Shown: piece after piece, positions 1-64,000 of the stretch | Numbering within the stretch: position 1 is the first letter of the stretch | Layout of the letters: the number at the start of each line of letters is the position of its first letter | NCBI GenBank assembly: GCA_963924565.1 | Contig: OZ004608.1 | Span: 5,518,001 to 5,582,000 of the forward strand | Origin: Ascidiella aspersa | Lineage: Eukaryota | Direction: 5' to 3' | Length of the DNA: 64,000 bases | Notes under the pieces: generated by a model | What the model was told of the DNA's origin: nothing | The model's database searches: none | What the model saw: the letters and a program-made list of their open reading frames with translations, nothing else | Position numbers and translations under genes: made by a program

Positions 1-1554
1 ATCAGTATAAAAATGGTGCAGGTTTTTCTGTAAGACGAAAAATGAATTTTTTAGCGCACAATAATTCATATAGCAACAAAAAGGTGGCGAAAAATAAAAC
101 ATACCAAAGTTTGATGTGTGGCGTGTATAGTGTCTTGGTAGTGATGCTGGTGCCGACTGCACCATGCACCGAAAAACAAGAGCTTTAAATAGCAACTAAA
201 TGGGCCCAAAGGTTAGAAGCTAATTGCATTCTTGACGTGAAAGGCGCGCACTACCGCGCCTAATTAAATGATTGTGCTTATGCGCGCGCAAGAACAAAAC
301 ATGGAGCTATAGCGAATGGGAAAAAACTTACATGTCATGTCCGGTTTTTACCAGGCCATCACGTCATCTACATTAATATATTTAAACTATTTCCAGTTGC
401 ATATTTGTGCACTACGTCCAATGATAACGCAACGTTTTCTAAGGTTACTTCTCTTAGAAGCAACTTCGTGACATCACCTCCGAAAGTTTGCATTTGTTCC
501 GAAAAAAAAAAAACAATTCCATATTCACGCCTGTTTATACCGCTTACCATGCGTTGACAGTCAATGGCGTTTGTTAATCCAGTTTAATCGTAAGAAAACA
601 AAAGTCTTTATCTGTTATAATTTACATAAACTTGTACCACAGTAACATGTGTAACTTATTCAAACAGAATATAAAACAGTTATGTTATATAAAACGAGTA
701 AATATAATAATGATAATAATAAACATATTAGCATATTAAGCAACTGCAACTTAAAGACCAACAAACTATAATACAAAGGCTGGAGCTCCTTCCTCCTTGA
801 AGCACAAACACAAAGTGAAGGACAAACTAAGATTAAAGTCACATGAGCCCAACACATGTTAAACCACATGAGAGAAAGGAAAACATAGAACATTTAAACA
901 ATTTAGATAACTTTACAGCGTTAATAGGCTGCATAGGGTTATATAGGTAAAACAAGGCCGTTTACGTTAGATAGAACTGTTTTTGTGCAAAAAAATGTAC
1001 AAGTAAAGGCTTTAGAAGTCTTTAAAGTTACAAGTCTAGTCCCATTCCAAGTCTTCAATTGCCTGTGTCAGATTTAAAAGTAGAGTTTGGCAAAAAATAC
1101 GTTTAAGGAGCAATGGCCTGGCACCCCCTGGATCCGCCACTGTTAACAACACTTTTTAAAGATATTTGGCTTTCACGGTTTAGCTGCATACGTGTTATGT
1201 GCTATAACATTGTCCACAACCAATATATGAACTAAGATTGAACTGCGATAGCACAGAGTTAGACATAACGTTCCTTCATGCGAATGTTTTAAACTTGTAA
1301 AAGAGACCTATTAACAACACTATAAAGTTAAGACTGTTTATAAAAGCAGGTATAAAACATAAAATCCTTTCATGTAATATTTACAGAAATATATATACCA
1401 CGTTAGTGATAGTCATCATCAGTTTCTTATTAAGTTTTTGTTTTTACTGTTATTATCTGATATGAAAGCAAGAATCTTTCTTTTACGTTTTATTGTCTGC
1501 GGGAGAATGCTTACTTCCAAAAATGTTTCAGCTCATTACCAACAATATTCGCAG

Positions 1555-1845
1555 GTGTTTACTTGCTGGCTGTCAGCGTGCCCAACCTCATTTTGACCTT
1601 GGGCGTGACCTCTACTGAGCTCTTCAGCTGGTCAGTGGAATCCCTGGGGAGTCCGGTGGCCACGGCCGTCGGATCCTTTGGCGTCTTTATCTATTCCTCA
1701 TCCCTCTACCACCTTACCTATATGAGCCTCCACAGGCTGATTGCAATCAAGTGGCCTTTCAAGTACCAGAGCTTGTCCGTAGCCAGCACATCTGCGCATC
1801 TACTAGCTATTTGGACTTTTTCGCTGGTAGCCGCCTCGTTTGCCG
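1555..1845 (+). CDS. Class A (rhodopsin-like) GPCR, internal exon (end of TM2, TM3, TM4); upstream exons not identified
   Basis: gcag| acceptor, |gtaagt donor; translation contains YMSLHRLIAIKWPFKY (DRY-like HRL plus ICL2 P-x-x-Y) and TM4 LLAIWTFSLV; ends in phase 1, matching the next exon. Confidence 0.88.
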
Positions 1846-3051
1846 GTAAGTTACAGTCTGTGTGCGATTAGCTACTTTTATGTTGATGTTTCTTTTAAAT
1901 TAATGTAAAATGGTTTTGAATGTTTGGAATTTAAAAGAAAAGTCTTGATTCCATATTGAAAGTCATTTTAAAGTCGCCATCGTAAGTAAAAATACGAGTT
2001 GATCAATTTAGATCAAAAACTAAAATGCTTGAAAAATCATTTAAGACAAAAATATTTTTTGCAAAAGTTTCTACAAAGAGTATGATGTTTTATGTGGTAT
2101 ATATTTGTAGGTATAGATTAACCATGTTATTCGTTTGAAGGTCACTCTACTAAGGCTATGGCCTTGAGCCCTGGTAAAATTCGGCCTTAAATTTTTTTTA
2201 AGTTAAATTTTTGTAAGGCTTTTTGTAAGGGATACAGATCCAGTACAAGTACAGTACCGTTTTGCTTAAAAACGAACGACAGAGTCAAATCAATATGTGC
2301 TTTTTGTGTAAGTAGATACATAAATCGTTGCAAAGTAGATAAATATATCGTCTCAGCATTACTTGTTTATTGAAGGATTGTTTTTTCGGCAATAGTTTTT
2401 GGTATTATTAAATGTACCGACGTTTCGAAAGCCTTTCCACAACATGAAATCTGCATCAGGGTAATGATATTGCAACTGGGCGGAAAAAATATTTATAGTA
2501 GTCAAACGATTAAGAAAACCACAACGGGACACGGTTCATAAGATGAAGCTGACAGCAGCAGTATATTCATTACTTGTCCAGTAATGTCGTTTTTATCAAA
2601 TGATTTTTGCTGCTAGCCTTATTTGTCAGTTTTAAATCTGGAAATTAGGTGGCATCCTATACCGAAAATTAGATTAAAATCGTAATATGCTTCTGCACAA
2701 ATTTTTTGCGTTAGATAAATGAGAAAAAGTTCTTCTCGTGAGTAACATACGTAAAACAGTTAAGTAACCCTGATTTACAGCAAAAAATCCCCCCTTTTTA
2801 AGACATAAAAAAAATATTATTAGTAGTAGGTTTCGTTAACATCAAAACTATGGTAAAACAGAACCGCCTATTTACCATTGGGTTTACTTTTTGAAAGCTA
2901 CTTACCACCGATATTTTGATTGCCACGTATTTTCTTAATCGACTTGCTACGTCATTCCTATGTTGACGTGTGTTGTGATTGCTCAGTAGACGTGGCACGT
3001 CATTCCCATGTAAGTTTTTACGACATGGCTTTAAGACCTGTTACGTCATTG

Positions 3052-3518
3052 AAGTGTTGTAATGACTTGACTTAAGTGCACTTAAGTCACTGTTTTTTAA
3101 TGGCTTGACTTGACTTAAGTCATTTGGGCAAATGACTTGACTTGACTTAAGTCATTTGGACAAATGAGGTTAAAATAAATTGTTTTTAATAAGGCAATTA
3201 GTTATGAAATTGCGTTATTTATACCAATCGTTGCACATAAAACAATTGGCTTGTAAGATGTTGCTTTTGTGTTATTTGTTTGCTTGAGTTGCTCATACAT
3301 GGAAGAGTTTGCCGGTTTTCATAATTTAAAGTTTTATTTTTTTGACAAGAGCTGGACTTGAAGTTGACTTGCTCAAACTATGACTTGACTTGGGCAACCG
3401 ATGACTTGGACTGGGACTTGACTTGTTATTTATTCGAAAAAACTTGACTTGGACTTAAGTTATTTTACGAATGACTTGACTGGGACTTAAGTTTCAAAAT
3501 GATTTGTTTACAACACTG
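3052..3518. mobile_element. hAT-type MITE with internal GACTT repeats
   Basis: Termini aagtgttgtaa / ttacaacactg; exact 8-bp TSD CGTCATTG (3044-3051 and 3519-3526). Confidence 0.85.
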
Positions 3519-3584
3519 CGTCATTGCTTAGTAGACCTGCTACGTCATTGCAATGTTAGCTTATGGCATTGCTTTGTTGTGCAG

Positions 3585-3721
3585 CTTGGAACCATATCGC
3601 CATGAGTTTCTCATACAGCGGCGTCATCTTCCAGTTTTTCTTTGCATTTGAGCCGGGAAGAAATGGAATCATTCAGCTCCTTCCAGTCGTTTTGCTTTTT
3701 ATCTTGCCTTATTTGGTGACG
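3585..3721 (+). CDS. GPCR exon (ECL2 to TM5)
   Basis: tgcag| acceptor, |gtaagc donor; phase 1 to phase 0; AWNHIAMSFSY...VVLLFILPYLVT with the TM5 proline. Confidence 0.85.
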
Positions 3722-3938
3722 GTAAGCAAAAGACTGATTACGAAATTTCAAAGCCTATTAAAAAATAAGCGGTTGAAAAATGTTAACTACGTCAGTATGA
3801 ACTTGGCTTTTTTTTCTAAATCTTCCGACAAACTGCCACGGTGCTTAAACATATGATTTCCACGATGGAAAACATGGTGGGCTAACCAATACAGCATTCT
3901 GGCCACTGGCACAAAACCCGTTTTAAACTTGTTTACAG

Positions 3939-4107
3939 GTAATAATCACCCTTATGACGACACACTCTGCCAGCCAACAGCTGAAAATATCTCGCTCGCT
4001 CCGGGCTTCAACGTCTTCGCATTCATCTAGAGCGCAAAGATTTCGACAGGAAGTTGTCCTGTTTCGTGTCACGTCCTTTATGACTATCGGCTACACCATA
4101 CTTGTTG
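3939..4107 (+). CDS. GPCR exon (end of TM5, ICL3, TM6)
   Basis: ttacag| acceptor, |gtaggt donor; open in phase 0: VIITLMTT...RFRQEVVLFRVTSFMTIGYTILV; 169 nt, ends in phase 1. Confidence 0.82.
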
Positions 4108-4226
4108 GTAGGTAGAGTCAAGTTACTAATTGTGTTGGGATTCTCAACCGATTGGTCGCAACGTATAACTTATTGCCGTTTGTTTTGGTTGGTTTATCGA
4201 ATGCAATGGATTTGTATAGTTATAGT

Positions 4227-4733
4227 CAGTGTTGTAAACAACTTAAGTCCCAGTCAAGTCATTTGAAAAACAACTTAAGTCCAAGTCAAGTCTTTTGCAA
4301 AAATAACAAGTCAAGTCCCAGTCCAAGTCATCGCTTGCCTAAGTTAAGTCCTAGTCAAGTCGTTATGGGAGCAAGTCAATTTCAAGTCACATCATTGACA
4401 TAAAAATGAAACGTTATCTATTAAGATTAGTAAACTTGTTCGACTATAAGCAACGATTAAACTAAAAACTAACACAAACGCAATATACAGCAATAAAATT
4501 GTTTAATGTGCAAAACTAAAATTGTTTAATGTTCAAAACAAATACATTTTAGTGAAAAACATTTAATTTAACCACAAGTCATTTGATAAAATGACTCAAG
4601 TCTAAGTCAAGTCATTTATCCAAAAGACTTCAGTCAAAGTCATTTTGATCATAAGACTTATGTCAAGTCAAGTCATTTAAAAACAGTGACTTAAGTGCAC
4701 TTAAGTCAGGTCAATGACTTCATTACAACTCTG
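4227..4733. mobile_element. Same MITE family, opposite orientation
   Basis: Termini cagtgttgtaa / ttacaactctg; exact 8-bp TSD GTTATAGT; AAGTC repeats are the reverse complement of those in 3052-3518. Confidence 0.88.
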
Positions 4734-5382
4734 GTTATAGTTATTGAGTTTGGTACTGGGCAGAATTTCTAGGACAGATTCCAACTTTTTTACGGTATTG
4801 CCTTATGCTTTGTTTACTTGCCAAAATTTTAATGTAAAAGAATTGATTCGCCAAAAGCTTCACCGTTATACCTATAGGCTAATTTATGGTAACGGGTATT
4901 GCGCTACTCATGAAACACTTGGGTGCTTGATTAGATGTTATTTTTCTAACTATAAAAAAATATTGGCATTGACAGATGGCGAAATATCCAGATAAAAGAG
5001 GAGCCTTTGTTGCATTGCATCCGATTAGAATCGCGCAAATTTTTGGCTTTAACAAAAGTAGTTACGTAATTCGCATACTAAAGTAAAACAAATATTAATT
5101 TAAAATACTTAACTTAAAACAATTGGAATTTTTTCAATTGATTTACAAATTGAAACGTATATAAACATTATATGTTTTTCTCAAAGTCTTTAGATTTATA
5201 TTATGCCCAGCTTAAGGTATATGTTTAGAAAGTGTTGTTAAAAAAATAACTATTTGTAATAGTGTGGACCAATGAGAAACGTCGAGCTATCCAATTTTAT
5301 GTGTTTAAAACCTACAAATTAATTCAACAGGCTTAAATATCTTGAAACGTTTTCACAAAATTGTTTGGCAACCCTGTTTTAG

Positions 5383-5485
5383 TTCCCACAGCTACTGTGA
5401 TCATCTTATTCTCTCAAGGATGGATTAACTGCAACTACATAACAGTGCCGTACTTCGTCTGCTACTACCTTTCAACTTCAAGCGG
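5383..5485 (+). CDS. GPCR exon (end of TM6, ECL3, start of TM7)
   Basis: ttttag| acceptor, |gtaaga donor; (V)PTATVIILFSQGWINCNYITVPYFVCYYLSTSS with the TM6 proline; phases agree on both sides. Confidence 0.82.
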
Positions 5486-5614
5486 GTAAGACCTGGCCAG
5501 CGGTTAAAACCTGCGTCTCCGCGTATTTTGCGTTTAATACAGCACGTAAAGGCTTACCGTCAATTAAAGTTCTTGAATACATGTTTTCACAACCTATACC
5601 TGATATATTCCTGA

Positions 5615-6090
5615 TCAAGGCTGCGGACTCGGAGCCCGAGTCGGGACTTGGCGGAGTTTGGTTTTGCTGTCGGACTGGGGACTTGACTAAGACTGTTTAG
5701 TTCAGTGGTTCTCAACCTTTTTTCTTTCGTGGCCCATTTACATTGCGAAAAATTCTGTGGCCTAATAATTTTTGATGAAAAAAAACTGCAAATTAGGTTT
5801 TCAAAATAGATTATTTATTCAACCGTATACACAAATAAAACTAAATCTAGCTTTTTTAAATTGGTCTGTGGCCACCTCAAATGTTCTTATGGCCCACCAT
5901 TGAGCTATGGCCCACTGGTTGAGAACCGCTGGCTTAGATTATACCCAATTTCCAAATCCGACGTGCGCATGCGCACTGCCAAATTTTTGAAACTGACAAG
6001 TCCGCAAAAACATTAATTGTAGCACAGGGTGGAACATCACAAACTATATATTGTGGGCGGGTAAATTATATGATATTCCGGTATGGCATA
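5615..6090. repeat. Dispersed GACTC/GAGTC-rich repeat, interrupted by the 5703-5931 MITE; boundaries approximate
   Basis: ccgacgtgcgcatgcgcactgccaaattt and following sequence match, in reverse complement, ~27940-28080 and ~43830-43970. Confidence 0.5.
5703..5931. mobile_element. hAT (Charlie/Buster-like) MITE
   Basis: TIRs cagtggttctcaacc / ggttgagaaccgctg; degenerate 8-bp TSD gtttagtt vs gcttagat. Confidence 0.8.
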
Positions 6091-6440
6091 TAATTCAACC
6101 GAATAAGTTTATGCTTTTAAGGTAATAAAGCCAAATTGCTTTTCAGATTTACTTGGTTACCTTCCATGGCTTGTTATTTTGCCGTTTGTTAAGTCGTAAT
6201 TTATTAATTTATCTCACAAAACAATGGTTTTTTTTATCGTGAACAGATACCACCTGATATGCGGTATCGGCTGAAATCTCAATAATATGGGGTATTTATT
6301 AAATTAAATTACTTGTTTGTGAAAGCTTTTCAATTCTGGAACATAATGGCTGGAACATCTTTCGTAGCGTTTAACTTCATGTTTGAGTGGGGCATCTCTT
6401 ACTGAGCATCTAACTTCATCTACGTTTTTATATTTTAAAG

Positions 6441-6621
6441 GTTGGTCAATTATTTGGTTTACAACAGCCTAGATGGGGCTTTCCGCAAAAAGACGATTTC
6501 GTTGTTCACGAAAAAAATTCTGAGAAGAAAAAGTCAGAACAACAAAAAACGACTGCTATGTTCGGTAAATGAATGGCTGGAAACGATTATTAAAAATTGT
6601 TTCCGTAGAAAAACAGTATAG
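6441..6621 (+). CDS. GPCR probable last coding exon (TM7, helix 8, tail)
   Basis: tttaaag| acceptor; GLVNYLVYNSLDGAFRKK (NPxxY variant plus helix-8 FR); in-frame TAG at 6619-6621. A possible donor at ~6565 could shorten it. Confidence 0.75.
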
Positions 6622-6670
6622 ACTTTCTTGTCTCAGTCAAAATCAGTCACTATAGGTTCTAGTTTATAAA

Positions 6671-6710
6671 AGAGAAATATATTTCGCCAATCACGGCATC
6701 ATCAGTCTCT
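6671..6710 (-). ncRNA. Minimal type I hammerhead ribozyme (Penelope-associated)
   Basis: Minus strand AGAGA-CUGAUGA-U-GCC-GUGAUU-GGC-GAAA-UAUA-UU-UCUCU: intact core, stem I AGAGA/UCUCU, stem II GCC/GGC, palindromic stem III. Confidence 0.75.
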
Positions 6711-7059
6711 AAAAAACGAATACAGAATAATGTTAGCACGTAAACCAGGTGGTAGAAATTAAAAATAATGGGAAAATAATCATAAAACCTATAGCAACAA
6801 ACTACGCGACCAGGTTAAAAATATAAAAATATAGAAGATAAAAGTTATAGGTATAGGGCTATAGAAAACCGGACCATCCTGTTACCCAAGTCTAGGGATA
6901 AACAACAACCAGCTGTGTTGGTAAAGCGAAAAGAAATGAAAAAAAGGGGGTGGCAAGAGGTGACAACAAAGACGATAAGGCAAACGGTAGAGGCCCATTG
7001 CAACTAAAATAAAAGATAAAACAATGCAAAATAAAAAGCAAAACCAAGGAGACAAATAG

Positions 7060-7533
7060 TTATTTAATACCGGGTAAAACCATTTTTTGTATATTAATAC
7101 TGGTATGAACTTCATTGTGCCATTTATCTTCTGGTATATCCAACAGATAATACGGAGGTTGGGCAACAAATTGAACGTAAAAACACTCGGGAAGCAACGG
7201 TTTGTTTAATAAATAACTTTTATGATACATAACATAATGGTGTTGCAAAGCAGCCTTGTCCGAGTTGCCGTCGGACTTAAACGAGTTCCAAACCGAGCGA
7301 TGAGCCGCCCAACGCGCAGAAAACTTATTTTTCGTTTGGCCAACATACTGTTCTTTACAGAGACGACATGTGGCGATATAAATACCATAGTTACGACAAG
7401 AAAGAGACTCGTTAAGTCTAAATGAACCATGCTTGGTCTTTATGAAAGAGTTATATTTAACCATACTGGAATGTTTCCCAAAATTACCACAAAGTGCGCA
7501 ATGCCCACACGGATACGAACCAGGTTTAGTGCG
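7060..7533 (-). mobile_element. 5'-truncated Penelope-like retroelement: Cys-rich linker plus GIY-YIG endonuclease
   Basis: Minus-strand frame PGSYPCGHCALCG...GIYIATCRLCKEQYVGQTKNKFSARWAAH; no RT region seen; hammerhead motif ~350 nt downstream as expected for a pseudo-LTR. Confidence 0.85.
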
Positions 7534-8606
7534 TGTAATATATTATACTGTTTTGCTACCATTCGAAGTCATTGTCGTCACTAACGTGCATTAGGGCGAG
7601 GAGATATCTTCTTTGTCAAATATTCGGTTTGCATTGGTTTCCGTAGGGTGATAGTTTTACGTATATAAAAGGGTGAATATATTTCCGTATGTCTTAAGGA
7701 TTGATATTGCTTTTCAATGGGGTGAAAATTTGTCCTTTTCAAAAGTATTTTGTGATATAAAATTTTTTGCATAACGTTTTTTGCCCCATGAAATATTATT
7801 ATAATCCTGTATTTGTTTTACATGTTATTTTAAAATAAACTTGCAACCAGACATAAACCAAACATAACAGCAGTGTCCAACGCGCCAAAGTTTGGCCAGA
7901 AATGGTATTTATTTAAGCCATATTCTTATAGATATAACAATAGTATACTCGATTAATATCCTAATGTTGTTATAAGTCTAAACTTGCACAACTCAAATTT
8001 ACCTATCGATATCCAACGACCCACTTGCATCATGTTTAACGACATTAGACGACCTATTTATTCCATTATAAATGTCAGTTTTGTAACACAAATTATTTAT
8101 ACTGATCGTTTGTAACAACTAAACTAATTAGTGTTGCACAGGCTCCAGTAACAGAAGTCAAACTTGAACTCTACAGTCAACCAATTTGATCACATTGAAA
8201 GAAGACTTATGTTTCTTCTAAAGAGCAAAGAGAACGCCATAATGGCAATAGGGCTGGCAATAAGCATTTATTCGCGGTAACCCGTCTTAAATGTACGCAA
8301 CCATAAAGATTTTACACACTTATGTATAGCGATTGCGTGAATTACACTCGGGTATAAAACATATTTTTGATACTCGAGATTAAATTCAAACTTCAACACG
8401 CATGAAATAATAGGAATTCAAAACCATTTGCTGCAGGTTTCTGCTTGTCGATCCATGCATCGCTGACGCGTTTATGAAAAAATACAATTCACAGTTTAAA
8501 AACCCGAGTGAAACCAGGTTCAGACGTTTGTTTAAGGAAAATATTTTTTGCCTACACTGGCACCGTCAGTTTCTGTGAGTAAAGTTAAATACATAATATC
8601 AAAACA

Positions 8607-8995
8607 TTAATAAACGCTTGAGAAGCGCACCGCTCCGAACAAAAATCATTCAACAATGTCAAAAACTTGAATACAAATATGCATTTAGCCATATAAATGG
8701 TATCATCAGTTTGTCTGTACAAATAAATACTAAAAAATTAAAATATTAAAATGTAAATGTAAAATAAATTAATAAAATACATCCAAGATGAACAAAGACA
8801 AAGACAGTCTGCGTATAAACCCCAACCACTACTGTAAAAACAAAAAAAGGAGCATGCGATACGTGTTTTTACTATTTATTTGTACAGACAAACCGATGAT
8901 GCCATTTATATGGCGAAATGCATATTTGTATTAAAGTTTTAGACCTTTGCTGACTGATGTTTGTTCGGAGCGGTGCGCTTCTCAAGCTTTTATTA
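8607..8995. repeat. ~130-bp inverted repeat (about 8607-8735 vs 8866-8995); each arm carries a mutated hammerhead; probable Penelope inverted pseudo-LTR pair
   Basis: Arms are reverse complements (gagaagcgcaccgctccgaacaaa / tttgttcggagcggtgcgcttctc); hammerhead motifs at 8673-8714 (-) and 8888-8929 (+). Confidence 0.75.
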
Positions 8996-11604
8996 AATAA
9001 ATTTTAGAACTTTTATCGTCGGCATTATGTGTTCTGTTGGAGGGCAAGATTCTGTGGTGAATACACATACAAAGCGAATATTAATAAAATTATTGAAAAA
9101 ACCAAAAACCTATAAGAGCAGTACAGCTTAGGTATGAAGTTCAAACAAAAAACGGCTGTGATTTTACACAAGCTTATATTTAAGATTGCCTTACCTAAAA
9201 AAAGACTGTTTTTTATTAATGGTGTAAAATTTCTTAAATCGGGGCGCCCAAACTGCTTCAATTTGCTACACTTTTTAATGAATCAAAACTATCCGCCTAC
9301 CATTAGGTTTAACATTGTTAAACATTGATCGTTTCTGGTTGGGCACGCATTGCTCGAAGTCATATTAAAAGTTTATTGTTTTCTCGTTTGCTTATCGAAA
9401 GGATGAAAGGGCATAGATTTTATACATAAAACCATGTTGGTAAGTCGACGGAGCTTTACTGTTGACCCCTAAAACTTGTGGTGCGATTTAGGTATTTACC
9501 CGCGAGTTTTGAAAGCCTTCGATTAGTTTAGAAAGTATGTAGCGGCCCTGTGATTTTGCGCATACGTGCACATTGGCTGAGGCTGTAAGACCATTGCTTT
9601 GTTTTGGGTAGACGCGAAATGGACATTGCGTTTGACCATTTTTAATAATTGCGTTTTTTTACCTGGAGAAATAGTAATAGTGCTTGTGTGTTCCTTGACA
9701 AATCAGACATTAAATCTATATGGTTCAAAAAATAGCCACATCGGATTGTTTCATTTTGTTTAACCACGTAAATTTCAGGTCAATTTCGCCAACTATCGCG
9801 CTTTAATTTTCATAGCCGTTACAGCTAGAGCCCTTTATCAGTTGGAATTAAACTGGTGTATAACCTACTTAACCTGGGCAAACCTGGGCAACACCGGGTA
9901 GTTCGTCTATTTTATGATATTTGCTTAGCCGTAAAACTTACGCTGCTTCGAGGTAAGCTCGCCATGGTTACGTTCATAACTAAGGTTGGTCAACTATAGT
10001 TCTAGAAATAATGGATTTGTTTTTTAAAGCTGTAACATAGCAAGAAACCATGCACCACAATTTGACGCCTTTTTCGCATTTAATCCAAAAGTATATCAAA
10101 ATATGTTTTCTCTGAACGTCATAAACATCCGTTGCACAAACATACCAGCTTTGACAACATTACGTGGCATTTGCGAATGGAAAACATGAGCTGAACACTG
10201 TTTGTTTGTACTTGTTTGTTTGTACCCAACTTTATCTAATAAATAATGTTCGCAATTGTTTTTCGTATCTATAGCTTTTCACCACCTACACTATAGCTGT
10301 GTATAACCACAAGTAACAAATTCAGGTGATGTTTAATTACCGAACCGAAATAAAGTAAATAAATCATATGATGTGTGTGTTAGTGTTTCGTCGCATTATA
10401 TATTCAATTGTGCAATATTGTAGCTGTTTAAACAATAAAGTTTACTTGTCAAATCGTCTTGATTGTTCACATTCTGTAAGCTTAGTTTCCGGTCATATCA
10501 TAGTCATGTATAGTTTATTAACATATCGATTCTTAGCGATTTATTAGGAAGCCTAATGAAAAGATAAATTCAACTTAATCCCCTTTTGTAACGGTGTGAA
10601 ATCGTAACAGGAATATGGATTCCCGTTATTATTAAATTTAAATTGATCCCCGATCTATCTTAAGTGGCAATGTCGGTACTCGTTCGATTCTTGGGAAGCA
10701 TCATGTCAAATCCTAAAACAAACCGATATACCAATTTCAACCATGACTTATACGATCCAACGTATCGTTTCGTTTTTAAGCAATTTAGAACAAAACATAT
10801 TAACCAACTATGGGAAACGCCAATGTAAATGACGTCATTTGACATGGAATAAGTTACTTATTCAGTACATTTTATCCCCAAACTAGGTGATCGATTCGGA
10901 CCGTAATACCTACTACAAACAGAGGGTTACCCCGCTATTGGTAAATCTATTCCAATTTACAAAAATACTTTACCCCCAACAGTAACCCTACAACACATAT
11001 ACACCGGGTTTTTTGTCTGTCGTTTACATAGCCTGTGACCATAGACATAAACTAACGCTTTTGACCTTGTGAAGCGTTTGCGGTTATTAAATTTATTTGT
11101 ACCCTTTTAGATTTTATGCTTTTTTTGCTTAAATATATTATTACAAAAAGTCGTTGAAATCGAAGTGAAATAATATTATAGTTACTGCAATAGTTATAAT
11201 TAGTATAGCTTATCGGTCCTAACACAGTTTTGTGCTTTAAAACGCTTATTTCTAGTTTCTTCAAGCCAATACGAACTTATTCTTGTCATATTAATCTCCG
11301 CCTTACAAATACTGTTCAGGCGCAAAATAATATTTGTTTTATTACACAAAGCAAGCATTCGTACTAACGAGAGCAAGGTTTCGTCGTAAAACAAATAAAA
11401 CCTTATGTTGCTAATTTGTAACTATTAGTCGATAGCGATGGCGTTTGACAAGCGTGTGGGTGATTTCTCACAGCCAGTTATCGGCAGGTAAGAAGCAACG
11501 TTGGACTGTATGCGTAAAGTTGCATGTGAAACAGATTCTTAGCTCGCACAAATAGATTTAAAACTTAGTTTTAAACGCCGAAGATCCTGGCCAATCAGCT
11601 AGGT

Positions 11605-12245
11605 CAGTGGTTCCCAAACTGTGGGCCATGGCCCAGGAGTGGGACACAAGACTATTTTTAGTGTGCCGTGGAGCTATTTGTAAATATTGCAACTAAATAT
11701 GTTTTGTTTATCTAAAATAATTGTTAGCATATCTAAAACCATATAGGCATAAGGCCAATTTCCATATTGTTGACAATTTGCAAACTTTACACGTAAAGGC
11801 GAAGTCTCACGGCATATGTTTTTTAACTACGCAATTAGCACGGTAGTTTACTTTAAATTCCAGATGTTTTCGTACAAAGATATTTATTTCCATAAATGAA
11901 CCGGGTGTGAAAAGGATTACTTGAATGTTATTTGAATCAATTCATTTATTGAGAAATTGTCCAACTTTGTAGGCGTAAATTACAGACATGCAATTTTATT
12001 CTCAAACTTTTTGTTTGTAGTCCACTAAAATATTCGCGGCAAAATCCCTGCAAAACACGTTACAACTGTCCCTATAACACTGTATATAAGGCAATAAGTG
12101 AAAACATAGCCTTATTAATTATCATTACTTTTGTAATGGTTAGTGTGCATTTAGGCCTGCATGCTTGTCTATTTTCCTATTTGTTACACATTAGTTATTT
12201 TTCAAACTTACAAAACTTTCACGGCACGCAGTTTAAGAATCGCTG
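11605..12245. mobile_element. Old hAT-type MITE in the array spacer; further copies start at 36485 and 40079 (right TIR deleted), with partial copies in other spacers
   Basis: Termini cagtggttcccaaactg / cagtttaagaatcgctg; no TSD recognisable. Confidence 0.6.
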
Positions 12246-12523
12246 ACTTTAAATGTCGTTTCACCCCGTGCTGATAGTAGTTCTTACAATTATTTTTGGG
12301 GGACTTTTCAAATGTCTAATATTGAAATGCTACTGATATAGGGTGTAAGCGAACCGGCGTATTCTGAGAATCACCGAATTCAACAATTTTCTGCGGGCCA
12401 CTGTGGCACTCTCGTACTTTACCACTGCCTAAAGACAAGGTTCCTTTTACCAACAATTAGGATCGCTATAAGGCGGAATCGATTTTTTGCTGGAAGGCGA
12501 CGTAAAATGTTGACACACAGCCA

Positions 12524-12546
12524 TGACGTCATATATATATATAAGC
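12524..12546 (+). promoter_or_regulatory. Candidate core promoter: CRE/ATF palindrome fused to a TATA-like (TA)n-AG; related motif before all A/B-type genes
   Basis: TGACGTCA-TATATATATATAAG about 360 bp upstream of the ATG; position conserved across copies (CGACGTCA in B copies). Confidence 0.4.
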
Positions 12547-12896
12547 AGTACGACATCGTATATCGATTCAACAACGCTATACAGCCGAAAGACCATTTGT
12601 TAATACAGCGGTTCTGTATATTTCCAGTTCGACTGACAAAAATCTCGCATAAATCAGCTCAGACTTAACAAATTAGCTCAAAACCGTTCTTAAAAATCCT
12701 GCTTGACGGTTCGAATCCCTGGTTTAAGCTTTGCATTTTCTTAGGCAGAATTGTTTTGCCTAGGTTATTTTAAGTCTTTTCTTGCTGCATTTAGTTGGCT
12801 TTAACTCGCTCTACTATTTTAGTCAAGCAGGAATTTTTCAATTGTTGAAAAAACACCATTTGTTTGTTGATTGCTGCTGTTCCGATAAAGATAATA

Positions 12897-13517
12897 ATGG
12901 AGGAAGTCTGGCATTTCACCTGTTCCGTTGAGGGAATTCAATCGCGATACAAAAACGGAAACGAAGATTTTTACTCGGAGAAGGGAATGGTAGACGGAAC
13001 AATGTGGCATGTGGAGTTTGGGCCGGTTGACGACGACGACGAAAATGACGATTATGATGATAATCAGCTGGCTGGAACTTGTGGGTTGCTGAAGGTCTCA
13101 GACAGCCAGGCCATTCCGACTCATTGGGAAGACGCGAAATGGGCTGTGAAGCGTAATTTTAAAAAAGCTCGCTACATTGAAGAAAGTGAAAGCGAATTCG
13201 TGTCCGAATACAGCGATATAATGATGAAGAACATCGCCTTCACTCTTCGGGGCCAGGAAATGGAAACGCATTGCGGTTATGAAGAATCAAATGGCACTTG
13301 GGAGGTTGTGACGCATAGCGCGGTGACGCATTATGATGTTTCTGGTGAAGGTGTTCACGGTCTAATTACTTCGGCGAATGAAATTACTTTGAACCAAGCT
13401 GCCATCTACTTGGCCAAAACTTTTGGGCCTAGCTTGGTGAGATGGGTTAGCCGTTGCGTTAACCCCGGAGGGTGGAGATACTCTTGGTGGAAATCTTCGC
13501 TTAATAGAACACTTTAA
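12897..13517 (+). CDS. Array gene A1, unknown protein, 206 aa (stop read-through variant)
   Basis: First ATG at 12897; uninterrupted ORF; family TAG changed to TGG, adding 9 aa. Confidence 0.82.
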   Translation: MEEVWHFTCSVEGIQSRYKNGNEDFYSEKGMVDGTMWHVEFGPVDDDDENDDYDDNQLAGTCGLLKVSDSQAIPTHWEDAKWAVKRNFKKARYIEESESEFVSEYSDIMMKNIAFTLRGQEMETHCGYEESNGTWEVVTHSAVTHYDVSGEGVHGLITSANEITLNQAAIYLAKTFGPSLVRWVSRCVNPGGWRYSWWKSSLNRTL

Positions 13518-14326
13518 TTCGCTGATCTTTAATATATACCTTTTAACGCAATATTGAAACACATGCGATTAACAATGTTTATCAGTATTGTTTGTTTCTG
13601 TCTATTGGTTAACAAATAATCTTACCTAATCGTGCTCCTGTAATGATTATTCATATTTTGTCGTTATGTGCTTCTTAAAATACCTAACGAAAGTCATTCT
13701 TCAACGAAATTTCAATATAAAGATAACTGTTCACTTAACGTTTGCATGTTTATTGCCTCGTCTGCGTGCTTTTCTCTTTTCGCAATTGGTTTTCGCATCT
13801 ATAGCTTTTCACCACATACACTATAGCTGTGTATAACCACAAGTATACAAAATCAGGTGATGTTGAATTACCGAACCGAGATAAAGTAAATATTTCATAT
13901 GATGTGTGTGTTTGTTTTTTGTCACATTATATATTCAAGTGTGTATCAATTGTAGCTGCTTAAACAATAAAATTTAATTGTTAAATTATCGTGATTGTAA
14001 ATTTAATTAAAAATATTGTAACTTTATATACGTTAACGCTAATGTAAAATGACGCCATTTAACATGGAATCAGCTAGTCTTAAACTGTGTGCCGTGGAAG
14101 TTTTGTAAGTTTGAAAAATAACTAATGTGTAACACATAGGAAAATAGGCAAGCATGTGAGACTAAATGCAACACTATCCATTACAAAATTAATGATAATT
14201 AGGCTATTGCCTTATATACTATTTGTTAGGGACAGTTGTAACGTGTTTTGCGGGGATTTTGCCGCTAATATTTTAGTGGACTGCAAACCAAGAGGTTTGA
14301 GAATAAAATTGCGTGTCTGCAAATTT

Positions 14327-14913
14327 GGCAACGAAGCGTTGTACTCAGAAACCGGAATGAAGGACGGCGAAATGTGGCAGGTGAATTTTGGCCCAGTCGA
14401 CGTCAATGATGACGATGACAGTAAAGATAACGTAGACGATAACGTAGAGGATGACTTCGATGATGAAGTCGACGATGATGACCAGCTAGCTGGCGTTCGT
14501 AGATTGCTGAGGGTATCTGACCTCCAGGCCATTCCGACTCATTAGGAAAAGGTGGAATGGGCTGTGAAGCGAATTTTCACCGAAACTCGGTACATTAAAG
14601 AAAGTGAAAGCGAATTCGTGTCCAAATACAGCGATACAATGATGAAGAATATTGCCTTTATACTCAGGGGCGAAGGAATAGAAGAGTGCTGGAATGCTGT
14701 AGAGTGTAGACAGTATTGGTGATTTGAAAGTTGTGACGCAATTTCGCGTCAAGACGTATAGAAATTCTGGTAAATGCCAAGGCCTCATCACTTCAACTAG
14801 CGAGGTTACTTTTTATGAAGCTGCAACCTGCTTGGCCAATAAGTTCGGTCCTGATGTTGTGAGATGGTTAGGCCGTTGCACCGATCCTCAAATATGGCAA
14901 GATATCTTGGTAA
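14327..14913 (+). pseudogene. Array pseudogene P1
   Basis: Homology starts at GNE; TGG>TAG after AIPTH; several frameshifts. Confidence 0.88.
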
Positions 14914-17787
14914 AGATATTATGATTGCGCTATTGTGCATAATGTTTCTGCAATAATTATTCGGCGACGTCGATTGTGACTATACAATTTGACGCAATAG
15001 TAAAATACAAACCATATTTAATTTGTACGCTTTTGTATTGGTGTTTGTCTAAAATGTTTAATAAATAATCTTGCATAAGTAATCGTGCTCCTGAAATGAT
15101 TATTTATATTTGTTCGTTATGTGCTTCTTCAAATACTTAAAGAAAACCTTGCTTTTACGAAATTTAAATATAAAGATAACTGTTCACTTAACGTTTGCAT
15201 GTTTATCGCCTCGTCTGCGTGCTTAAGTATTTCTGCAATTGGATTTCGCATCTACAGCTTTTCACCACCTACTTTATAGCTGTGTATAACCACAAGTATA
15301 CAAAATCAGCTGATGTAGAATTACCGAACCGAGATAAAGTAAATAATTTATGAGATATGTGTGTTTGTTTTTTGTCGCATTATATATTCAAGTGTGTATC
15401 AATTGTAGCTGCTTAAACAATAAAATTGACTTGTTAAATCATCGTGATTGTTCTCATTCTGTAAGCTTTGTTTCCGGTCATGTCATAGTCATGTATAGTT
15501 ATAATTATATCGATTCATTGCGATTTATGAGGAAGCCTTGTAAATAGGGAAATTAAACTTAAGCCTCTTGCGTTACGGTGAGAAATTGTAAGAGGAATAT
15601 GGATGCCGATATATCCATTTTACCCATAGCTTCCAAACGTAGCGTGTAAACTAAATATAAAATTGTAACTAAATATAAGGTAACGCTAATGTAAATGACG
15701 TCATTTGACATGGAATAAGTTACTTATTCAGTACATTTTGCCCCAAAACTTGGGTATCAATATCGCAACCCACTACATACTATAAATAAAGGTAACCTCG
15801 CGATTGTTAATTCCATACCTATTTGCAAAAAAACCTACCCCAACAGTAACCCTACAACACATATACACAAGGTCTGTTGTCTGGCGTTCGCATAGCATGT
15901 AGCCATAGACATAAACTTACAGCTGTTAGCTTTGTGAAGCGTTTGCCGCTATTCAATTTATAAATAAATAAATAAATTTAATTCTGCCCCTTTAGATTCC
16001 ACGCTTTTTCTCATAAAGATATTCTTACATAAAGTTATTGAAATCAAAGTAAAATGATATTATAGTTACTGCAATAGTTAAAATTAGTATAGTTTATCTG
16101 TCCTTTTTTGCTCAAACTAGTTACTTCTTATTCAAGCCAATACGAAGTTATTTTTGTCATATTAACCTCCGCCTTACAAAATACCCTTTGACCCCGAGAT
16201 GAATATTTGTTTTATTACACAACGCAAGCATTCTTTCTTACGAGAGCAAGGTTTCGTCGTAAAACAAATAAAAGCTTTAACTATGTTGGTAATTTGCAAC
16301 TACTAGTCGTAAGCGATGGCTTATATAATTGCAATCTAAAAATCAAAAGACATTTAATTGCAATCTAAAAATAAACCGGGGATAAAAAGGATTATTAGAA
16401 GGTTGTTTGAATTTATGCATTTATTGAGAAATTGTCCGACTTTGTATAGGCGTAAATTGCAGACACGCAATTTTATTCTCAAACCTTTGGGTTTGCAGTC
16501 CACTAAATATTAGCGGCAAAATCCCTGCAAAACACGTTACAACTGTCCCTAGCAAACTGTATATAAGGCAATAGCCTAATTATCATTAATTTTGTAGTGG
16601 AATTTATCATTACTTTTTGTAGCACTTTTGTAGTGGAGTGTGCATTTTGGTCGCACGCGTACCCATTTTCCTATTTGTTACACATAAGTTATTTTTTAAA
16701 CTTACAAAACTTTCACGGCACGCAGTTTAAGAATAGCTGACTTTAAATGTCGTTTAACCACGTACTGATAGTAGTTCTTACAATAATTTGTTGGGGGCTT
16801 TTCGAATGTATAATATTGAAATGCTACTGATATAGGGTGTAAGCGAACAGGCGTATTCTGAGAATCACCAAATTCAACAAGTTTCTGCGGGCCACTGTGG
16901 CACTCTCGTACTTTACCACTGCCCCAAGACAAGGTTCTTTTTACCAACTATTACTCTATATTCGTGTATGTCGAACAACTGGAAATTATTTTTCCAAAGT
17001 TTGAGTAATTGAAAAGTAGCGCCAAACTAAATCGAACATTCGCATCTTATGCTTTAGCGCACTTTACTTGGATATAAGCATACTTAACCATATTGCACCT
17101 ACTCGCTATATTTCGACTAACATCAACAATTTCGTAGGTTTTTTGCATGAGATAACTCTCGTGACGTATGATTAAAACTTATAGTTGATTAATAAAAGTT
17201 GTTCTGTGCACTCACATAGTAAAACTAAATTGGTCGAAAACTATTTCGTAAGCCGTGAAATTATTAATTGACTCAACAACTTACACACGAAAGGCTGCAG
17301 AATTCGTAAGCGCTTCTAAAGTAACAATTCGAGTAGTTATAGGTTCAATTAGGATCGCTATAAGGCGGAATCGATTTTTTGTTGGGCAGCGATGTCAGAT
17401 GTTGACACACAGCCGCGACGTCATATATATATATAAGCAATACGACATCGTATATCGATTCAACAACGTTATACAGCCGAAAGACCATTTGTTAATAAAG
17501 CGGTTCTGTATATTTCAGTTCGACTGACAAAAATCTCGCATAAATCAGCTCATATTTGACAAATTAGCTGAAAACCGTTCTTAAAAATCCTGCTTGACGG
17601 TTCGAATCCCTGGTTTAAGCTTTGCATTTTCTTAGGCAGAAATGTTTTGCCTAGGTTATTTTAAGTCTTTTCTGGCTGCATTTATTTGGCTTTAACTCGC
17701 TCTACTATTTTAGTCATGCAGGAATTTTTCAATTGTTGAAAAAACACCATTTATTGGTTGATTGCTGCTGTTCCGATAAAGATAATA

Positions 17788-18381
17788 ATGGAAGAAGTGT
17801 GGCATTTCACCTTTCCTGTTGAGAGGATTCGACCGCAGTACGAAAACGGAAACGAAGATTTTTACTCGGAGAAGGGAATGGTAGACGGACAAATGTGGCA
17901 CGTGGAGTTTGGGCCGGTTGACGACGACGACGAAAATGACGATTATGATGATAATCAGCTGGCTGGAACTTGTGGGTTGCTGAAGGTCTCAGACAGCCAA
18001 CCCATTCCTTCTTACTGGAAAGACGCGAAATGGGCTGTGAAGCGAACTATCACCGGAGCTGAATCGATTGAAAACAGTGAAAGCGAATTCGTGCCCGAAT
18101 ACAGCGATATAATGATGAAGAACATCGCCTTCACCCTTCGGGGCCAAGGAATGGAAGAGTGCTGTAATGTTGAAGCCAGTATTGGCAGATTGCAGGTTGT
18201 TACGCATAGTGAGGTAAAGAAGTATGCTACTACCGGCAAAGGCGTACATGGTCTGATAAGTTCTGCAAATAAGGTTACTATGTACGAAGCTGCAACCTGC
18301 TTGGCCGATAAGTTCGGTTCTGGCGTTGTGAGATGGTTAGGCCGTTGCACCGATCCTGGAAGATGGCAGAATTCCTGGTAG
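17788..18381 (+). CDS. Array gene B1, unknown protein, 197 aa
   Basis: Intact ATG-TAG ORF, MEEVWHFTFPVERIR...PGRWQNSW. Confidence 0.85.
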   Translation: MEEVWHFTFPVERIRPQYENGNEDFYSEKGMVDGQMWHVEFGPVDDDDENDDYDDNQLAGTCGLLKVSDSQPIPSYWKDAKWAVKRTITGAESIENSESEFVPEYSDIMMKNIAFTLRGQGMEECCNVEASIGRLQVVTHSEVKKYATTGKGVHGLISSANKVTMYEAATCLADKFGSGVVRWLGRCTDPGRWQNSW

Positions 18382-19470
18382 CCGTATTAGAATTGTGATA
18401 TTGTGCATAATGTTCAAGCCAATTATTCGGCAACCTTGATTGTGATTATACCACTTTAATGCAATATTAAAACACAAACATTACTAATTTGAACCCTTTG
18501 TATTGCTTCGGTGTTCGCTACAGAAAAGAAAGCAGTAATTTGTTAGTGCACGTTAAAGAGCTTTTATCAATAAATTGAGGCGTTTTTAAAAGGTCATTAT
18601 TATTTGTTGCCAGAGCCGGACCCAGAGTGGCACGAGGTCACGACCCCCCAAACAATATTTTTGCTAATTTTACCACCTACAACCTAAGTGACAAAATAAA
18701 TAGTTTTATAGTTAAAATAAGTTATTCTGGTATTTATTTGTCTTACTTTCAGTAAATTATTCTTGCATAAGAAATCGTGCTCCTGTAATGATTATTCATA
18801 TTTGTTCGGTATGTGCTTCTTCAAATCACCAATGAAAACCTTGCTTTTACGAAATTTAAGTATAAAGATAATGCGCATTCAACGTTTGCATATTTATCGC
18901 CCCGTCTGCGTGCTTTAGTATTTTCGTAATTGGTTTTCGCATCTATAGCTTCTCACCACCTACTTTATAGCTGTGCATAACCACAGGTATACAAAATCAG
19001 GTGATGTAGAATTACCGAACCGAGATAAAGTAAATAAATCATATGATGTGTGTGTTTGTGTTTCGTCGCATTATATATTCAAGTGTGTATCAATTGTAGC
19101 TGCTTAAACAATAAAATTTAATTGTTAAATTATCGTGATTGTAAATTTAATTCAAAAAATTGTAACTTAATATACGTTAACGCTAATGTAAAATGACGCC
19201 ATTTAACATGGAATCAGCTAGTCTTAAACTGTGTGCCGTGGAAGTTTTGTAAGTTTGAAAAATAACTAATGTGTAACACATAGGAAAATAGGCAAGCATG
19301 TGAGACTAAATGCAACACTATCCATTACAAAATTAATGATAATTAGGCTATTGCCTTATATACAGTTTGTTAGGGACAGTGGTAACGTGTTTTGCGGGGA
19401 TTTTGCCGCTAATATTTTAGTGGACTGCAAACCAAAAGGTTTGAGAATAAAATTGCGTGTCTGCAAATTT

Positions 19471-20057
19471 GGCAACGAAGCGTTGTACTCAGAAACCGGA
19501 ATGAAGGACGGCGAAATGTGGCAGGTGAATTTTGGCCCAGTCGACGTTAATGATGACGATGACAGTAAAGATAACGTAGACGATAACGTAGAGGATGACT
19601 TCGATGATGAAGTCGACGATGATGACCAGCTAGCTGGCGTTCGTAGATTGCTGATGATATCTGACCTCCAGGCCATTCCGACTCATTAGGAAGAGGTGGA
19701 ATGGGCTGTGAAGCGAATTTTCACCGAAACTCGGTACATTAAAGAAAATGAAAGCGAATTCGTGTCCAAATACAGCGATACAATGATGAAGAATATTGCC
19801 TTTACACTTAGGGGCGAAGGAATAGAAGAGTTCTGCAATGCTGTAGTGTAGACAGTATTGGTGATTTGAAAGTTGTGACGCAATTTCGCGTCAAGACGTA
19901 TAGAAATTCTGGTAAATGCTTCCACGGCCTCATCACTTCAACTAGCGAGGTTACTTTTCATGAAGCTGCAACCTGCTTGGCCGAAAAGTTCGGTCCTGAT
20001 GTTGTGAGATGGTTAGTCCGTTGCACCGATCCTCAAATATGGCAAGATTCTTGGTAA
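19471..20057 (+). pseudogene. Array pseudogene P2
   Basis: Same 5' truncation and premature TAG as P1; +5 frameshift at ctgtagtgtagac. Confidence 0.88.
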
Positions 20058-22217
20058 AGATATTTTGATTGCGCTATTGTGCATAATGTTTCTGCAATAA
20101 TTATTCGGCGACGTCGATTGTGACTATACAATTTGACGCAATAGTAAAATACAAACCATATTTAATTTGTACGCTTTTGTATTGGTGTTCGCCACAGAAA
20201 AAATGCATCAAATTGAGAGTACACAATGCAACTAAGAGAAGTTTTTGGCAATAAAATGGGGGCGTTTTTAAAATGTCATCAATATTTGTGGCCAGAGCCG
20301 GATCTAGGCACGGGACAATGGCCCCCAAACTATATATTTTGCTAATTTTAACTATACCTAAGTAAAAAAACGAATAGTTTTAGTATGTATAGCCCATTTT
20401 AAGGGTAACTTTGCAGACTTCCTTGAGGTATGACGTCACAAATTTCATCATAACGTGACGTCATAAAACATTTAACCTTAGAAAAGCTGTTTTTCTCTAG
20501 CGCACTATACTACAAATGGAGATATAATACAGTCCAATAGGTTAATGGTATAGCAAAGGTTTAAAATAAAAACTATACGTTACGCATAAAGCACATAAAA
20601 AAGAGTTTTGCATATGTTCCGAAACAAAGGAATTTATCGTACAATTTAGCAAAAAATACGCTTTACGAAGTTTATGACACGATGCAACATACGACGTGAC
20701 ACGATGCAATGACACGATGCAACATACGACGAGCCAAATTCCAAGTGGGCTAAAAAGATTTTCGAAAAATGGACGAAAACGTTGTAACATGGATAGATGC
20801 TTGCCAAACGTTTTTGTAATACCGTGGTAAAAGTAAAAATATATAAGAATCTATTTTGTGGGCATGGCCCTATGGCTCCACCTCTCTTGATTAGCGCCAG
20901 ACACTTTCAAAGGACTCGTGTGAAGTTTCAAAGTGCTTAGTGTTCAATCGCTTTAAATATGCCGTATTCAACACCGGCAACCAATAAACAACTATTTTAA
21001 ATCAGGTGAAGTTGCTACGTAACATCACGTGACTGCTCTTAAAACCGCCTATTGGCTGGAATAGGCGTCATTTCGAAGGTCACGCGTACCTCGTGCCACT
21101 TGATAACGTTAAAGAGAACGCTGACTATAAAGAAGGGCACACTCAATAAGACCTACAAGGCAACAATATCTAAAGCGGAATAGTCTTTAAAACCGTAGTT
21201 TTACGACCAACGACATAATAAAGCCAAATACAAAGTAATATCCATGACAGAATAATATCTAAATCGTCTAAAATTCCAACTGTCAAACATCTCCCAACCG
21301 ACAATTAAACCGCCACTGTGGTATCTTTTCACAACTAGGAAGACAATACCCTAGTAACCTGGTCATACAAGCACTTCTAGAAGGCAATTTTATATGTCGT
21401 CCACATTCCCAATGTTTCGAGACATTCCTATTCCCTAACATTTATCGCTTTGACACGATTGTTGTCCTTAAATTAAGCTCTACCCATAACTGATTTTTTA
21501 AATACGTCAAGGGTCGAACAAAAAATCATCTAACAACCATCTATAGTAGCGCACGTATAATTGGCGGAAGCGAATGATCCTTATAATAATGTTTTTGTGC
21601 AAATAAAAACAAAATGCTGCGCCAAAGTTTTGGTAATTGTTTCGAGAAAGTCGTTTCTGAGGACCACTTGGCAAACATGTCACTATGCAAATTCAGTAAC
21701 CAGATTTTACTCCGCATTTGTCCAAAGATACAGCGTCATATATCTGCTGACAATTAACTCATTAATATCTGCAGAGGTGGCCCTGAAATTATGTTGCGTA
21801 TGCATAGACGCGTTTCCTGTAGGTGTATGCAAGTATAATTACGTTAAGTAAGAACACTAGCCCTATTCTATATACTGGTTTACGTTTAATCATATGAATT
21901 TGATAGTCATTTATTTTTTTGTATTAAAGTAGATTATAGTCTCTGCGTGCGCACCAGGCATAGACGTGTTTGCTGTACGTTAATAAATAGATAATACATG
22001 TGACGTATCTATTTTTTGTTTGTATCATATTCTGGTTTTCTAAACGATATTGTTCGAGTTTCTTAGGACTCATGCAGCTATTACCTTATGAAATCGTGGT
22101 AAAATATTACTAAATATGGTGTAATAGGGACAATTAGTGTGTGTTTTCGCAGTTGAAACAGTTTGTCTAGACTTTTCTGTCTTGGTAATAGGAAGTCATT
22201 TGTAAGTTCCACTGGTT

Positions 22218-22346
22218 CATGAAGTATATTTCGCCACAAAACACGGCATCATCAGTCTCTTAATGAAATACAATTTATTTGAAATTTATAGCTTCTATTC
22301 GAATAAGAGACTGTTGTCTTATTTTGTTGCGAAATATATTTCTCTT
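22218..22346. repeat. Inverted pair of degenerate hammerhead/pseudo-LTR motifs upstream of C/D-type genes (also ~31922, ~47808, ~56253)
   Basis: tatatttcgcca..cacggcatcatcagtctct matches the 6671-6710 motif; a decayed plus-strand partner aagagactg...gcgaaatatatttctctt follows. Confidence 0.6.
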
Positions 22347-22747
22347 TTAAGCGATTAAAACTTATAAATGACTGACGTTGACCAAGACAGGAAAGTCTAC
22401 TCTAAAGAAGAGTTGCTTCCATTTGAAGTCGTCATTTAATTGTAAGGGCGACGAGACATCTTCATATTTTACACAATCAGTTTGCCATTGATACAGTTAT
22501 GGTTGCCTTTAAAACGAGGTAAAGCGCTTAGCAATGTCAAAACAGGGCCCCATTCGGTTTAAATACCTGGTTTAAGCTTTGCGTGTTCTTATAGTCACAA
22601 TCTTTTTACCTGAATTATTTACGTATTTTCTTGCTGCATTTATTTGGCTTTAACTCGCTCCACTATTTTGGTCAGACAGGTATTTTCCAATTGTTTGAAA
22701 AAAACAGCTTTTATTGATTGTTTGCTGCTGTTCCGATAAAGATAAAA

Positions 22748-23341
22748 ATGGAGAAAATGTGGCATTTTACCTTTCCTGTTCAGAGGATTCTACGGCGATA
22801 CGAAAACGGAAACGAAGAATTGTACTCGAAATGCGGGATGCTAGACGGAACAATGTGGTACGTGGAGTTTGGGCCGGTTGCCAGTGATACCCACCTGGCT
22901 GGAAATTGTGGATTGCTGAAGGTGTCAGCCAACCCGAACGGCCAACCCGAACCCATTCCGTCTTGTTGGAATGAAGTGGATTGTGCTCTTAAGAGAATAT
23001 TCACAGAAGCTCACGACACGGAAAATAAAGTAGTTGCATTCCGATCTGAATACAGCCCTACAATGAAGAAGAATATTGCCTTCACACTTCGGGGCCAGGG
23101 AATGGAAAAGTTCTGCGGTCGTGAAGAAACATATGTAGGATCAAATGGCTCTTGGGAGGTTGAGACGCATGGCGCGGTGACGCATTATGATTATTCTGGT
23201 AAAGGTGTTCACGGTCTAATTACTTCGGCGAATGGAATCGATTTGAACGAAGCTGCCAGCTACTTGACCAGCAAGTTCCCTGGCTTGGTGAGATGGGTTA
23301 GCCGTTGCGTTAACCCCGAAGGGTGGCAATACTCTTGGTAG
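22748..23341 (+). CDS. Array gene C1, unknown protein, 197 aa
   Basis: Intact ORF MEKMWHFTFPVQRIL...PEGWQYSW. Confidence 0.85.
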   Translation: MEKMWHFTFPVQRILRRYENGNEELYSKCGMLDGTMWYVEFGPVASDTHLAGNCGLLKVSANPNGQPEPIPSCWNEVDCALKRIFTEAHDTENKVVAFRSEYSPTMKKNIAFTLRGQGMEKFCGREETYVGSNGSWEVETHGAVTHYDYSGKGVHGLITSANGIDLNEAASYLTSKFPGLVRWVSRCVNPEGWQYSW

Positions 23342-25822
23342 CAATTAAAAATCTTCGGATTGTGCAGATAAAATACAACAGTTTAATTCGCTGATCTTTA
23401 ATATATCCCTTTTAACGCAAAATTTAAAAACATGCGATTATCCATTTGTTTTAGTATCGAGGCTTAATTGTGTTTGTCTAAAATGTTTAATGAATAATCT
23501 TGCATAAGTAATCGTGCTCCTGAAATGATTATTTATATTTGTTCGTTATGTGCTTCTTCAAATACTTAAAGAAAACCTTGCTTTTACGAAATTTAAATAT
23601 AAAGATAACTGTTCACTTAACGTTTGCATGTTTATCGCCTCGTCTGCGTGCTTAAGTATTTCTGCAATTGGATTTCGCATCTACAGCTTTTCACCACCTA
23701 CTTTATAGCTGTGTATAACCACAAGTATACAAAATCAGCTGATGTAGAATTACCGAACCGAGAAAAAGTAAATAATTTATGAGATATGTGTGTTTGTTTT
23801 TTGTCGCATTATATATTCAAGTGTGTATCAATTGTAGCTGCCTAAACAATAAAATTGACTTGTCAAATCATCGTGATTGTTCACATTCTGTAAGCTTTGT
23901 TTCCGGTCATGTCATAGTCATGTATAGTTATAATTATATCGATTCATTGCGATTTATGAGGAAGCCTTGTAAATAGGGAAATTAAACTTAAGCCTCTTGC
24001 GTTACGGTGAGAAATTGTAAGAGGAATATGGATGCCGATATATCCATTTTACCCATAGCTTCCAAACGTAGCGTGTAAACTAAATATAAAATTGTAACTA
24101 AATATAAGGTAACGCTAATGTAAATGACGTCATTTGACATGGAATAAGTTACTTATTCAGTACATTTTGCCCCAAAACTTGGGTATCAATATCGCAACCC
24201 ACTACATACTATTAATAAAGGTAACCTCGCGATTGTTAGTTCCATCCCTATTTGCAAAAAAACCCTACCCCAACAGTAACCCTACAACACATATACACAA
24301 GGTCTGTTGTCTGGCGTTCGCATAGCATGTAGCCATAGACATAAACTTACAGCTGTTAGCTTTGTGAAGCGTTTGCGGCTATTCAATTTATAAATAAATA
24401 AATAAATTTAATTCTGCCCCTTTAGATTCCACGCTTTTTCTCATAAAGATATTCTTACATAAAGTTATTGAAATCAAAGTAAAATGATATTATAGTTACT
24501 GCAATAGTTAAAATTAGTATAGTTTATCTGTCCTTTTTTGCTCAAACTAGTTACTTCTTATTCAAGCCAATACGAAGTTATTTTTGTCATATTAACCTCC
24601 GCCTTACAAAATACCCTTTGACCCCGAGATGAATATTTGTTTTATTACACAACGCAAGCATTCTTTCTTACGAGAGCAAGGTTTCGTCGTAAAACAAATA
24701 AAAGCTTTAACTATGTTGGTAATTTGCAACTACTAGTCGTAAGCGATGGCTTATATAATTGCAATCTAAAAATCAAAAGACATTTAATTGCAATCTAAAA
24801 ATAAACCGGGGATAAAAAGGATTATTAGAAGGTTGTTTGAATTTATGCATTTATTGAGAAATTGTCCGACTTTGTATAGGCGTAAATTGCAGACACGCAA
24901 TTTTATTCTCAAACCTTTGGGTTTGCAGTCCACTAAATATTAGCGGCAAAATCCCTGCAAAACACGTTACAACTGTCCCTAGCAAACTGTATATAAGGCA
25001 ATAGCCTAATTATCATTAATTTTGTAGTGGAATTTATCATTACTTTTTGTAGCACTTTTGTAGTGGAGTGTGCATTTTGGTCGCACGCGTACCCATTTTC
25101 CTATTTGTTACACATAAGTTATTTTTTAAACTTACAAAACTTTCACGGCACGCAGTTTAAGAATAGCTGACTTTAAATGTCGTTTAACCACGTACTGATA
25201 GTAGTTCTTACAATAATTTGTTGGGGGCTTTTCGAATGTATAATATTGAAATGCTACTGATATAGGGTGTAAGCGAACAGGCGTATTCTGAGAATCACCA
25301 AATTCAACAATTTTCTGCGGGCCACTGTGGCACTCTCGTACTTTACCACTGTCCCAAGACAAGGTTCCTTTTACCAACAATTAGGATCGCTATAAGGCGG
25401 AATCGATTTTTTGTTGGGCAGCGACGTCAGATGTTGACACACAGCCGTGACGTCATATATATATATATAAGCAGTACGACATCGTATATCGATTCAACAA
25501 CGCTATACAGCCGAAAGACCATTTGTTAATACAGCGGTTCTGTATATTTCCAGTTCGACTGACAAAAATCTCGCATAAATCAGCTCAGACTTAACAAATT
25601 AACTCAAAACCGTTCTTAAAAATCCTGCTTGACGGTTCGAATCCCTGGTTTAAGCTTTGCATTTTCTTAGGCAGAATTGTTTTGCCTAGGTTATTTTAAG
25701 TCTTTTCTTGCTGCATTTAGTTGGCTTTAACTCGCTCTACTATTTTAGTCATGCAGGAATTTTTCAATTGTTGAAAAAACACCATTTGTTTGTTGATTGC
25801 TGCTGTTCCGATAAAGATAATA

Positions 25823-26416
25823 ATGGAGGAAGTCTGGCATTTCACCTGTTCCGTTGAGGGGATTCGATCGCGATACAAAAACGGAAACGAAGATTTTTAC
25901 TCGGAGAAGGGAATGGAAGACGGAACAATGTGGCACGTGGAGTTTGGGCCGGTTGACGACGACGACGAAAATGGCGACTATGATGATAATCAGCTGGCTG
26001 GAACTTGTGGATTGCTGAAGGTCTCAGACAGCCAGGCCATTCCTTCTTACTGGAAAGACGCGAAATGGGCTGTGAAGCGAACTATCACCGGAGCTGAATC
26101 GATTGAAGAAAGTGAAAGCGAATTCGTGTCCGAATACAGCGCTACAATGATGAAGAACATCGCCTTCACTCTTCGGGGCCAGGAAATGGAAACGCATTGC
26201 GGTTATGAAGAATCCAATGGCACTTGGGAGGTTGAGACGCATGTGGAGGTGACGCATTATGATGATACTGGTGAATGTGTTCACGGTCTAATTACTTCGG
26301 CGAATGAAATTACTTTGAACCAAGCTGCCATCTACTTGGCCAAAACTTTTGGGCCTGGCTTGGTGAGATGGGTTAGCCGTTGCGTTAAACCCGGAGGGTG
26401 GAGATACTCTTGGTAG
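25823..26416 (+). CDS. Array gene A2, unknown protein, 197 aa
   Basis: Intact ORF MEEVWHFTCSVEGIR...PGGWRYSW. Confidence 0.85.
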   Translation: MEEVWHFTCSVEGIRSRYKNGNEDFYSEKGMEDGTMWHVEFGPVDDDDENGDYDDNQLAGTCGLLKVSDSQAIPSYWKDAKWAVKRTITGAESIEESESEFVSEYSATMMKNIAFTLRGQEMETHCGYEESNGTWEVETHVEVTHYDDTGECVHGLITSANEITLNQAAIYLAKTFGPGLVRWVSRCVKPGGWRYSW

Positions 26417-27629
26417 CAATCTTCGCTTAATACAACACTTTAATTCGCTGATCTTTAATATTTCCCTTTTAACGCAATATTGAAACACATGCGATTAACA
26501 ATGTTTATCAGTATTGTTTGTTTCTGTCTATTGGTTAACAAATAATCTTACCTAATCGTGCTCCTGTAATGATTATTCATATTTTGTCGTTATGTGCTTC
26601 TTAAAATACCTAACGAAAATCATTCTTCAACGAAATTTCAATATAAAGATAACTGCGCATTCAACGTTTATATGTTTATCGCCTCGTCTGCGTGCTTTTC
26701 TATGTTCGTAATTGGTTTTCGCATCTATAGCTTTTCACCACCTACACTATAGCTGTGTATAACCACAAGTATACAAAATCAGGTGATGTTGAATTACCGA
26801 ACCGAGATGAAGTAAATATTTCATATGATGTGTGTGTTTGTTTTTTGTCGCATTATATATTCAAGTGTGTATCAATTGTAGCTGCTTAAACAATAAAATG
26901 TAATTGTTAAATTATCGTGATTGTAAATTTAATTCAAAAAATTGTAACTTAATATACGTTAACGCTAATGTAAAATGACGTCATTTAACATGGAATCAGC
27001 TAGTCTTAAAATGTGTGCCGTGGAAGTTTTGTAAGTTTGAAAAATAACAAATGTGTAACACATAGGAAAATAGGCAAGCATGTGAGACTAAATGCACACT
27101 ATCCATTACAAAATTAATGATAATTAGGCTATTGCCTTATATACAGTTTGTTAGGGACAGTTGTAACGTGTTTTGCGGGGATTTTGCCGCTAATATTTTA
27201 GTGGACTGCAAACCAAAAGGTTTGAGAATAAAATTGCGTGTCTGCAAATTTGGCAACGAAGCGTTGTACTCAGAAACCGGAATGAAGGACGGCGAAATGT
27301 GGCAGGTGAATTTTGGCCCAGTCGACGTCAATGATGACGATGACAGTAAAGATAACGTAGACGATAACGTAGAGGATGACTTCGATGATGAAGTCGACGA
27401 TGATGACCAACTAGTTGGAATTTGTAGATTGCTGATGATATCTGACCTCCAGGCCATTCCGACTCATTAGGAAGAGGTGGAATGGGCTGTGAAGCGAATT
27501 TTCACCGAAACTCGGTACATTAAAGAAAGTGAAAGCGAATTCGTGTCCAAATACAGCGATACAATGATGAAGAATATTGCCTTTATACTCAGGGGCGAAG
27601 GAATAGAAGAGTTCTGCAATGCTGTAGAG

Positions 27630-29464
27630 CAGTGTTTCTTAACCTTTTTCACCCCAGGGCGCACCTGTAAACCTTTCGAAACGTGGCGGTGCACCTGACG
27701 AGCGAGTCGACTGCTAACTTTGTTTTTTGCTGGCAGTTTTTATTACATCAGGCTCCCAATTCTATTATATATTAAACAGCTTGCGGAGTCGGTTAAAAAT
27801 AACCCGACTCCAACTCCCGAATCCGACTCCGGCCAAATGTGTGATTTCGTCAAATTCCGAGTCCGTCTGCAAACCTACAGCATTTAATTTTCCCATTTAC
27901 GTAACTAAATTAAGGTGGATTTTCAACAATCCCTTCATAGGGGTGTTATATCTCATCCAACCACAATACATTGCTGGAAAATATCCACGATATGCTATTT
28001 CGCCATTTTAATTTGCATTTGGCGGCATTATTAGTTCAAAAATTGGCACTGCGCACGTCGGACTCGGGACTCGGGACTCCATCAGTCCGATTTCAGCAAA
28101 ATAAATCGATTACAGTACGCCGAGTCTCAAAAACTACACTGACCTGCTATAAAATACGATGTGCTCAATAAGACATAACCTAAAAAGAAAGAAAATAAAT
28201 GAAATAGGCCATTCATGTTGTAAATTATGAAAACATACCGTATGTTAGTTAAAGTTCGATGGAAACACAGAATAAGCCCCAAGAGCAACAACATCTAACT
28301 CGGAATAAATCCAAAATGTAACGGAAAAAAACTAATAATGCCCAAAACTGTAAAAAAAACAGGGTATGGGACGATTAAAGGACATATTCTTGGCATCGGC
28401 CGTTTTTGTGCCATAGTGTTAGGGCACAGGATTGTTTGCCTCTGTTTGGGGTTAGGCGCGAGTAATGGGTAGAATTATAATTTGGGGGGAGTTTGTATTG
28501 AAGTTATGGGTGGGGTTTGGGTAGGGTTCCTCTTTTCCCCACATTTTTTTACACCCGGGAAACGGGATTGACAAATGAAACTTCCCGGGAATCCTGACGA
28601 AATTTTCGTGCCCTAATTACGTCATTATGATGATTAAAATTACTTTATATTAGCTCCAAACGTTTAATTAAGCTCATTTATGTTCTGTAGTATTGCTTCT
28701 GCAATCTTACAAGACGTTCTCGTATTAACGTCAGCACCCTTATTTGTTTTTTTTAGAAAACACGCGCATATTAGGCGTTTTTTTATTGGTAAAATAAATT
28801 TAATTACGTTTTTCCGCTGGTAAGCGCAAAAAAAGCAACTCAAGCAACGACTTTAATAGGTTTGGCAACATTTTTTTCTTTATATTAGTCAAAAACGATA
28901 ATTTTTTTTAAGTTTTGCTATGTTGCCGAATAACCGGGATTATAAAAAAAATTTCCCGGGATTCGGGATCGTTATTTCGCGGGAAAGCCCGGGAATTTCC
29001 CGTCGAAACATTCCCGGAGAGGAACCCTAGGTTTGGGGTTAAGTAAAAGGTAGGAAAGGCCTTATTCTTGCCATTTAGGCCTTATTCGGACGAATTGAGG
29101 TCTTATTTTGATTTAAACGCTATTACGAGTATTAGGTATTAGTCCTATTTTGGTCTTACTCCGAACTGTTTTATATGTCGAAGTAGCTGTTGCTTTAATT
29201 GTGGTCTTAAGGCGGAAGCCCCACTAGATTGCAATAGTTCCTCTTTTTTTGTTAGCTAAGAGCCAACATCAACCATTGGCACTTCAATAAGGGCTACGAA
29301 TCCAGTCATATTGCTCAGTGTTTATTCACAGAAAATAGTGACTAGAGTTTATTCTAAAATTATTCGCAAATTCTACAAATAATACAGAATTTTTGTAACA
29401 TTTTTTCCCATTTTCTCGCGGTGCACCTGGCCACCTTCCACGGCGCACCGGTTGAGAAACGCTG
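27630..29464. mobile_element. Non-autonomous composite hAT element, 1835 bp
   Basis: TIRs cagtgtttcttaacc / ggttgagaaacgctg; exact 8-bp TSD CTGTAGAG; empty site visible in P1. Confidence 0.92.
28522..29029. mobile_element. Nested hAT MITE with TAGGG termini, 508 bp
   Basis: TIRs tagggttcctct / agaggaacccta; exact 8-bp TSD GGTTTGGG; subterminal CCCGGGA motifs. Confidence 0.9.
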
Positions 29465-32451
29465 CTGTAGAGTGTAGACAGTGTTGGTGATTTGAAAGTT
29501 GTGACGCAATTTCGCGTCAAGACGTATAGAAATTCTGGTAAATGCTTCCACGTCCTCATCACTTCAACTATAGAGGTTACTTTTTATGAAGCTGCAACCT
29601 GCTTGGCCGAAAAGTTCGGTCCTGATGTTGTAAGATGGTTAGGCCGTTGCACCGATCCTCAAATATGGCAAGATTCTTGGCAAAGATATTATGATTGCGC
29701 TATTGTGCATAATGTTTCTGCAATAATTATTCGGCGACGTCGATTGTGACTATACAATTTGACGCAATAGTAAAATACAAACCATATTTAATTTGTACGC
29801 TTTTGTATTGGTGCTCGCTACAGAAAAAATGCAGCAAATTGAGAGTACACAATGCAACTAAGAGAAGTTTTTGGCAATAAAATGGGGACGTTTTTAAAAT
29901 GTCATCAATATTTGTGGCCAGAGCCGGATCTAGGCACGGGACCATGGTCCCCAAACTATATATTTTGCTAATTTTAACTATACCTAAGTAAAAAAACAAA
30001 TAGTTTTAGTATGTATAGCCCATTTTAAGGGTAACTTTGCAGACTTCCTTGAGGTATGACGTCACAAATTTCATCATAACGTGACGTCATAAAACATTTA
30101 ACCTTAGAAAAGCTGTTTTTTTCTAGCGCACAATCCTTCGCCCAAATGGAGCTGTAATACAGTCCAATAGGTTAATGGTATAGCAAAGGGTAAAAAAAAA
30201 CTATACGTTACGCATAAAGCACATAAAAAAGAGTCTTGCATATGTTCCGAAACAAAGGAATTTATCGTACAATTTAGCAAAAAATACGCTTTACGAAGTT
30301 TATGAGCGACACGATGCAACATACGACGAGCCAAATTCCAAGTGGGCTAAAAAGATTTTCGAAAAATGGACGAAAACGTTGTAACATGGATAGATGCTTG
30401 CCAAACGTTTTTGTAATACCGTGATAAAAGTAAAAATATATAAGAATCTATTTTGTGGGCATGGCCCTATGGCTCCACCTCTCTTGATTAGCGCCAGACA
30501 CTTTCAAAGGACTCGTGTGAAGTTTCAAAGTGCTTAGTGTTCAACCGCTTTAAATATGCCGTATTCAACACCGGCAACCAATAAACAGCTATTTCAAATC
30601 AAGGGGAAGTTGCTACGTAACCTCACGTGACTGCTCTTAAAACCGCCTATTGGCTGGAATAGGCGTCATTTCGGAGGTCACGCGTACCTCGTGCCACTTG
30701 ATAACGTTAAAGAGAACGCTGACTATAAAGAAGGGCATACTCAATAAGACCTACAAGGCAACAATATCTAAAGCGGAATAGTCTTTAATACCGTAGTTTT
30801 ACGACCAACGACATAATAAAGCCAAATACAAAGTAATATCCATGACAGAATAAGATCTAAATCGTCTAAAAATTATCCACGCCAGATATACATACGTGTG
30901 TTTTTAAATAAACATATATTACATATCCATAATAAAGCCACATATAGCAATATCCACGACAGAATAAGATCTAAATCGTCTAAAATTCCAACCGTCAAAC
31001 ATCTCCCAACCGACAATTAAACCGCCACTGTGGTATCTTTTCACATCTAGGAAGACAATACCCTAGTAACCTGGTCATACAAGTACTTACAGAAGGCAAA
31101 TTTATATGTCGTCCACATTCCCAATGTTTCGAGAAATTCCTATTCCCTAACTTTTATCGCTTTGGCACGTTTGTCGTCCTTAAATTAAGTTCTACCCATG
31201 ACTGATTTTTTAAATACGTCAACAGTCGAACAAAAAACATCTAACAACCATCCATTAGTAGCGCACGTTTAATTCGCGAAAGCGAATGATCCTTATAATA
31301 TTGTTTTTGTGCAAATAAAAACAAAATGCTGCGCCAAAGTTTTGGTAATTGTTTCGAGAAAGTCGTTTGTGGGGACAACTTGGCAAACATTTCACTATGC
31401 ACATTCAGTAACCAGATTTTACTCCGCATTTGTCCAAAGATACAGCGTAATATATCTGCTAACAATTAACTCATTAATATCTGCGGAAGTCTTGTTGCGT
31501 ATGCATAGACGCGTTTCCTGTAGGTGTATGCAAGTATAATTACGTTAAGTAAGAACACTAGCCCTATTCTATATACTGGTTTACGTTTAATCATATGAAT
31601 TTGATAGTCATTTATTTTTTTGTATTAAAGTAGATTATAGTCTCTGCGTGCGCACCAGGCATAGACGTGTTTGCTGTACGTTAATAAATAGATAATACAT
31701 GTGACGTATCTATTTTTTGTTTGTATCATATTCTGGTTTTCTAAACGATATTGTTCGAGTTTCTTAAGACTCATGCAGCCATCATTACCTTATGAAATCG
31801 TGGTAAAATATTACTAAATATGGTGTAATAGGGACAATTAGTGTGTGTTTTCGCAGTTGAAACAGTTTGTCTAGACTTTTCTGTCTTGGTAATAGGAAGT
31901 CATTTGTAAGTTCCACTGGTTCATGAAGTATATTTCGCCACAAAACACGGCATCATCAGTCTCTTAATGAAATACAATTTATTTGAAATTTATAGCTTCT
32001 ATTCGAATAAGAGACTGTTGTCTTATTTTGTTGCGAAATATATTTCTCTTTTAAGCGATTAAAACTTATAAATGACTGACGTTGACCAAGACAGGAAAGT
32101 CTACTCTAAAGAAGAGTTGCTTCCATTTGAAGTCGTCATTTATTTGTAAGGGCGACGAGACATCTTCATATTTTACACAATCAGTTTGCCATTGATACAG
32201 TTATGGTTGCCTTTAAAACGAGGTAAAGCGCTTAGCAATGTCAAAACAGGGCCCCATTCGGTTTAAATACCTGGTTTAAGCTTTGCGTGTTCTTATAGTC
32301 ACAATCTTTTTACCTGAATTATTTACGTATTTTCTTGCTGCATTTATTTGGCTTTAACTCGCTCCACTATTTTGGTCAGACAGGTATTTTCCAATTGTTT
32401 GAAAAAAACAGCTTTTATTGATTGTTTGCTGCTGTTCCGATAAAGATAAAA

Positions 32452-33045
32452 ATGGAGAAAATGTGGCATTTTACCTTTCCTGTTCAGAGGATTCTACGGC
32501 GATACGAAAACGGAAACGAAGAATTGTACTCGAAATGCGGGATGCTAGACGGAACAATGTGGTACGTGGAGTTTGGGCCGGTTGCCAGTGATACCCACCT
32601 GGCTGGAAATTGTGGATTGCTGAAGGTGTCAGCCAACCCGAACGGCCAACCCGAACCCATTCCGTCTTGTTGGAATGAAGTGGATTGTGCTCTTAAGAGA
32701 ATATTCACAGAAGCTCACGACACGGAAAATAAAGTAGTTGCATTCCGATCTGAATACAGCCCTACAATGAAGAAGAATATTGCCTTCACACTTCGGGGCC
32801 AGGGAATGGAAAAGTTCTGCGGTCGTGAAGAAACATATGTAGGATCAAATGGCTCTTGGGAGGTTGAGACGCATGGCGCGGTGACGCATTATGATTATTC
32901 TGGTAAAGGTGTTCACGGTCTAATTACTTCGGCGAATGGAATCGATTTGAACGAAGCTGCCAGCTACTTGACCAGCAAGTTCCCTGGCTTGGTGAGATGG
33001 GTTAGCCGTTGCGTTAACCCCGAAGGGTGGCAATACTCTTGGTAG
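32452..33045 (+). CDS. Array gene C2, 197 aa
   Basis: Protein identical to C1. Confidence 0.85.
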   Translation: MEKMWHFTFPVQRILRRYENGNEELYSKCGMLDGTMWYVEFGPVASDTHLAGNCGLLKVSANPNGQPEPIPSCWNEVDCALKRIFTEAHDTENKVVAFRSEYSPTMKKNIAFTLRGQGMEKFCGREETYVGSNGSWEVETHGAVTHYDYSGKGVHGLITSANGIDLNEAASYLTSKFPGLVRWVSRCVNPEGWQYSW

Positions 33046-36000
33046 CAATTAAAAATCTTCGGATTGTGCAGATAAAATACAACAGTTTAATTCGCTGATC
33101 TTTAATATATCCCTTTTAACGCAAAATTTAAAAACATGCGATTATCAATTTGTTTTAGTATCGAGGCTTAATTGTGTTTGTCTAAAATGTTTAATGAATA
33201 ATCTTGCATAAGTAATCGTGCTCCTGAAATGATTATTTATATTTGTTCGTTATGTGCTTCTTCAAATACTTAAAGAAAACCTTGCTTTTACGAAATTTAA
33301 ATATAAAGATAACTGTTCACTTAACGTTTGCATGTTTATCGCCTCGTCTGCGTGCTTAAGTATTTCTGCAATTGGATTTCGCATCTACAGTTTTTCACCA
33401 CCTACTTTATAGCTGTGTATAACCACAAGTATACAAAATCAGCTGATGTAGAATTACCGAACCGAGATAAAGTAAATAATTCATGAGATATGTGTGTTTG
33501 TTTTTTGTCGCATTATATATTCAAGTGTGTATCAATTGTAGCTGCCTAAACAATAAAATTGACTTGTTAAATCATCGTGATTGTTCACATTCTGTAAGCT
33601 TTGTTTCCGGTCATGTCATAGTTATGGATAGTTATAATTATATCAATTCATTGCGATTTATTAGGAAGCCTTGTAAATAGGGAAATTAAACTTAAGCCTC
33701 TTGCGTTATGGTGAGAAATTGTAAGAGGAATATGGATGCCCCGAGGAATATGGATGCCGATATATCCATTTTACCCATAGCTTCCAAACGTAGCGTGTAA
33801 ACTAAATATAAAATTGTAACTAAATATAAGGTAACGCTAATGTAAATGACGTCATTTGACATGGAATAAGTTACTTATTCAGTACATTTTGCCCCAAAAC
33901 TTGGGTATCAATATCGCAACCCACTACGTACTATTAATAAAGGTAACCTCGCGATTGTTAGTTCCATCCCAATTTGCAAAAAACCCTACCCCAACAGTAA
34001 CCCTACAACACATATACACAAGGTCTGTTGTCTGGCGTTCGCATAGCATGTAGCCATAGACAAAAACTTACAGCTGTTAGCTTTGTGAAGCGTTTGCCGC
34101 TATTCAATTTATAAATAAATAAATAAATTTAATTCTGCCCCTTTAGATTCCACGCTTTTTCTCATAAAGATATTCTTACATAAAGTTATTGAAATCAAAG
34201 TAAAATGATATTATAGTTACTGCAATAGTTAAAATTAGTATAGTTTATCTGTCCTTTTTTGCTCAAACTAGTTACTTCTTATTCAAGCCAATACGAAGTT
34301 ATTTTTGTCATATTAACCTCCGCCTTACAAAATACCCTTTGACCCCGAGATGAATATTTATTTTATTACACAACGCAAGCATTCTTTCTTACGAGAGCAA
34401 GGTTTCGTCGTAAAACAAATAAAAGCTTTTACTATGTTGGTAATTTGCAACTACTAGTCGTAAGCGATGGCTTATATAATTGCAATCTAAAAATCAAAAG
34501 ACATTTAATTGCAATCTAAAAATAAACCGGGGATAAAAAGGATTATTAGAAGGTTGTTTGAATTTATGCATTTATTGAGAAATTGTCCGACTTTGTATAG
34601 GCGTAAATTGCAGACACGCAATTTTATTCTCAAACCTTTGGGTTTGCAGTCCACTAAATATTAGCGGCAAAATCCCTGCAAAACACGTTACAACTGTCCC
34701 TAGCAAACTGTATATAAGGCAATAGCCTAATTATCATTAATTTTGTAGTGGAATTTATCATTACTTTTTGTAGCACTTTTGTAGTGGAGTGTGCATTTTG
34801 GTCGCACGAGTACCCATTTTCTTATTTGTTACACATAAGTTATTTTTCAAACTTACAAAACTTTCACGGCACGCAGTTTAAGAATAGCTGACTTTAAATG
34901 TCGTTTAACCACGTACTGATAGTAGTTCTTACAATAATTTGTTGGGGGCTTTTCGAATGTATAATATTGAAATGCTACTGATATAGGGTGTAAGCGAACA
35001 GGCGTATTCTGAGAATCACCAAATTCAACAAGTTTCTGCGGGCCACTGTGGCACTCTCGTACTTTACCACTGCCCCAAGACAAGGTTCTTTTTACCAACA
35101 TATTTATCGCCCCGTCTGCGTGCTTTAGTATTTTCGTAATTGGTTTTCGCATCTATAGCTTCTCACCACCTACTTTATAGCTGTGCATAACCACAGGTAT
35201 ACAAAATCAGGTGATGTAGAATTACCGAACCGAGATAAAGTAAATAAATCATATGATGTGTGTGTTTGTGTTTCGTCGCATTATATATTCAAGTGTGTAT
35301 CAATTGTAGCTGCTTAAACAATAAAGTTTACTTGTCAAATCGTCTTGATTGTTCACATTCTATATGCTTAGTTTCCGGGCATATTATAGTCATGTATAGT
35401 TTATTAACATATCGATTCTTAGCGATTTATTAGGAAGCCTAATAAAAAGATAAATTCAACTTAATCCCCTTTTGTAACGGTGTGAAATCGTAACAGGAAT
35501 ATGGATTCCCGTTATTATTAAATTTAAATTGATCCCCGATCTTGAGTGGCAATATCGGTACTCGTTCGATTCTTGGAAAGCATCATGTCAAATCCTAAAA
35601 CAAACCGATATACCAATTTCAACCATGACTTATGCGATCCAACGTATCGTTTCGTTTTTAAGCAATTTAGAACAAAACATATTAACCAACTATGGGAAAC
35701 GCCAATGTAAATGACGTCATTTGACATGGAATAAGTTACTTATTCAGTACATTTTATCCCCAAACTAGGGTATCGATTCGGACCGTAATACCTACTACAA
35801 ACAGAGGGTTACCCCGCTATTGTTAAATCTATTCCAATTTACAAAAATACATTACCCCCAACAGTCCCTACAACACATATACACCGGGTTTTTTGTCTGT
35901 CATTTACATAGCCTGTGACCATAGACATAAACTAACGCTTTTGACCTTGTGAAGCGTTTGCGGTTATTAAATTTATTTGTACCCTTTTAGATTTTATGCT

Positions 36001-37736
36001 TTTTTTGCTTAAATATATTATTACAAAAAGTCGTTGAAATCGAAGTGTAATAATATTATAGTTACTGCAATAGTTATAATTAGTATAGCTTATCGGTCCT
36101 AACATAGATTTTTGATTTAAAATGCTTATTTCTAGTTTCTTCAAGCCAATACGAACATATTCTTGTCATATTAATCTCCGCCTTACAAATACTGTTCAGG
36201 CGCAAAATAATATTTGTTTTATTACACAAAGCAAGCATTCGTACTAACGAGAGCAAGGTTTCGTCGTAAAACAAATAAAACCTTATGTTGCTAATTTGTA
36301 ACTATTAGTCGTTAGCGATGGCGTTTGACAAGCGTGTGGGTGATTTCTCACAGCCAGTTATCGGCAGGTAAGAAGCAACTTTGGACTGTATGCGTAAAGT
36401 TGCATGTGAAACAGATTCTTAGCTCGCACAAATAGATTTAAAACTTAGTTTTAAACACCGAAGATCCTGGCCAATCAGCTAGGTCAGTGGTTCCCAAACT
36501 GTGGGCCATGGCCCAGGAGTGGGACACAAGAATATTTTCAGTGTGCCGTGGAGCTATTTGTAAATATTGCAACCAAATATGTTTTGTTTTTCTAAAATAA
36601 TTGTTAGCATATCTAAAACCATATAGGCATAAGACCAATATCCATATTGTTGACAATTTGCGAACTTTACACGAAAAGGCGAAGTCTCACGGCATATGTT
36701 TTTTAACTACGCAATTAGCACGGTAGTTTACTTTAAATTCCAGATGTTTTCGTAGAAAGATATTTATTTCCAAAAAATGAACCGGGTGTGAAAAGGATTA
36801 CTTGAATGTTATTTGAATCAATTCATTTATTGAGAAATTTTCCGACTTTTTAGGCGTAAATTACAGACATGCAATTTTATTCTCAAACATTTTTGGTTTG
36901 CGGTCCACTAAAATAATCGCGGCAAAATCCCTGCAAAACACGTTACAACTGTCCCTAGCAAACTGTATATAAGGCAATAGCCTAATTATCATTACTTTTG
37001 TAGTGGATAGTGTGCATTTAGGCCCGCATGCTTGTCTATTTTCCTATTTGTTACACATTAGTTAATTTTTAAACTTACAAAACTGACTTTAAATGTCGTT
37101 TCACCCCGTGCTGATAGTAGTTCCTACAATAATTTTTTTGGGGCTTTTCAAATGTCTAATATTGAAATGCTACTGATATAGGGTGTAAGCGAACCGGCGT
37201 ATTCTGAGAATCACCGAATTCAACAACTTACTGCGGGCCACTGTGGCACTCTCGTACTTTACCACTGCCTAAAGACAAGGTTCCTTTTACCAACAATTAG
37301 GATCGCTATAAGGCGGAATCGATTTTTTGCTGGGCAGGGACGTCAGATGTTGACACACAGCCGTGACGTCATATATATATATAAGCAGTACGACATCGTA
37401 TATCGATTCAACAACGCTATACAGCCGAAAGACCATTTGTTAATACAGCGGTTCTGTATATTTCCAGTTCGACTGACAAAAATCTCGCATAAATCAGCTC
37501 AGACTTAACAAATTAGCTCAAAACCGTTCTTAAAAATCCTGCTTGACGGTTCGAATCCCTGGTTTAAGCTTTGCATTTTCTTAGGCAGAATTGTTTTGCC
37601 TAGGTTATTTTAAGTCTTTTCTTGCTGCATTTAGTTGGCTTTAACTCGCTCTACTATTTTAGTCATGCAGGAATTTTTCAATTGTTGAAAAATCACCATT
37701 TGTTTGTTGATTGCTGCTGTTCCGATAAAGATAAAA

Positions 37737-38330
37737 ATGGAGGAAGTCTGGCATTTCACCTGTTCCGTTGAGGGGATTCGATCGCGATACAAAAACGGAA
37801 ACGAAGATTTTTACTCGGAGAAGGGAATGGAAGACGGAACAATGTGGCACGTGGAGTTTGGGCCGGTTGACGACGACGACGAAAATGGCGACTATGATGA
37901 TAATCAGCTGGCTGGAACTTGTGGATTGCTGAAGGTCTCAGACAGCCAGGCCATTCCTTCTTACTGGAAAGACGCGAAATGGGCTGTGAAGCGAACTATC
38001 ACCGAAGCTGACTCGATTGAAAAAAGTGAAAGCGAATTCGTGTCCGAATACAGCGATATAATGATGAAGAATATCGCCTTCACTCTTCGGGGCCAAGGAA
38101 TGGAAGAGTGCTGTAATGTTGAAGCCAGTATTGGCAGATTGCAGGTTGTTACGCATAGTGAGGTAAAGAAGTATGCTACTACCGGCAAAGGCGTACATGG
38201 TCTCATAAGTTCTGCAAATAAGGTTACTATGTACGAAGCTGCAACCTGCTTGGCCGATAAGTTCGGTTCTGGCGTTGTGAGATGGTTAGGCCGTTGCACC
38301 GATCCTGGAAGATGGCAGAATTCCTGGTAG
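37737..38330 (+). CDS. Array gene AB, chimera with A-type N half and B-type C half, 197 aa
   Basis: N half matches A2 (TCSVEGIRSRYK, ENGDYDD); sequence after IAFTLRGQ matches B1. Confidence 0.85.
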   Translation: MEEVWHFTCSVEGIRSRYKNGNEDFYSEKGMEDGTMWHVEFGPVDDDDENGDYDDNQLAGTCGLLKVSDSQAIPSYWKDAKWAVKRTITEADSIEKSESEFVSEYSDIMMKNIAFTLRGQGMEECCNVEASIGRLQVVTHSEVKKYATTGKGVHGLISSANKVTMYEAATCLADKFGSGVVRWLGRCTDPGRWQNSW

Positions 38331-41300
38331 CCGTATTAGAATTGTGATATTGTGCATAATGTTCAAGTCAATTATTCGGCAACCTTGATTGTGATTATAC
38401 CACTTTAATGCAATATTAAAACACAAACCTTACTAATTTGAACGCTTTGTATTGCTTCGGTGTTCGCTACAGAAAAGAAGGCAGTAATTTGATAGCGCAC
38501 ATTAAAGAGCTTTTATCAATAAAATTGGGGCGTTTTTAAAAGGTCATTATGATTTGTTGCCAGAGCCGGACCCAGAGTGGCACGAGGTCACGACCCCCCA
38601 AACAATATTTTTGCTAATTTTACCACCTATAACCTAAGTAACAAAATAAATAGTTTTATAGTTATAATAAGTTATTCTGGTATTTATTTGTCTTACTTTT
38701 AGTAAATTATTCTTGCATAAGAAATCGTGCTCCTGTAATGATTATTCATATTTGTTCGATATGTGCTTCTTCAAATCACCAATGAAAACCTTGCTTTCAC
38801 GAAATTTAAATATAAAGATAACTGCGCATTCAACGTTTGCATATTTATCATCCCGTCAGCGTGCTTTAGTATTTTCGTAATTGGTTTTCGCATCTATAGC
38901 TTCTCACCACCTACTTTATAGCTGTGCATAACCACAAGTATACAAATCTGAGTGATGTAGAATTACCGAACCGAGATAAAGTAAATATTTCATGAGATAT
39001 ATATGTGTTTGTTTTTTGTCGCATTATATATTCAAGTGTGTATCAATTGTAGCTGCCTAAACAATAAAATTGACTTGTTAAATCATCATGATTGTTCTCA
39101 TTCTGTAAACTAAGTTCCCGGACATAACATAGTTATGGATAGTTACAATTATATCGATTCATTGCGATTTATTAGGAAGCCTAATGAATACATAAGAACA
39201 ACTTAATCCCCTCATTTTGAAATCGTAACAGGAATATGGATTCCCGATATTATTAAACTTAAACAGATCTCCGATCTTGAGTGGCAATATCGGTACTCGT
39301 TCGATTCTTTGAAAGCATCATGTCAAATCCTAAAACAAACCGATATACCAATTTCAACCATGACTTATAAGCCAAATACGCAAGCCAATACCTACTATAC
39401 AAAAGGTTACTTGTTAGTTCCATCCCAATTTGCAAAAATACATTATACCCAACAGTAACCCTACAACTCATACACACTATAGGTCTATTGTCTGTCGTTC
39501 ACATAACCTATGGCCATATACAGAAACAATTACCTTTTAGACTTGTGAGGCGTTTGCGGCTATTATATTTATTTAAGCCCCTTTAGGATTTATGCTTTTT
39601 TTGCTTAAAGGTATTACTACAAAAGTCGATAAATTATAAGTAAAATAATATTATAGTTATGGCAATAGTTAGTATATTTATCTGCCCTAACACAGTTTTG
39701 TGCTTTAAAACGCTTATTCTTGTTCCTTCTCAAGCCAATACGAAATTATTCTTGTCATGTTGAGCTCCGCTTTGCAAATACAGTTTGACAGCGAGAAAAA
39801 TATTTGTTTTATTGCACAACGCAAGCATTCTTTCTCACGAGAGCAAGGTTTCGTCGTAAAACAAAAAAAGCTTTAACTATGTTGCTAATTTGTAACTATT
39901 AGTCGATAGCGATGGCGTTTGACAAGCGTATAAGTGATTTCTCACAGCCAGTTATCGGCAGGTAAGAAGCAACTTTTAACTCTATGCGTAAAGTTGCATG
40001 TGAAACAGATTCTTAGCTCCCACAAATAGATTTAAAACTTAGTTTCAGAAACCGAAGATCCTGGCCAATCAGCTAGGTCAGTGGTTCTCAAACTGTGGAC
40101 CATGGCCCGGGAGTGGGACACAAGACTATTTTCAGTGTGCCGTGGAGCTATTTGTAAATATTGCAGCTAAATATGTTTTGTTTTTCTAAAATAATTGTTA
40201 GCATATCTAAAACCATATAGGCATAAGACCAATTTCCATATTGTTGACAATTTGCGAACTTTGCACGAAATGGCGAAGTCTCACGGCATATGTTTTTAAC
40301 TACGCAATTAGCACGGTAGTTTACTTTAAATTCCAGATGTTTTCGTACAAAGATATTTATTTCCATAAATGAACCGGGTGTGAAAAGGATTACTTGAATG
40401 TTATTTGAATCAATTCATTTATTGAGAAATTGTCCGACTTTGTAGGCGTAAATTACAGACATGCAATTTCATTCTCAAACATTTTTGGTTTGCGGTCCAC
40501 TAAAATAATCGCGGTAAAATCCCTGCAAAACACGTTACAACTGCCCCTAGCAAACTGTCTATAAGGCAATAGCCTAATTATTATTACTTTTGTAGTGGAT
40601 AGTGTGCATTTAGGCCCGCATGCTTGTCTATTTTCCTATTTGTTACACATTAGTTATTTTTCAAACTTACAAAACTGACTTTAAATGTCGTTTAACCCCG
40701 TGCTGATAGTAGTTCTTACACTAATTTTTGGGGACTTTTCGAATTGCTAATATTGAAATGCTACTGATATAGGGTGTAAGCGAACAGGCGTATTCTGAGA
40801 ATCACTGAATTCAACAACTTACTGGGGGCCACTGTGGCACTCTCGTACTTTACCACTGCCCCAAGACAAGGTTCTTTTTACCAACTATTACTCAATATTC
40901 GTGTTTGTCGAACAAACTGGAAATTGTCGAACAAACTGGAAAAACTAAATCGAACATTCGCATCTTATGCTTTGGCGCACTTTACTTGGATATAAGCATA
41001 CTTAATCATATTGCACCTATACCCGCTAAAGTTCGACTAACAACAGCATTTTTTTTAAGTTTTTTACATGAGATAACTCTCGTGACGTATGATTAAAACT
41101 TAGTTGATTAATAAAAGTTGTTCTGTGCACTCACATAGTAAAACAAAATTGGTCGAAAAGTATTTCGTAAGCAGCGAAATTATTAATTGACACCACAACT
41201 TACACACGAAAGGCTGCAGAATTCGTAAGCGCTTCTAAGGTAACATTTCGAGTAGTTATAGGTTCAATTAGGATCGCCATAAGGCGTAATCGATTTTTTG

Positions 41301-41709
41301 CTGGGCAGCGACGTCAGATGTTGACACACAACCGTGACGTCATATATATATATATAAGCAATACGACATCGTATATCGATTCAACAACGCTATACAGCCG
41401 AAAGACCTTTTGTTAATACAACCGTTCCGTATATTTCCAGTTCGACTCACAAAAATCTCGCATAAATCAGCTCATATTTGACAAATTAGCTGAAAACCGT
41501 TCTTAAAAATCCTGCTTGACGGTTCGAATCCCTGGTTTAAGCTTTGCATTTTCTTAGGCAGAATTGTTTTGCCTAGGTTATTTTAAGTCTTTTCTTGCTG
41601 CATTTAGTTGGCTTTAACTCGCTCTACTATTTTAGTCAAGCAGGAATTTTTCAATTGTTGAAAAAACACCATTTGTTTGTTGATTGCTGCTGTTCCGATA
41701 AAGATAAAA

Positions 41710-42303
41710 ATGGAGGAAGTCTGGCATTTCACCTGTTCCGTTGAGGGGATTCGATCGCGATACAAAAACGGAAACGAAGATTTTTACTCGGAGAAGGGAA
41801 TGGAAGACGGAACAATGTGGCACGTGGAGTTTGGGCCGGTTGACGACGACGACGAAAATGACGATTATGATGATAATCAGCTGGCTGGAACTTGTGGGTT
41901 GCTGAAGGTCTCAGACAGCCAGGCCATTCCTTCTTACTGGAAAGACGCGAAATGGGCTGTGAAGCGAACTATCACCGGAGCTGAATCGATTGAAGAAAGT
42001 GAAAGCGAATTCGTGTCCGAATACAGCGATACAATGATGAAGAACATCGCCTTCACTCTTCGGGGCCAGGAAATGGAAACGCATTGCGGTTATGAAGAAT
42101 CAAATGGCACTTGGGAGGTTGAGACGCATGTGGAGGTGACGCATTATGATGATACTGGTGAAGGTGTTCACGGTCTAATTACTTCGGCGAATGAAATTAC
42201 TTTGAACCAAGCTGCCATCTACTTGGCCAAAACTTTTGGGCCTGGCTTGGTGAGATGGGTTAGCCGTTGCGTTAAACCCGGAGGGTGGAGATACTCTTGG
42301 TAG
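41710..42303 (+). CDS. Array gene A3, 197 aa
   Basis: Intact ORF; 3 aa differences from A2. Confidence 0.85.
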   Translation: MEEVWHFTCSVEGIRSRYKNGNEDFYSEKGMEDGTMWHVEFGPVDDDDENDDYDDNQLAGTCGLLKVSDSQAIPSYWKDAKWAVKRTITGAESIEESESEFVSEYSDTMMKNIAFTLRGQEMETHCGYEESNGTWEVETHVEVTHYDDTGEGVHGLITSANEITLNQAAIYLAKTFGPGLVRWVSRCVKPGGWRYSW

Positions 42304-43516
42304 CAATCTTCGCTTAATACAACACTTTAATTCGCTGATCTTTAATATTTCCCTTTTAACGCAATATTGAAACACATGCGATTAACAATGTTTATCAGTA
42401 TTGTTTGTTTCTGTCTATTGGTTAACAAATAATCTTACCTAATCGTGCTCCTGTAATGATTATTCATATTTTGTCGTTATGTGCTTCTTAAAATACCTAA
42501 CGAAAATCATTCTTCAACGAAATTTCAATATAAAGATAACTGCGCATTCAACGTTTATATGTTTATCGCCTCGTCTGCGTGCTTTTCTATGTTCGTAATT
42601 GGTTTTCGCATCTATAGCTTTTCACCACCTACACTATAGCTGTGTATAACCACAAGTATACAAAATCAGGTGATGTTGAATTACCGAACCGAGATGAAGT
42701 AAATATTTCATATGATGTGTGTGTTTGTTTTTTGTCGCATTATATATTCAAGTGTGTATCAATTGTAGCTGCTTAAACAATAAAATGTAATTGTTAAATT
42801 ATCGTGATTGTAAATTTAATTCAAAAAATTGTAACTTAATATACGTTAATGCTAATGTAAAATGACGTCATTTAACATGGAATCAGCTAGTCTTAAAATG
42901 TGTGCCGTGGAAGTTTTGTAAGTTTGAAAAATAACAAATGTGTAACACATAGGAAAATAGGCAAGCATGTGAGACTAAATGCACACTATCCATTACAAAA
43001 TTAATGATAATTAGGCTATTGCCTTATATACAGTTTGTTAGGGACAGTTGTAACGTGTTTTGCGGGGATTTTGCCGCTAATATTTTAGTGGACTGCAAAC
43101 CAAAAGGTTTGAGAATAAAATTGCGTGTCTGCAAATTTGGCAACGAAGCGTTGTACTCAGAAACCGGAATGAAGGACGGCGAAATGTGGCAGGTGAATTT
43201 TGGCCCAGTCGACGTCAATGATGACGATGACAGTAAAGATAACGTAGACGATAACGTAGAGGATGACTTCGATGATGAAGTCGACGATGATGACCAACTA
43301 GTTGGAATTTGTAGATTGCTGATGATATCTGACCTCCAGGCCATTCCGACTCATTAGGAAAAGGTGGAATGGGCTGTGAAGCGAATTTTCACCGAAACTC
43401 GGTACATTAAAGAAAGTGAAAGCGAATTCGTGTCCAAATACAGCGATACAATGATGAAGAATATTGCCTTTATACTCAGGGGCGAAGGAATAGAAGAGTT
43501 CTGCAATGCTGTAGAG

Positions 43517-45351
43517 CAGTGTTTCTTAACCTTTTTCACCCCAGGGCGCACCTGTAAACCTTTCGAAACGTGGCGGCGCACCTGACGAGCGAGTCGACTG
43601 CTAACTTTGTTTTTTGCTGGCAGTTTTTATTACATCAGGCTCCCAATTCTATTATATATTAAACAGCTTGCGGAGTCGGTTAAAAATAACCCGACTCCAA
43701 CTCCCGAATCCGACTCCGGCCAAATGTGTGATTTCGTCAAATTCCGAGTCCGTCTGCAAACCTACAGCATTTAATTTTCCCATTTACGTAACTAAATTAA
43801 GGTGGATTTTCAACAATCCCTTCATAGGGGTGTTATATCTCATCCAACCACAATACATTGCTGGAAAATATCCACGATATGCTATTTCGCCATTTTAATT
43901 TGCATTTGGCGGCATTATTAGTTCAAAAATTGGCACTGCGCACGTCGGACTCGGGACTCGGGACTCCATCAGTCCGATTTCAGCAAAATAAATCGATTAC
44001 AGTACGCCGAGTCTCAAAAACTACACTGACCTGCTATAAAATACGATGTGCTCAATAAGACATAACCTAAAAAGAAAGAAAATAAATGAAATAGGCCATT
44101 CATGTTGTAAATTATGAAAACATACCGTATGTTAGTTAAAGTTCGATGGAAACACAGAATAAGCCCCAAGAGCAACAACATCTAACTCGGAATAAATCCA
44201 AAATGTAACGGAAAAAAACTAATAATGCCCAAAACTGTAAAAAAAACAGGGTATGGGACGATTAAAGGACATATTCTTGGCATCGGCCGTTTTTGTGCCA
44301 TAGTGTTAGGGCACAGGATTGTTTGCCTCTGTTTGGGGTTAGGCGCGAGTAATGGGTAGAATTATAATTTGGGGGGAGTTTGTATTGAAGTTATGGGTGG
44401 GGTTTGGGTAGGGTTCCTCTTTTCCCCACATTTTTTTACACCCGGGAAACGGGATTGACAAATGAAACTTCCCGGGAATCCTGACGAAATTTTCGTGCCC
44501 TAATTACGTCATTATGATGATTAAAATTACTTTATATTAGCTCCAAACGTTTAATTAAGCTCATTTATGTTCTGTAGTATTGCTTCTGCAATCTTACAAG
44601 ACGTTCTCGTATTAACGTCAGCACCCTTATTTGTTTTTTTTAGAAAACACGCGCATATTAGGCGTTTTTTTATTGGTAAAATAAATTTAATTACGTTTTT
44701 CCGCTGGTAAGCGCAAAAAAAGCAACTCAAGCAACGACTTTAATAGGTTTGGCAACATTTTTTTCTTTATATTAGTCAAAAACGATAATTTTTTTTAAGT
44801 TTTGCTATGTTGCCGAATAACCGGGATTATAAAAAAAATTTCCCGGGATTCGGGATCGTTATTTCGCGGGAAAGCCCGGGAATTTCCCGTCGAAACATTC
44901 CCGGAGAGGAACCCTAGGTTTGGGGTTAAGTAAAAGGTAGGAAAGGCCTTATTCTTGCCATTTAGGCCTTATTCGGACGAATTGAGGTCTTATTTTGATT
45001 TAAACGCTATTACGAGTATTAGGTATTAGTCCTATTTTGGTCTTACTCCGAACTGTTTTATATGTCGAAGTAGCTGTTGCTTTAATTGTGGTCTTAAGGC
45101 GGAAGCCCCACTAGATTGCAATAGTTCCTCTTTCTTTGTTAGCTAAGAGCCAACATCAACCATTGGCACTTCAATAAGGGCTACGAATCCAGTCATATTG
45201 CTCAGTGTTTATTCACAGAAAATAGTGACTAGAGTTTATTCTAAAATTATTCGCAAATTCTACAAATAATACAGAATTTTTGTAACATTTTTTCCCTTTT
45301 TCTCGCGGTGCACCTGGCCACCTTCCACGGCGCACCGGTTGAGAAACGCTG
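43517..45351. mobile_element. Duplicate of the 1835-bp hAT element
   Basis: Same TIRs, same TSD CTGTAGAG and same site, so copied by segmental duplication. Confidence 0.92.
44409..44916. mobile_element. Duplicate nested TAGGG-terminus MITE
   Basis: Same TIRs and TSD GGTTTGGG. Confidence 0.9.
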
Positions 45352-48337
45352 CTGTAGAGTGTAGACAGTGTTGGTGATTTGAAAGTTGTGACGCAATTTC
45401 GCGTCAAGACGTATAGAAATTCTGGTAAATGCTTCCACGTCCTCATCACTTCAACTATAGAGGTTACTTTTTATGAAGCTGCAACCTGCTTGGCCGAAAA
45501 GTTCGGTCCTGATGTTGTAAGATGGTTAGGCCGTTGCACCGATCCTCAAATATGGCAAGATTCTTGGCAAAGATATTATGATTGCGCTATTGTGCATAAT
45601 GTTTCTGCAATAATTATTCGGCGACGTCGATTGTGACTATACAATTTGACGCAATAGTAAAATACAAACCATATTTAATTTGTACGCTTTTGTATTGGTG
45701 CTCGCTACAGAAAAAATGCAGCAAATTGAGAGTACACAATGCAACTAAGAGAAGTTTTTGGCAATAAAATGGGGACGTTTTTAAAATGTCATCAATATTT
45801 GTGGCCAGAGCCGGATCTAGGCACGGGACCATGGTCCCCAAACTATATATTTTGCTAATTTTAACTATACCTAAGTAAAAAAACAAATAGTTTTAGTATG
45901 TATAGCCCATTTTAAGGGTAACTTTGCAGACTTCCTTGAGGTATGACGTCACAAATTTCATCATAACGTGACGTCATAAAACATTTAACCTTAGAAAAGC
46001 TGTTTTTTTCTAGCGCACAATCCTTCGCCCAAATGGAGCTGTAATACAGTCCAATAGGTTAATGGTATAGCAAAGGGTAAAAAAAAACTATACGTTACGC
46101 ATAAAGCACATAAAAAAGAGTCTTGCATATGTTCCGAAACAAAGGAATTTATCGTACAATTTAGCAAAAAATACACTTTACGAAGTTTATGAGCGACACG
46201 ATGCAACATACGACGAGCCAAATTCCAAGTGGGCTAAAAAGATTTTCGAAAAATGGACGAAAACGTTGTAACATGGATAGATGCTTGCCAAACGTTTTTG
46301 TAATACCGTGATAAAAGTAAAAATATATAAGAATCTATTTTGTGGGCATGGCCCTATGGCTCCACCTCTCTTGATTAGCGCCAGACACTTTCAAAGGACT
46401 CGTGTGAAGTTTCAAAGTGCTTAGTGTTCAACCGCTTTAAATATGCCGTATTCAACACCGGCAACCAATAAACAGCTATTTCAAATCAAGGGGAAGTTGC
46501 TACGTAACCTCACGTGACTGCTCTTAAAACCGCCTATTGGCTGGAATAGGCGTCATTTCGGAGGTCACGCGTACCTCGTGCCACTTGATAACGTTAAAGA
46601 GAACGCTGACTATAAAGAAGGGCATACTCAATAAGACCTACAAGGCAACAATATCTAAAGCGGAATAGTCTTTAATACCGTAGTTTTACGACCAACGACA
46701 TAATAAAGCCAAATACAAAGTAATATCCATGACAGAATAAGATCTAAATCGTCTAAAAATTATCCACGCCAGATATACATACGTGTGTTTTTAAATAAAC
46801 ATATATTACATATCCATAATAAAGCCACATATAGCAATATCCACGACAGAATAAGATCTAAATCGTCTAAAATTCCAACCGTCAAACATCTCCCAACCGA
46901 CAATTAAACCGCCACTGTGGTATCTTTTCACATCTAGGAAGACAATACCCTAGTAACCTGGTCATACAAGTACTTACAGAAGGCAAATTTATATGTCGCG
47001 ACATTCCCAATGTTTCGAGAAATTCCTATTCCCTAACTTTTATCGCTTTGGCACGTTTGTCGTCCTTAAATTAAGTTCTACCCATGACTGATTTTTTAAA
47101 TACGTCAACAGTCGAACAAAAAACATCTAACAACCATCCATTAGTAGCGCACGTTTAATTCGCGAAAGCGAATGATCCTTATAATATTGTTTTTGTGCAA
47201 ATAAAAACAAAATGCTGCGCCAAAGTTTTGGTAATTGTTTCGAGAAAGTCGTTTGTGGGGACAACTTGGCAAACATTTCACTATGCACATTCAGTAACCA
47301 GATTTTACTCCGCATTTGTCCAAAGATACAGCGTAATATATCTGCTAACAATTAACTCATTAATATCTGCGGAAGTCTTGTTGCGTATGCATAGACGCGT
47401 TTCCTGTAGGTGTATGCAAGTATAATTACGTTAAGTAAGAACACTAGCCCTATTCTATATACTGGTTTACGTTTAATCATATGAATTTGATAGTCATTTA
47501 TTTTTTTGTATTAAAGTAGATTATAGTCTCTGCGTGCGCACCAGGCATAGACGTGTTTGCTGTACGTTAATAAATAGATAATACATGTGACGTATCTATT
47601 TTTTGTTTGTATCATATTCTGGTTTTCTAAACGATATTGTTCGAGTTTCTTAAGACTCATGCAGCCATCATTACCTTATGAAATCGTGGTAAAATATTAC
47701 TAAATATGGTGTAATAGGGACAATTAGTGTGTGTTTTCGCAGTTGAAACAGTTTGTCTAGACTTTTCTGTCTTGGTAATAGGAAGTCATTTGTAAGTTCC
47801 ACTGGTTCATGAAGTATATTTCGCCACAAAACACGGCATCATCAGTCTCTTAATGAAATACAATTTATTTGAAATTTATAGCTTCTATTCGAATAAGAGA
47901 CTGTTGTCTTATTTTGTTGCGAAATATATTTCTCTTTTAAGCGATTAAAACTTATAAATGACTGACGTTGACCAAGACAGGAAAGTCTACTCTAAAGAAG
48001 AGTTGCTTCCATTTGAAGTCGTCATTTATTTGTAAGGGCGACGAGACATCTTCATATTTTACACAATCAGTTTGCCATTGATACAGTTATGGTTGCCTTT
48101 AAAACGAGGTAAAGCGCTTAGCAATGTCAAAACAGGGCCCCATTCGGTTTAAATACCTGGTTTAAGCTTTGCGTGTTCTTATAGTCACAATCTTTTTACC
48201 TGAATTATTTACGTATTTTCTTGCTGCATTTATTTGGCTTTAACTCGCTCCACTATTTTGGTCAGACAGGTATTTTCCAATTGTTTGAAAAAAACAGCTT
48301 TTATTGATTGTTTGCTGCTGTTCCGATAAAGATAAAA

Positions 48338-48931
48338 ATGGAGAAAATGTGGCATTTTACCTTTCCTGTTCAGAGGATTCTACGGCGATACGAAAACGGA
48401 AACGAAGAATTGTACTCGAAATGCGGGATGCTAGACGGAACAATGTGGTACGTGGAGTTTGGGCCGGTTGCCAGTGATACCCACCTGGCTGGAAATTGTG
48501 GATTGCTGAAGGTGTCAGCCAACCCGAACGGCCAACCCGAACCCATTCCGTCTTGTTGGAATGAAGTGGATTGTGCTCTTAAGAGAATATTCACAGAAGC
48601 TCACGACACGGAAAATAAAGTAGTTGCATTCCGATCTGAATACAGCCCTACAATGAAGAAGAATATTGCCTTCACACTTCGGGGCCAGGGAATGGAAAAG
48701 TTCTGCGGTCGTGAAGAAACATATGTAGGATCAAATGGCTCTTGGGAGGTTGAGACGCATGGCGCGGTGACGCATTATGATTATTCTGGTAAAGGTGTTC
48801 ACGGTCTAATTACTTCGGCGAATGGAATCGATTTGAACGAAGCTGCCATCTACTTGACCAGCAAGTTCCCTGGCTTGGTGAGATGGGTTAGCCGTTGCGT
48901 TAACCCCGAAGGGTGGCAATACTCTTGGTAG
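48338..48931 (+). CDS. Array gene C3, 197 aa
   Basis: As C1 except AASYL>AAIYL. Confidence 0.85.
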   Translation: MEKMWHFTFPVQRILRRYENGNEELYSKCGMLDGTMWYVEFGPVASDTHLAGNCGLLKVSANPNGQPEPIPSCWNEVDCALKRIFTEAHDTENKVVAFRSEYSPTMKKNIAFTLRGQGMEKFCGREETYVGSNGSWEVETHGAVTHYDYSGKGVHGLITSANGIDLNEAAIYLTSKFPGLVRWVSRCVNPEGWQYSW

Positions 48932-51823
48932 CAATTAAAAATCTTCGGATTGTGCAGATAAAATACAACAGTTTAATTCGCTGATCTTTAATATATCCCT
49001 TTTAACGCAAAATTTAAAAACATGCGATTATCAATTTGTTTTAGTATCGAGGCTTAATTGTGTTTGTCTAAAATGTTTAATGAATAATCTTGCATAAGTA
49101 ATCGTGCTCCTGAAATGATTATTTATATTTGTTCGTTATGTGCTTCTTCAAATACTTAAAGAAAACCTTGCTTTTACGAAATTTAAATATAAAGATAACT
49201 GTTCACTTAACGTTTGCATGTTTATCGCCTCGTCTGCGTGCTTAAGTATTTCTGCAATTGGATTTCGCATCTACAGCTTTTCACCACCTACTTTATAGCT
49301 GTTTATAACCACAAGTATACAAAATCAGGTGATGTAGAATTACCGAACCGAGATAAAGTAAATAATTCATGAGATATGTGTGTTTGTTTTTTGTCGCATT
49401 ATATATTCAAGTGTGTATCAATTGTAGCTGCCTAAACAATAAAATTGACTTGTTAAATCATCGTGATTGTTCTCATTCTGTAAGCTTTGTTTCCGGTCAT
49501 GTCATAGTCATGGATAGTTATAATTATATCGATTCATTGCGATTTATTAGGAAGCCTTGTGAATAGGGAAATTAAACTTAAGCCTCTTGCGTTATGGTGA
49601 GAAATTGTAAGAGGAATATGGATGCCCCGAGGAATATGGATGCCGATATACCCATTTTACCCATAGCTTCCAAACGTAGCGTGTAAACTAAATATAAAAT
49701 TGTAACTAAATATAAGGTAACGCTAATGTAAATGACGTCATTTGACATGGAATAAGTTACTTATTCAGTACGTTTTGCCCCAAAACTTGGGTATCAATAT
49801 CGCAACCCACTACATACTATTAATAAAGGTAACCTCGCGATTGTTAGTTCCATCCCAATTTGCAAAAAACCCTACCCCAACAGTAACCCTACAACACATA
49901 TACACAAGGTCTGTTGTCTGGCGTTCGCATAGCATGTAGCCATAGACATAAACTTACAGCTGTTAGCTTTGTGAAGCGTTTGCCGCTATTCAATTTATAA
50001 ATAAATAAATAAATTTAATTCTGCCCCTTTAGATTCTACGCTTTTTCTCATAAAGATATTCTTACATAAAGTTATTGAAATCAAAGTAAAATGATATTAT
50101 AGTTACTGCAATAGTTAAAATTAGTATAGTTTATCTGTCCTTTTTTGCTCAAACTAGTTACTTCTTATTCAAGCCAATACGAAGTTATTTTTGTCATATT
50201 AACCTCCGCCTTACAAAATACCCTTTGACCCCGAGATGAATATTTGTTTTATTACACAACGCAAGCATTCTTTCTTACGAGAGCAAGGTTTCGTCGTAAA
50301 ACAAATAAAAGCTTTAACTATGTTGGTAATTTGCAACTACTAGTCGTAAGCGATGGCTTATATAATTGCAATCTAAAAATCAAAAAACATTTAATTGCAA
50401 TCTAAAAATAAACCGGGGATAAAAAGGATTATTAGAAGGTTGTTTGAATTTATGCATTTATTGAGAAATTGTCCGACTTTGTATAGGCGTAAATTGCAGA
50501 CACGCAATTTTATTCTCAAACCTTTGGGTTTGCAGTCCACTAAATATTAGCGGCAAAATCCCTGCAAAACACGTTACAACTGTCCCTAGCAAACTGTATA
50601 TAAGGCAATAGCCTAATTATCATTAATTTTGTAGTGGAATTTATCATTACTTTTTGTAGCACTTTTGTAGTGGAGTGTGCATTTTGGTCGCACGCGTACC
50701 CATTTTCTTATTTGTTACACATAAGTTATTTTTCAAACTTACAAAACTTTCACGGCACGCAGTTTAAGAATAGCTGACTTTAAATGTCGTTTAACCACGT
50801 ACTGATAGTAGTTCTTACAATAATTTGTTGGGGGCTTTTCGAATGTATAATATTGAAATGCTACTGATATAGGGTGTAAGCGAACAGGCGTATTCTGAGA
50901 ATCACCAAATTCAACAAGTTTCTGCGGGCCACTGTGGCACTCTCGTACTTTACCACTGCCCCAAGACAAGGTTCTTTTTACCAACTATTACTCTATATTC
51001 GTGTATGTCGAACAACTGGAAATTATTTTTCCAAAGTTTGAGTAATTGAAAAGTAGCGCCAAACTAAATCGAACATTCGCATCTTATGCTTTAGCGCACT
51101 TTACTTGGATATAAGCATACTTAACCATATTGCACCTACTCGCTATATTTCGACTAACATCAACAATTTCGTAGGTTTTTTGCATGAGATAACTCTCGTG
51201 ACGTATGATTAAAACTTATAGTTGATTAATAAAAGTTGTTCTGTGCACTCACATAGTAAAACTAAATTGGTCGAAAACTATTTCGTAAGCCGTGAAATTA
51301 TTAATTGACTCAACAACTTACACACGAAAGGCTGCAGAATTCGTAAGCGCTTCTAAAGTAACAATTCGAGTAGTTATAGGTTCAATTAGGATCGCTATAA
51401 GGCGGAATCGATTTTTTGTTGGGCAGCGACGTCAGATGTTGACACACAGCCGCGACGTCATATATATATATAAGCAATACGACATCGTATATCGATTCAA
51501 CAACGTTATACAGCCGAAAGACCATTTGTTAATAAAGCGGTTCTGTATATTTCAGTTCGACTGACAAAAATCTCGCATAAATCAGCTCATATTTGACAAA
51601 TTAGCTGAAAACCGTTCTTAAAAATCCTGCTTGACGGTTCGAATCCCTGGTTTAAGCTTGGCATTTTCTTAGGCAGAATTGTTTTGCCTGGTTATTTTAA
51701 GTCTTTTCTGGCTGCATTTATTTGGCTTTAACTCGCTCTACTATTTTAGTCATGCAGGAATTTTTCAATTGTTGAAAAAACACCATTTATTGGTTGATTG
51801 CTGCTGTTCCGATAAAGATAATA

Positions 51824-52417
51824 ATGGAAGAAGTGTGGCATTTCACCTTTCCTGTTGAGAGGATTCGACCGCAGTACGAAAACGGAAACGAAGATTTTTA
51901 CTCGGAGAAGGGAATGGTAGACGGACAAATGTGGCACGTGGAGTTTGGGCCGGTTGACGACGACGACGAAAATGACGATTATGATGATAATCAGCTGGCT
52001 GGAACTTGTGGGTTGCTGAAGGTCTCAGACAGCCAACCCATTCCTTCTTACTGGAAAGACGCGAAATGGGCTGTGAAGCGAACTATCACCGGAGCTGAAT
52101 CGATTGAAAAAAGTGAAAGCGAATTCGTGCCCGAATACAGCGATATAATGATGAAGAACATCGCCTTCACCCTTCGGGGCCAAGGAATGGAAGAGTGCTG
52201 TAATGTTGAAGCCAGTATTGGCAGATTGCAGGTTGTTACGCATAGTGAGGTAAAGAAGTATGCTACTACCGGCAAAGGCGTACATGGTCTGATAAGTTCT
52301 GCAAATAAGGTTACTATGTACGAAGCTGCAACCTGCTTGGCCGATAAGTTCGGTTCTGGCGTTGTGAGATGGTTAGGCCGTTGCACCGATCCTGGAAGAT
52401 GGCAGAATTCCTGGTAG
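51824..52417 (+). CDS. Array gene B2, 197 aa
   Basis: As B1 except SIENS>SIEKS. Confidence 0.85.
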   Translation: MEEVWHFTFPVERIRPQYENGNEDFYSEKGMVDGQMWHVEFGPVDDDDENDDYDDNQLAGTCGLLKVSDSQPIPSYWKDAKWAVKRTITGAESIEKSESEFVPEYSDIMMKNIAFTLRGQGMEECCNVEASIGRLQVVTHSEVKKYATTGKGVHGLISSANKVTMYEAATCLADKFGSGVVRWLGRCTDPGRWQNSW

Positions 52418-53506
52418 CCGTATTAGAATTGTGATATTGTGCATAATGTTCAAGCCAATTATTCGGCAACCTTGATTGTGATTATACCACTTTAATGCAA
52501 TATTAAAACACAAACATTACTAATTTGAACCCTTTGTATTGCTTCGGTGTTCGCTACAGAAAAGAAAGCAGTAATTTGTTAGTGCACGTTAAAGAGCTTT
52601 TATCAATAAATTGGGGCGTTTTTAAAAGGTCATTATTATTTGTTGCCAGAGCCGGACCCAGAGTGGCACGAGGTCACGACCCCCCAAACAATATTTTTGC
52701 TAATTTTACCACCTACAACCTAAGTGACAAAATAAATAGTTTTATAGTTAAAATAAGTTATTCTGGTATTTATTTGTCTTACTTTCAGTAAATTATTCTT
52801 GCATAAGAAATCGTGCTCCTGTAATGATTATTCATATTTGTTCGGTATGTGCTTCTTCAAATCACCAATGAAAACCTTGCTTTTACGAAATTTAAGTATA
52901 AAGATAATGCGCATTCAACGTTTGCATATTTATCGCCCCGTCTGCGTGCTTTAGTATTTTCGTAATTGGTTTTCGCATCTATAGCTTCTCACCACCTACT
53001 TTATAGCTGTGCATAACCACAGGTATACAAAATCAGGTGATGTAGAATTACCGAACCGAGATAAAGTAAATAAATCATATGATGTGTGTGTTTGTGTTTC
53101 GTCGCATTATATATTCAAGTGTGTATCAATTGTAGCTGCTTAAACAATAAAATTTAATTGTTAAATTATCGTGATTGTAAATTTAATTCAAAAAATTGTA
53201 ACTTAATATACGTTAACGCTAATGTAAAATGACGCCATTTAACATGGAATCAGCTAGTCTTAAAATGTGTGCCGTGGAAGTTTTGTAAGTTTGAAAAATA
53301 ACTAATGTGTAACACATAGGAAAATAGGCAAGCATGTGAAACTAAATGCAACACTATCCATTACAAAATTAATGATAATTAGGCTATTGCCTTATATACT
53401 ATTTGTTAGGGACAGTGGTAACGTGTTTTGCGGGGATTTTGCCGCTAATATTTTAGTGGACTGCAAACCAAAAGGTTTGAGAATAAAATTGCGTGTCTGC
53501 AAATTT

Positions 53507-54092
53507 GGCAACGAAGCGTTGTACTCAGAAACCGGAATGAAGGACGGCGAAATGTGGCAGGTGAATTTTGGCCCAGTCGACGTCAATGATGACGATGACG
53601 TTAAAGATAACGTAGACGATAACGTAGAGGATGACTTCGATGATGAAGTCGACGATGATGACCAACTAGCTGGCTTTGTAGATTGCTGAGGATATCTGAC
53701 CTCCAGGCCATTCCGACTCATTAGGAAAAGGTGGAATGGGCTGTGAAGCGAATTTTCACCGAAACTCGGTACATTAAAGAAAGTGAAAGCGAATTCGTGT
53801 CCAAATACAGCGATACAATGATGAAGAATATTGCCTTTACACTTAGGGGCGAAGGAATAGAAGAGTGCTGCAATGCTGTAGTGTAGACAGTATTGGTGAT
53901 TTGAAAGTTGTGACGCAATTTCGCGTCAAGACGTATAGAAATTCGTGTAAATGCTTCCACGGCCTCATCACTTCAACTAGCGAGGTTACTTTTCATGAAG
54001 CTGCAACCTGCTTGGCCGAAAAGTTCGGTCCTGATGTTGTGAGATGGTTAGTCCGTTGCACCGATCCTCAAATATGGCAAGATTCTTGGTAA
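53507..54092 (+). pseudogene. Array pseudogene P5
   Basis: 5' truncation, premature TAG, extra frameshifts. Confidence 0.88.
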
Positions 54093-56782
54093 AGATATTT
54101 TGATTGCGCTATTGTGCATAATGTTTCTGCAATAATTATTCGGCGACGTCGATTGTGACTATACAATTTGACGCAATAGTAAAATACAAACCATATTTAA
54201 TTTGTACGCTTTTGTATTGGTGTTCGCCACAGAAAAAATGCATCAAATTGAGAGTACACAATGCAACTAAGAGAAGTTTTTGGCAATAAAATGGGGGCGT
54301 TTTTAAAATGTCATCAATATTTGTGGCCAGAGCCGGATCTAGGCACGGGACCATGGCCCCCAAACTATATATTTTGCTAATTTTAACTATACCTAAGTAA
54401 AAAAACGAATAGTTTTAGTATGTATAGCCCATTTTAAGGGTAACTTTGCAGACTTCCTTGAGGTATGACGTCACAAATTTCATCATAACGTGACGTCATA
54501 AAACATTTAACCTTAGAAAAGCTGTTTTTCTCTAGCGCACTATACTACAAATGGAGATATAATACAGTCCAATAGGTTAATGGTATAGCAAAGGTTTAAA
54601 ATAAAAACTATACGTTACGCATAAAGCACATAAAAAAGAGTTTTGCATATGTTCCGAAACAAAGGAATTTATCGTACAATTTAGCAAAAAATACGCTTTA
54701 CGAAGTTTATGACACGATGCAACATACGACGTGACACGATGCAATGACACGATGCAACATACGACGAGCCAAATTCCAAGTGGGCTAAAAAGATTTTCGA
54801 AAAATGGACGAAAACGTTGTAACATGGATAGATGCTTGCCAAACGTTTTTGTAATACCGTGGTAAAAGTAAAAATATATAAGAATCTATTTTGTGGGCAT
54901 GGCCCTATGGCTCCACCTCTCTTGATTAGCGCCAGACACTTTCAAAGGACTCGTGTGAAGTTTCAAGTGCTTAGTGTTCAATCGCTTTAAATATGCCGTA
55001 TTCAACACCGGCAACCAATAAACAGCTATTTTAAATCAGGTGAAGTTGCTACGTAACATCACGTGACTGCTCTTAAAACCACCTATTGGCTGGAATAGGC
55101 GTCATTTCGAAGGTCACGCGTACCTCGTGCCACTTGATAACGTTGAAGAGAACGCTGACTATAAAGAAGGGCACACTCAATAAGACCTACAAGGCAACAA
55201 TATCTAAAGCGGAATAGTCTTTAAAACCGTAGTTTTACGACCAACGACATAATAAAGCCAAATACAAAGTAATATCCATGACAGAATAATATCTAAATCG
55301 TCTAAAATTCCAACTGTCAAACATCTCCCAACCGACAATTAAACCGCCACTGTGGTATCTTTTCACATCTAGGAAGACAATACCCTAGTAACCTGGTCAT
55401 ACAAGCACTTCTAGAAGGCAATTTTATATGTCGTCCACATTCCCAATGTTTCGAGACATTCCTATTCCCTAACATTTATCGCTTTGACACGATTGTTGTC
55501 CTTAAATTAAGCTCTACCCATAACTGATTTTTTAAATACGTCAAGGGTCGAACAAAAAATCATCTAACAACCATCTATAGTAGCGCACGTATAATTGGCG
55601 GAAGCGAATGATCCTTATTGTATTGTTTTTTGTGCAAATAAAAACAAAATGCTGCGCCAAAGTTTTGGTAATTGTTTCGAGAAAGTCGTTTCTGAGGACC
55701 ACTTGGCAAACATGTCACTATGCAAATTCAGTAACCAGATTTTACTTCCGCATTGGTCCAAAGATACAGCGTAATATATCTGCTAACAATTTCTCATTAA
55801 TATCTGCGGAAGTGGTCTTTTCGTCTTGTTGCGTATGCAAAGACGCGTTTCCTGTAGGTGTATGCAAGTATAATTACGTTAAGTAAGAACACTAGCCCTA
55901 TTCTATATACTGGTTTACGTTTAATCATATGAATTTGATAGTCATTTATTTTTTTGTATTAAAGTAGATTATAGTCTCTGCGTGCGCACCAGGCATAGAC
56001 GTGTTTGCTGTACGTTAATAAATAGATAATACATGTGACGTATCTATTTTTTGTTTGTATCATATTCTGGTTTTCTAAACGATATTGTTCGAGTTTCTTA
56101 AGACTCATGCAGCTATTACCTTTTGAAATCGTGGTAAAATATTACTAAATATGGTGTAATAGGGACAATTAGTGTGTGTTTTCGCAGTTGAAACAGTTTG
56201 TCTAGACTTTTCTGTCTTGGTAATAGGAAGTCATTTGTAAGTTCCACTGGTTCATGAAATATATTTCGCCACAAAACACGGCATCATCAGTCTCTTAATG
56301 AAATACAATTTATTTGAAATTTATAGCTTCTATTCGAATAAGAGACTGTTGTCTTATTTTGTTGCAAAATATATTTCTCTTTTAAGCGATTAAAACTTAT
56401 AAATGACTGACGTTGACCAAGACAGGAAAGTCTACTCTAAAGAAGAGTTGCTTCCATTTGAAGTCGTCATTTAATTGTAAGGGCGACGAGACATCTTCAT
56501 ATTTTACACAATCAGTTTGCCATTGATACAGTTATGGTTGCCTTTAAAACGAGGTAAAGCGCTTAGCAATGTCAAAACAGGGCCCCATTCGGTTTAAATA
56601 CCTGGTTTAAGCTTTGCGTGTTCTTATAGTCACAATCTTTTTACCTGAATTATTTACGTATTTTCTTGCTGCATTTATTTGGCTTTAGCTCGCTCCACTA
56701 TTTTGCTCAGGCAGGTATTTTCCAATTGTTTGAAAAAAACACCTTTTATTGATTGTTTGCTGCTGTTCCGATAAAGATAAAA

Positions 56783-57355
56783 ATGCAGGAAGTGTGGCCT
56801 TTCGCCTTTCCCGTTCAGACGATTATACCGCGATACGAAAACGGAAACGAAGAATTGTACTCGGAATGCGGGATGGAAGACAGACAAATGTGGTACGTGG
56901 AGTTTGGGCCTGCATATCTCAGTACTGGTACCCATCTGGCTGGAAATTGTGGATTGCGGAGGGTGTCAGACGGTCAACCCATTCCGTCTCGTTGGAATGA
57001 CGTGGATAGGGCTCTTCAGAGAATATTCACAGGAGCTTACGACACGGAAAATGAAGTAGTTGCATTCCGATCTGATTACAGCGATACAATGATGAAGAAT
57101 ATTGCCTTCACACTTCGGGGCCAGGGAATGGAACAGTGCTGCGGTTATGTAGACTCAAATGGCTCTTGGGAGCTTGAGACGCATGGCGCGGTGACGCATT
57201 ATGATGATACTGGTGTAGGTGTTCACGGTCTAATTACTTCGGCGAATGAAATCGCTTTGAACGAAGCTGCCATCTACTTGACCAGCAAGTTCCCTGGCTT
57301 GGTGAGATGGGTTAGCCGTTGCGTTAACCCCGAAGGGTGGCAATACTCTTGGTAG
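56783..57355 (+). CDS. Array gene D, divergent C-like paralog, 190 aa
   Basis: Intact ORF MQEVWPFAFPVQTII...PEGWQYSW within C-type flanks. Confidence 0.85.
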   Translation: MQEVWPFAFPVQTIIPRYENGNEELYSECGMEDRQMWYVEFGPAYLSTGTHLAGNCGLRRVSDGQPIPSRWNDVDRALQRIFTGAYDTENEVVAFRSDYSDTMMKNIAFTLRGQGMEQCCGYVDSNGSWELETHGAVTHYDDTGVGVHGLITSANEIALNEAAIYLTSKFPGLVRWVSRCVNPEGWQYSW

Positions 57356-60238
57356 CAATTAAAAATCTTCGGATTGTGTAGATAAAATACAACAGTTTAA
57401 TTCGCTGATCTTTAATATATCTCTTTTAACGCAAAATTGAAAAACATGCGATTATCAATTTGTTCTAGTATCGAGGCTTAATTGTGTTTGTCTAAAATGT
57501 TTAATGAATAATCTTGCATAAGTAATCGTGCTCCTGAAATGATTATTTATATTTGTTCGTTATGTGCTTCTTCAAATACTTACCTCGCTTTTACGAAATT
57601 TAAGTATAAAGATAATGCGCATTCAACGTTTGCATATTTATCGCCCGTCTGCGTGCTTTAGTATTTTCGTAATTGGTTTTCGCATCTATAGCTTCTCACC
57701 ACCTACTTTATAGCTGTGTATAACCACAAGTATACAAAATCAGCTGATGTAGAATTACCGAACCGAGATAAAGTAAATAATTTATGAGATATGTGTGTTT
57801 GTTTTTGTCGCATTATATATTCAAGTGTGTATCAATTGTAGCTGCTTAAACAATAAAATTGACTTGTTAAATCATCGTGATTGTTCACATTCTGTAAGCT
57901 TCGCTTCCGGTCATGTCATAGTTATGGATAGTTATAATTATATCGATTCATTGCGATTTATGAGGAAGCCTTGTAAATAGGGAAATTAAACTTAAGCCTC
58001 TTGCGTTATGGTGAGAAATTGTAAGAGGAATATGGATGCCCCGAGGAATATGGATGCCGGTATATCCATTTTACCCATAGCTTCCAAACGTAGCGTGTAA
58101 ACTAAATATACAATTGTAACTAAATATAAGGTAACGCTAATGTAAATGACGTCATTTGACATGGAATAAGTTACTTATTCAGTACATTTTGCCCCAAAAC
58201 TTGGGTATCGATATCGCAACCCACTACATACTATTAATAAAGGTAACCTCGCGATTGTTAGTTCCATCCCAATTTGCAAAAAAACCCTACCCCAACAGTA
58301 ACCCTACAACACATATACACAAGGTCTGTTGTCTGGCGTTCGCACAGCATGTAGCCATAGACATGAACTTACAGCTGTTAGCTTTGTGAAGCGTTTGCCG
58401 CTATTCAATTTATAAATAAATAAATAAATTTAATTCTGCCCCTTTAGATTCCACGCTTTTTCTCATAAAGATATTCTTACATAAAGTTATTGAAATCAAA
58501 GTAAAATGATATTATAGTTACTGCAATAGTTAAAATTAGTATAGTTTATCTGTCCTTTTTTGCTCAAACTAGTTACTTCTTATTCAAGCCAATACGAAGT
58601 TATTTTTGTCATATTAACCTCCGCCTTACAAAATACCCTTTGCCCCGAGATGAATATTTGTTTTATTACACAACGCAAGCATTCTTTCTTACGAGAGCAA
58701 GGTTTCGTCGTAAAACAAATAAAAGCTTTAACTATGTTGGTAATTTGCAACTACTAGTCGTAAGCGATGGCTTATATAATTGCAATCTAAAAATCAAAAG
58801 ACATTTAATTGCAATCTAAAAATAAACCGGGGATAAAAAGGATTATTAGAAGGTTGTTTGAATTTATGCATTTATTGAGAAATTGTCCGACTTTGTATAG
58901 GCGTAAATTGCAGACACGCAATTTTATTCTCAAACCTTTGGGTTTGCAGTCCACTAAATATTAGCGGCAAAATCCCTGCAAAACACGTTACAACTGTCCC
59001 TAGCAAACTGTATATAAGGCAATAGCCTAATTATCATTAATTTTGTAGTGGAATTTATCATTACTTTTTGTAGCACTTTTGTAGTGGAGTGTGCATTTTG
59101 GTCGCACGCGTACCCATTTTCTTATTTGTTACACATAAGTTATTTTTCAAACTTACAAAACTTTCACGGCACGCAGTTTAAGAATAGCTGACTTTAAATG
59201 TCGTTTAACCACGTACTGATAGTAGTTCTTACAATAATTTCTTGGGGGCTTTTCGAATGTATAATATTGAAATGCTACTGATATAGGGTGTAAGCGAACA
59301 GGCGTATTCTGAGAATCACCAAATTCAACAAGTTTCTGCGGGCCACTGTGGCACTCTCGTACTTTACCACTGCCCCAAGACAAGGTTCTTTTTACCAACT
59401 ATTACTCTATATTCGTGTATGTCGAACAACTGGAAATTATTTTTCCAAAGTTTGAGTAATTGAAAAGTAGCGCCAAACTAAATCGAACATTCGCATCTTA
59501 TGCTTTAGCGCACTTTACTTGGATATAAGCATACTTAACCATATTGCACCTACTCGCTATATTTCGACTAACATCAACAATTTCGTAGGTTTTTTGCATG
59601 AGATAACTCTCGTGACGTATGATTAAAACTTATAGTTGATTAATAAAAGTTGTTCTGTGCACTCACATAGTAAAACTAAATTGGTCGAAAACTATTTCGT
59701 AAGCCGTGAAATTATTAATTGACTCAACAACTTACACACGAAAGGCTGCAGAATTCGTAAGCGCTTCTAAAGTAACAATTCGAGTAGTTATAGGTTCAAT
59801 TAGGATCGCTATAAGGCGGAATCGATTTTTTGTTGGGCAGCGACGTCAGATGTTGACACACAGCCGCGACGTCATATATATATATAAGCAATACGACATC
59901 GTATATCGATTCAACAACGTTATACAGCCGAAAGACCATTTGTTAATAAAGCGGTTCTGAATATTTCAGTTCGACTGACAAAAATCTCGCATAAATCAGC
60001 TCATATTTGACAAATTAGCTGAAAACCGTTCTTAAAAATCCTGCTTGACGGTTCGAATCCCTGGTTTAAGCTTTGCATTTTCTTAGGCAGAATTGTTTTG
60101 CCTAGGTTATTTTAAGTCTTTTCTGGCTGCATTTATTTGGCTTTAACTCGCTCTACTATTTTAGTCATGCAGGAATTTTTCAATTGTTGAAAAAACACCA
60201 TTTATTGGTTGATTGCTGCTGTTCCGATAAAGATAATA

Positions 60239-60832
60239 ATGGAAGAAGTGTGGCATTTCACCTTTCCTGTTGAGAGGATTCGACCGCAGTACGAAAACGG
60301 AAACGAAGATTTTTACTCGGAGAAGGGAATGGTAGACGGACAAATGTGGCACGTGGAGTTTGGGCCGGTTGACGACGACGACGAAAATGACGATTATGAT
60401 GATAATCAGCTGGCTGGAACTTGTGGGTTGCTGAAGGTCTCAGACAGCCAACCCATTCCTTCTTACTGGAAAGACGCGAAATGGGCTGTGAAGCGAACTA
60501 TCACCGGAGCTGAATCGATTGAAAACAGTGAAAGCGAATTCGTGCCCGAATACAGCGATATAATGATGAAGAACATCGCCTTCACCCTTCGGGGCCAAGG
60601 AATGGAAGAGTGCTGTAATGTTGAAGCCAGTATTGGCAGATTGCAGGTTGTTACGCATAGTGAGGTAAAGAAGTATGCTACTACCGGCAAAGGCGTACAT
60701 GGTCTGATAAGTTCTGCAAATAAGGTTACTATGTACGAAGCTGCAACCTGCTTGGCCGATAAGTTCGGTTCTGGCGTTGTGAGATGGTTAGGCCGTTGCA
60801 CCGATCCTGGAAGATGGCAGAATTCCTGGTAG
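60239..60832 (+). CDS. Array gene B3, 197 aa
   Basis: Protein identical to B1. Confidence 0.85.
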   Translation: MEEVWHFTFPVERIRPQYENGNEDFYSEKGMVDGQMWHVEFGPVDDDDENDDYDDNQLAGTCGLLKVSDSQPIPSYWKDAKWAVKRTITGAESIENSESEFVPEYSDIMMKNIAFTLRGQGMEECCNVEASIGRLQVVTHSEVKKYATTGKGVHGLISSANKVTMYEAATCLADKFGSGVVRWLGRCTDPGRWQNSW

Positions 60833-61921
60833 CCGTATTAGAATTGTGATATTGTGCATAATGTTCAAGCCAATTATTCGGCAACCTTGATTGTGATTAT
60901 ACCACTTTAATGCAATATTAAAACACAAACATTACTAATTTGAACCCTTTGTATTGCTTCGGTGTTCGCTACAGAAAAGAAAGCAGTAATTTGTTAGTGC
61001 ACGTTAAAGAGCTTTTATCAATAAATTGAGGCGTTTTTAAAAGGTCATTATTATTTGTTGCCAGAGCCGGACCCAGAGTGGCACGAGGTCACGACCCCCC
61101 AAACAATATTTTTGCTAATTTTACCACCTACAACCTATGTGACAAAATAAATAGTTTTATAGTTAAAATAAGTTATTCTGGTATTTATTTGTCTTACTTT
61201 CAGTAAATTATTCTTGCATAAGAAATCGTGCTCCTGTAATGATTATTCATATTTGTTCGGTATGTGCTTCTTCAAATCACCAATGAAAACCTTGCTTTTA
61301 CGAAATTTAAGTATAAAGATAATGCGCATTCAACGTTTGCATATTTATCGCCCCGTCTGCGTGCTTTAGTATTTTCGTAATTGGTTTTCGCATCTATAGC
61401 TTCTCACCACCTACTTTATAGCTGTGCATAACCACAGGTATACAAAATCAGGTGATGTAGAATTACCGAACCGAGATAAAGTAAATAAATCATATGATGT
61501 GTGTGTTTGTGTTTCGTCGCATTATATATTCAAGTGTGTATCAATTGTAGCTGCTTAAACAATAAAATTTAATTGTTAAATTATCGTGATTGTAAATTTA
61601 ATTCAAAAAATTGTAACTTAATATACGTTAACGCTAATGTAAAATGACGCCATTTAACATGGAATCAGCTAGTCTTAAACTGTGTGCCGTGGAAGTTTTG
61701 TAAGTTTGAAAAATAACTAATGTGTAACACATAGGAAAATAGGCAAGCATGTGAGACTAAATGCAACACTATCCATTACAAAATTAATGATAATTAGGCT
61801 ATTGCCTTATATACTATTTGTTAGGGACAGTGGTAACGTGTTTTGCGGGGATTTTGCCGCTAATATTTTAGTGGACTGCAAACCAAAAGGTTTGAGAATA
61901 AAATTGCGTGTCTGCAAATTT

Positions 61922-62323
61922 GGCAACGAAGCGTTGTACTCAGAAACCGGAATGAAGGACGGCGAAATGGGCTGTGAAGCGAATTTTCACCGAAACTCGG
62001 TACATTAAAGAAAGTGAAAGCGAATTCGTGTCCAAATACAGCGATACAATGATGAAGAATATTGCCTTTATACTCAGGGGCGAAGGAATAGAAGAGTGCT
62101 GCAATGCTGTAGTGTAGACAGTATTGGTGATTTGAAAGTTGTGACGCAATTTCGCGTCAAGACGTATAGAAATTCTGGTAAATGCTTCCACGGCCTCATC
62201 ACTTCAACTAGCGAGGTTACTTTTCATGAAGCTGCAACCTGCTTGGCCGAAAAGTTCGGTCCTGATGTTGTGAGATGGTTAGTCCGTTGCACCGATCCTC
62301 AAATATGGCAAGATTCTTGGTAA
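61922..62323 (+). pseudogene. Array pseudogene P6 with ~185-bp internal deletion
   Basis: ggcgaaatg joined to ggctgtgaag, removing the acidic loop; +5 frameshift retained. Confidence 0.88.
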
Positions 62324-64000
62324 AGATATTTTGATTGCGCTATTGTGCATAATGTTTCTGCAATAATTATTCGGCGACGTCGATTGTGACTATACAATTT
62401 GACGCAATAGTAAAATACAAACCATATTTAATTTGTACGCTTTTGTATTGGTGTTCGCCACAGAAAAAATGCATCAAATTGAGAGTACACAATGCAACTA
62501 AGAGAAGTTTTTGGCAATAAAATGGGGGCGTTTTTAAAATGTCATCAATATTTGTGGCCAGAGCCGGATCTAGGCACGGGACCATGGCCCCCAAACTATA
62601 TATTTTGCTAATTTTAACTATACCTAAGTAAAAAAACGAATAGTTTTAGTATGTATAGCCCATTTTAAGGGTAACTTTGCAGACTTCCTTGAGGTATGAC
62701 GTCACAAATTTCATCATAACGTGACGTCATAAAACATTTAACCTTAGAAAAGCTGTTTTTCTCTAGCGCACTATACTACAAATGGAGATATAATACAGTC
62801 CAATAGGTTAATGGTATAGCAAAGGTTTAAAATAAAAACTATACGTTACGCATAAAGCACATAAAAAAGAGTTTTGCATATGTTCCGAAACAAAGGAATT
62901 TATCGTACAATTTAGCAAAAAATACGCTTTACGAAGTTTATGACACGATGCAACATACGACGTGACACGATGCAATGACACGATGCAACATACGACGAGC
63001 CAAATTCCAAGTGGGCTAAAAAGATTTTCGAAAAATGGACGAAAACGTTGTAACATGGATAGATGCTTGCCAAACGTTTTTGTAATACCGTGGTAAAAGT
63101 AAAAATATATAAGAATCTATTTTGTGGGCATGGCCCTATGGCTCCACCTCTCTTGATTAGCGCCAGACACTTTCAAAGGACTCGTGTGAAGTTTCAAAGT
63201 GCTTAGTGTTCAATCGCTTTAAATATGCCGTATTCAACACCGGCAACCAATAAACAGCTATTTTAAATCAGGTGAAGTTGCTACGTAACATCACGTGACT
63301 GCTCTTAAAACCACCTATTGGCTGGAATAGGCGTCATTTCGAAGGTCACGCGTACCTCGTGCCACTTGATAACGTTAAAGAGAACGCTGACTATAAAGAA
63401 GGGCACACTCAATAAGACCTACAAGGCAACAATATCTAAAGCGGAATAGTCTTTAAAACCGTAGTTTTACGACCAACGACATAATAAAGCCAAATACAAA
63501 GTAATATCCATGACAGAATAATATCTAAATCGTCTAAAATTCCAACTGTCAAACATCTCCCAACCGACAATTAAACCGCCACTGTGGTATCTTTTCACAT
63601 CTAGGAAGACAATACCCTAGTAACCTGGTCATACAAGCACTTCTAGAAGGCAATTTTATATGTCGTCCACATTCCCAATGTTTCGAGACATTCCTATTAC
63701 CTAACATTTATCGCTTTGACACGTTTGTCGTCCTTAAATTAAGCTCTACCCATAACTGATTTTTTAAATACGTCAAGGGTCGAACAAAAAATCATCTAAC
63801 AACCATCTATAGTAGCGCACGTATAATTGGCGGAAGCGAATGATCCTTATTGTATTGTTTTTTGTGCAAATAAAAACAAAATGCTGCGCCAAAGTTTTGG
63901 AAATTGTTTCGAGAAAGTCGTTTCTGAGGACCACTTGGCAAACATGTCACTATGCAAATTTAGTAACCAGGTTTTACTTCCGCATTGGTCCAAAGATACA

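What the first reader, a model, noticed from the sequence alone, without database searches (positions are those of the whole stretch)
10247..64000. Expanding array of an unrecognised ~197-aa gene family: 11 intact genes and 6 pseudogenes, a candidate diversifying defence or recognition system
Seen: over 53 kb is one family in at least five variant types, all co-oriented, in a recurring (A or B)-pseudogene-(C or D) unit of 8-10 kb. The coding regions are intronless beside an intron-rich GPCR. No signal peptide or TM segment is visible, so the protein is probably intracellular. I do not recognise the family. Established: birth-and-death arrays with chimeras are typical of host-pathogen or self/non-self loci. 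Inference: this is such a locus.
Basis: partly seen in the sequence, partly recalled or inferred. Interest (0 to 1): 0.85.

Follow-up and report, generated by a model that had tools for sequence, protein, structure and literature searches.

The report
Tandem array of an orphan gene family
The window holds a real, recently expanded tandem array of 11 intact and 6 dead copies of an intronless gene for a small acidic protein that belongs to a rare family matching no described family or solved structure; the copies swap segments and in places change amino acids unusually fast, but what the protein does is still unknown.

Summary
From 10246 to the window end, the + strand carries 11 intact ORFs of about 197 aa and 6 disabled copies, inside 2-10 kb segmental duplications that are 93-99.5% identical.

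The family is real but undescribed:
- It has no Pfam, PADLOC, PHROG or PDB sequence match.
- Only about 35 relatives turned up among billions of proteins. All are unnamed, and one comes from the tunicate Clavelina lepadiformis.
- With those relatives, AlphaFold gives a confident model (pLDDT 90), and that model has no significant PDB neighbour.

The window genes form one species-specific clade.

- The six pseudogenes share the same lesions, so they record one old death copied along with the unit, not six separate deaths.
- The genes are mosaics. Segments have been exchanged between paralogs, including a roughly 60-nt tract that matches the pseudogene lineage.
- Old differences show purifying selection (dN/dS 0.37-0.54). 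The youngest type pair (C/D) has 28.5 replacement against 1.5 silent changes in codons 71-215.

A defence or recognition role remains an inference. A weak structural resemblance to viral Rep nuclease domains failed the profile and motif tests. No partner gene was found.

The parts
12897..13517 (+). g1, type A intact gene (206 aa). The usual stop is lost, giving a 9-aa C-terminal extension. It carries a ~60-nt tract that matches the pseudogene lineage.
14327..14903 (+). p1, type E pseudogene. It has an in-frame stop at the position of W77, a frameshift near residue 127-130, and lacks the first 20 codons.
17788..18381 (+). g2, type B intact gene (197 aa). This sequence was the one modelled. Its 5' two-thirds are A-like and its 3' third is E-like.
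17598..17787 (+). About 190-nt leader directly upstream of the ATG of g2. The equivalent stretch is conserved in all intact types (A, B, AB, C, D), more strongly than the CDS. Similarity between A/B and C/D ends upstream of it.
17417..17436 (+). CRE-like GACGTCA followed by a TATA-like run, about 350 nt upstream of the ATG in A, B and AB units only. It is a candidate promoter and is inferred, not tested.
17917..17958 (+). Acidic loop (residues 44-57) encoded by GAY-rich repeats. Its length differs between types: absent in C, short in D, much longer in E. It is the lowest-confidence part of the model (pLDDT about 73).
18569..18574 (+). AATAAA, 188 nt after the stop codon of g2. It is a candidate polyadenylation signal, read from the sequence and not tested.
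19471..20054 (+). p2, type E pseudogene with the same three lesions as p1.
22748..23341 (+). g3, type C intact gene (197 aa).
25823..26416 (+). g4, type A intact gene (197 aa).
27252..29680 (+). p3, type E pseudogene with the shared lesions, split by a non-coding insertion of about 1.9 kb (about 27621-29479).
32452..33045 (+). g5, type C intact gene. Its coding sequence is identical to g3.
37737..38330 (+). g6, A/B chimera. In the 5' part, 18 of 18 informative sites are A-like. In the 3' part, 83 of 87 are B-like.
41710..42303 (+). g7, type A intact gene.
43139..45567 (+). p4, type E pseudogene with the same 1.9-kb insertion as p3. It is 99.7% identical to p3.
48338..48931 (+). g8, type C intact gene.
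51824..52417 (+). g9, type B intact gene.
53507..54089 (+). p5, type E pseudogene with the shared lesions plus an extra frameshift in the acidic region.
56783..57355 (+). g10, type D intact gene (190 aa). It is the fast-evolving sister of type C.
60239..60832 (+). g11, type B intact gene. Its coding sequence is identical to g2.
61956..62320 (+). p6, type E pseudogene. It also lacks its 5' part through an internal deletion.

Best explanation
Shown:
- The region is a genuine, species-specific tandem expansion of an intronless gene.
- The gene encodes a roughly 22-kDa acidic, soluble, compactly folded alpha/beta protein. It belongs to a rare, so far undescribed eukaryotic family.
- The array grew by recent duplication of 2-10 kb blocks, most simply by unequal crossing-over.
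- Its genes are patchworks made by sequence exchange between paralogs. One old dead copy, duplicated along with the unit, shares tracts with intact genes.
- The beta-strand core and a few polar or aromatic residues are kept across the whole family: N22, Y26, W37, T116 and R118, and the FTLR strand.
- Loops and helices vary. A GAY-repeat-encoded acidic loop changes length between types.

Inferred:
- The genes are functional. The reading frames are kept, only in-frame indels occur, and dN/dS is 0.37-0.54 for old differences.
- After duplication the copies are pushed apart by positive selection, as the C/D pair suggests.
- No catalytic residue set is conserved. The most likely role is therefore a non-enzymatic intracellular binding protein with a conserved scaffold and a fast-changing surface.
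- Such a protein is best explained by an evolutionary conflict or recognition task, such as a pathogen, a selfish element or a self/non-self cue. This last step is inference only.
For: Array and copies.

Family is real and rare:
- An HMM search of 1.84 billion representatives found 9 true relatives, with E down to 2e-20.
- Profile searches added about 15 more.
- Shared motifs appear across the alignment.
- The only named member is Clavelina CAK8687945.1, 'unnamed protein product'. It is a single intronless gene.

Fold: AlphaFold with the 28-sequence alignment gives pLDDT 90.2 and pTM 0.86. The paralog-only alignment gave 42. No PDB neighbour reaches E<=0.001.

Species-specific clade: 100/100 support.

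Selection:
- C against D: CDS 9.5% divergent, flanks 2.2%.
- A against B: the 300 nt upstream are 3.7% divergent, the CDS 18-20%.
- All CDS indels are in frame.

Mosaics: (g6 18/18 and 83/87 informative sites; the g1 tract, Fisher p = 2e-9).

Where variation sits: 70% of loop positions, 64% of helix positions and 41% of strand positions vary.

Protein properties: no signal peptide or TM segment, pI 4.5-5.9.

Other species: tandem copies and fragments also occur in other species' contigs.
Against: - There is no expression evidence for any copy.
- The positive-selection signal rests on one type pair and is modest (Fisher p = 0.038 for codons 71-215 and 0.18 for the whole gene).
- Recombination among paralogs complicates any dN/dS reading.
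- A/C comparisons (0.84-0.95) and the paralog pair in L007 (about 1.0) fit relaxed constraint as well as they fit diversifying selection.
- No known immune, recognition or toxin domain was found, and no partner gene is in the unit.
- The source organism is unknown.
Confidence: 0.45

Rival explanations
1. Neutral amplification. A dispensable, lineage-restricted gene sits in a duplication-prone region. The copies multiply by unequal crossing-over, are partly homogenised by gene conversion, and drift under relaxed constraint. There is no conflict or recognition function.
For: dN/dS is near 1 for A against C (0.84-0.95) and for the L007 paralog pair. One lineage is already dead and is carried along. 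The whole-gene C/D excess is not significant by Fisher's test (p = 0.18). No functional domain was found.
Against: Old divergences have dN/dS of 0.37-0.54, with bootstrap support for pN<pS. All 11 ORFs are open despite up to 29% amino-acid divergence, and at least 5 indel events are all in frame. In C/D codons 71-215, dN is 3-7 times the flank divergence. Across species at about 25% identity, the family still gives a confident fold.
Confidence: 0.3
2. Domesticated viral gene. The protein, or its C-terminal half, descends from the HUH nuclease domain of a CRESS-DNA virus Rep that was captured, inactivated and amplified. This would explain the lack of introns.
For: Foldseek against BFVD gives local matches to Rep proteins: Cruciviridae Rep, 85 columns, rmsd 3.3, prob 1.00; two others at prob 0.96-0.97. 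hhalign places FTL, GL and YC of the C-terminal half in register with Rep motifs I, II and III over 90 columns. The gene is intronless in every species seen.
Against: The Foldseek E-values are only 0.03-0.1, and no solved Rep domain appears among the PDB hits. hhalign probabilities are 0.4-2% with E 0.02-0.15. No Pfam Rep family matches. The HUH histidine pair is absent in the whole family, and the motif III tyrosine is R in all window genes. There is no helicase domain. No relative was found in IMG/VR.
Confidence: 0.07
3. Assembly artefact. Part of the array consists of haplotypes or collapsed repeats wrongly laid out in tandem, so the true copy number is lower or different.
For: The largest blocks are 99.2-99.5% identical over 2-10 kb. 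That is within the range of heterozygosity in many marine invertebrates (my own knowledge).
Against: There are no N runs or gaps. The copies differ in structured ways: unique junctions, one chimera unit, a 1.9-kb insertion in only two pseudogenes, and different deletions in p5 and p6. Divergent types A to E cannot be alleles of one gene. Tandem copies also occur in independent assemblies of other species.
Confidence: 0.05
4. Papain-like or NlpC/P60-like Cys-His hydrolase. This was my own early idea, prompted by C62, H140 and H154 being invariant among the window paralogs.
For: C62, H140 and H154 are invariant in the 11 window proteins, with a Cys...His...His spacing.
Against: None of the three residues is conserved in relatives outside the window. 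There is no Pfam or PDB match. There is no structural match to papain-like folds.
Confidence: 0.03

Closest known systems
Clavelina lepadiformis CAK8687945.1 (UniRef A0ABP0GCS3), 'unnamed protein product', plus about 30 unnamed proteins on eukaryote-like contigs in ENA/JGI/Logan assemblies
   Same: It belongs to the same family by HMM (E 2e-20 to 4e-4 with the paralog profile; 1e-33 to 1e-69 with the family profile). Length is the same (170-223 aa). The motifs NGN..YS, W, the (V/I)AFTLR strand, GL and a (Y/R/H)C-containing C-terminus are shared. The genes are intronless. Tandem copies and fragments occur in several contigs.
   Different: Identity to the window proteins is only 20-34%. The Clavelina gene is a singleton between FAM228 and MRP-S24. 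None of these proteins has a name, a domain or a known function, so they identify the family but not its role.
HUH nuclease domain of CRESS-DNA virus Rep proteins
   Same: There is a local structural match of about 85-108 residues. Three short motifs align in the same order and spacing.
   Different: Profile similarity is not significant. The metal-binding HUH is absent, the catalytic Tyr is absent in the window genes, and there is no helicase. The protein is acidic, and it has an extra N-terminal half.
Mosaic tandem immune gene families of invertebrates, e.g. sea urchin Sp185/333 (from my own knowledge, not tested here)
   Same: Both are tandem, co-oriented, highly similar genes built as mosaics of shared blocks with length-variable segments, and both evolve rapidly.
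   Different: Those proteins are secreted and have a leader exon. There is no sequence or fold relationship. Their immune induction is documented, whereas here nothing is known about expression.
Pseudogene-templated gene conversion systems, e.g. chicken Ig pseudo-V genes and bacterial or protozoan antigenic variation cassettes (my own knowledge)
   Same: A dead copy next to live genes shares short tracts with them (g1 tract, p = 2e-9; the 3' third of type B).
   Different: Here the exchange is germline and evolutionary, not a programmed somatic mechanism. The direction of transfer is not proven, and only a few tracts are seen.
Polymorphic cytoplasmic proteins of the Botryllus fuhc allorecognition locus (BHF, HSP40L; PMC12065747)
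   Same: Both are tunicate-lineage proteins without a signal peptide that have been proposed to take part in recognition specificity.
   Different: BHF is largely intrinsically disordered, single-copy and not strongly selected. The family here is compactly folded (pLDDT 90) and multi-copy. No homology was tested because the tools gave no BHF sequence.

Membership tests
Undescribed family typified by Clavelina CAK8687945.1 (P0011) and P0001-P0034 | Significant profile similarity over the full length | tested here: met
   P0001 scores E 1.8e-20 over residues 1-197, and eight other members score 2e-9 to 4e-4. Searches give E down to 1e-69 with family profiles.
Undescribed family typified by Clavelina CAK8687945.1 (P0011) and P0001-P0034 | Shared conserved positions (N22, Y26, W37, A83, F115-T116-L117-R118, G155-L156, L172) | tested here: met
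   Alignments A2 and A3.
Undescribed family typified by Clavelina CAK8687945.1 (P0011) and P0001-P0034 | Single uninterrupted ORF of about 170-220 aa | tested here: met
CRESS-DNA virus Rep (HUH endonuclease domain) | Significant sequence or profile similarity to Rep families | tested here: not met
   No Pfam hit. hhalign against 74 natural Rep N-termini gives prob 0.4-2% and E 0.02-0.15.
CRESS-DNA virus Rep (HUH endonuclease domain) | Motif II HUH (metal-binding His pair or His-x-Gln) | tested here: not met
   The aligned position reads (Y/H/R/F)-G-L. No second His or Gln is present anywhere in the family.
CRESS-DNA virus Rep (HUH endonuclease domain) | Motif III catalytic Tyr (YxxK) | tested here: not met
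   All window genes have R-C at this position. Most other members have Y-C but lack the Lys.
CRESS-DNA virus Rep (HUH endonuclease domain) | HUH-type fold | tested here: inconclusive
   Local BFVD matches reach prob 0.96-1.0 but only E 0.03-0.1. No Rep structure appears among the PDB hits. The tool does not report which residues matched.
CRESS-DNA virus Rep (HUH endonuclease domain) | C-terminal SF3 helicase domain | tested here: not met
   The protein ends at residue 197, and no P-loop is present.
Papain-like / NlpC-P60 cysteine hydrolases | Catalytic Cys and His conserved across the family | tested here: not met
   C62, H140 and H154 are invariant only within the window paralogs. They are replaced in all outside relatives.
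   All six pseudogenes share the same stop, frameshift and 5' truncation, and are 96-99.7% identical to each other. That is one death followed by copying.
   C/D gives 1.87 overall, and 28.5 N against 1.5 S in codons 71-215 (p = 0.038). All older comparisons give 0.37-0.95.
   No domain was found. No expression data are available.

The most novel reading that the evidence does not exclude
The family is a new protein fold that serves as an intracellular recognition or restriction module in a marine invertebrate (possibly tunicate) lineage. Its conserved core site (N22, Y26, W37, T116, R118) performs a common step. The variable surface and the length-variable acidic loop set target specificity. 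The tandem array, including the retained dead copy, acts as a germline reservoir from which new specificities are assembled by gene conversion.
Probability: 0.15. Interest if true: 0.85.

Novelty: new variant of a known kind. Interest (0 to 1): 0.55.

Why it matters
If the genes are expressed and act in a conflict or recognition pathway, this would add a new protein family, possibly a new fold, to the small set of invertebrate intracellular immune or self/non-self components. It would also give a clear natural example of specificity being rebuilt by exchange among tandem copies and a linked pseudogene.

Even without a known function, the work defines a new family of about 35 sequences with a confident structural model. 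Databases currently leave these proteins unnamed.

If instead the copies drift neutrally, the locus is an ordinary lineage-specific segmental duplication.

Tried and rejected
1. Cys-His hydrolase idea, from C62, H140 and H154 being invariant. Rejected, because these residues are not conserved outside the window.
2. P0002, a Paulinella protein with 32 PAS repeats, and P0005, a sushi-repeat protein, both hit the narrow paralog profile. Both are spurious. P0002 scores below zero with the family profile. P0005 matches only a short repeated 'GFTLNG' stretch.
3. CRESS Rep homology. I fetched natural Rep-encoding contigs from IMG/VR using a 21-nt degenerate pattern for motif I, taken from my own knowledge of the motif. 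I aligned 74 N-termini and ran hhalign. The result was not significant.
4. Internal duplication of the two halves. hhalign gave prob 0.1%.
5. Libraries with no match: Pfam, PADLOC, PHROGs, and PDB by sequence, both single-sequence and profile.
6. Viral and metagenome contig scans with the paralog alignment found no relatives. The family alignment A3 was too diverse for that tool.
7. An exact look-up of the window protein in public assemblies found nothing on record. The source organism could not be named. The literature search on one run accession found nothing.
8. Rfam and tRNA scans of the window found nothing.
9. Search for a partner gene inside the repeat unit. Nine non-family ORFs have no Pfam match.
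10. BHF of Botryllus as an analogue. It is a disordered single-copy protein and unlike this family.
11. The first structure prediction, from paralogs only, was unusable (pLDDT 42).
12. The GPCR exons were searched one by one by reference. The joined spliced model was not built or searched.

I do not take the window or any fetched contig for human.

Full report
**1. Observation**

The window has no N and a GC content of about 0.37.

ORF listing finds 11 open frames of 200-217 codons on the + strand between 12.8 and 60.8 kb. Taken from the first ATG, they encode 190-206 aa.

tblastn with one of them finds exactly these 11 plus six disabled copies, all on the + strand.

Self-blastn shows that everything from 10246 to 64000 is built from blocks of 2-10 kb repeated at 93-99.5% identity. 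Examples:
- 25378-35104 equals 41265-50989 at 99.5%.
- 15037-25383 equals 49057-59404 at 97.6%.

The last block runs off the window, so the array probably continues.

The protein alignment and nucleotide alignment give these types:

| Type | Copies |
|---|---|
| A | g1, g4, g7 |
| B | g2, g9, g11 |
| A/B chimera | g6 |
| C | g3, g5, g8 |
| D | g10 |
| E | the six pseudogenes |

The order along the window is A-psi, B-psi-C, A-psi-C, AB, A-psi-C, B-psi-D, B-psi.

**2. The protein family**

Searches with no match:
- Pfam.
- PDB chains by sequence or by profile.
- PADLOC and PHROGs.
- A word-indexed search with a single sequence.

A full HMMER pass of the paralog profile over 1.84 billion representative proteins gave 11 hits. 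Two are spurious:
- A Paulinella protein made of 32 PAS repeats. It scores below zero against the broader family profile.
- A sushi-repeat protein.

The other nine are proteins of 170-223 aa that align over the full length and share a set of motifs. Profile searches added about 15 more.

Only one member carries any name: 'unnamed protein product' of the ascidian Clavelina lepadiformis. There it is a single intronless gene between FAM228 and MRP-S24. The rest lie on long, ORF-poor contigs that carry reverse transcriptases, so they look eukaryotic. They come from ENA, JGI and Logan assemblies. Several of these contigs carry tandem copies and fragments.

In a maximum-likelihood tree the window genes form one clade with 100/100 support. 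The expansion therefore happened within this lineage.

I could not name the source organism. A GIY-YIG ORF of the kind found in Penelope-like elements and the tunicate relative point to a non-mammalian animal. I do not take the window for human.

**3. Structure**

With paralogs only, AlphaFold failed (pLDDT 42). With the 28-sequence family alignment it gave a confident model with pLDDT 90.2 and pTM 0.86. The model has eleven strands and five helices, and its only soft spot is the acidic loop at residues 44-57.

Foldseek against the PDB gave no match with E<=0.001, and TM-scores were 0.1-0.25.

Foldseek against predicted viral structures gave local matches to Rep proteins of CRESS-DNA viruses:
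- Best match: 85 columns, rmsd 3.3, prob 1.00.
- The E-values are only 0.03-0.1.

I tested this lead:
- I fetched natural Rep genes from IMG/VR, aligned 74 N-terminal domains and ran hhalign.
- The whole family against Rep gives probability about 1%.
- The C-terminal half aligns its FTL, GL and YC motifs in register with Rep motifs I, II and III, but at probability 0.4% and E 0.15.
- The HUH histidines are missing in the whole family, and the motif III tyrosine is arginine in all window genes.

The resemblance is noted but not supported as homology.

My early Cys-His hydrolase idea also fails, because C62, H140 and H154 are not conserved outside the window.

No library of predicted cellular structures was available. 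'No known fold' therefore applies only to the PDB and BFVD.

**4. Evolution of the array**

*Pseudogenes.* All six share three lesions:
- An in-frame stop at the position of W77.
- A frameshift near residue 127-130.
- Loss of the first 20 codons.

They are 96-99.7% identical to one another but only about 75% identical to intact genes. This is one old pseudogenisation that was then copied with the duplicating unit. Later private lesions are:
- A 1.9-kb insertion in p3 and p4.
- An extra frameshift in p5.
- A 5' deletion in p6.

'Birth-and-death' is therefore mostly birth.

*Mosaics*:
- g6 is A-like at 18 of 18 informative sites in its first 340 alignment columns, and B-like at 83 of 87 afterwards.
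- Type B is A-like in its 5' two-thirds (88 sites against 6) and E-like in its 3' third (49 against 27).
- Type C is A-like in its 3' third.
- g1 carries a roughly 60-nt tract with 11 E-like sites against 6 A-like. Elsewhere the count is 7 E-like of 167 (Fisher p = 2e-9).

The dead lineage and the live genes have therefore exchanged sequence.

*Selection*:
- Old divergences give dN/dS of 0.37-0.54, with bootstrap support for pN<pS. These are the A/B 3' third and the A/C middle segment.
- All indels between intact genes are in frame (at least five events).
- All 11 frames are open despite up to 29% protein divergence. The genes have therefore been under purifying selection.
- The young C/D pair shows the opposite. 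Flanks are 2.2% divergent, and the 800 nt directly upstream are at most 1% divergent.
- By contrast the C/D CDS is 9.5% divergent, and dN/dS is 1.87.
- In C/D codons 71-215 there are 28.5 replacement changes against 1.5 silent ones (Fisher p = 0.038).
- The C/D changes are scattered and occur on both lineages, so one conversion tract does not explain them.
- The A/C whole-gene ratios (0.84-0.95) and a paralog pair in another species (about 1.0) are compatible with either relaxed or diversifying selection.

*Where variation falls.* Among the window paralogs, 70% of loop positions, 64% of helix positions and 41% of strand positions vary. The acidic loop, encoded by GAY repeats, differs in length between types.

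**5. Gene anatomy**

- A leader of about 190-200 nt directly upstream of the ATG is conserved in all intact types. It is better conserved than the CDS, and similarity between A/B and C/D stops upstream of it.
- A, B and AB units have a CRE-like GACGTCA plus a TATA-like run about 350 nt upstream.
- An AATAAA lies 188 nt after the stop codon of g2.
- The proteins are acidic (pI 4.5-5.9) and have no signal peptide or TM segment.
- No other recognisable gene lies inside the unit.

**6. Interpretation**

*Shown:* this is a real, lineage-specific tandem expansion of a functional-looking orphan gene. It has segment exchange and a local excess of replacement changes.

*Inferred:* the protein is a non-enzymatic intracellular binder with a conserved core (N22, Y26, W37, T116, R118) and a changing surface, engaged in some conflict or recognition task. 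I put this at about 0.45.

Rivals:

| Rival | Confidence |
|---|---|
| Neutral amplification under relaxed constraint | 0.3 |
| Domesticated Rep-like domain | 0.07 |
| Assembly artefact | 0.05 |
| Cys-His hydrolase | 0.03 |

**7. Comparison with what is known, and novelty**

The only true relatives are unnamed proteins. In kind, the locus resembles mosaic tandem immune families and pseudogene-templated diversification. Both comparisons are from my own knowledge and are not homology claims. It differs from the disordered, single-copy BHF of Botryllus (PMC12065747).

The phenomenon is a known kind. The family, and possibly the fold, is new.

**8. Limits**

- The GPCR exons were searched separately by reference, and the joined model was left out.

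Noticed in passing
window 1563-1871 (+), with possible further exons at about 3563-3856, 3954-4115 and 6442-6621: This is an exon of a rhodopsin-type GPCR (7tm_1, E 4e-7; also Srx-type, E 6e-6). The other candidate exons gave no Pfam hit on their own. The spliced model was not joined or searched.
   Followed up: partly
window 7060-7464 (-): A 134-aa ATG ORF has a GIY-YIG nuclease motif (E 1.7e-4, just under the Pfam cut-off). It is probably a remnant of a Penelope-like retroelement, which argues for a non-mammalian animal genome.
   Followed up: no
window about 27621-29479 and about 43508-45366: The same non-coding insertion of about 1.9 kb splits pseudogene copies p3 and p4. It has a 30-nt imperfect inverted repeat and short direct repeats. 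It is probably a non-autonomous mobile element and dates to before the 99.5% duplication.
   Followed up: partly
window 17598-17787 and the equivalent stretch before every intact gene: The leader of about 190-200 nt before the ATG is more conserved between gene types than the coding sequence itself. It could be a regulatory 5' UTR or a homogenised tract. The cause is unexplained.
   Followed up: partly
window 13488-13517: g1 has lost the family's usual stop codon and runs on for 9 extra codons.
   Followed up: no
window 14212-14532 (-), 19356-19676 (-), 27137-27457 (-): Serine-rich antisense ORFs of 106 aa lie opposite the acidic GAY-repeat region of the pseudogenes. They are most likely a by-product of the repeat composition and not genes.
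   Followed up: no
L007 10001-10567 and 16677-17237; L008 10001-10603 plus fragments at 13108-15819 on both strands: Other species' contigs also carry tandem copies and broken fragments of the family, next to a reverse-transcriptase ORF in L008. Arrays with debris seem to be a family habit.
   Followed up: partly
P0001 (L001-L006): The closest outside relative (33% identity) occurs with an identical protein sequence in at least six independent metagenome or run assemblies (JGI, ENA, Logan). It therefore comes from an organism that is sampled often, but its identity is unknown.
   Followed up: no

Follow-up and report, generated by a model that had tools for sequence, protein, structure and literature searches.

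Rep-type HUH genes are already known from eukaryotic genomes: examples are Replitrons, transposons described from plants, algae and protists (PMC10288648), and endogenous elements of circovirus/CRESS type (PMC6069186, PMC6186406). The ssDNA-bridging motif of Reps is built by their fourth strand (PMC7826260), and the SV40 and papillomavirus origin-binding domains are relatives of RepB (PMC4753449). Here we describe a protein family encoded in a window of 64,000 nucleotides from Ascidiella aspersa (the whole stretch of DNA analysed). Like Replitrons and endogenous CRESS elements, it would represent Rep-type HUH genes in a eukaryotic genome; unlike them, it has no detectable Rep sequence similarity, its catalysis is lost, its domain is apparently doubled and its genes are clustered.

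Compared with the origin-binding/nuclease domain of pMV158 RepB (Rep_2; PDB 8amu, 3dkx), to which it is 10% identical, the family protein lacks the first His, the Tyr and the oligomerisation domain, has a second domain ahead, and is encoded in an animal chromosomal array. The CRESS-DNA virus Rep endonucleases that we compared (nanovirus 6h8o; circovirus 8h56, 2hw0 and 7kii; vientovirus 9pqf; crucivirus A0A1S6LVI5) have the same predicted order of strands and helices and give alignments that end at the catalytic helix, with 9-20% identity. However, the catalytic residues, SF3 helicase, capsid gene and origin of these systems are absent here, and there are two domains per chain. The SV40 large T origin-binding and papillomavirus E1 DNA-binding domains (4gdf, 1r9w) belong to viral initiators fused to helicases, whereas here a stand-alone host protein is observed. 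We found no account of a doubled, dead, tandemly amplified Rep form in the main texts of papers open without subscription. Our best explanation, held tentatively and at somewhat less than even confidence, is a tandemly amplified, transcribed host family with two predicted alpha/beta domains, likely derived from a duplicated HUH Rep nuclease domain whose cutting residues were lost, and likely a non-cutting ssDNA binder.

The gene and its transcript

The sequence-only reading had placed a 197-aa frame on the plus strand at 17788-18381; the frame is present, and the quoted peptides were all found (10/10). Its gene has the following features:

17788..18381, plus strand: family ORF, reported copy; intact, 197 aa, single coding exon, with sense RNA reads
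17714..17721, plus strand: 5′ UTR acceptor, likely for splicing or trans-splicing, 66 bases 5′ of the ATG
18466..18471, plus strand: possible polyadenylation signal ATTAAA; sense reads fade by 18499

The acceptor, (G/A)CAG-G, is the same in 11/11 window copies and in L013, L026 and L031, and is altered in L027 and L030. Since an in-frame stop lies between the acceptor (AG at 17720-17721) and the ATG, an upstream coding exon cannot join there, and the 197-aa protein is therefore probably complete. Sense reads begin in the bin just after the acceptor. In one RNA run, sampled at ~6%, 44 reads were placed over 17732-18499, 7 of them at ≥99% identity, with no splice joint among them; their first mates map to the minus strand, as is usual for plus-strand RNA. 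The family is transcribed in the sense direction at a low level, and the reads do not single out the exact 17788-18381 copy. Other RNA reads, at 17284-17539 and 15041-15407, are repeat-derived and have loose ends that do not fit the window; those at 17284-17539 have the opposite orientation to the gene and many differences, and so come from other loci.

Predicted fold and the places of the Rep motifs

The AlphaFold model of the 197-aa protein (pLDDT 89.8, pTM 0.86) has two alpha/beta domains, within which the following elements can be placed:

17788..18102, plus strand: N-terminal alpha/beta domain, residues 1-105
17917..17952, plus strand: Asp-rich loop, about residues 44-55, in one subfamily only (alignment)
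18103..18378, plus strand: C-terminal domain, residues 106-197, with a predicted HUH/Rep-like fold (structure searches)
18121..18138, plus strand: motif I-equivalent strand, residues 112-117, aligned to pMV158-family motif I; entropy 0.52
18241..18252, plus strand: motif II-equivalent strand, residues 152-155, first metal-ligand place without His
18328..18348, plus strand: last strand (residues 181-187), conserved more strongly than any other element; entropy 0.46
18373..18375, plus strand: Ser196, where Reps have their catalytic Tyr; two codons further on the frame ends

In the 17788-18381 copy the N domain is strongly acidic (net charge -18 over residues 1-110) and the C domain has a net charge of +4. 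For the C half, HUH/Rep nuclease domains ranked above other folds in three structure searches, with no score at the conventional significance bar, and of the top 50 among 48,161, nine are Rep or origin-binding chains, drawn from several families. The C domain is thus predicted to have the Rep nuclease fold. The N half has a similar alpha/beta topology, and its best structure matches are not Reps. The proposal of a nuclease-dead double Rep fold therefore survives in part: the C half matches Reps best and catalytic residues are absent, whereas Reps are not the best matches of the N half and scores fall below conventional significance. The halves had also been said to echo each other. In sequence this is not above chance, as the N-versus-C local alignment scores 19 where shuffles average 23.7, 17% of shuffles reach the global score, and the profile-profile probability is ≤1.1%. 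The likeness does appear at the level of fold: in seven solved chains (5ez7, 2hzm, 4czd, 6yxx, 2n76, 4oi3 and 6h8o), the part of the chain that aligns to the C half is almost the same as the part that aligns to the N half when the latter is folded by itself.

The motif spacing reported from sequence was borne out, with 37 residues from F115 to G152 and 44 from G152 to S196. The former is the commonest motif I-II spacing, found in 31/94 CRESS Reps from viral contigs. Motif II-III spacing, 44 here, is 37-42 in 89 of the 90 CRESS Reps in which motif III was found (50 in the other one), 39-46 in 34 pMV158-family Reps and 46 in 22 geminivirus-type Reps. Structure alignments end with residue 197 at RepB 100 (RepB Y99) and at PCV2 97 (PCV2 Y96). 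Conservation across the family is highest in the last strand and the motif I strand; from the order of elements, the last strand is likely the equivalent of the ssDNA-bridging strand of Reps.

The catalytic residues themselves are missing. As a family, the 21 members do not keep the His-hydrophobic-His/Gln of motif II in either half. The first His had been read as Gly in both halves, and this is upheld for the C half, where position 152 is Gly in 13/21 members and His in none (0/21), with His at position 154 in 15/21. In the N half, the Rep profile would set motif II on residues 57-60, three places before the earlier register and with a probability of 3.5%; there, position 57 is His in 2/21 members and position 59 is Ala in 18/21. 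YxxK is incomplete, as had been noted: Tyr occurs at position 196 in a single member of 21, the outside relative P0001. Position 195 is Tyr in 9/21 members, so that motif III could be shifted by one residue in those copies; the reported copy has Asn195-Ser196, no Tyr at either place, and a stop after residue 197, with the C-terminal oligomerisation and SF3 helicase domains absent. Walker A was found in no frame of ≥60 aa, and an origin stem-loop (nonanucleotide in a stem of ≥6 pairs) nowhere, in the window and loci L011-L030. A working Rep is ruled out: neither the first His nor the Tyr is present, and there is no helicase or viral context. The lack of helicase and oligomerisation domains, and of Walker A and origin stem-loop in the window and loci L011-L030, also rules out an endogenous CRESS provirus, and an active Replitron or Helitron transposase was rejected on the absence of catalytic residues and of a helicase motif.

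Searches of Pfam, PHROGs, PDB sequences, viral contigs and prokaryote genomes returned no significant match, and Viral_Rep, Gemini_AL1 and Rep_2-type Pfam families were matched by 0/21 members at E up to 10. For profile comparison, Rep sets were taken by motif scan: 94 circovirus-type (of 105 open frames), 34 pMV158-type (of 66) and 23 geminivirus-type (of 115). These sets exclude frames without a motif and near-duplicates, and are biased in that the scans select on motifs I or II. Local profile matches fall on motif II in both halves (N half 3.5%, reached by 2/60 shuffles; C half 0.3%, reached by 24/60), and the C half matches the pMV158-type profile at 17% (0/60 shuffles) with only motif I in register. 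When true Rep families are compared with each other in the same test, the scores are 2.7% (pMV158-type versus circovirus-type), 36% and 94%, so a weak score does not decide kinship either way.

It is possible, if on balance doubtful, that this is a cellular protein specific to its lineage and made of two ferredoxin-like (alpha/beta-plait) domains of generic type, in which case the Rep likeness would be that of a common fold and the protein would bind proteins or small ligands. The nine Rep or origin-binding chains among the top 50 argue against this, as do the RepB and PCV2 alignments, which take in the final helix up to the Tyr place where most generic folds end at residues 186-192. The failure of sequence profiles carries little weight in its favour, since true Rep families miss one another as well. 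We consider it unlikely that the protein is Rep-derived with a role outside defence, as an RNA- or DNA-binding regulator, or that its C domain alone comes from a Rep and was joined to an N domain of other origin. The concentration of the fold evidence in residues 106-197 fits such a history, but the same templates match both halves, and core regulators do not usually duplicate rapidly, leave pseudogenes and trade C-terminal thirds between copies.

A tandem array under purifying selection

The gene belongs to a large tandem array, which the sequence-only reading had missed. A search of the 308-Mb genome gave 47 matches, 46 within one 200-kb cluster (C2:5.40-5.60 Mb) and one on C4. The same genome has a GH6 exon that scores slightly above its cut-off, in keeping with a tunicate, as cellulose synthase carrying a GH6-like domain is, among animals, a trait of tunicates. 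At least 23 copies are full-length and open (11 in the window, 11 elsewhere on C2, 1 on C4), and pairs range from identical down to ~30% identity. The window carries 11 intact and 6 broken copies, all on the plus strand; those other than the 17788-18381 copy, with identity to it, are:

12897..13517, plus strand: intact paralogue, 71%
22748..23341, plus strand: intact paralogue, 53%
25823..26416, plus strand: intact paralogue, 74%
32452..33045, plus strand: intact paralogue, 53%
37737..38330, plus strand: intact paralogue, 93%, mosaic
41710..42303, plus strand: intact paralogue, 76%
48338..48931, plus strand: intact paralogue, 53%
51824..52417, plus strand: intact paralogue, 99.5%
56783..57355, plus strand: intact paralogue, 55%
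60239..60832, plus strand: intact paralogue, identical protein
14327..14903, plus strand: broken copy; 5′ part lost, in-frame stop, frameshift
19471..20054, plus strand: broken copy
27252..29680, plus strand: broken copy, split by ~1.8 kb of other DNA
43139..45567, plus strand: broken copy, split by ~1.8 kb of other DNA
53507..54089, plus strand: broken copy
61922..62320, plus strand: broken copy, internal deletion

The ~1.8-kb inserts (27620-29480 and 43507-45367) split their two copies at the same place and are probably a mobile element that entered before the duplication. A 9.7-kb duplication at 99.5% identity (25378-35104 versus 41265-50989) either arose very recently or is a single haplotype that was assembled twice, and with such identity the exact copy count could be assembly-inflated. 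The cluster consists of two arms on opposite strands that point apart, at C2:5.40-5.49 and 5.53-5.58 Mb, with ~45 kb between them. Copies of the N domain only, with no C half found behind, occur at L016:3509-3805 and L017:8294-8590 (minus) and L027:2083-2406 (plus), and could be single-domain products or relics.

The copies are under purifying selection. Among 19 host copies (Nei-Gojobori), dN/dS is 0.52-0.57 over 109 pairs with dS >0.3, the distant pairs being near saturation, and 0.73-0.76 over 62 closer pairs. The C-terminal third is of two types that have been swapped between copies. The searches found only two outside proteins, P0001 (31%, E 1e-16) and P0002 (29%, E 1e-5); in an unrooted, long-branched tree these two separate from the 19 host copies. 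The P0001 contig is gene-poor and eukaryote-like, with an acceptor of the same kind 5′ of its ATG, and its protein ends shortly past the same final Trp as the host copies.

These data make it very improbable that the array is a decaying HUH transposon (Replitron- or Helitron-like) or endogenous CRESS virus spread by passive segmental duplication with no host function. Single coding exons, many broken copies, near-identical 5-11 kb duplications and the higher dN/dS of the close pairs would suit such an element; the open full-length copies down to only ~30% identity, the lower dN/dS of the distant pairs, a relative from another source that keeps length, domain layout and 5′ acceptor, and a region with neither Walker A nor origin stem-loop speak against it.

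Several other sequences lie around the array. GPCR-like exons are duplicated between the two arms (window 1461-1871, plus strand, and L022:5410-5760; by eye), and a fragment like the GIY-YIG end of a Penelope-type retroelement lies at window 7063-7542 on the minus strand (by eye). Protein-kinase exons in duplicate, along with exons that look by eye like those of a GBP/atlastin-type GTPase with a membrane tail, are interspersed with the minus-strand arm (L011:551-922 and L014:6457-6828, minus; L021:2210-2554; L016:8339-8806, L018:5122-5589 and L021:7668-8132); if these are confirmed, the region would be an immune-type cluster. Seven tandem MATH-domain exon matches, likely of the meprin type, lie at C2:5123084-5238838, 160-280 kb from the array. 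A diverged MATH/TRAF domain, suggested by eye from the first 65 residues, has this cluster and N-terminal strands in register with the host USP7 MATH domain to its credit, but can be dismissed because the USP7 alignment has a probability of 0.2%, a MATH_2 genome scan returned none of the array genes, and the model has 11-12-residue helices packed on sheets, with both halves matching alpha/beta plaits and no eight-stranded beta-sandwich.

Possible origin and function

For the favoured explanation, a host family built from a dead Rep domain, the domain is somewhat more likely than not to have been acquired by capture, with a CRESS virus or a rolling-circle plasmid as donor, and its internal duplication has about an even chance of being correct. 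The SV40 and papillomavirus origin-binding domains are not known to nick, and by likeness to them we infer that the C domain may bind ssDNA without cutting, through the conserved last strand. The acidic N domain may serve in protein contact or DNA mimicry. The dynamics of the array suggest defence; a decoy that occupies viral origins or the viral Rep without nicking is conceivable, though we rate it as unlikely.

Marine invertebrates host many CRESS-DNA viruses, and to our knowledge little is known about how they restrict them. In the fullest and rather improbable form of our proposal, an animal lineage captured a rolling-circle Rep domain, doubled it within a single gene whose two halves then ceased to be catalytic, and amplified the product as fast-evolving intracellular decoys against ssDNA-virus origins or Reps, yielding a restriction-factor family from the virus's own initiator. 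If true, CRESS-virus restriction would have a directly testable candidate in a host multigene family made from a doubled Rep fold that no longer cuts, and HUH folds could be domesticated past the reach of sequence searches. Even with a generic fold, this would be an unnamed, expanded and selected family with a confident predicted structure.

What the first reader, a model, noticed from the sequence alone, without database searches (positions are those of the whole stretch)
37737..38330. Combinatorial shuffling of N and C halves near the conserved KNIAFTLRGQ block
Seen: there are two N-half types (N1 with an acidic loop in A, B, P; N2 in C, D) and two C-half types (C1 'THYD..GVHGLITSAN..W.YSW' in A, C, D; C2 'KKY/KTY..RCTDP..WQ[ND]SW' in B, P). 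The 5' flanks of intact genes follow the N half and 3' flanks follow the C half. A is therefore best read as an older N1+C1 recombinant, and AB as a recent A2-like N half joined to a B C half. The switch lies at or just before the block shared by all intact types, which is also the proposed domain boundary. N2+C2 is missing from this window. Inference: unequal crossover here generates in-frame domain combinations.
Basis: partly seen in the sequence, partly recalled or inferred. Interest (0 to 1): 0.75.

Follow-up and report, generated by a model that had tools for sequence, protein, structure and literature searches.

The report
Mosaic paralogs in a sea-squirt gene array
A tandem array of small, uncharacterised sea-squirt genes has swapped its front and back halves between copies by ordinary recombination between repeats, and the gene in question is a real three-part patchwork, not a clean two-part join.

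Summary
The window carries 11 intact intronless ~197-aa paralogs and 6 copies of a pseudogene, P. Front halves (with 5' flanks) and back halves (with 3' flanks) give conflicting trees (AU p 0.0016 and 3e-5). Synonymous divergence shows the same: A-B 0.12 in front, 0.96 behind; A-F 0.41 in front, 0.05 behind. A GARD-like scan puts the best single breakpoint at 38094, inside the KNIAFTLRGQ codons.

- The gene at 37737-38330 is identical to A2 up to 38004 and to B from 38085. The 80 nt between differ at 6 sites from each and are closest to a third type, E, found outside the window.
- Its flanks are 2.4-4% from any other unit, while its body is at most 0.5% from its donors. That fits recent gene conversion on an older unit better than one fresh crossover at the block.
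- Other boundaries are scattered along the gene (Rm 48).
- At DNA level the block gives only 11-15 nt of identity between unlike types.
- N2+C2 is absent from the whole assembly.

The family has no Pfam or PDB match. The only named relatives are two ascidian proteins, one fused to a RIPK1-like kinase. The mechanism is of a known kind.

The parts
37737..38330 (+). AB gene: intact 197-codon ORF, a three-part mosaic
37350..38004 (+). Tract near-identical to A2 (promoter plus first 268 nt of the CDS): 2 of 653 mismatches in all, 0 of 268 in the CDS
38005..38084 (+). Intermediate segment. It has 6 differences from A2 and 5-6 from B. It is closest to E-type copies outside the window (1-2 of 100 mismatches over 38005-38105).
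38067..38096 (+). Codons of the conserved block KNIAFTLRGQ. AFTLR is nearly invariant in distant relatives. At DNA level the block is broken by synonymous differences at 38072, 38084 and 38096.
38085..38330 (+). Tract identical to B1-B3 apart from one site (38204): the C2-type back half
38331..38850 (+). B-type 3' flank, 2.9-3.1% diverged from B1/B2. No P pseudogene follows it.
35250..37349 (+). A-type upstream region of the AB unit, 2.4-3.8% from A1 and 4.0% from A3
12897..13517 (+). A1 (N1+C1). Its stop codon is lost (+9 aa) and it has a divergent, partly P-like patch.
17788..18381 (+). B1 (N1+C2)
22748..23341 (+). C1 (N2+C1)
25823..26416 (+). A2 (N1+C1), the closest relative of AB's front part
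32452..33045 (+). C2 gene copy (N2+C1), CDS identical to C1
41710..42303 (+). A3 (N1+C1)
48338..48931 (+). C3 (N2+C1)
51824..52417 (+). B2 (N1+C2)
56783..57355 (+). D (N2+C1)
60239..60832 (+). B3 (N1+C2), CDS identical to B1
14156..15040 (+). P1 pseudogene (long acidic loop, TAG stop, frameshifts, C2-like back half), after A1. Approximate ends.
19300..20382 (+). P2 pseudogene, after B1. Approximate ends; the 3' end includes flank homologous to B's.
27025..30008 (+). P3 pseudogene, after A2. About 1.8 kb lies between its two halves (27627 to 29463).
42912..45895 (+). P4 pseudogene, after A3, split in the same way (43514 to 45350)
53279..54417 (+). P5 pseudogene, after B2
61694..62648 (+). P6 pseudogene, after B3. 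Its N-terminal part is partly deleted.

Best explanation
What it is: a real, recently duplicated tandem array. It has an inverted sister array 30-120 kb upstream. It encodes a tunicate-restricted family of ~197-aa, apparently cytosolic proteins of unknown function.

How a unit is built: each repeat unit is two exchangeable cassettes between shared intergenic repeats. One cassette is about 450 nt of promoter plus the front half of the gene. The other is the back half plus 150-500 nt of 3' flank.

How it works: interlocus gene conversion and occasional crossing-over between misaligned units have moved these cassettes.
- One young front module (N1) now sits on three old back modules: A, E and B.
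- One young back module is shared by A, C, D and F, which have old, different front halves.

Why the boundary is where it is: the main boundary lies within about 70 nt around the KNIAFTLRGQ codons. Once that divergence cliff existed, later tracts that started in homologous sequence would have to end there. So the pile-up is partly self-reinforcing (inferred).

The gene at 37737-38330: it is a B-lineage or older chimeric unit. An A2-like conversion tract ending at 37999-38005 recently overwrote its promoter and first 268 nt. Its back half is kept or was re-homogenised with B. Its N1/C2 junction is probably the old B junction, not a new crossover.

Many shorter conversion patches, some apparently templated by the P pseudogene, add finer mosaicism.

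Shown: the mosaic, the conflicting trees, the dS contrast, the agreement of flanks with halves, and the layered divergence. Inferred: conversion rather than crossover, the direction of transfer, and the cliff effect.
For: Conflicting trees with support. Front half: {A, AB, B, E, P} 97/94 against {C, D, F, G} 94/96. Back half: {A, E, C, D, F, G} 97/99 and {B, AB, P} 89/90. AU tests reject the alternatives at p 0.0016, 3e-5 and 0.0065.

Synonymous divergence, front against back: A2-E4 0.065 / 0.42; A2-B1 0.12 / 0.96; B1-E4 0.084 / 1.04; A2-F1 0.41 / 0.05; C1-D 0.12 / 0.01. Selection on the protein cannot explain this.

Flanks go with halves. A and B units regain homology downstream: 7% divergence by about +900.

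GARD-like scan: best single breakpoint 38094 (AICc 8636.8 to 8288.6). The best AICc model adds 37944. Change points have narrow support: A2/B1 38091-38107, E/B1 38103-38114, A2/D 38042-38063.

AB layering (Fisher p 9e-6 and 0.03):
- 0 of 268 mismatches to A2.
- 1 of 225 to B.
- 2 of 385 in the promoter.
- Against 25 of 1048, 32 of 847 and 16 of 517 in the flanks.

A single-switch model leaves 6 mismatches; a three-source model leaves 3.

The AB-specific junction 31-mer is unique in the genome and lies in a short-read contig of run X1.

The genes look functional. There are 22 full-length, uninterrupted copies genome-wide (11 in the window; 11 outside). dN/dS is 0.25-0.6 in several comparisons.
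Against: - Conversion and crossover cannot be told apart from one haplotype.
- The lower divergence of AB's coding back half (1 of 225 against 16 of 517, p 0.03) could be purifying selection.
- The E-like identity of 38005-38105 is not significant on its own (1 of 100 against 5 of 100 and 7 of 100; p 0.21 and 0.06).
- My GARD-like scan used FastTree likelihoods on a 15-column grid. Its gains include differences in rate as well as in topology, and single-breakpoint scans favour central positions.
- The pairwise change points share ancestry. The clustering test (5 of 13 boundaries in 79 of 594 nt, p 0.02) treats them as independent, so it overstates the case.
- Part of Rm 48 may be recurrent mutation at this divergence.
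- Raw reads of another study (X7) gave almost no 99%-likeness coverage of 38014-38064. The exact AB haplotype may be absent from that animal.
- Expression evidence is one read pair (X8).
Confidence: 0.7

Rival explanations
1. Single unequal crossovers at a hot spot at or just before the KNIAFTLRGQ block, which is a protein domain boundary, create in-frame N/C combinations. AB is a recent A2 x B product, and A an older one.
For: - Best family-wide breakpoint at 38094.
- 24 of 32 clean significant triples break within 38067-38126.
- Change points at 38046-49, 38096 and 38114 imply at least 2-3 separate events within about 70 nt.
- Flanks co-segregate with halves.
- In the deep family alignment the block is an island of conservation between two indel-rich stretches. 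That would fit the first strand of a second structural unit.
Against: - AB's 80-nt junction zone matches neither parent; a single-switch model leaves at least 6 mismatches and places the switch at 38044-38056.
- AB's flanks are 2.4-4% diverged, so the unit is not recent.
- AB lacks the P that follows every A and B.
- A and B units are homologous on both sides of the differing cassette.
- The block gives only 11-15 nt of uninterrupted identity between B and C/D types.
- Further boundaries lie elsewhere.
- The 32 triples are mostly the same events counted again.
- No sequence similarity between the halves (hhalign probability 0.3%), and no structure was available.
Confidence: 0.2
2. AB is an assembly artefact: a false join of reads from A-type and B-type units in a repeat-rich array.
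For: - The array has near-identical copies (C1 = C2 and B1 = B3 in CDS).
- X7 raw reads at 99% likeness barely cover 38014-38064 (depth 0.18). They show the non-AB letter at 37693 (4 of 4 reads) and at 37516 (5 of 5 reads).
- The AB-unique 31-mers starting at 37975-37998 were not seen in X1 (bin depth 0), and X2 gave depth 8.4 in that bin.
Against: - The AB unit has its own divergence (2.4-4%) over more than 3 kb of flank on both sides, so it is a distinct locus.
- The junction 31-mer at 38076-38106 is unique in the genome and heads a 231-nt contig of X1 with no differences.
- X7 covers the AB-specific 3' flank 38371-38727 at 99% likeness with depth about 1-5.
- X7 comes from another study and may be another animal. 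At a mean depth of about 2.8, a bin without reads has a chance of about 0.06.
Confidence: 0.05
3. There was no recombination. The two halves only evolve at different rates or converge under selection.
For: dN/dS above 1 in some back-half comparisons (C1-D 6.6, A2-F1 2.8, C1-F1 2.5; small counts) shows that selection acts on the protein.
Against: - The contrast is as strong at synonymous sites and runs in opposite directions in different pairs.
- Non-coding flanks follow the adjacent half.
- AU tests reject a common topology.
Confidence: 0.02

Closest known systems
Chimeric fusion paralogs made by unequal crossing-over or gene conversion in tandem gene clusters. Examples: delta/beta-globin fusions (PMC4041002, seen as a search listing and the start of the abstract); CYP21A1P/CYP21A2 chimeras (PMC3161346, listing and start of the abstract); hybrid opsins and glycophorins (recalled, from no call).
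   Same: - The 5' part and 5' flank come from one paralog, the 3' part and 3' flank from another.
- The chimera is in frame because the parents are homologous.
- It sits in a tandem array with near-identical repeats.
- A pseudogene lies in the array and is a possible donor.
   Different: - Here the exchange involves several types in both directions: one front module on three back modules, and one back module on several front modules.
- It reaches across two inverted arrays.
- The focal gene has three parts and layered ages.
- The family itself is uncharacterised.
Interlocus (ectopic) gene conversion with tracts limited by sequence divergence. General reviews: PMC3924818 and PMC3924832 (search listing and start of the abstracts only).
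   Same: - Tracts of near identity (37350-38004; 38085-38330) lie inside more diverged flanks.
- Divergence between units is patchy.
- Boundaries pile up where homology ends.
   Different: Tract direction and non-reciprocity cannot be shown from one assembly. Some exchanges carry whole flanks and could be crossovers.
C-terminal region of the 'RIPK1-like' kinase of Phallusia mammillata (CAB3265597.1; name as given by the source)
   Same: Residues 375-544 match the family profile over positions 16-187 (E 4.2e-6). So the whole ~190-aa unit, both halves together, occurs as one module behind a protein kinase domain (Pfam Pkinase, residues 32-300).
   Different: The window's genes are stand-alone, have no kinase domain, and are amplified in an array. 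Identity is low. No function of that region is on record in anything I saw.

Membership tests
Lepore-type chimeric paralog (single unequal crossover between tandem paralogs) | 5' part and 5' flank from one paralog type, 3' part and 3' flank from another | tested here: met
Lepore-type chimeric paralog (single unequal crossover between tandem paralogs) | One switch point, with each side matching its parent equally well out into the flanks | tested here: not met
   The best single-switch model leaves 6 mismatches, 5 of them within 38005-38084. The gene body is 0-0.5% from its parents but the flanks are 2.4-4%.
Lepore-type chimeric paralog (single unequal crossover between tandem paralogs) | Downstream context of the 3' parent is kept (here: the P pseudogene after B), or a reciprocal product exists | tested here: not met
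   Every A and B is followed by P; AB is not. No reciprocal B-front/A-back gene is among the 50 genome matches.
Interlocus gene conversion tract | A stretch of near identity to a paralog, bounded on both sides by clearly higher divergence to it | tested here: met
   37350-38004 has 2 of 653 mismatches to A2. Upstream there are 5.0% mismatches to A2 (37151-37349). Downstream there are 7 of 100 (38006-38105).
Interlocus gene conversion tract | Non-reciprocal transfer (donor unchanged) | not testable with these tools
   This needs ancestral or population haplotypes.
Recombination hot spot at the KNIAFTLRGQ block | Independent breakpoints concentrated there beyond chance | tested here: inconclusive
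   Best breakpoint at 38094. At least 2-3 events lie within 38036-38114. The rough binomial gives p 0.02-0.14, depending on the count and ignoring shared ancestry. Other boundaries and Rm 48 are spread along the gene.
Two-domain protein with the boundary at the block | Two separately folding units that meet near residues 105-120 | not testable with these tools
The Atlas gave nothing. Only indirect evidence: the block is the lowest-entropy stretch, flanked by indel-rich columns.
   hhalign of the front-half profile against the back-half profile gave probability 0.3%. No Pfam family reached E 0.01 in 21 members. No PDB chain scored under E 0.7. The fold itself was not tested.
TRADD-N domain | Sequence match to Pfam TRADD_N or to solved TRADD-N chains | tested here: not met
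TRADD_N is not among the families listed at E up to 10 for 21 members. It is not among the PDB hits at E up to 10.
Tunicate ~200-aa 'AFTLR' family (unnamed) | Full-length profile match, with the NGN..LYS, W, AFTLR, G(L/V), L..F and W..C motifs kept | tested here: met
   25 proteins at E up to 1e-3, most of them matched over nearly the whole profile. In the alignment F102 is invariant and T103, L104, R105 are kept in at least 90% of rows. 2 of the 20 clusters looked up carry a name, and both are ascidian.

The most novel reading that the evidence does not exclude
The locus is a diversity-generating array for a tunicate-specific cytosolic sensor or adaptor module. In another ascidian the same module hangs on a RIPK-type kinase. 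Promoter-plus-front-half and back-half-plus-3'-flank would act as exchangeable cassettes, a resident pseudogene would serve as a conversion donor, and positive selection on the back half would keep new combinations. That would be an innate-immune or self/non-self recognition repertoire built by module swapping.
Probability: 0.12. Interest if true: 0.7.

Novelty: new member of a known kind. Interest (0 to 1): 0.4.

Why it matters
The case is clean and quantified. In a tandem family, a front module with its promoter and a back module with its 3' flank are reassorted between paralogs. Synonymous-site contrasts reach eightfold or more, in both directions. It also shows how a divergence cliff can look like a hot spot, a caution for anyone mapping breakpoints in paralog arrays.

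The family has no Pfam or PDB match, and I found nothing on it in the papers searched. The only two named relatives are ascidian proteins. It is amplified, and parts of it have dN/dS above 1. One relative is fused to a RIPK1-like kinase. That makes it a reasonable candidate for an immune or recognition function worth a structure and an expression study. The recombination mechanism itself is textbook.

Tried and rejected
Steps that led nowhere
- Pfam on 4 window proteins, on 10 distant hits and on 21 aligned members gave no family for this domain.
- A profile search of PDB sequences gave nothing under E 0.7.
- The word-based protein search found no hit within 0.55-1.75 times the query length.
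- The ESM Atlas gave an error for the window protein and no usable hit for P0003.
- A scan of bacterial and archaeal genomes with a 7-member alignment found no relative.
- Two metagenome scans found nothing: the family alignment and a degenerate DNA pattern of the block. So no other haplotypes were obtained.
- Literature: four searches found no paper on this family or its motifs.

Ideas considered and dropped
- The block as the longest DNA identity tract that guides recombination. It gives only 11-15 nt between unlike types.
- B as the recombinant instead of A and E. P goes with B in the back half and 3' flank, and with all of N1 in the front half, so A/E moving needs the fewest unseen lineages.
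- The X2 contig 38042-38102 as proof of AB. The same 61-mer occurs in three E copies.

Rows left out
- Trees: E5x and G2x (disrupted 5' ends). Of the P copies only P2 and P5 were used.
- GARD-like scan: also B3 and C2 (identical duplicates) and all P copies.
- P3 and P4 (split copies) were not aligned at all.

Slips
- The first GARD-like run failed to read its likelihoods. I re-read them from its log files.
I added it and sent the same report again.
Full report
WHAT IS THERE

The window has no N, and its GC content is 34-40% in 2-kb windows. It is G000:C2:5518001-5582000 of a 308.6-Mb, 75-contig assembly. Earlier notes of this scan call the genome a sea squirt (unchecked). That fits my results: the only two named relatives of the family are ascidian proteins.

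Of the 14 ORFs of at least 120 aa, 11 are full-length paralogs of 190-207 aa, all on the + strand. From ATG to stop they are:
- A1 12897-13517
- B1 17788-18381
- C1 22748-23341
- A2 25823-26416
- C2 32452-33045
- AB 37737-38330
- A3 41710-42303
- C3 48338-48931
- B2 51824-52417
- D 56783-57355
- B3 60239-60832

Six copies of a pseudogene, P, follow every A and every B. None follows AB, C or D. P has a long acidic loop, a TAG stop and frameshifts.

A six-frame search of the whole genome gave 50 matches.
- 49 lie on C2 between 5.40 and 5.60 Mb, and one remote copy (30% identity) lies on C4.
- An inverted array at 5.40-5.487 Mb holds further intact types that I call E, F and G.
- Two diverged copies, O1 and O2, serve as outgroups.

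THE OBSERVATION

- N1, with the acidic loop, occurs in A, AB, B, E and in longer form in P.
- N2 occurs in C, D, F and G.
- C2 (KKY/KTY, RCTDP, WQ[ND]SW) occurs only in B, AB and P.
- C1 occurs in all the others.

At nucleotide level AB has these parts.
- It is identical to A2 over 37737-38004 (0 of 268 mismatches).
- It matches B over 38106-38330 (1 of 225 mismatches), against 58 of 216 for A2 there.
- The last A-only site is 38084. The run of B-only sites starts at 38096, within the L-R-G-Q codons of the block; K is at 38067.
- The triple test for AB with parents A2|B1 gives a corrected p of 9e-14.

Flanks follow halves.
- 5' flank, -300 to -1: A/AB/B are 95-99% alike, E 85-92%, C/D 74-76%.
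- 3' flank, +300: AB/B are 96-97% alike and at noise level (52-62%) to all others. A is 86-90% to E, 83-88% to F and 76-78% to C/D.

N2+C2 is absent from the whole assembly.

IS AB REAL?

The single read-laying run used 37300-38800 at 99% likeness.
- Run X1 (Logan contigs; kind not on record) has a 231-nt contig over 38076-38306 with no differences.
- Its first 31-mers, those starting at 38076-38084, are AB-specific.
- The first one occurs exactly once in the genome. Five E copies and three B copies are each one mismatch away.
- The X2 contig 38042-38102 is not specific, because three E copies hold the same 61-mer.
- The other AB-unique 31-mers (starts 37975-37998) were not seen in X1 (bin depth 0). 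X2 had depth 8.4 in that bin. The tool warns that holes prove nothing.
- X7, raw Illumina DNA of another study read at about 1 in 100, has depth in 30 of 30 bins but only 0.18 over 38014-38064.
- X7 shows A at 37693 in 4 of 4 reads and A at 37516 in 5 of 5 reads.
- X7 covers AB's own 3' flank (38371-38727) at depth about 1-5.

So the B-like flank lineage is present in that animal. The exact junction haplotype is not shown there; a read-free bin has a chance of about 0.06 at that depth. X8 (RNA) gave one read pair on 38116-38319, which is thin evidence of transcription of a C2-type gene.

AB is also a distinct locus. Its flanks are 2.4-4.0% from any other unit over more than 3 kb. I put an assembly artefact at about 5%.

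AB IS NOT A CLEAN TWO-PART JOIN

Between the A2-identical and the B-identical parts lie 80 nt (38005-38084). They differ at 6 sites from A2 and at 5-6 sites from B.
- The best single-switch A x B model leaves 6 mismatches in 591 nt. It places the switch at 38044-38056, before the block.
- Adding an E-type source lowers this to 3.
- E copies match 38005-38105 with 1-2 mismatches in 100. B has 4-5 and A2 has 7. These differences are not significant on their own (p 0.21 and 0.06).

The unit is layered.

| Segment of the AB unit | Compared with | Mismatches |
|---|---|---|
| 35250-36299 | A1 | 25 of 1048 |
| 36300-37149 | A1 | 32 of 847 |
| 37350-37736 | A2 | 2 of 385 |
| 37737-38004 | A2 | 0 of 268 |
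| 38106-38330 | B | 1 of 225 |
| 38331-38850 | B | 15-16 of 517 |

The body is less diverged than the flanks, with Fisher p 9e-6 on the 5' side and 0.03 on the 3' side. The near-identical 5' tract includes about 390 nt of non-coding promoter, so selection on the protein does not explain it.

The simplest reading is an older unit with an A-type upstream region and a B-type downstream region. A recent A2-like conversion tract, ending at 37999-38005, then overwrote its promoter and first 268 nt. On that reading AB's N1/C2 junction may just be the old junction of the B lineage (E/B change point 38103-38114). AB then adds no independent event at the block.

AB also lacks the P that follows both supposed parents. 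Its T1 repeat is B-like up to about 38850 and C/D-like after that. That would fit loss of P by recombination between the direct repeats that flank it, which is inference.

THE FAMILY-WIDE PATTERN

Trees (IQ-TREE GTR+F+G4, 24 rows; E5x, G2x and four P copies left out):
- Front half: {A, AB, B, E, P} 97/94 against {C, D, F, G} 94/96.
- Back half: {A, E, C, D, F, G} 97/99 and {B, AB, P} 89/90.

AU tests:
- They reject the C1 set as a clade in the front half (p 0.0016).
- They reject the N1 set (p 3e-5) and N1+P (p 0.0065) as clades in the back half.
I assigned E, F and G from the protein alignment before building the trees.

Because P goes with B behind and with all of N1 in front, A and E are the types that change partner. 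This supports 'A is an N1+C1 recombinant'.

Synonymous divergence makes the point independently of selection.

| Pair | dS, front half | dS, back half |
|---|---|---|
| A2-E4 | 0.065 | 0.42 |
| A2-B1 | 0.12 | 0.96 |
| B1-E4 | 0.084 | 1.04 |
| A2-F1 | 0.41 | 0.05 |
| A2-C1 | 0.38 | 0.13 |
| C1-D | 0.12 | 0.01 |

So one young front module sits on three old back modules, and one young back module is shared by genes with old, different front halves.

WHERE THE BOUNDARIES LIE

The GARD-like scan used FastTree likelihoods, 20 rows, 564 columns and a grid of 15 columns.
- The best single breakpoint is 38094 (AICc 8636.8 to 8288.6), on a plateau over 38049-38109.
- The best AICc model adds 37944.
- AIC keeps improving with 37797, 38199 and 38244.

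Pairwise change points with 2-log-likelihood support:
- A2/B1 38096 (38091-38107)
- E/B1 38114 (38103-38114)
- A2/E 38096 (38046-38106)
- A2 against C1, D, G1 38046-38049
- A2/F1 38182
- A1/F1 38150
- C1/D 38246
- B1 and E4 against F1 37807-37820
- G1 against C1, D, F1 37834-37909

Triple scan: of 2,637 triples, 405 were significant and 32 were clean. Of the clean ones, 24 break in 38067-38126, 4 in 38007-38066 and 4 in 37797-37826. These are largely the same few events seen again.

Hudson-Kaplan Rm is 48 from 169 informative sites, spread over the whole gene. Part of that may be recurrent mutation.

Overall there is a dominant module boundary within about 70 nt around the block, reflecting at least 2-3 separate events. 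There are also many smaller boundaries elsewhere. A rough binomial for the clustering gives p 0.02-0.14, depending on the count and ignoring shared ancestry.

WHY THERE?

At DNA level the block is not a long identity tract. Synonymous differences at 38072, 38084 and 38096 cut it into pieces of 11-15 nt. The longest identity between B and C/D anywhere in the gene is 20 nt. That explains mechanically why N2+C2 is missing. It also makes a homology-driven hot spot inside the block unlikely today.

N1-bearing units share about 95% identity over roughly 800 nt that ends at the block. Any conversion or branch migration that starts there must stop at the cliff, so later events inherit the first boundary (inference).

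A and B units are also homologous again downstream, at 7% divergence by about +900. They therefore differ by a replaced cassette: the back half plus 150-500 nt of 3' flank. That points to conversion or a double exchange, not to a single unequal crossover.

Divergence between the two arrays is patchy throughout, from 1% to 19% for A against E.

THE PROTEIN

- No Pfam family matches, and no PDB chain scores under E 0.7.
- A profile search of 1.84 billion representatives found 25 proteins at E up to 1e-3, 4 at up to 1e-10 and none at up to 1e-30. Most are about 200 aa and are matched along nearly the whole profile.
- Of the 20 clusters looked up, 2 carry names. One is an unnamed Clavelina lepadiformis protein. 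The other is a Phallusia mammillata 'RIPK1-like' protein.
- In the Phallusia protein a kinase domain (residues 32-300) is followed by this module (residues 375-544).
- Several relatives share contigs, which suggests clusters in other species too.
- AFTLR is the most conserved motif of the deep alignment. It has the lowest column entropy and lies between indel-rich stretches.
- The halves show no similarity to each other (hhalign probability 0.3%).

A TRADD-N-like fold (passages of PMC8195603 read) is only an idea, and nothing supports it.

The genes look functional. The ORFs are intact, and dN/dS is 0.25-0.6 in many comparisons. Among A, C, D and F the back half shows dN/dS of 1.2-6.6, on small counts.

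COMPARISON AND VERDICT

This is the known kind of event that makes hybrid globin or CYP21 genes (search listings and the start of the abstracts seen). Here it is multi-way and sits in an uncharacterised tunicate family. Four literature searches found no paper on the family.

Modular exchange with a main boundary at the block holds. A recent clean crossover for AB, a hot spot and a domain boundary are not shown.
- Interest is 0.4.

Noticed in passing
window 34990-35120 (junction at 35099/35100): Just upstream of the AB unit lies a B-type unit without a gene. Sequence 99-100% identical to B's upstream region runs to B-840 and then joins directly to B+1101. About 1.94 kb is missing: the promoter, the whole gene and the 3' flank. 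The overlap at the junction is a single base. It is either a recent non-homologous deletion or an empty site.
   Followed up: partly
window 12897-13517 (A1), patch at the positions that align to AB 37958-38022: A1 is 11-14% from the other N1 genes in this part and is the gene closest to P there (17-18%). Sites 37958-37968 and 38010-38015 carry P's letters, while 37994-38004 is private to A1. This suggests conversion templated by the neighbouring pseudogene. A1 has also lost its stop codon (+9 aa) and reads into the same tail (WKSSLN.TL) as the G-type copies.
   Followed up: partly
window 27627-29463 and 43514-45350: P3 and P4 are each split by about 1.8 kb of extra sequence at the same place. 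The P copies after B and after A1 are not split. I did not examine the insert.
   Followed up: no
G000:C2:5399973-5486433 (loci L005, L008-L010, L012-L015, L017, L018, L022): An inverted sister array on the minus strand holds types E (N1-like front, its own C1-like back), F and G. Two copies (E5x, G2x) have disrupted 5' ends.
   Followed up: partly
L010, L012 and window B1-B3 (AB coordinates 37743-37820): E4, E5x and the B genes share their first 64-84 nt with F.
   Followed up: partly
window 56783-57355 and 22748-23341 (D against C): The back-half comparison has 0.5 synonymous against 11.5 non-synonymous differences (dN/dS 6.6). The last 79 nt are identical. A2-F1 (2.8) and C1-F1 (2.5) behave alike. 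Counts are small.
   Followed up: partly
G000:C2:5388587-5388958 and 5424493-5424852 (minus strand): Kinase-domain fragments with stop codons (40-41% identical to the Phallusia RIPK1-like kinase) lie beside and inside the inverted array.
   Followed up: no
G000 C3:32.6-37.9 Mb and C2:2.4-2.8 Mb: The genome holds large tandem expansions of related kinase domains in these two stretches.
   Followed up: no
window 7060-7464 (minus strand): A 134-aa ORF has a cysteine-rich start and a GIY-YIG-like stretch. The motif name is recalled and not tested. It may be part of a mobile element.
   Followed up: no
window 38289: In the raw DNA reads of X7, 4 of 7 reads show T instead of G in the C2-type back half. 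Depth over 38116-38217 is only about 2, although the assembly holds four matching copies. Copy number or sequence of B-type genes probably differs between animals.
   Followed up: no

Follow-up and report, generated by a model that had tools for sequence, protein, structure and literature searches.

A recombining tandem gene array in Ascidiella aspersa with probable diversifying selection on a domain predicted to be Rep-like and catalytically inactive

Why do two sister types of a gene differ mainly in their amino acids when the DNA around them is nearly the same? This question is raised by a 64,000-nucleotide stretch of the Ascidiella aspersa genome (C2:5518001-5582000 on contig OZ004608.1, hereafter the window; assembly of 308.6 Mb in 75 contigs). 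Here, copy D (56783..57355, plus strand) is an intact single-ORF gene with its ATG at 56783 and a TAG at 57355, encoding 190 aa. Its sister type is represented on the same strand by three copies of 197 aa: C1 (22748..23341), copy C2 (32452..33045), which has a CDS identical to that of C1, and C3 (48338..48931), which has one amino-acid change relative to C1. A sequence-only reading of the window had pointed to about 34 amino-acid-changing codons between C1 and D. We count 39, four of which sit in an ambiguously aligned stretch beside the first indel, among 44 differing codons in all. The remaining five are exactly the synonymous codons listed by that reading (ttt/ttc, cct/ccc, ccg/cct, cac/cat and ggc/ggt), and its three frame-preserving indels are confirmed, with lengths of 6, 15 and 12 nt. 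All of the charge-shifting changes that it named are likewise found (K>E three times, K>Q twice, P>D, Y>D, G>E and L>E), and net charge moves from -4 to -12 across the comparison. The 3′ end, described as almost identical over ~25 codons, is in fact identical over the final 26.

The near-identity of the flanks also holds: 30/1998 sites differ in the upstream 2 kb versus 53/564 in the CDS (Fisher p 8e-17). The duplicated unit around D (53037..59404, plus strand) is at least 6.4 kb long and 96.8% identical to the C1 unit, with divergence highest in the CDS. Divergence in 200-bp bins is 0-6.5% upstream, rises to 15.5% and then 8.5% over the opening 400 bp of the CDS, and drops to 2% beyond the stop. 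Taken by itself, the D/C1 pair exceeds chance only marginally: NG86 dN/dS is 1.86-2.31 (bootstrap P(dN<=dS) 0.036-0.006), binomial p is 0.12-0.03 depending on kappa, single-hit codons alone give 31 N to 5 S (p 0.083), and 0-fold sites (38/368) versus 4-fold sites (3/68) give p 0.088. Multi-nucleotide changes, a class overcounted by single-step models, account for eight of the 44 differing codons. The pair is the most extreme of 153 pairs of copies and was picked as such, while mean pairwise dN/dS is 0.62-0.96 in bins with dS above 0.05. Alternatively, the assembly may have placed two haplotypes in tandem as C and D, in which case the replacement excess would remain.

The window holds 11 intact copies of this single-ORF gene (190-206 aa) and 6 broken ones. 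A genome search with D gives at least 42 matches, of which 41 lie in C2:5.40-5.60 Mb and one on contig C4. Full-length close copies number 22 (20 intact from ATG to stop, two without a start, 18 distinct), besides many fragments, and the three distant copies, at 31-39% identity to D, are all intact. The left arm of the array lies on the minus strand and the window arm on the plus strand. In addition to C and D, the window arm contains two acidic-insert copies (12897..13517, 206 aa; 25823..26416, 197 aa), two A-type copies (17788..18381 and 51824..52417, both 197 aa), a copy at 60239..60832 with a CDS identical to that at 17788, a 197-aa copy with a net charge of -22 (41710..42303), and an intact mosaic (37737..38330) whose 5′ half resembles the copy at 41710 and whose 3′ half resembles that at 17788. 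The ~190 bp upstream of the D start codon (56590..56782, plus strand), which are 81-86% identical in most other array copies, are likely a 5′ UTR or promoter. The likely 3′ UTR (57356..57767, plus strand) is covered by sense RNA of a relative, with nine molecules beginning at 57767. A MITE-like palindromic repeat lies upstream of C and D (window 56203-56434) and is dispersed over many contigs at 70-80%.

Among the broken copies, that at 53507..54089 (plus strand) carries a stop and frameshifts, and an inverted piece of spacer replaces its 5′ end. Three others lie at 14327-14900, 19471-20054 and 61922-62320, and two are split by about 1.8 kb (27252-29680 and 43139-45567). The inverted spacer copy (window 53250-53505 versus 58905-59191) forms the 5′ end of broken copies and gives their 105-117-aa ORFs a foreign N-terminus. 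As a neutral control, the broken copies differ too little from one another (4/6 aligned). A PHI test rejects a single tree for the close copies (0/2000 permutations), such that the array combines the tandem copies, pseudogenes and recombination by which birth-and-death families are defined. A small picture of tract-wise shuffling is the pair at L002:1946-2554 and L002:7811-8413 (both minus strand), which have identical flanks and differ by one 1-bp deletion and two double-base replacements (Q/P and Y/R); RNA run X8 carries the P and R letters at these sites. Blocks at 25.5-33.5 kb and 41.4-49.4 kb of the window are 97-100% identical at a spacing of ~15.9 kb, which reflects either a very recent duplication or a haplotype entered twice.

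Several unrelated features lie nearby. A GIY-YIG endonuclease fragment, likely of a Penelope-like retroelement, sits just left of the plus-strand arm (window 7060-7542, minus strand). A second, unrelated ORF occurs in three copies on the opposite strand in the left arm (L011:5668-6132, plus strand; C2:5445339; C2:5462122), and the one copy scanned has no Pfam match. Mucin-like Ser/Thr-rich and collagen-repeat ORFs flank the array (L016:8124-8909, L023:8608-9231 and L025:591-1196). In this genome, a cellulose-synthase match is followed 3 kb later on the same strand by a GH6 match; the CesA-GH6 fusion is a tunicate marker.

Reads bear on whether D is real and whether it is expressed. In DNA run X1, a 244-nt contig covers 56834-57077 of D with two differences; thus, D is not an assembly error and is real. 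At four sites, none of the 12-16 reads per site in DNA run X7 (1.9 Gb read, about 6x coverage if entirely host) has the D-specific letter, and the D-specific letter at 56958 is missing from DNA run X2. D is therefore likely polymorphic in presence. In RNA run X8, of which about 6% was read, the copy at C2:5405808-5406413 reaches a depth of 25-32 in sense and under 1 in antisense. No D or C transcripts are seen in that portion: the reads falling on D carry the letters of other copies at D-specific sites (25/25 at 56958).

For tests of selection that allow for recombination, we aligned the 18 distinct close copies and kept 144/219 codon columns (gap-free and more than three columns from a gap); our codon-model code reproduces the IQ-TREE M0 result (lnL -2387.76, dN/dS 0.894). 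Family-wide, dN/dS is 0.78-0.89, falling to 0.68 without C and D. On one tree, the M1a/M2a comparison gives 2dL 34.1, and when the alignment is partitioned at the two breakpoints favoured by AICc (D positions 69 and 117), it gives 17.6 (p 1.5e-4), with 16.9 for M8a/M8. The signal in the M1a/M2a comparison weakens with each added breakpoint, to 11.1 with three and 6.8 with eight blocks. The two-breakpoint model assigns about 38% of codons to dN/dS 0.11, 49% to 1 and 13% to 3.3, with posteriors above 0.75 at I15, P16, R17, E32, Q35, Y86, G135, E156 and A158. When neutral-plus-purifying evolution is simulated on an eight-block mosaic and analysed with two breakpoints, none of 25 runs reaches the real value of 17.9 (maximum 10.5). 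Without C and D, 2dL falls to 8.2, which is exceeded by 1/25 null runs. The C and D branches, which were chosen after the data were seen, have dN/dS 3.8 on one tree (p 0.011 against 1) and 18 on partitioned trees (p 0.002), where other branches have 0.7-0.8. A tree-free count gives 0.70 overall and an N/S of 2.09 versus 1.71 under the purifying-plus-neutral null (5/150 simulations as high). Singleton changes in the family number 53 N to 21 S (dN/dS 0.84), and sites with at least four amino acids are not in excess (19 observed versus 23.7 under the null). The sequence-only inference of dN/dS above 1 thus stands for part of the sites and along the C and D branches, whereas the family average is about 0.8. 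We conclude that a codon class above 1 exists after recombination is allowed for, that it is of moderate strength, and that it is concentrated on C and D.

Purifying selection on the protein core is clear, with 53/144 codons invariant versus 24 expected if all were neutral. It is this constraint, together with the sense RNA of one member, that supports the earlier proposal of functional ORFs, rather than the replacement excess itself. The proposed binding surface fares less well: the selected sites lean to loops (10/16) without significance, and neither their avoidance of strands (p 0.07) nor their bias between lobes (11 versus 5, p 0.19) is significant.

What kind of protein is under selection? 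D has no match in Pfam, a word-index protein search, the Atlas or PDB sequences, and the 45 family members give nothing beyond chance level against Pfam and PHROGs. Five structure models (pLDDT 92-94) predict a two-lobed alpha/beta protein, in which the C-lobe (about residues 100-190) is HUH-Rep-like and without catalytic motifs. All six best structural matches are HUH Reps, while Foldseek of the PDB gives nothing clear, and MATH, a first guess from an N-terminal pattern, is absent among the structural matches listed. An internal duplication of the two lobes has a plausible register, with a profile-comparison probability of 1% (E 0.047). Motif I of HUH Reps is UUTU, with the circovirus form AFTLNN, and the aligned proteins retain its F in 45/45, T in 40/45 and L in 43/45. 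The HUH/HUQ metal ligands of motif II are missing: D has G146-V-H148-G149, and 30/35 outside homologues carry N or C where the first His would be, with His in none of the common states. Motif III, YxxK, is missing as well, as D ends in EGWQYSW without a Lys. S189 of D falls on PCV2 Tyr96 in a register taken from the end of the aligned range and assuming no gap, and Y191 of homologue P0003 falls on the same residue, where Tyr occurs in just 9/35 homologues. Nor does an oligomerisation domain or helicase follow, as the ORFs stop 0-9 residues past the last conserved Trp. Identity as an HUH nuclease is rejected by motifs II and III. By inspection of the sequences, the array proteins show neither an evident signal peptide nor an evident membrane segment, and LRR, NB-ARC and TIR give no match in them.

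Named homologues come only from Phallusia and Clavelina; no relatives were found in viral contigs or prokaryote genomes, P0003 has no Atlas match either, and a Viral_Rep search of this genome gave no match, with its controls silent too. The listings of mostly open-access literature that we searched show no description of the domain family. The stand-alone form is shared with the uncharacterised Clavelina lepadiformis protein CAK8687945.1 (P0014) and with ENA/JGI proteins (190-225 aa, 19-31% identity to D). ENA/JGI contigs carry several copies each (e.g., six on a 262-kb contig), and clustering therefore recurs. In the tree, ten copies from this genome form one clade (100/96), and hence the array arose in this lineage. 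A Tyr-Cys before the last helix is kept in most outside homologues (Y 28/35), where 9/10 copies from this genome have Arg.

The connection to kinases comes from Phallusia mammillata, in which CAB3265597.1 (P0018), a RIP kinase 1-like protein, carries the domain at 374-544 behind the kinase (E 3.4e-7 to the family profile); the array copies, as far as seen, are stand-alone ORFs. On metagenome contig L019, the domain at 8972 is preceded on its own strand by kinase exons (2873-4491), with a pyrimidine-AG acceptor-like tract immediately before the domain; a second fusion is thus likely. In the tree, these two domains form long branches whose grouping is weak. Beside the kinase-domain gene of that contig lie three related ORFs in tandem (L019:10393-12092, minus strand; 147-195 aa), none of which has a significant Pfam match. 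No kinase-fused form was found in this genome, and none of 7649 candidates was a longer fused form, which is weak evidence because the same search missed P0018. The left arm does contain two RIP-like kinase genes, 97-98% alike (C2:5387-5392 kb and 5423-5428 kb; L001:584-4468 with L024:9451-9741, and L034:4341-8904, minus strand), and a kelch gene follows the leftmost. About 12 kb separates the exons at 5423-5428 kb from the nearest intact copy, which lies downstream of them on the same strand; no splice from an upstream exon to an array copy is found among the RNA joints listed. Because matches to the Phallusia kinase number at least 79 in this genome, many of them in tandem clusters on contigs C2 and C3, this proximity is modest evidence and may be chance. 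Overall, the protein appears to be an undescribed, tunicate-associated domain with a C-lobe that is predicted to be Rep-like and catalytically dead, and that is kinase-fused elsewhere.

Could the C/D difference have arisen under relaxed constraint? C and D would then be redundant genes drifting near dN/dS 1, tracts from older paralogues would raise CDS divergence above that of the homogenised flanks, and the pair would stand out because the most extreme one was the one picked. We regard this as a possible though lesser explanation. In 16/44 differing codons, both states are present in other paralogues, which is consistent with gene conversion and means that part of the difference is shuffled old variation; the remaining 28 codons are 26 N to 2 S (p 0.017). 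Synonymous sites of D/C1 also exceed the flank (about 7/142 versus 30/1998, p 0.009), and the single-hit result, the many broken copies and the lack of D transcripts in the portion of X8 that was read fit drift as well. Simulations cut both ways: the best pair reaches the observed Z in 65/200 runs if every codon is neutral (1/200 under purifying-plus-neutral evolution), whereas the C/D pair itself does so in 2/200 fully neutral runs. Against drift, the branch tests reject dN/dS = 1, 3/3 indels are in frame, no stop has arisen, and the invariant core is retained in both C and D. On balance, we consider diversifying selection on C/D to be probably real.

Even so, the selected function might be the recognition of self versus non-self, as in gamete incompatibility or allorecognition, or might lie in some other host conflict, rather than in anti-parasite defence. 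The evidence of selection and of presence/absence would be the same, and highly polymorphic recognition loci are known in tunicates. Such tunicate recognition proteins are mostly surface proteins, however, whereas the array proteins have no evident signal peptide or membrane segment and the sole named fusion is to a RIP-like kinase; we find this alternative improbable. Far less probable still is a rolling-circle mobile element (Replitron-like or a piece of an endogenous CRESS virus) that amplifies in tandem as these units and encodes the protein as its Rep. The predicted C-lobe, terminal helix included, is closest to HUH Reps and the FTL motif is conserved, but D lacks HUH/HUQ and YxxK, nothing follows the Rep-like lobe, the copies are at one locus with one ancient copy on C4 rather than dispersed, the three distant copies are intact, and viral and prokaryotic contigs hold no relatives. 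An active element is thus largely refuted.

We therefore put at about an even chance the reading that these are working host genes in a recombining tandem array, whose C/D difference likely reflects diversifying selection and whose protein, with its predicted dead HUH-Rep-like lobe, is likely an intracellular immune recognition module. Under this immune reading, unequal crossing-over would make copies, gene conversion would keep the spacers alike while shuffling coding tracts, and selection would retain new surface variants, as different copies would bind different forms of a parasite or virus molecule. A fixed role would fall to the conserved C-terminal face, made up of the FTL strand and the final 26 codons: it might, for example, relay the signal to a RIP-like kinase, which is joined to the domain in some tunicates and encoded next door here. 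An extension that we think unlikely is that tunicates domesticated the Rep nuclease domain of an ssDNA virus or plasmid, then disabled and duplicated it, and now deploy it to sense such viruses or decoy them, as a RIP kinase fusion in some species and here as free copies in an arms-race array next to RIP kinase genes.

Fast-evolving immune arrays are already known as a kind. New here is an array encoding a domain without a Pfam, PHROG, PDB-sequence or Atlas match that is named to date in tunicates only, the sister group of vertebrates. For the RIP-like kinases, which are much expanded in this genome, it is a candidate sensor domain, and the array supplies natural variants for ligand finding. 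If the Rep resemblance is ancestry, a viral replication domain was turned to host defence; if the decoy reading is true, this would be an animal integrated-decoy receptor made from a viral replication protein. If neutral drift is the answer, the locus is a multigene array of the ordinary kind whose domain has no name.

Of the systems already described, the predicted C-lobe, terminal helix included, is closest to HUH Rep endonuclease domains (pMV158 RepB, nanovirus and circovirus Rep, SIRV1 ORF119). Replitrons share a eukaryotic CRESS-like Rep fold found solely by profile or structure, but their HUQ and GYxxK are intact, a second, helical domain follows the Rep, and they are multicopy transposons in algae, plants and protists (PMC10288648). 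The array proteins have none of these, and Replitron identity is rejected by the lack of HUQ/YxxK, by the absence of anything after the Rep-like lobe and by copies at one locus plus one on C4. In its behaviour, the array is closest to immune families evolving by birth and death. Sea-urchin Sp185/333 and TLRs and plant NLR clusters with integrated domains are such families. While the protein is unrelated to theirs and we infer an immune role here with evenly balanced confidence, the array has in common with them tandem copies, pseudogenes, mosaic alleles, presence/absence variation and a subset of codons with dN/dS above 1.
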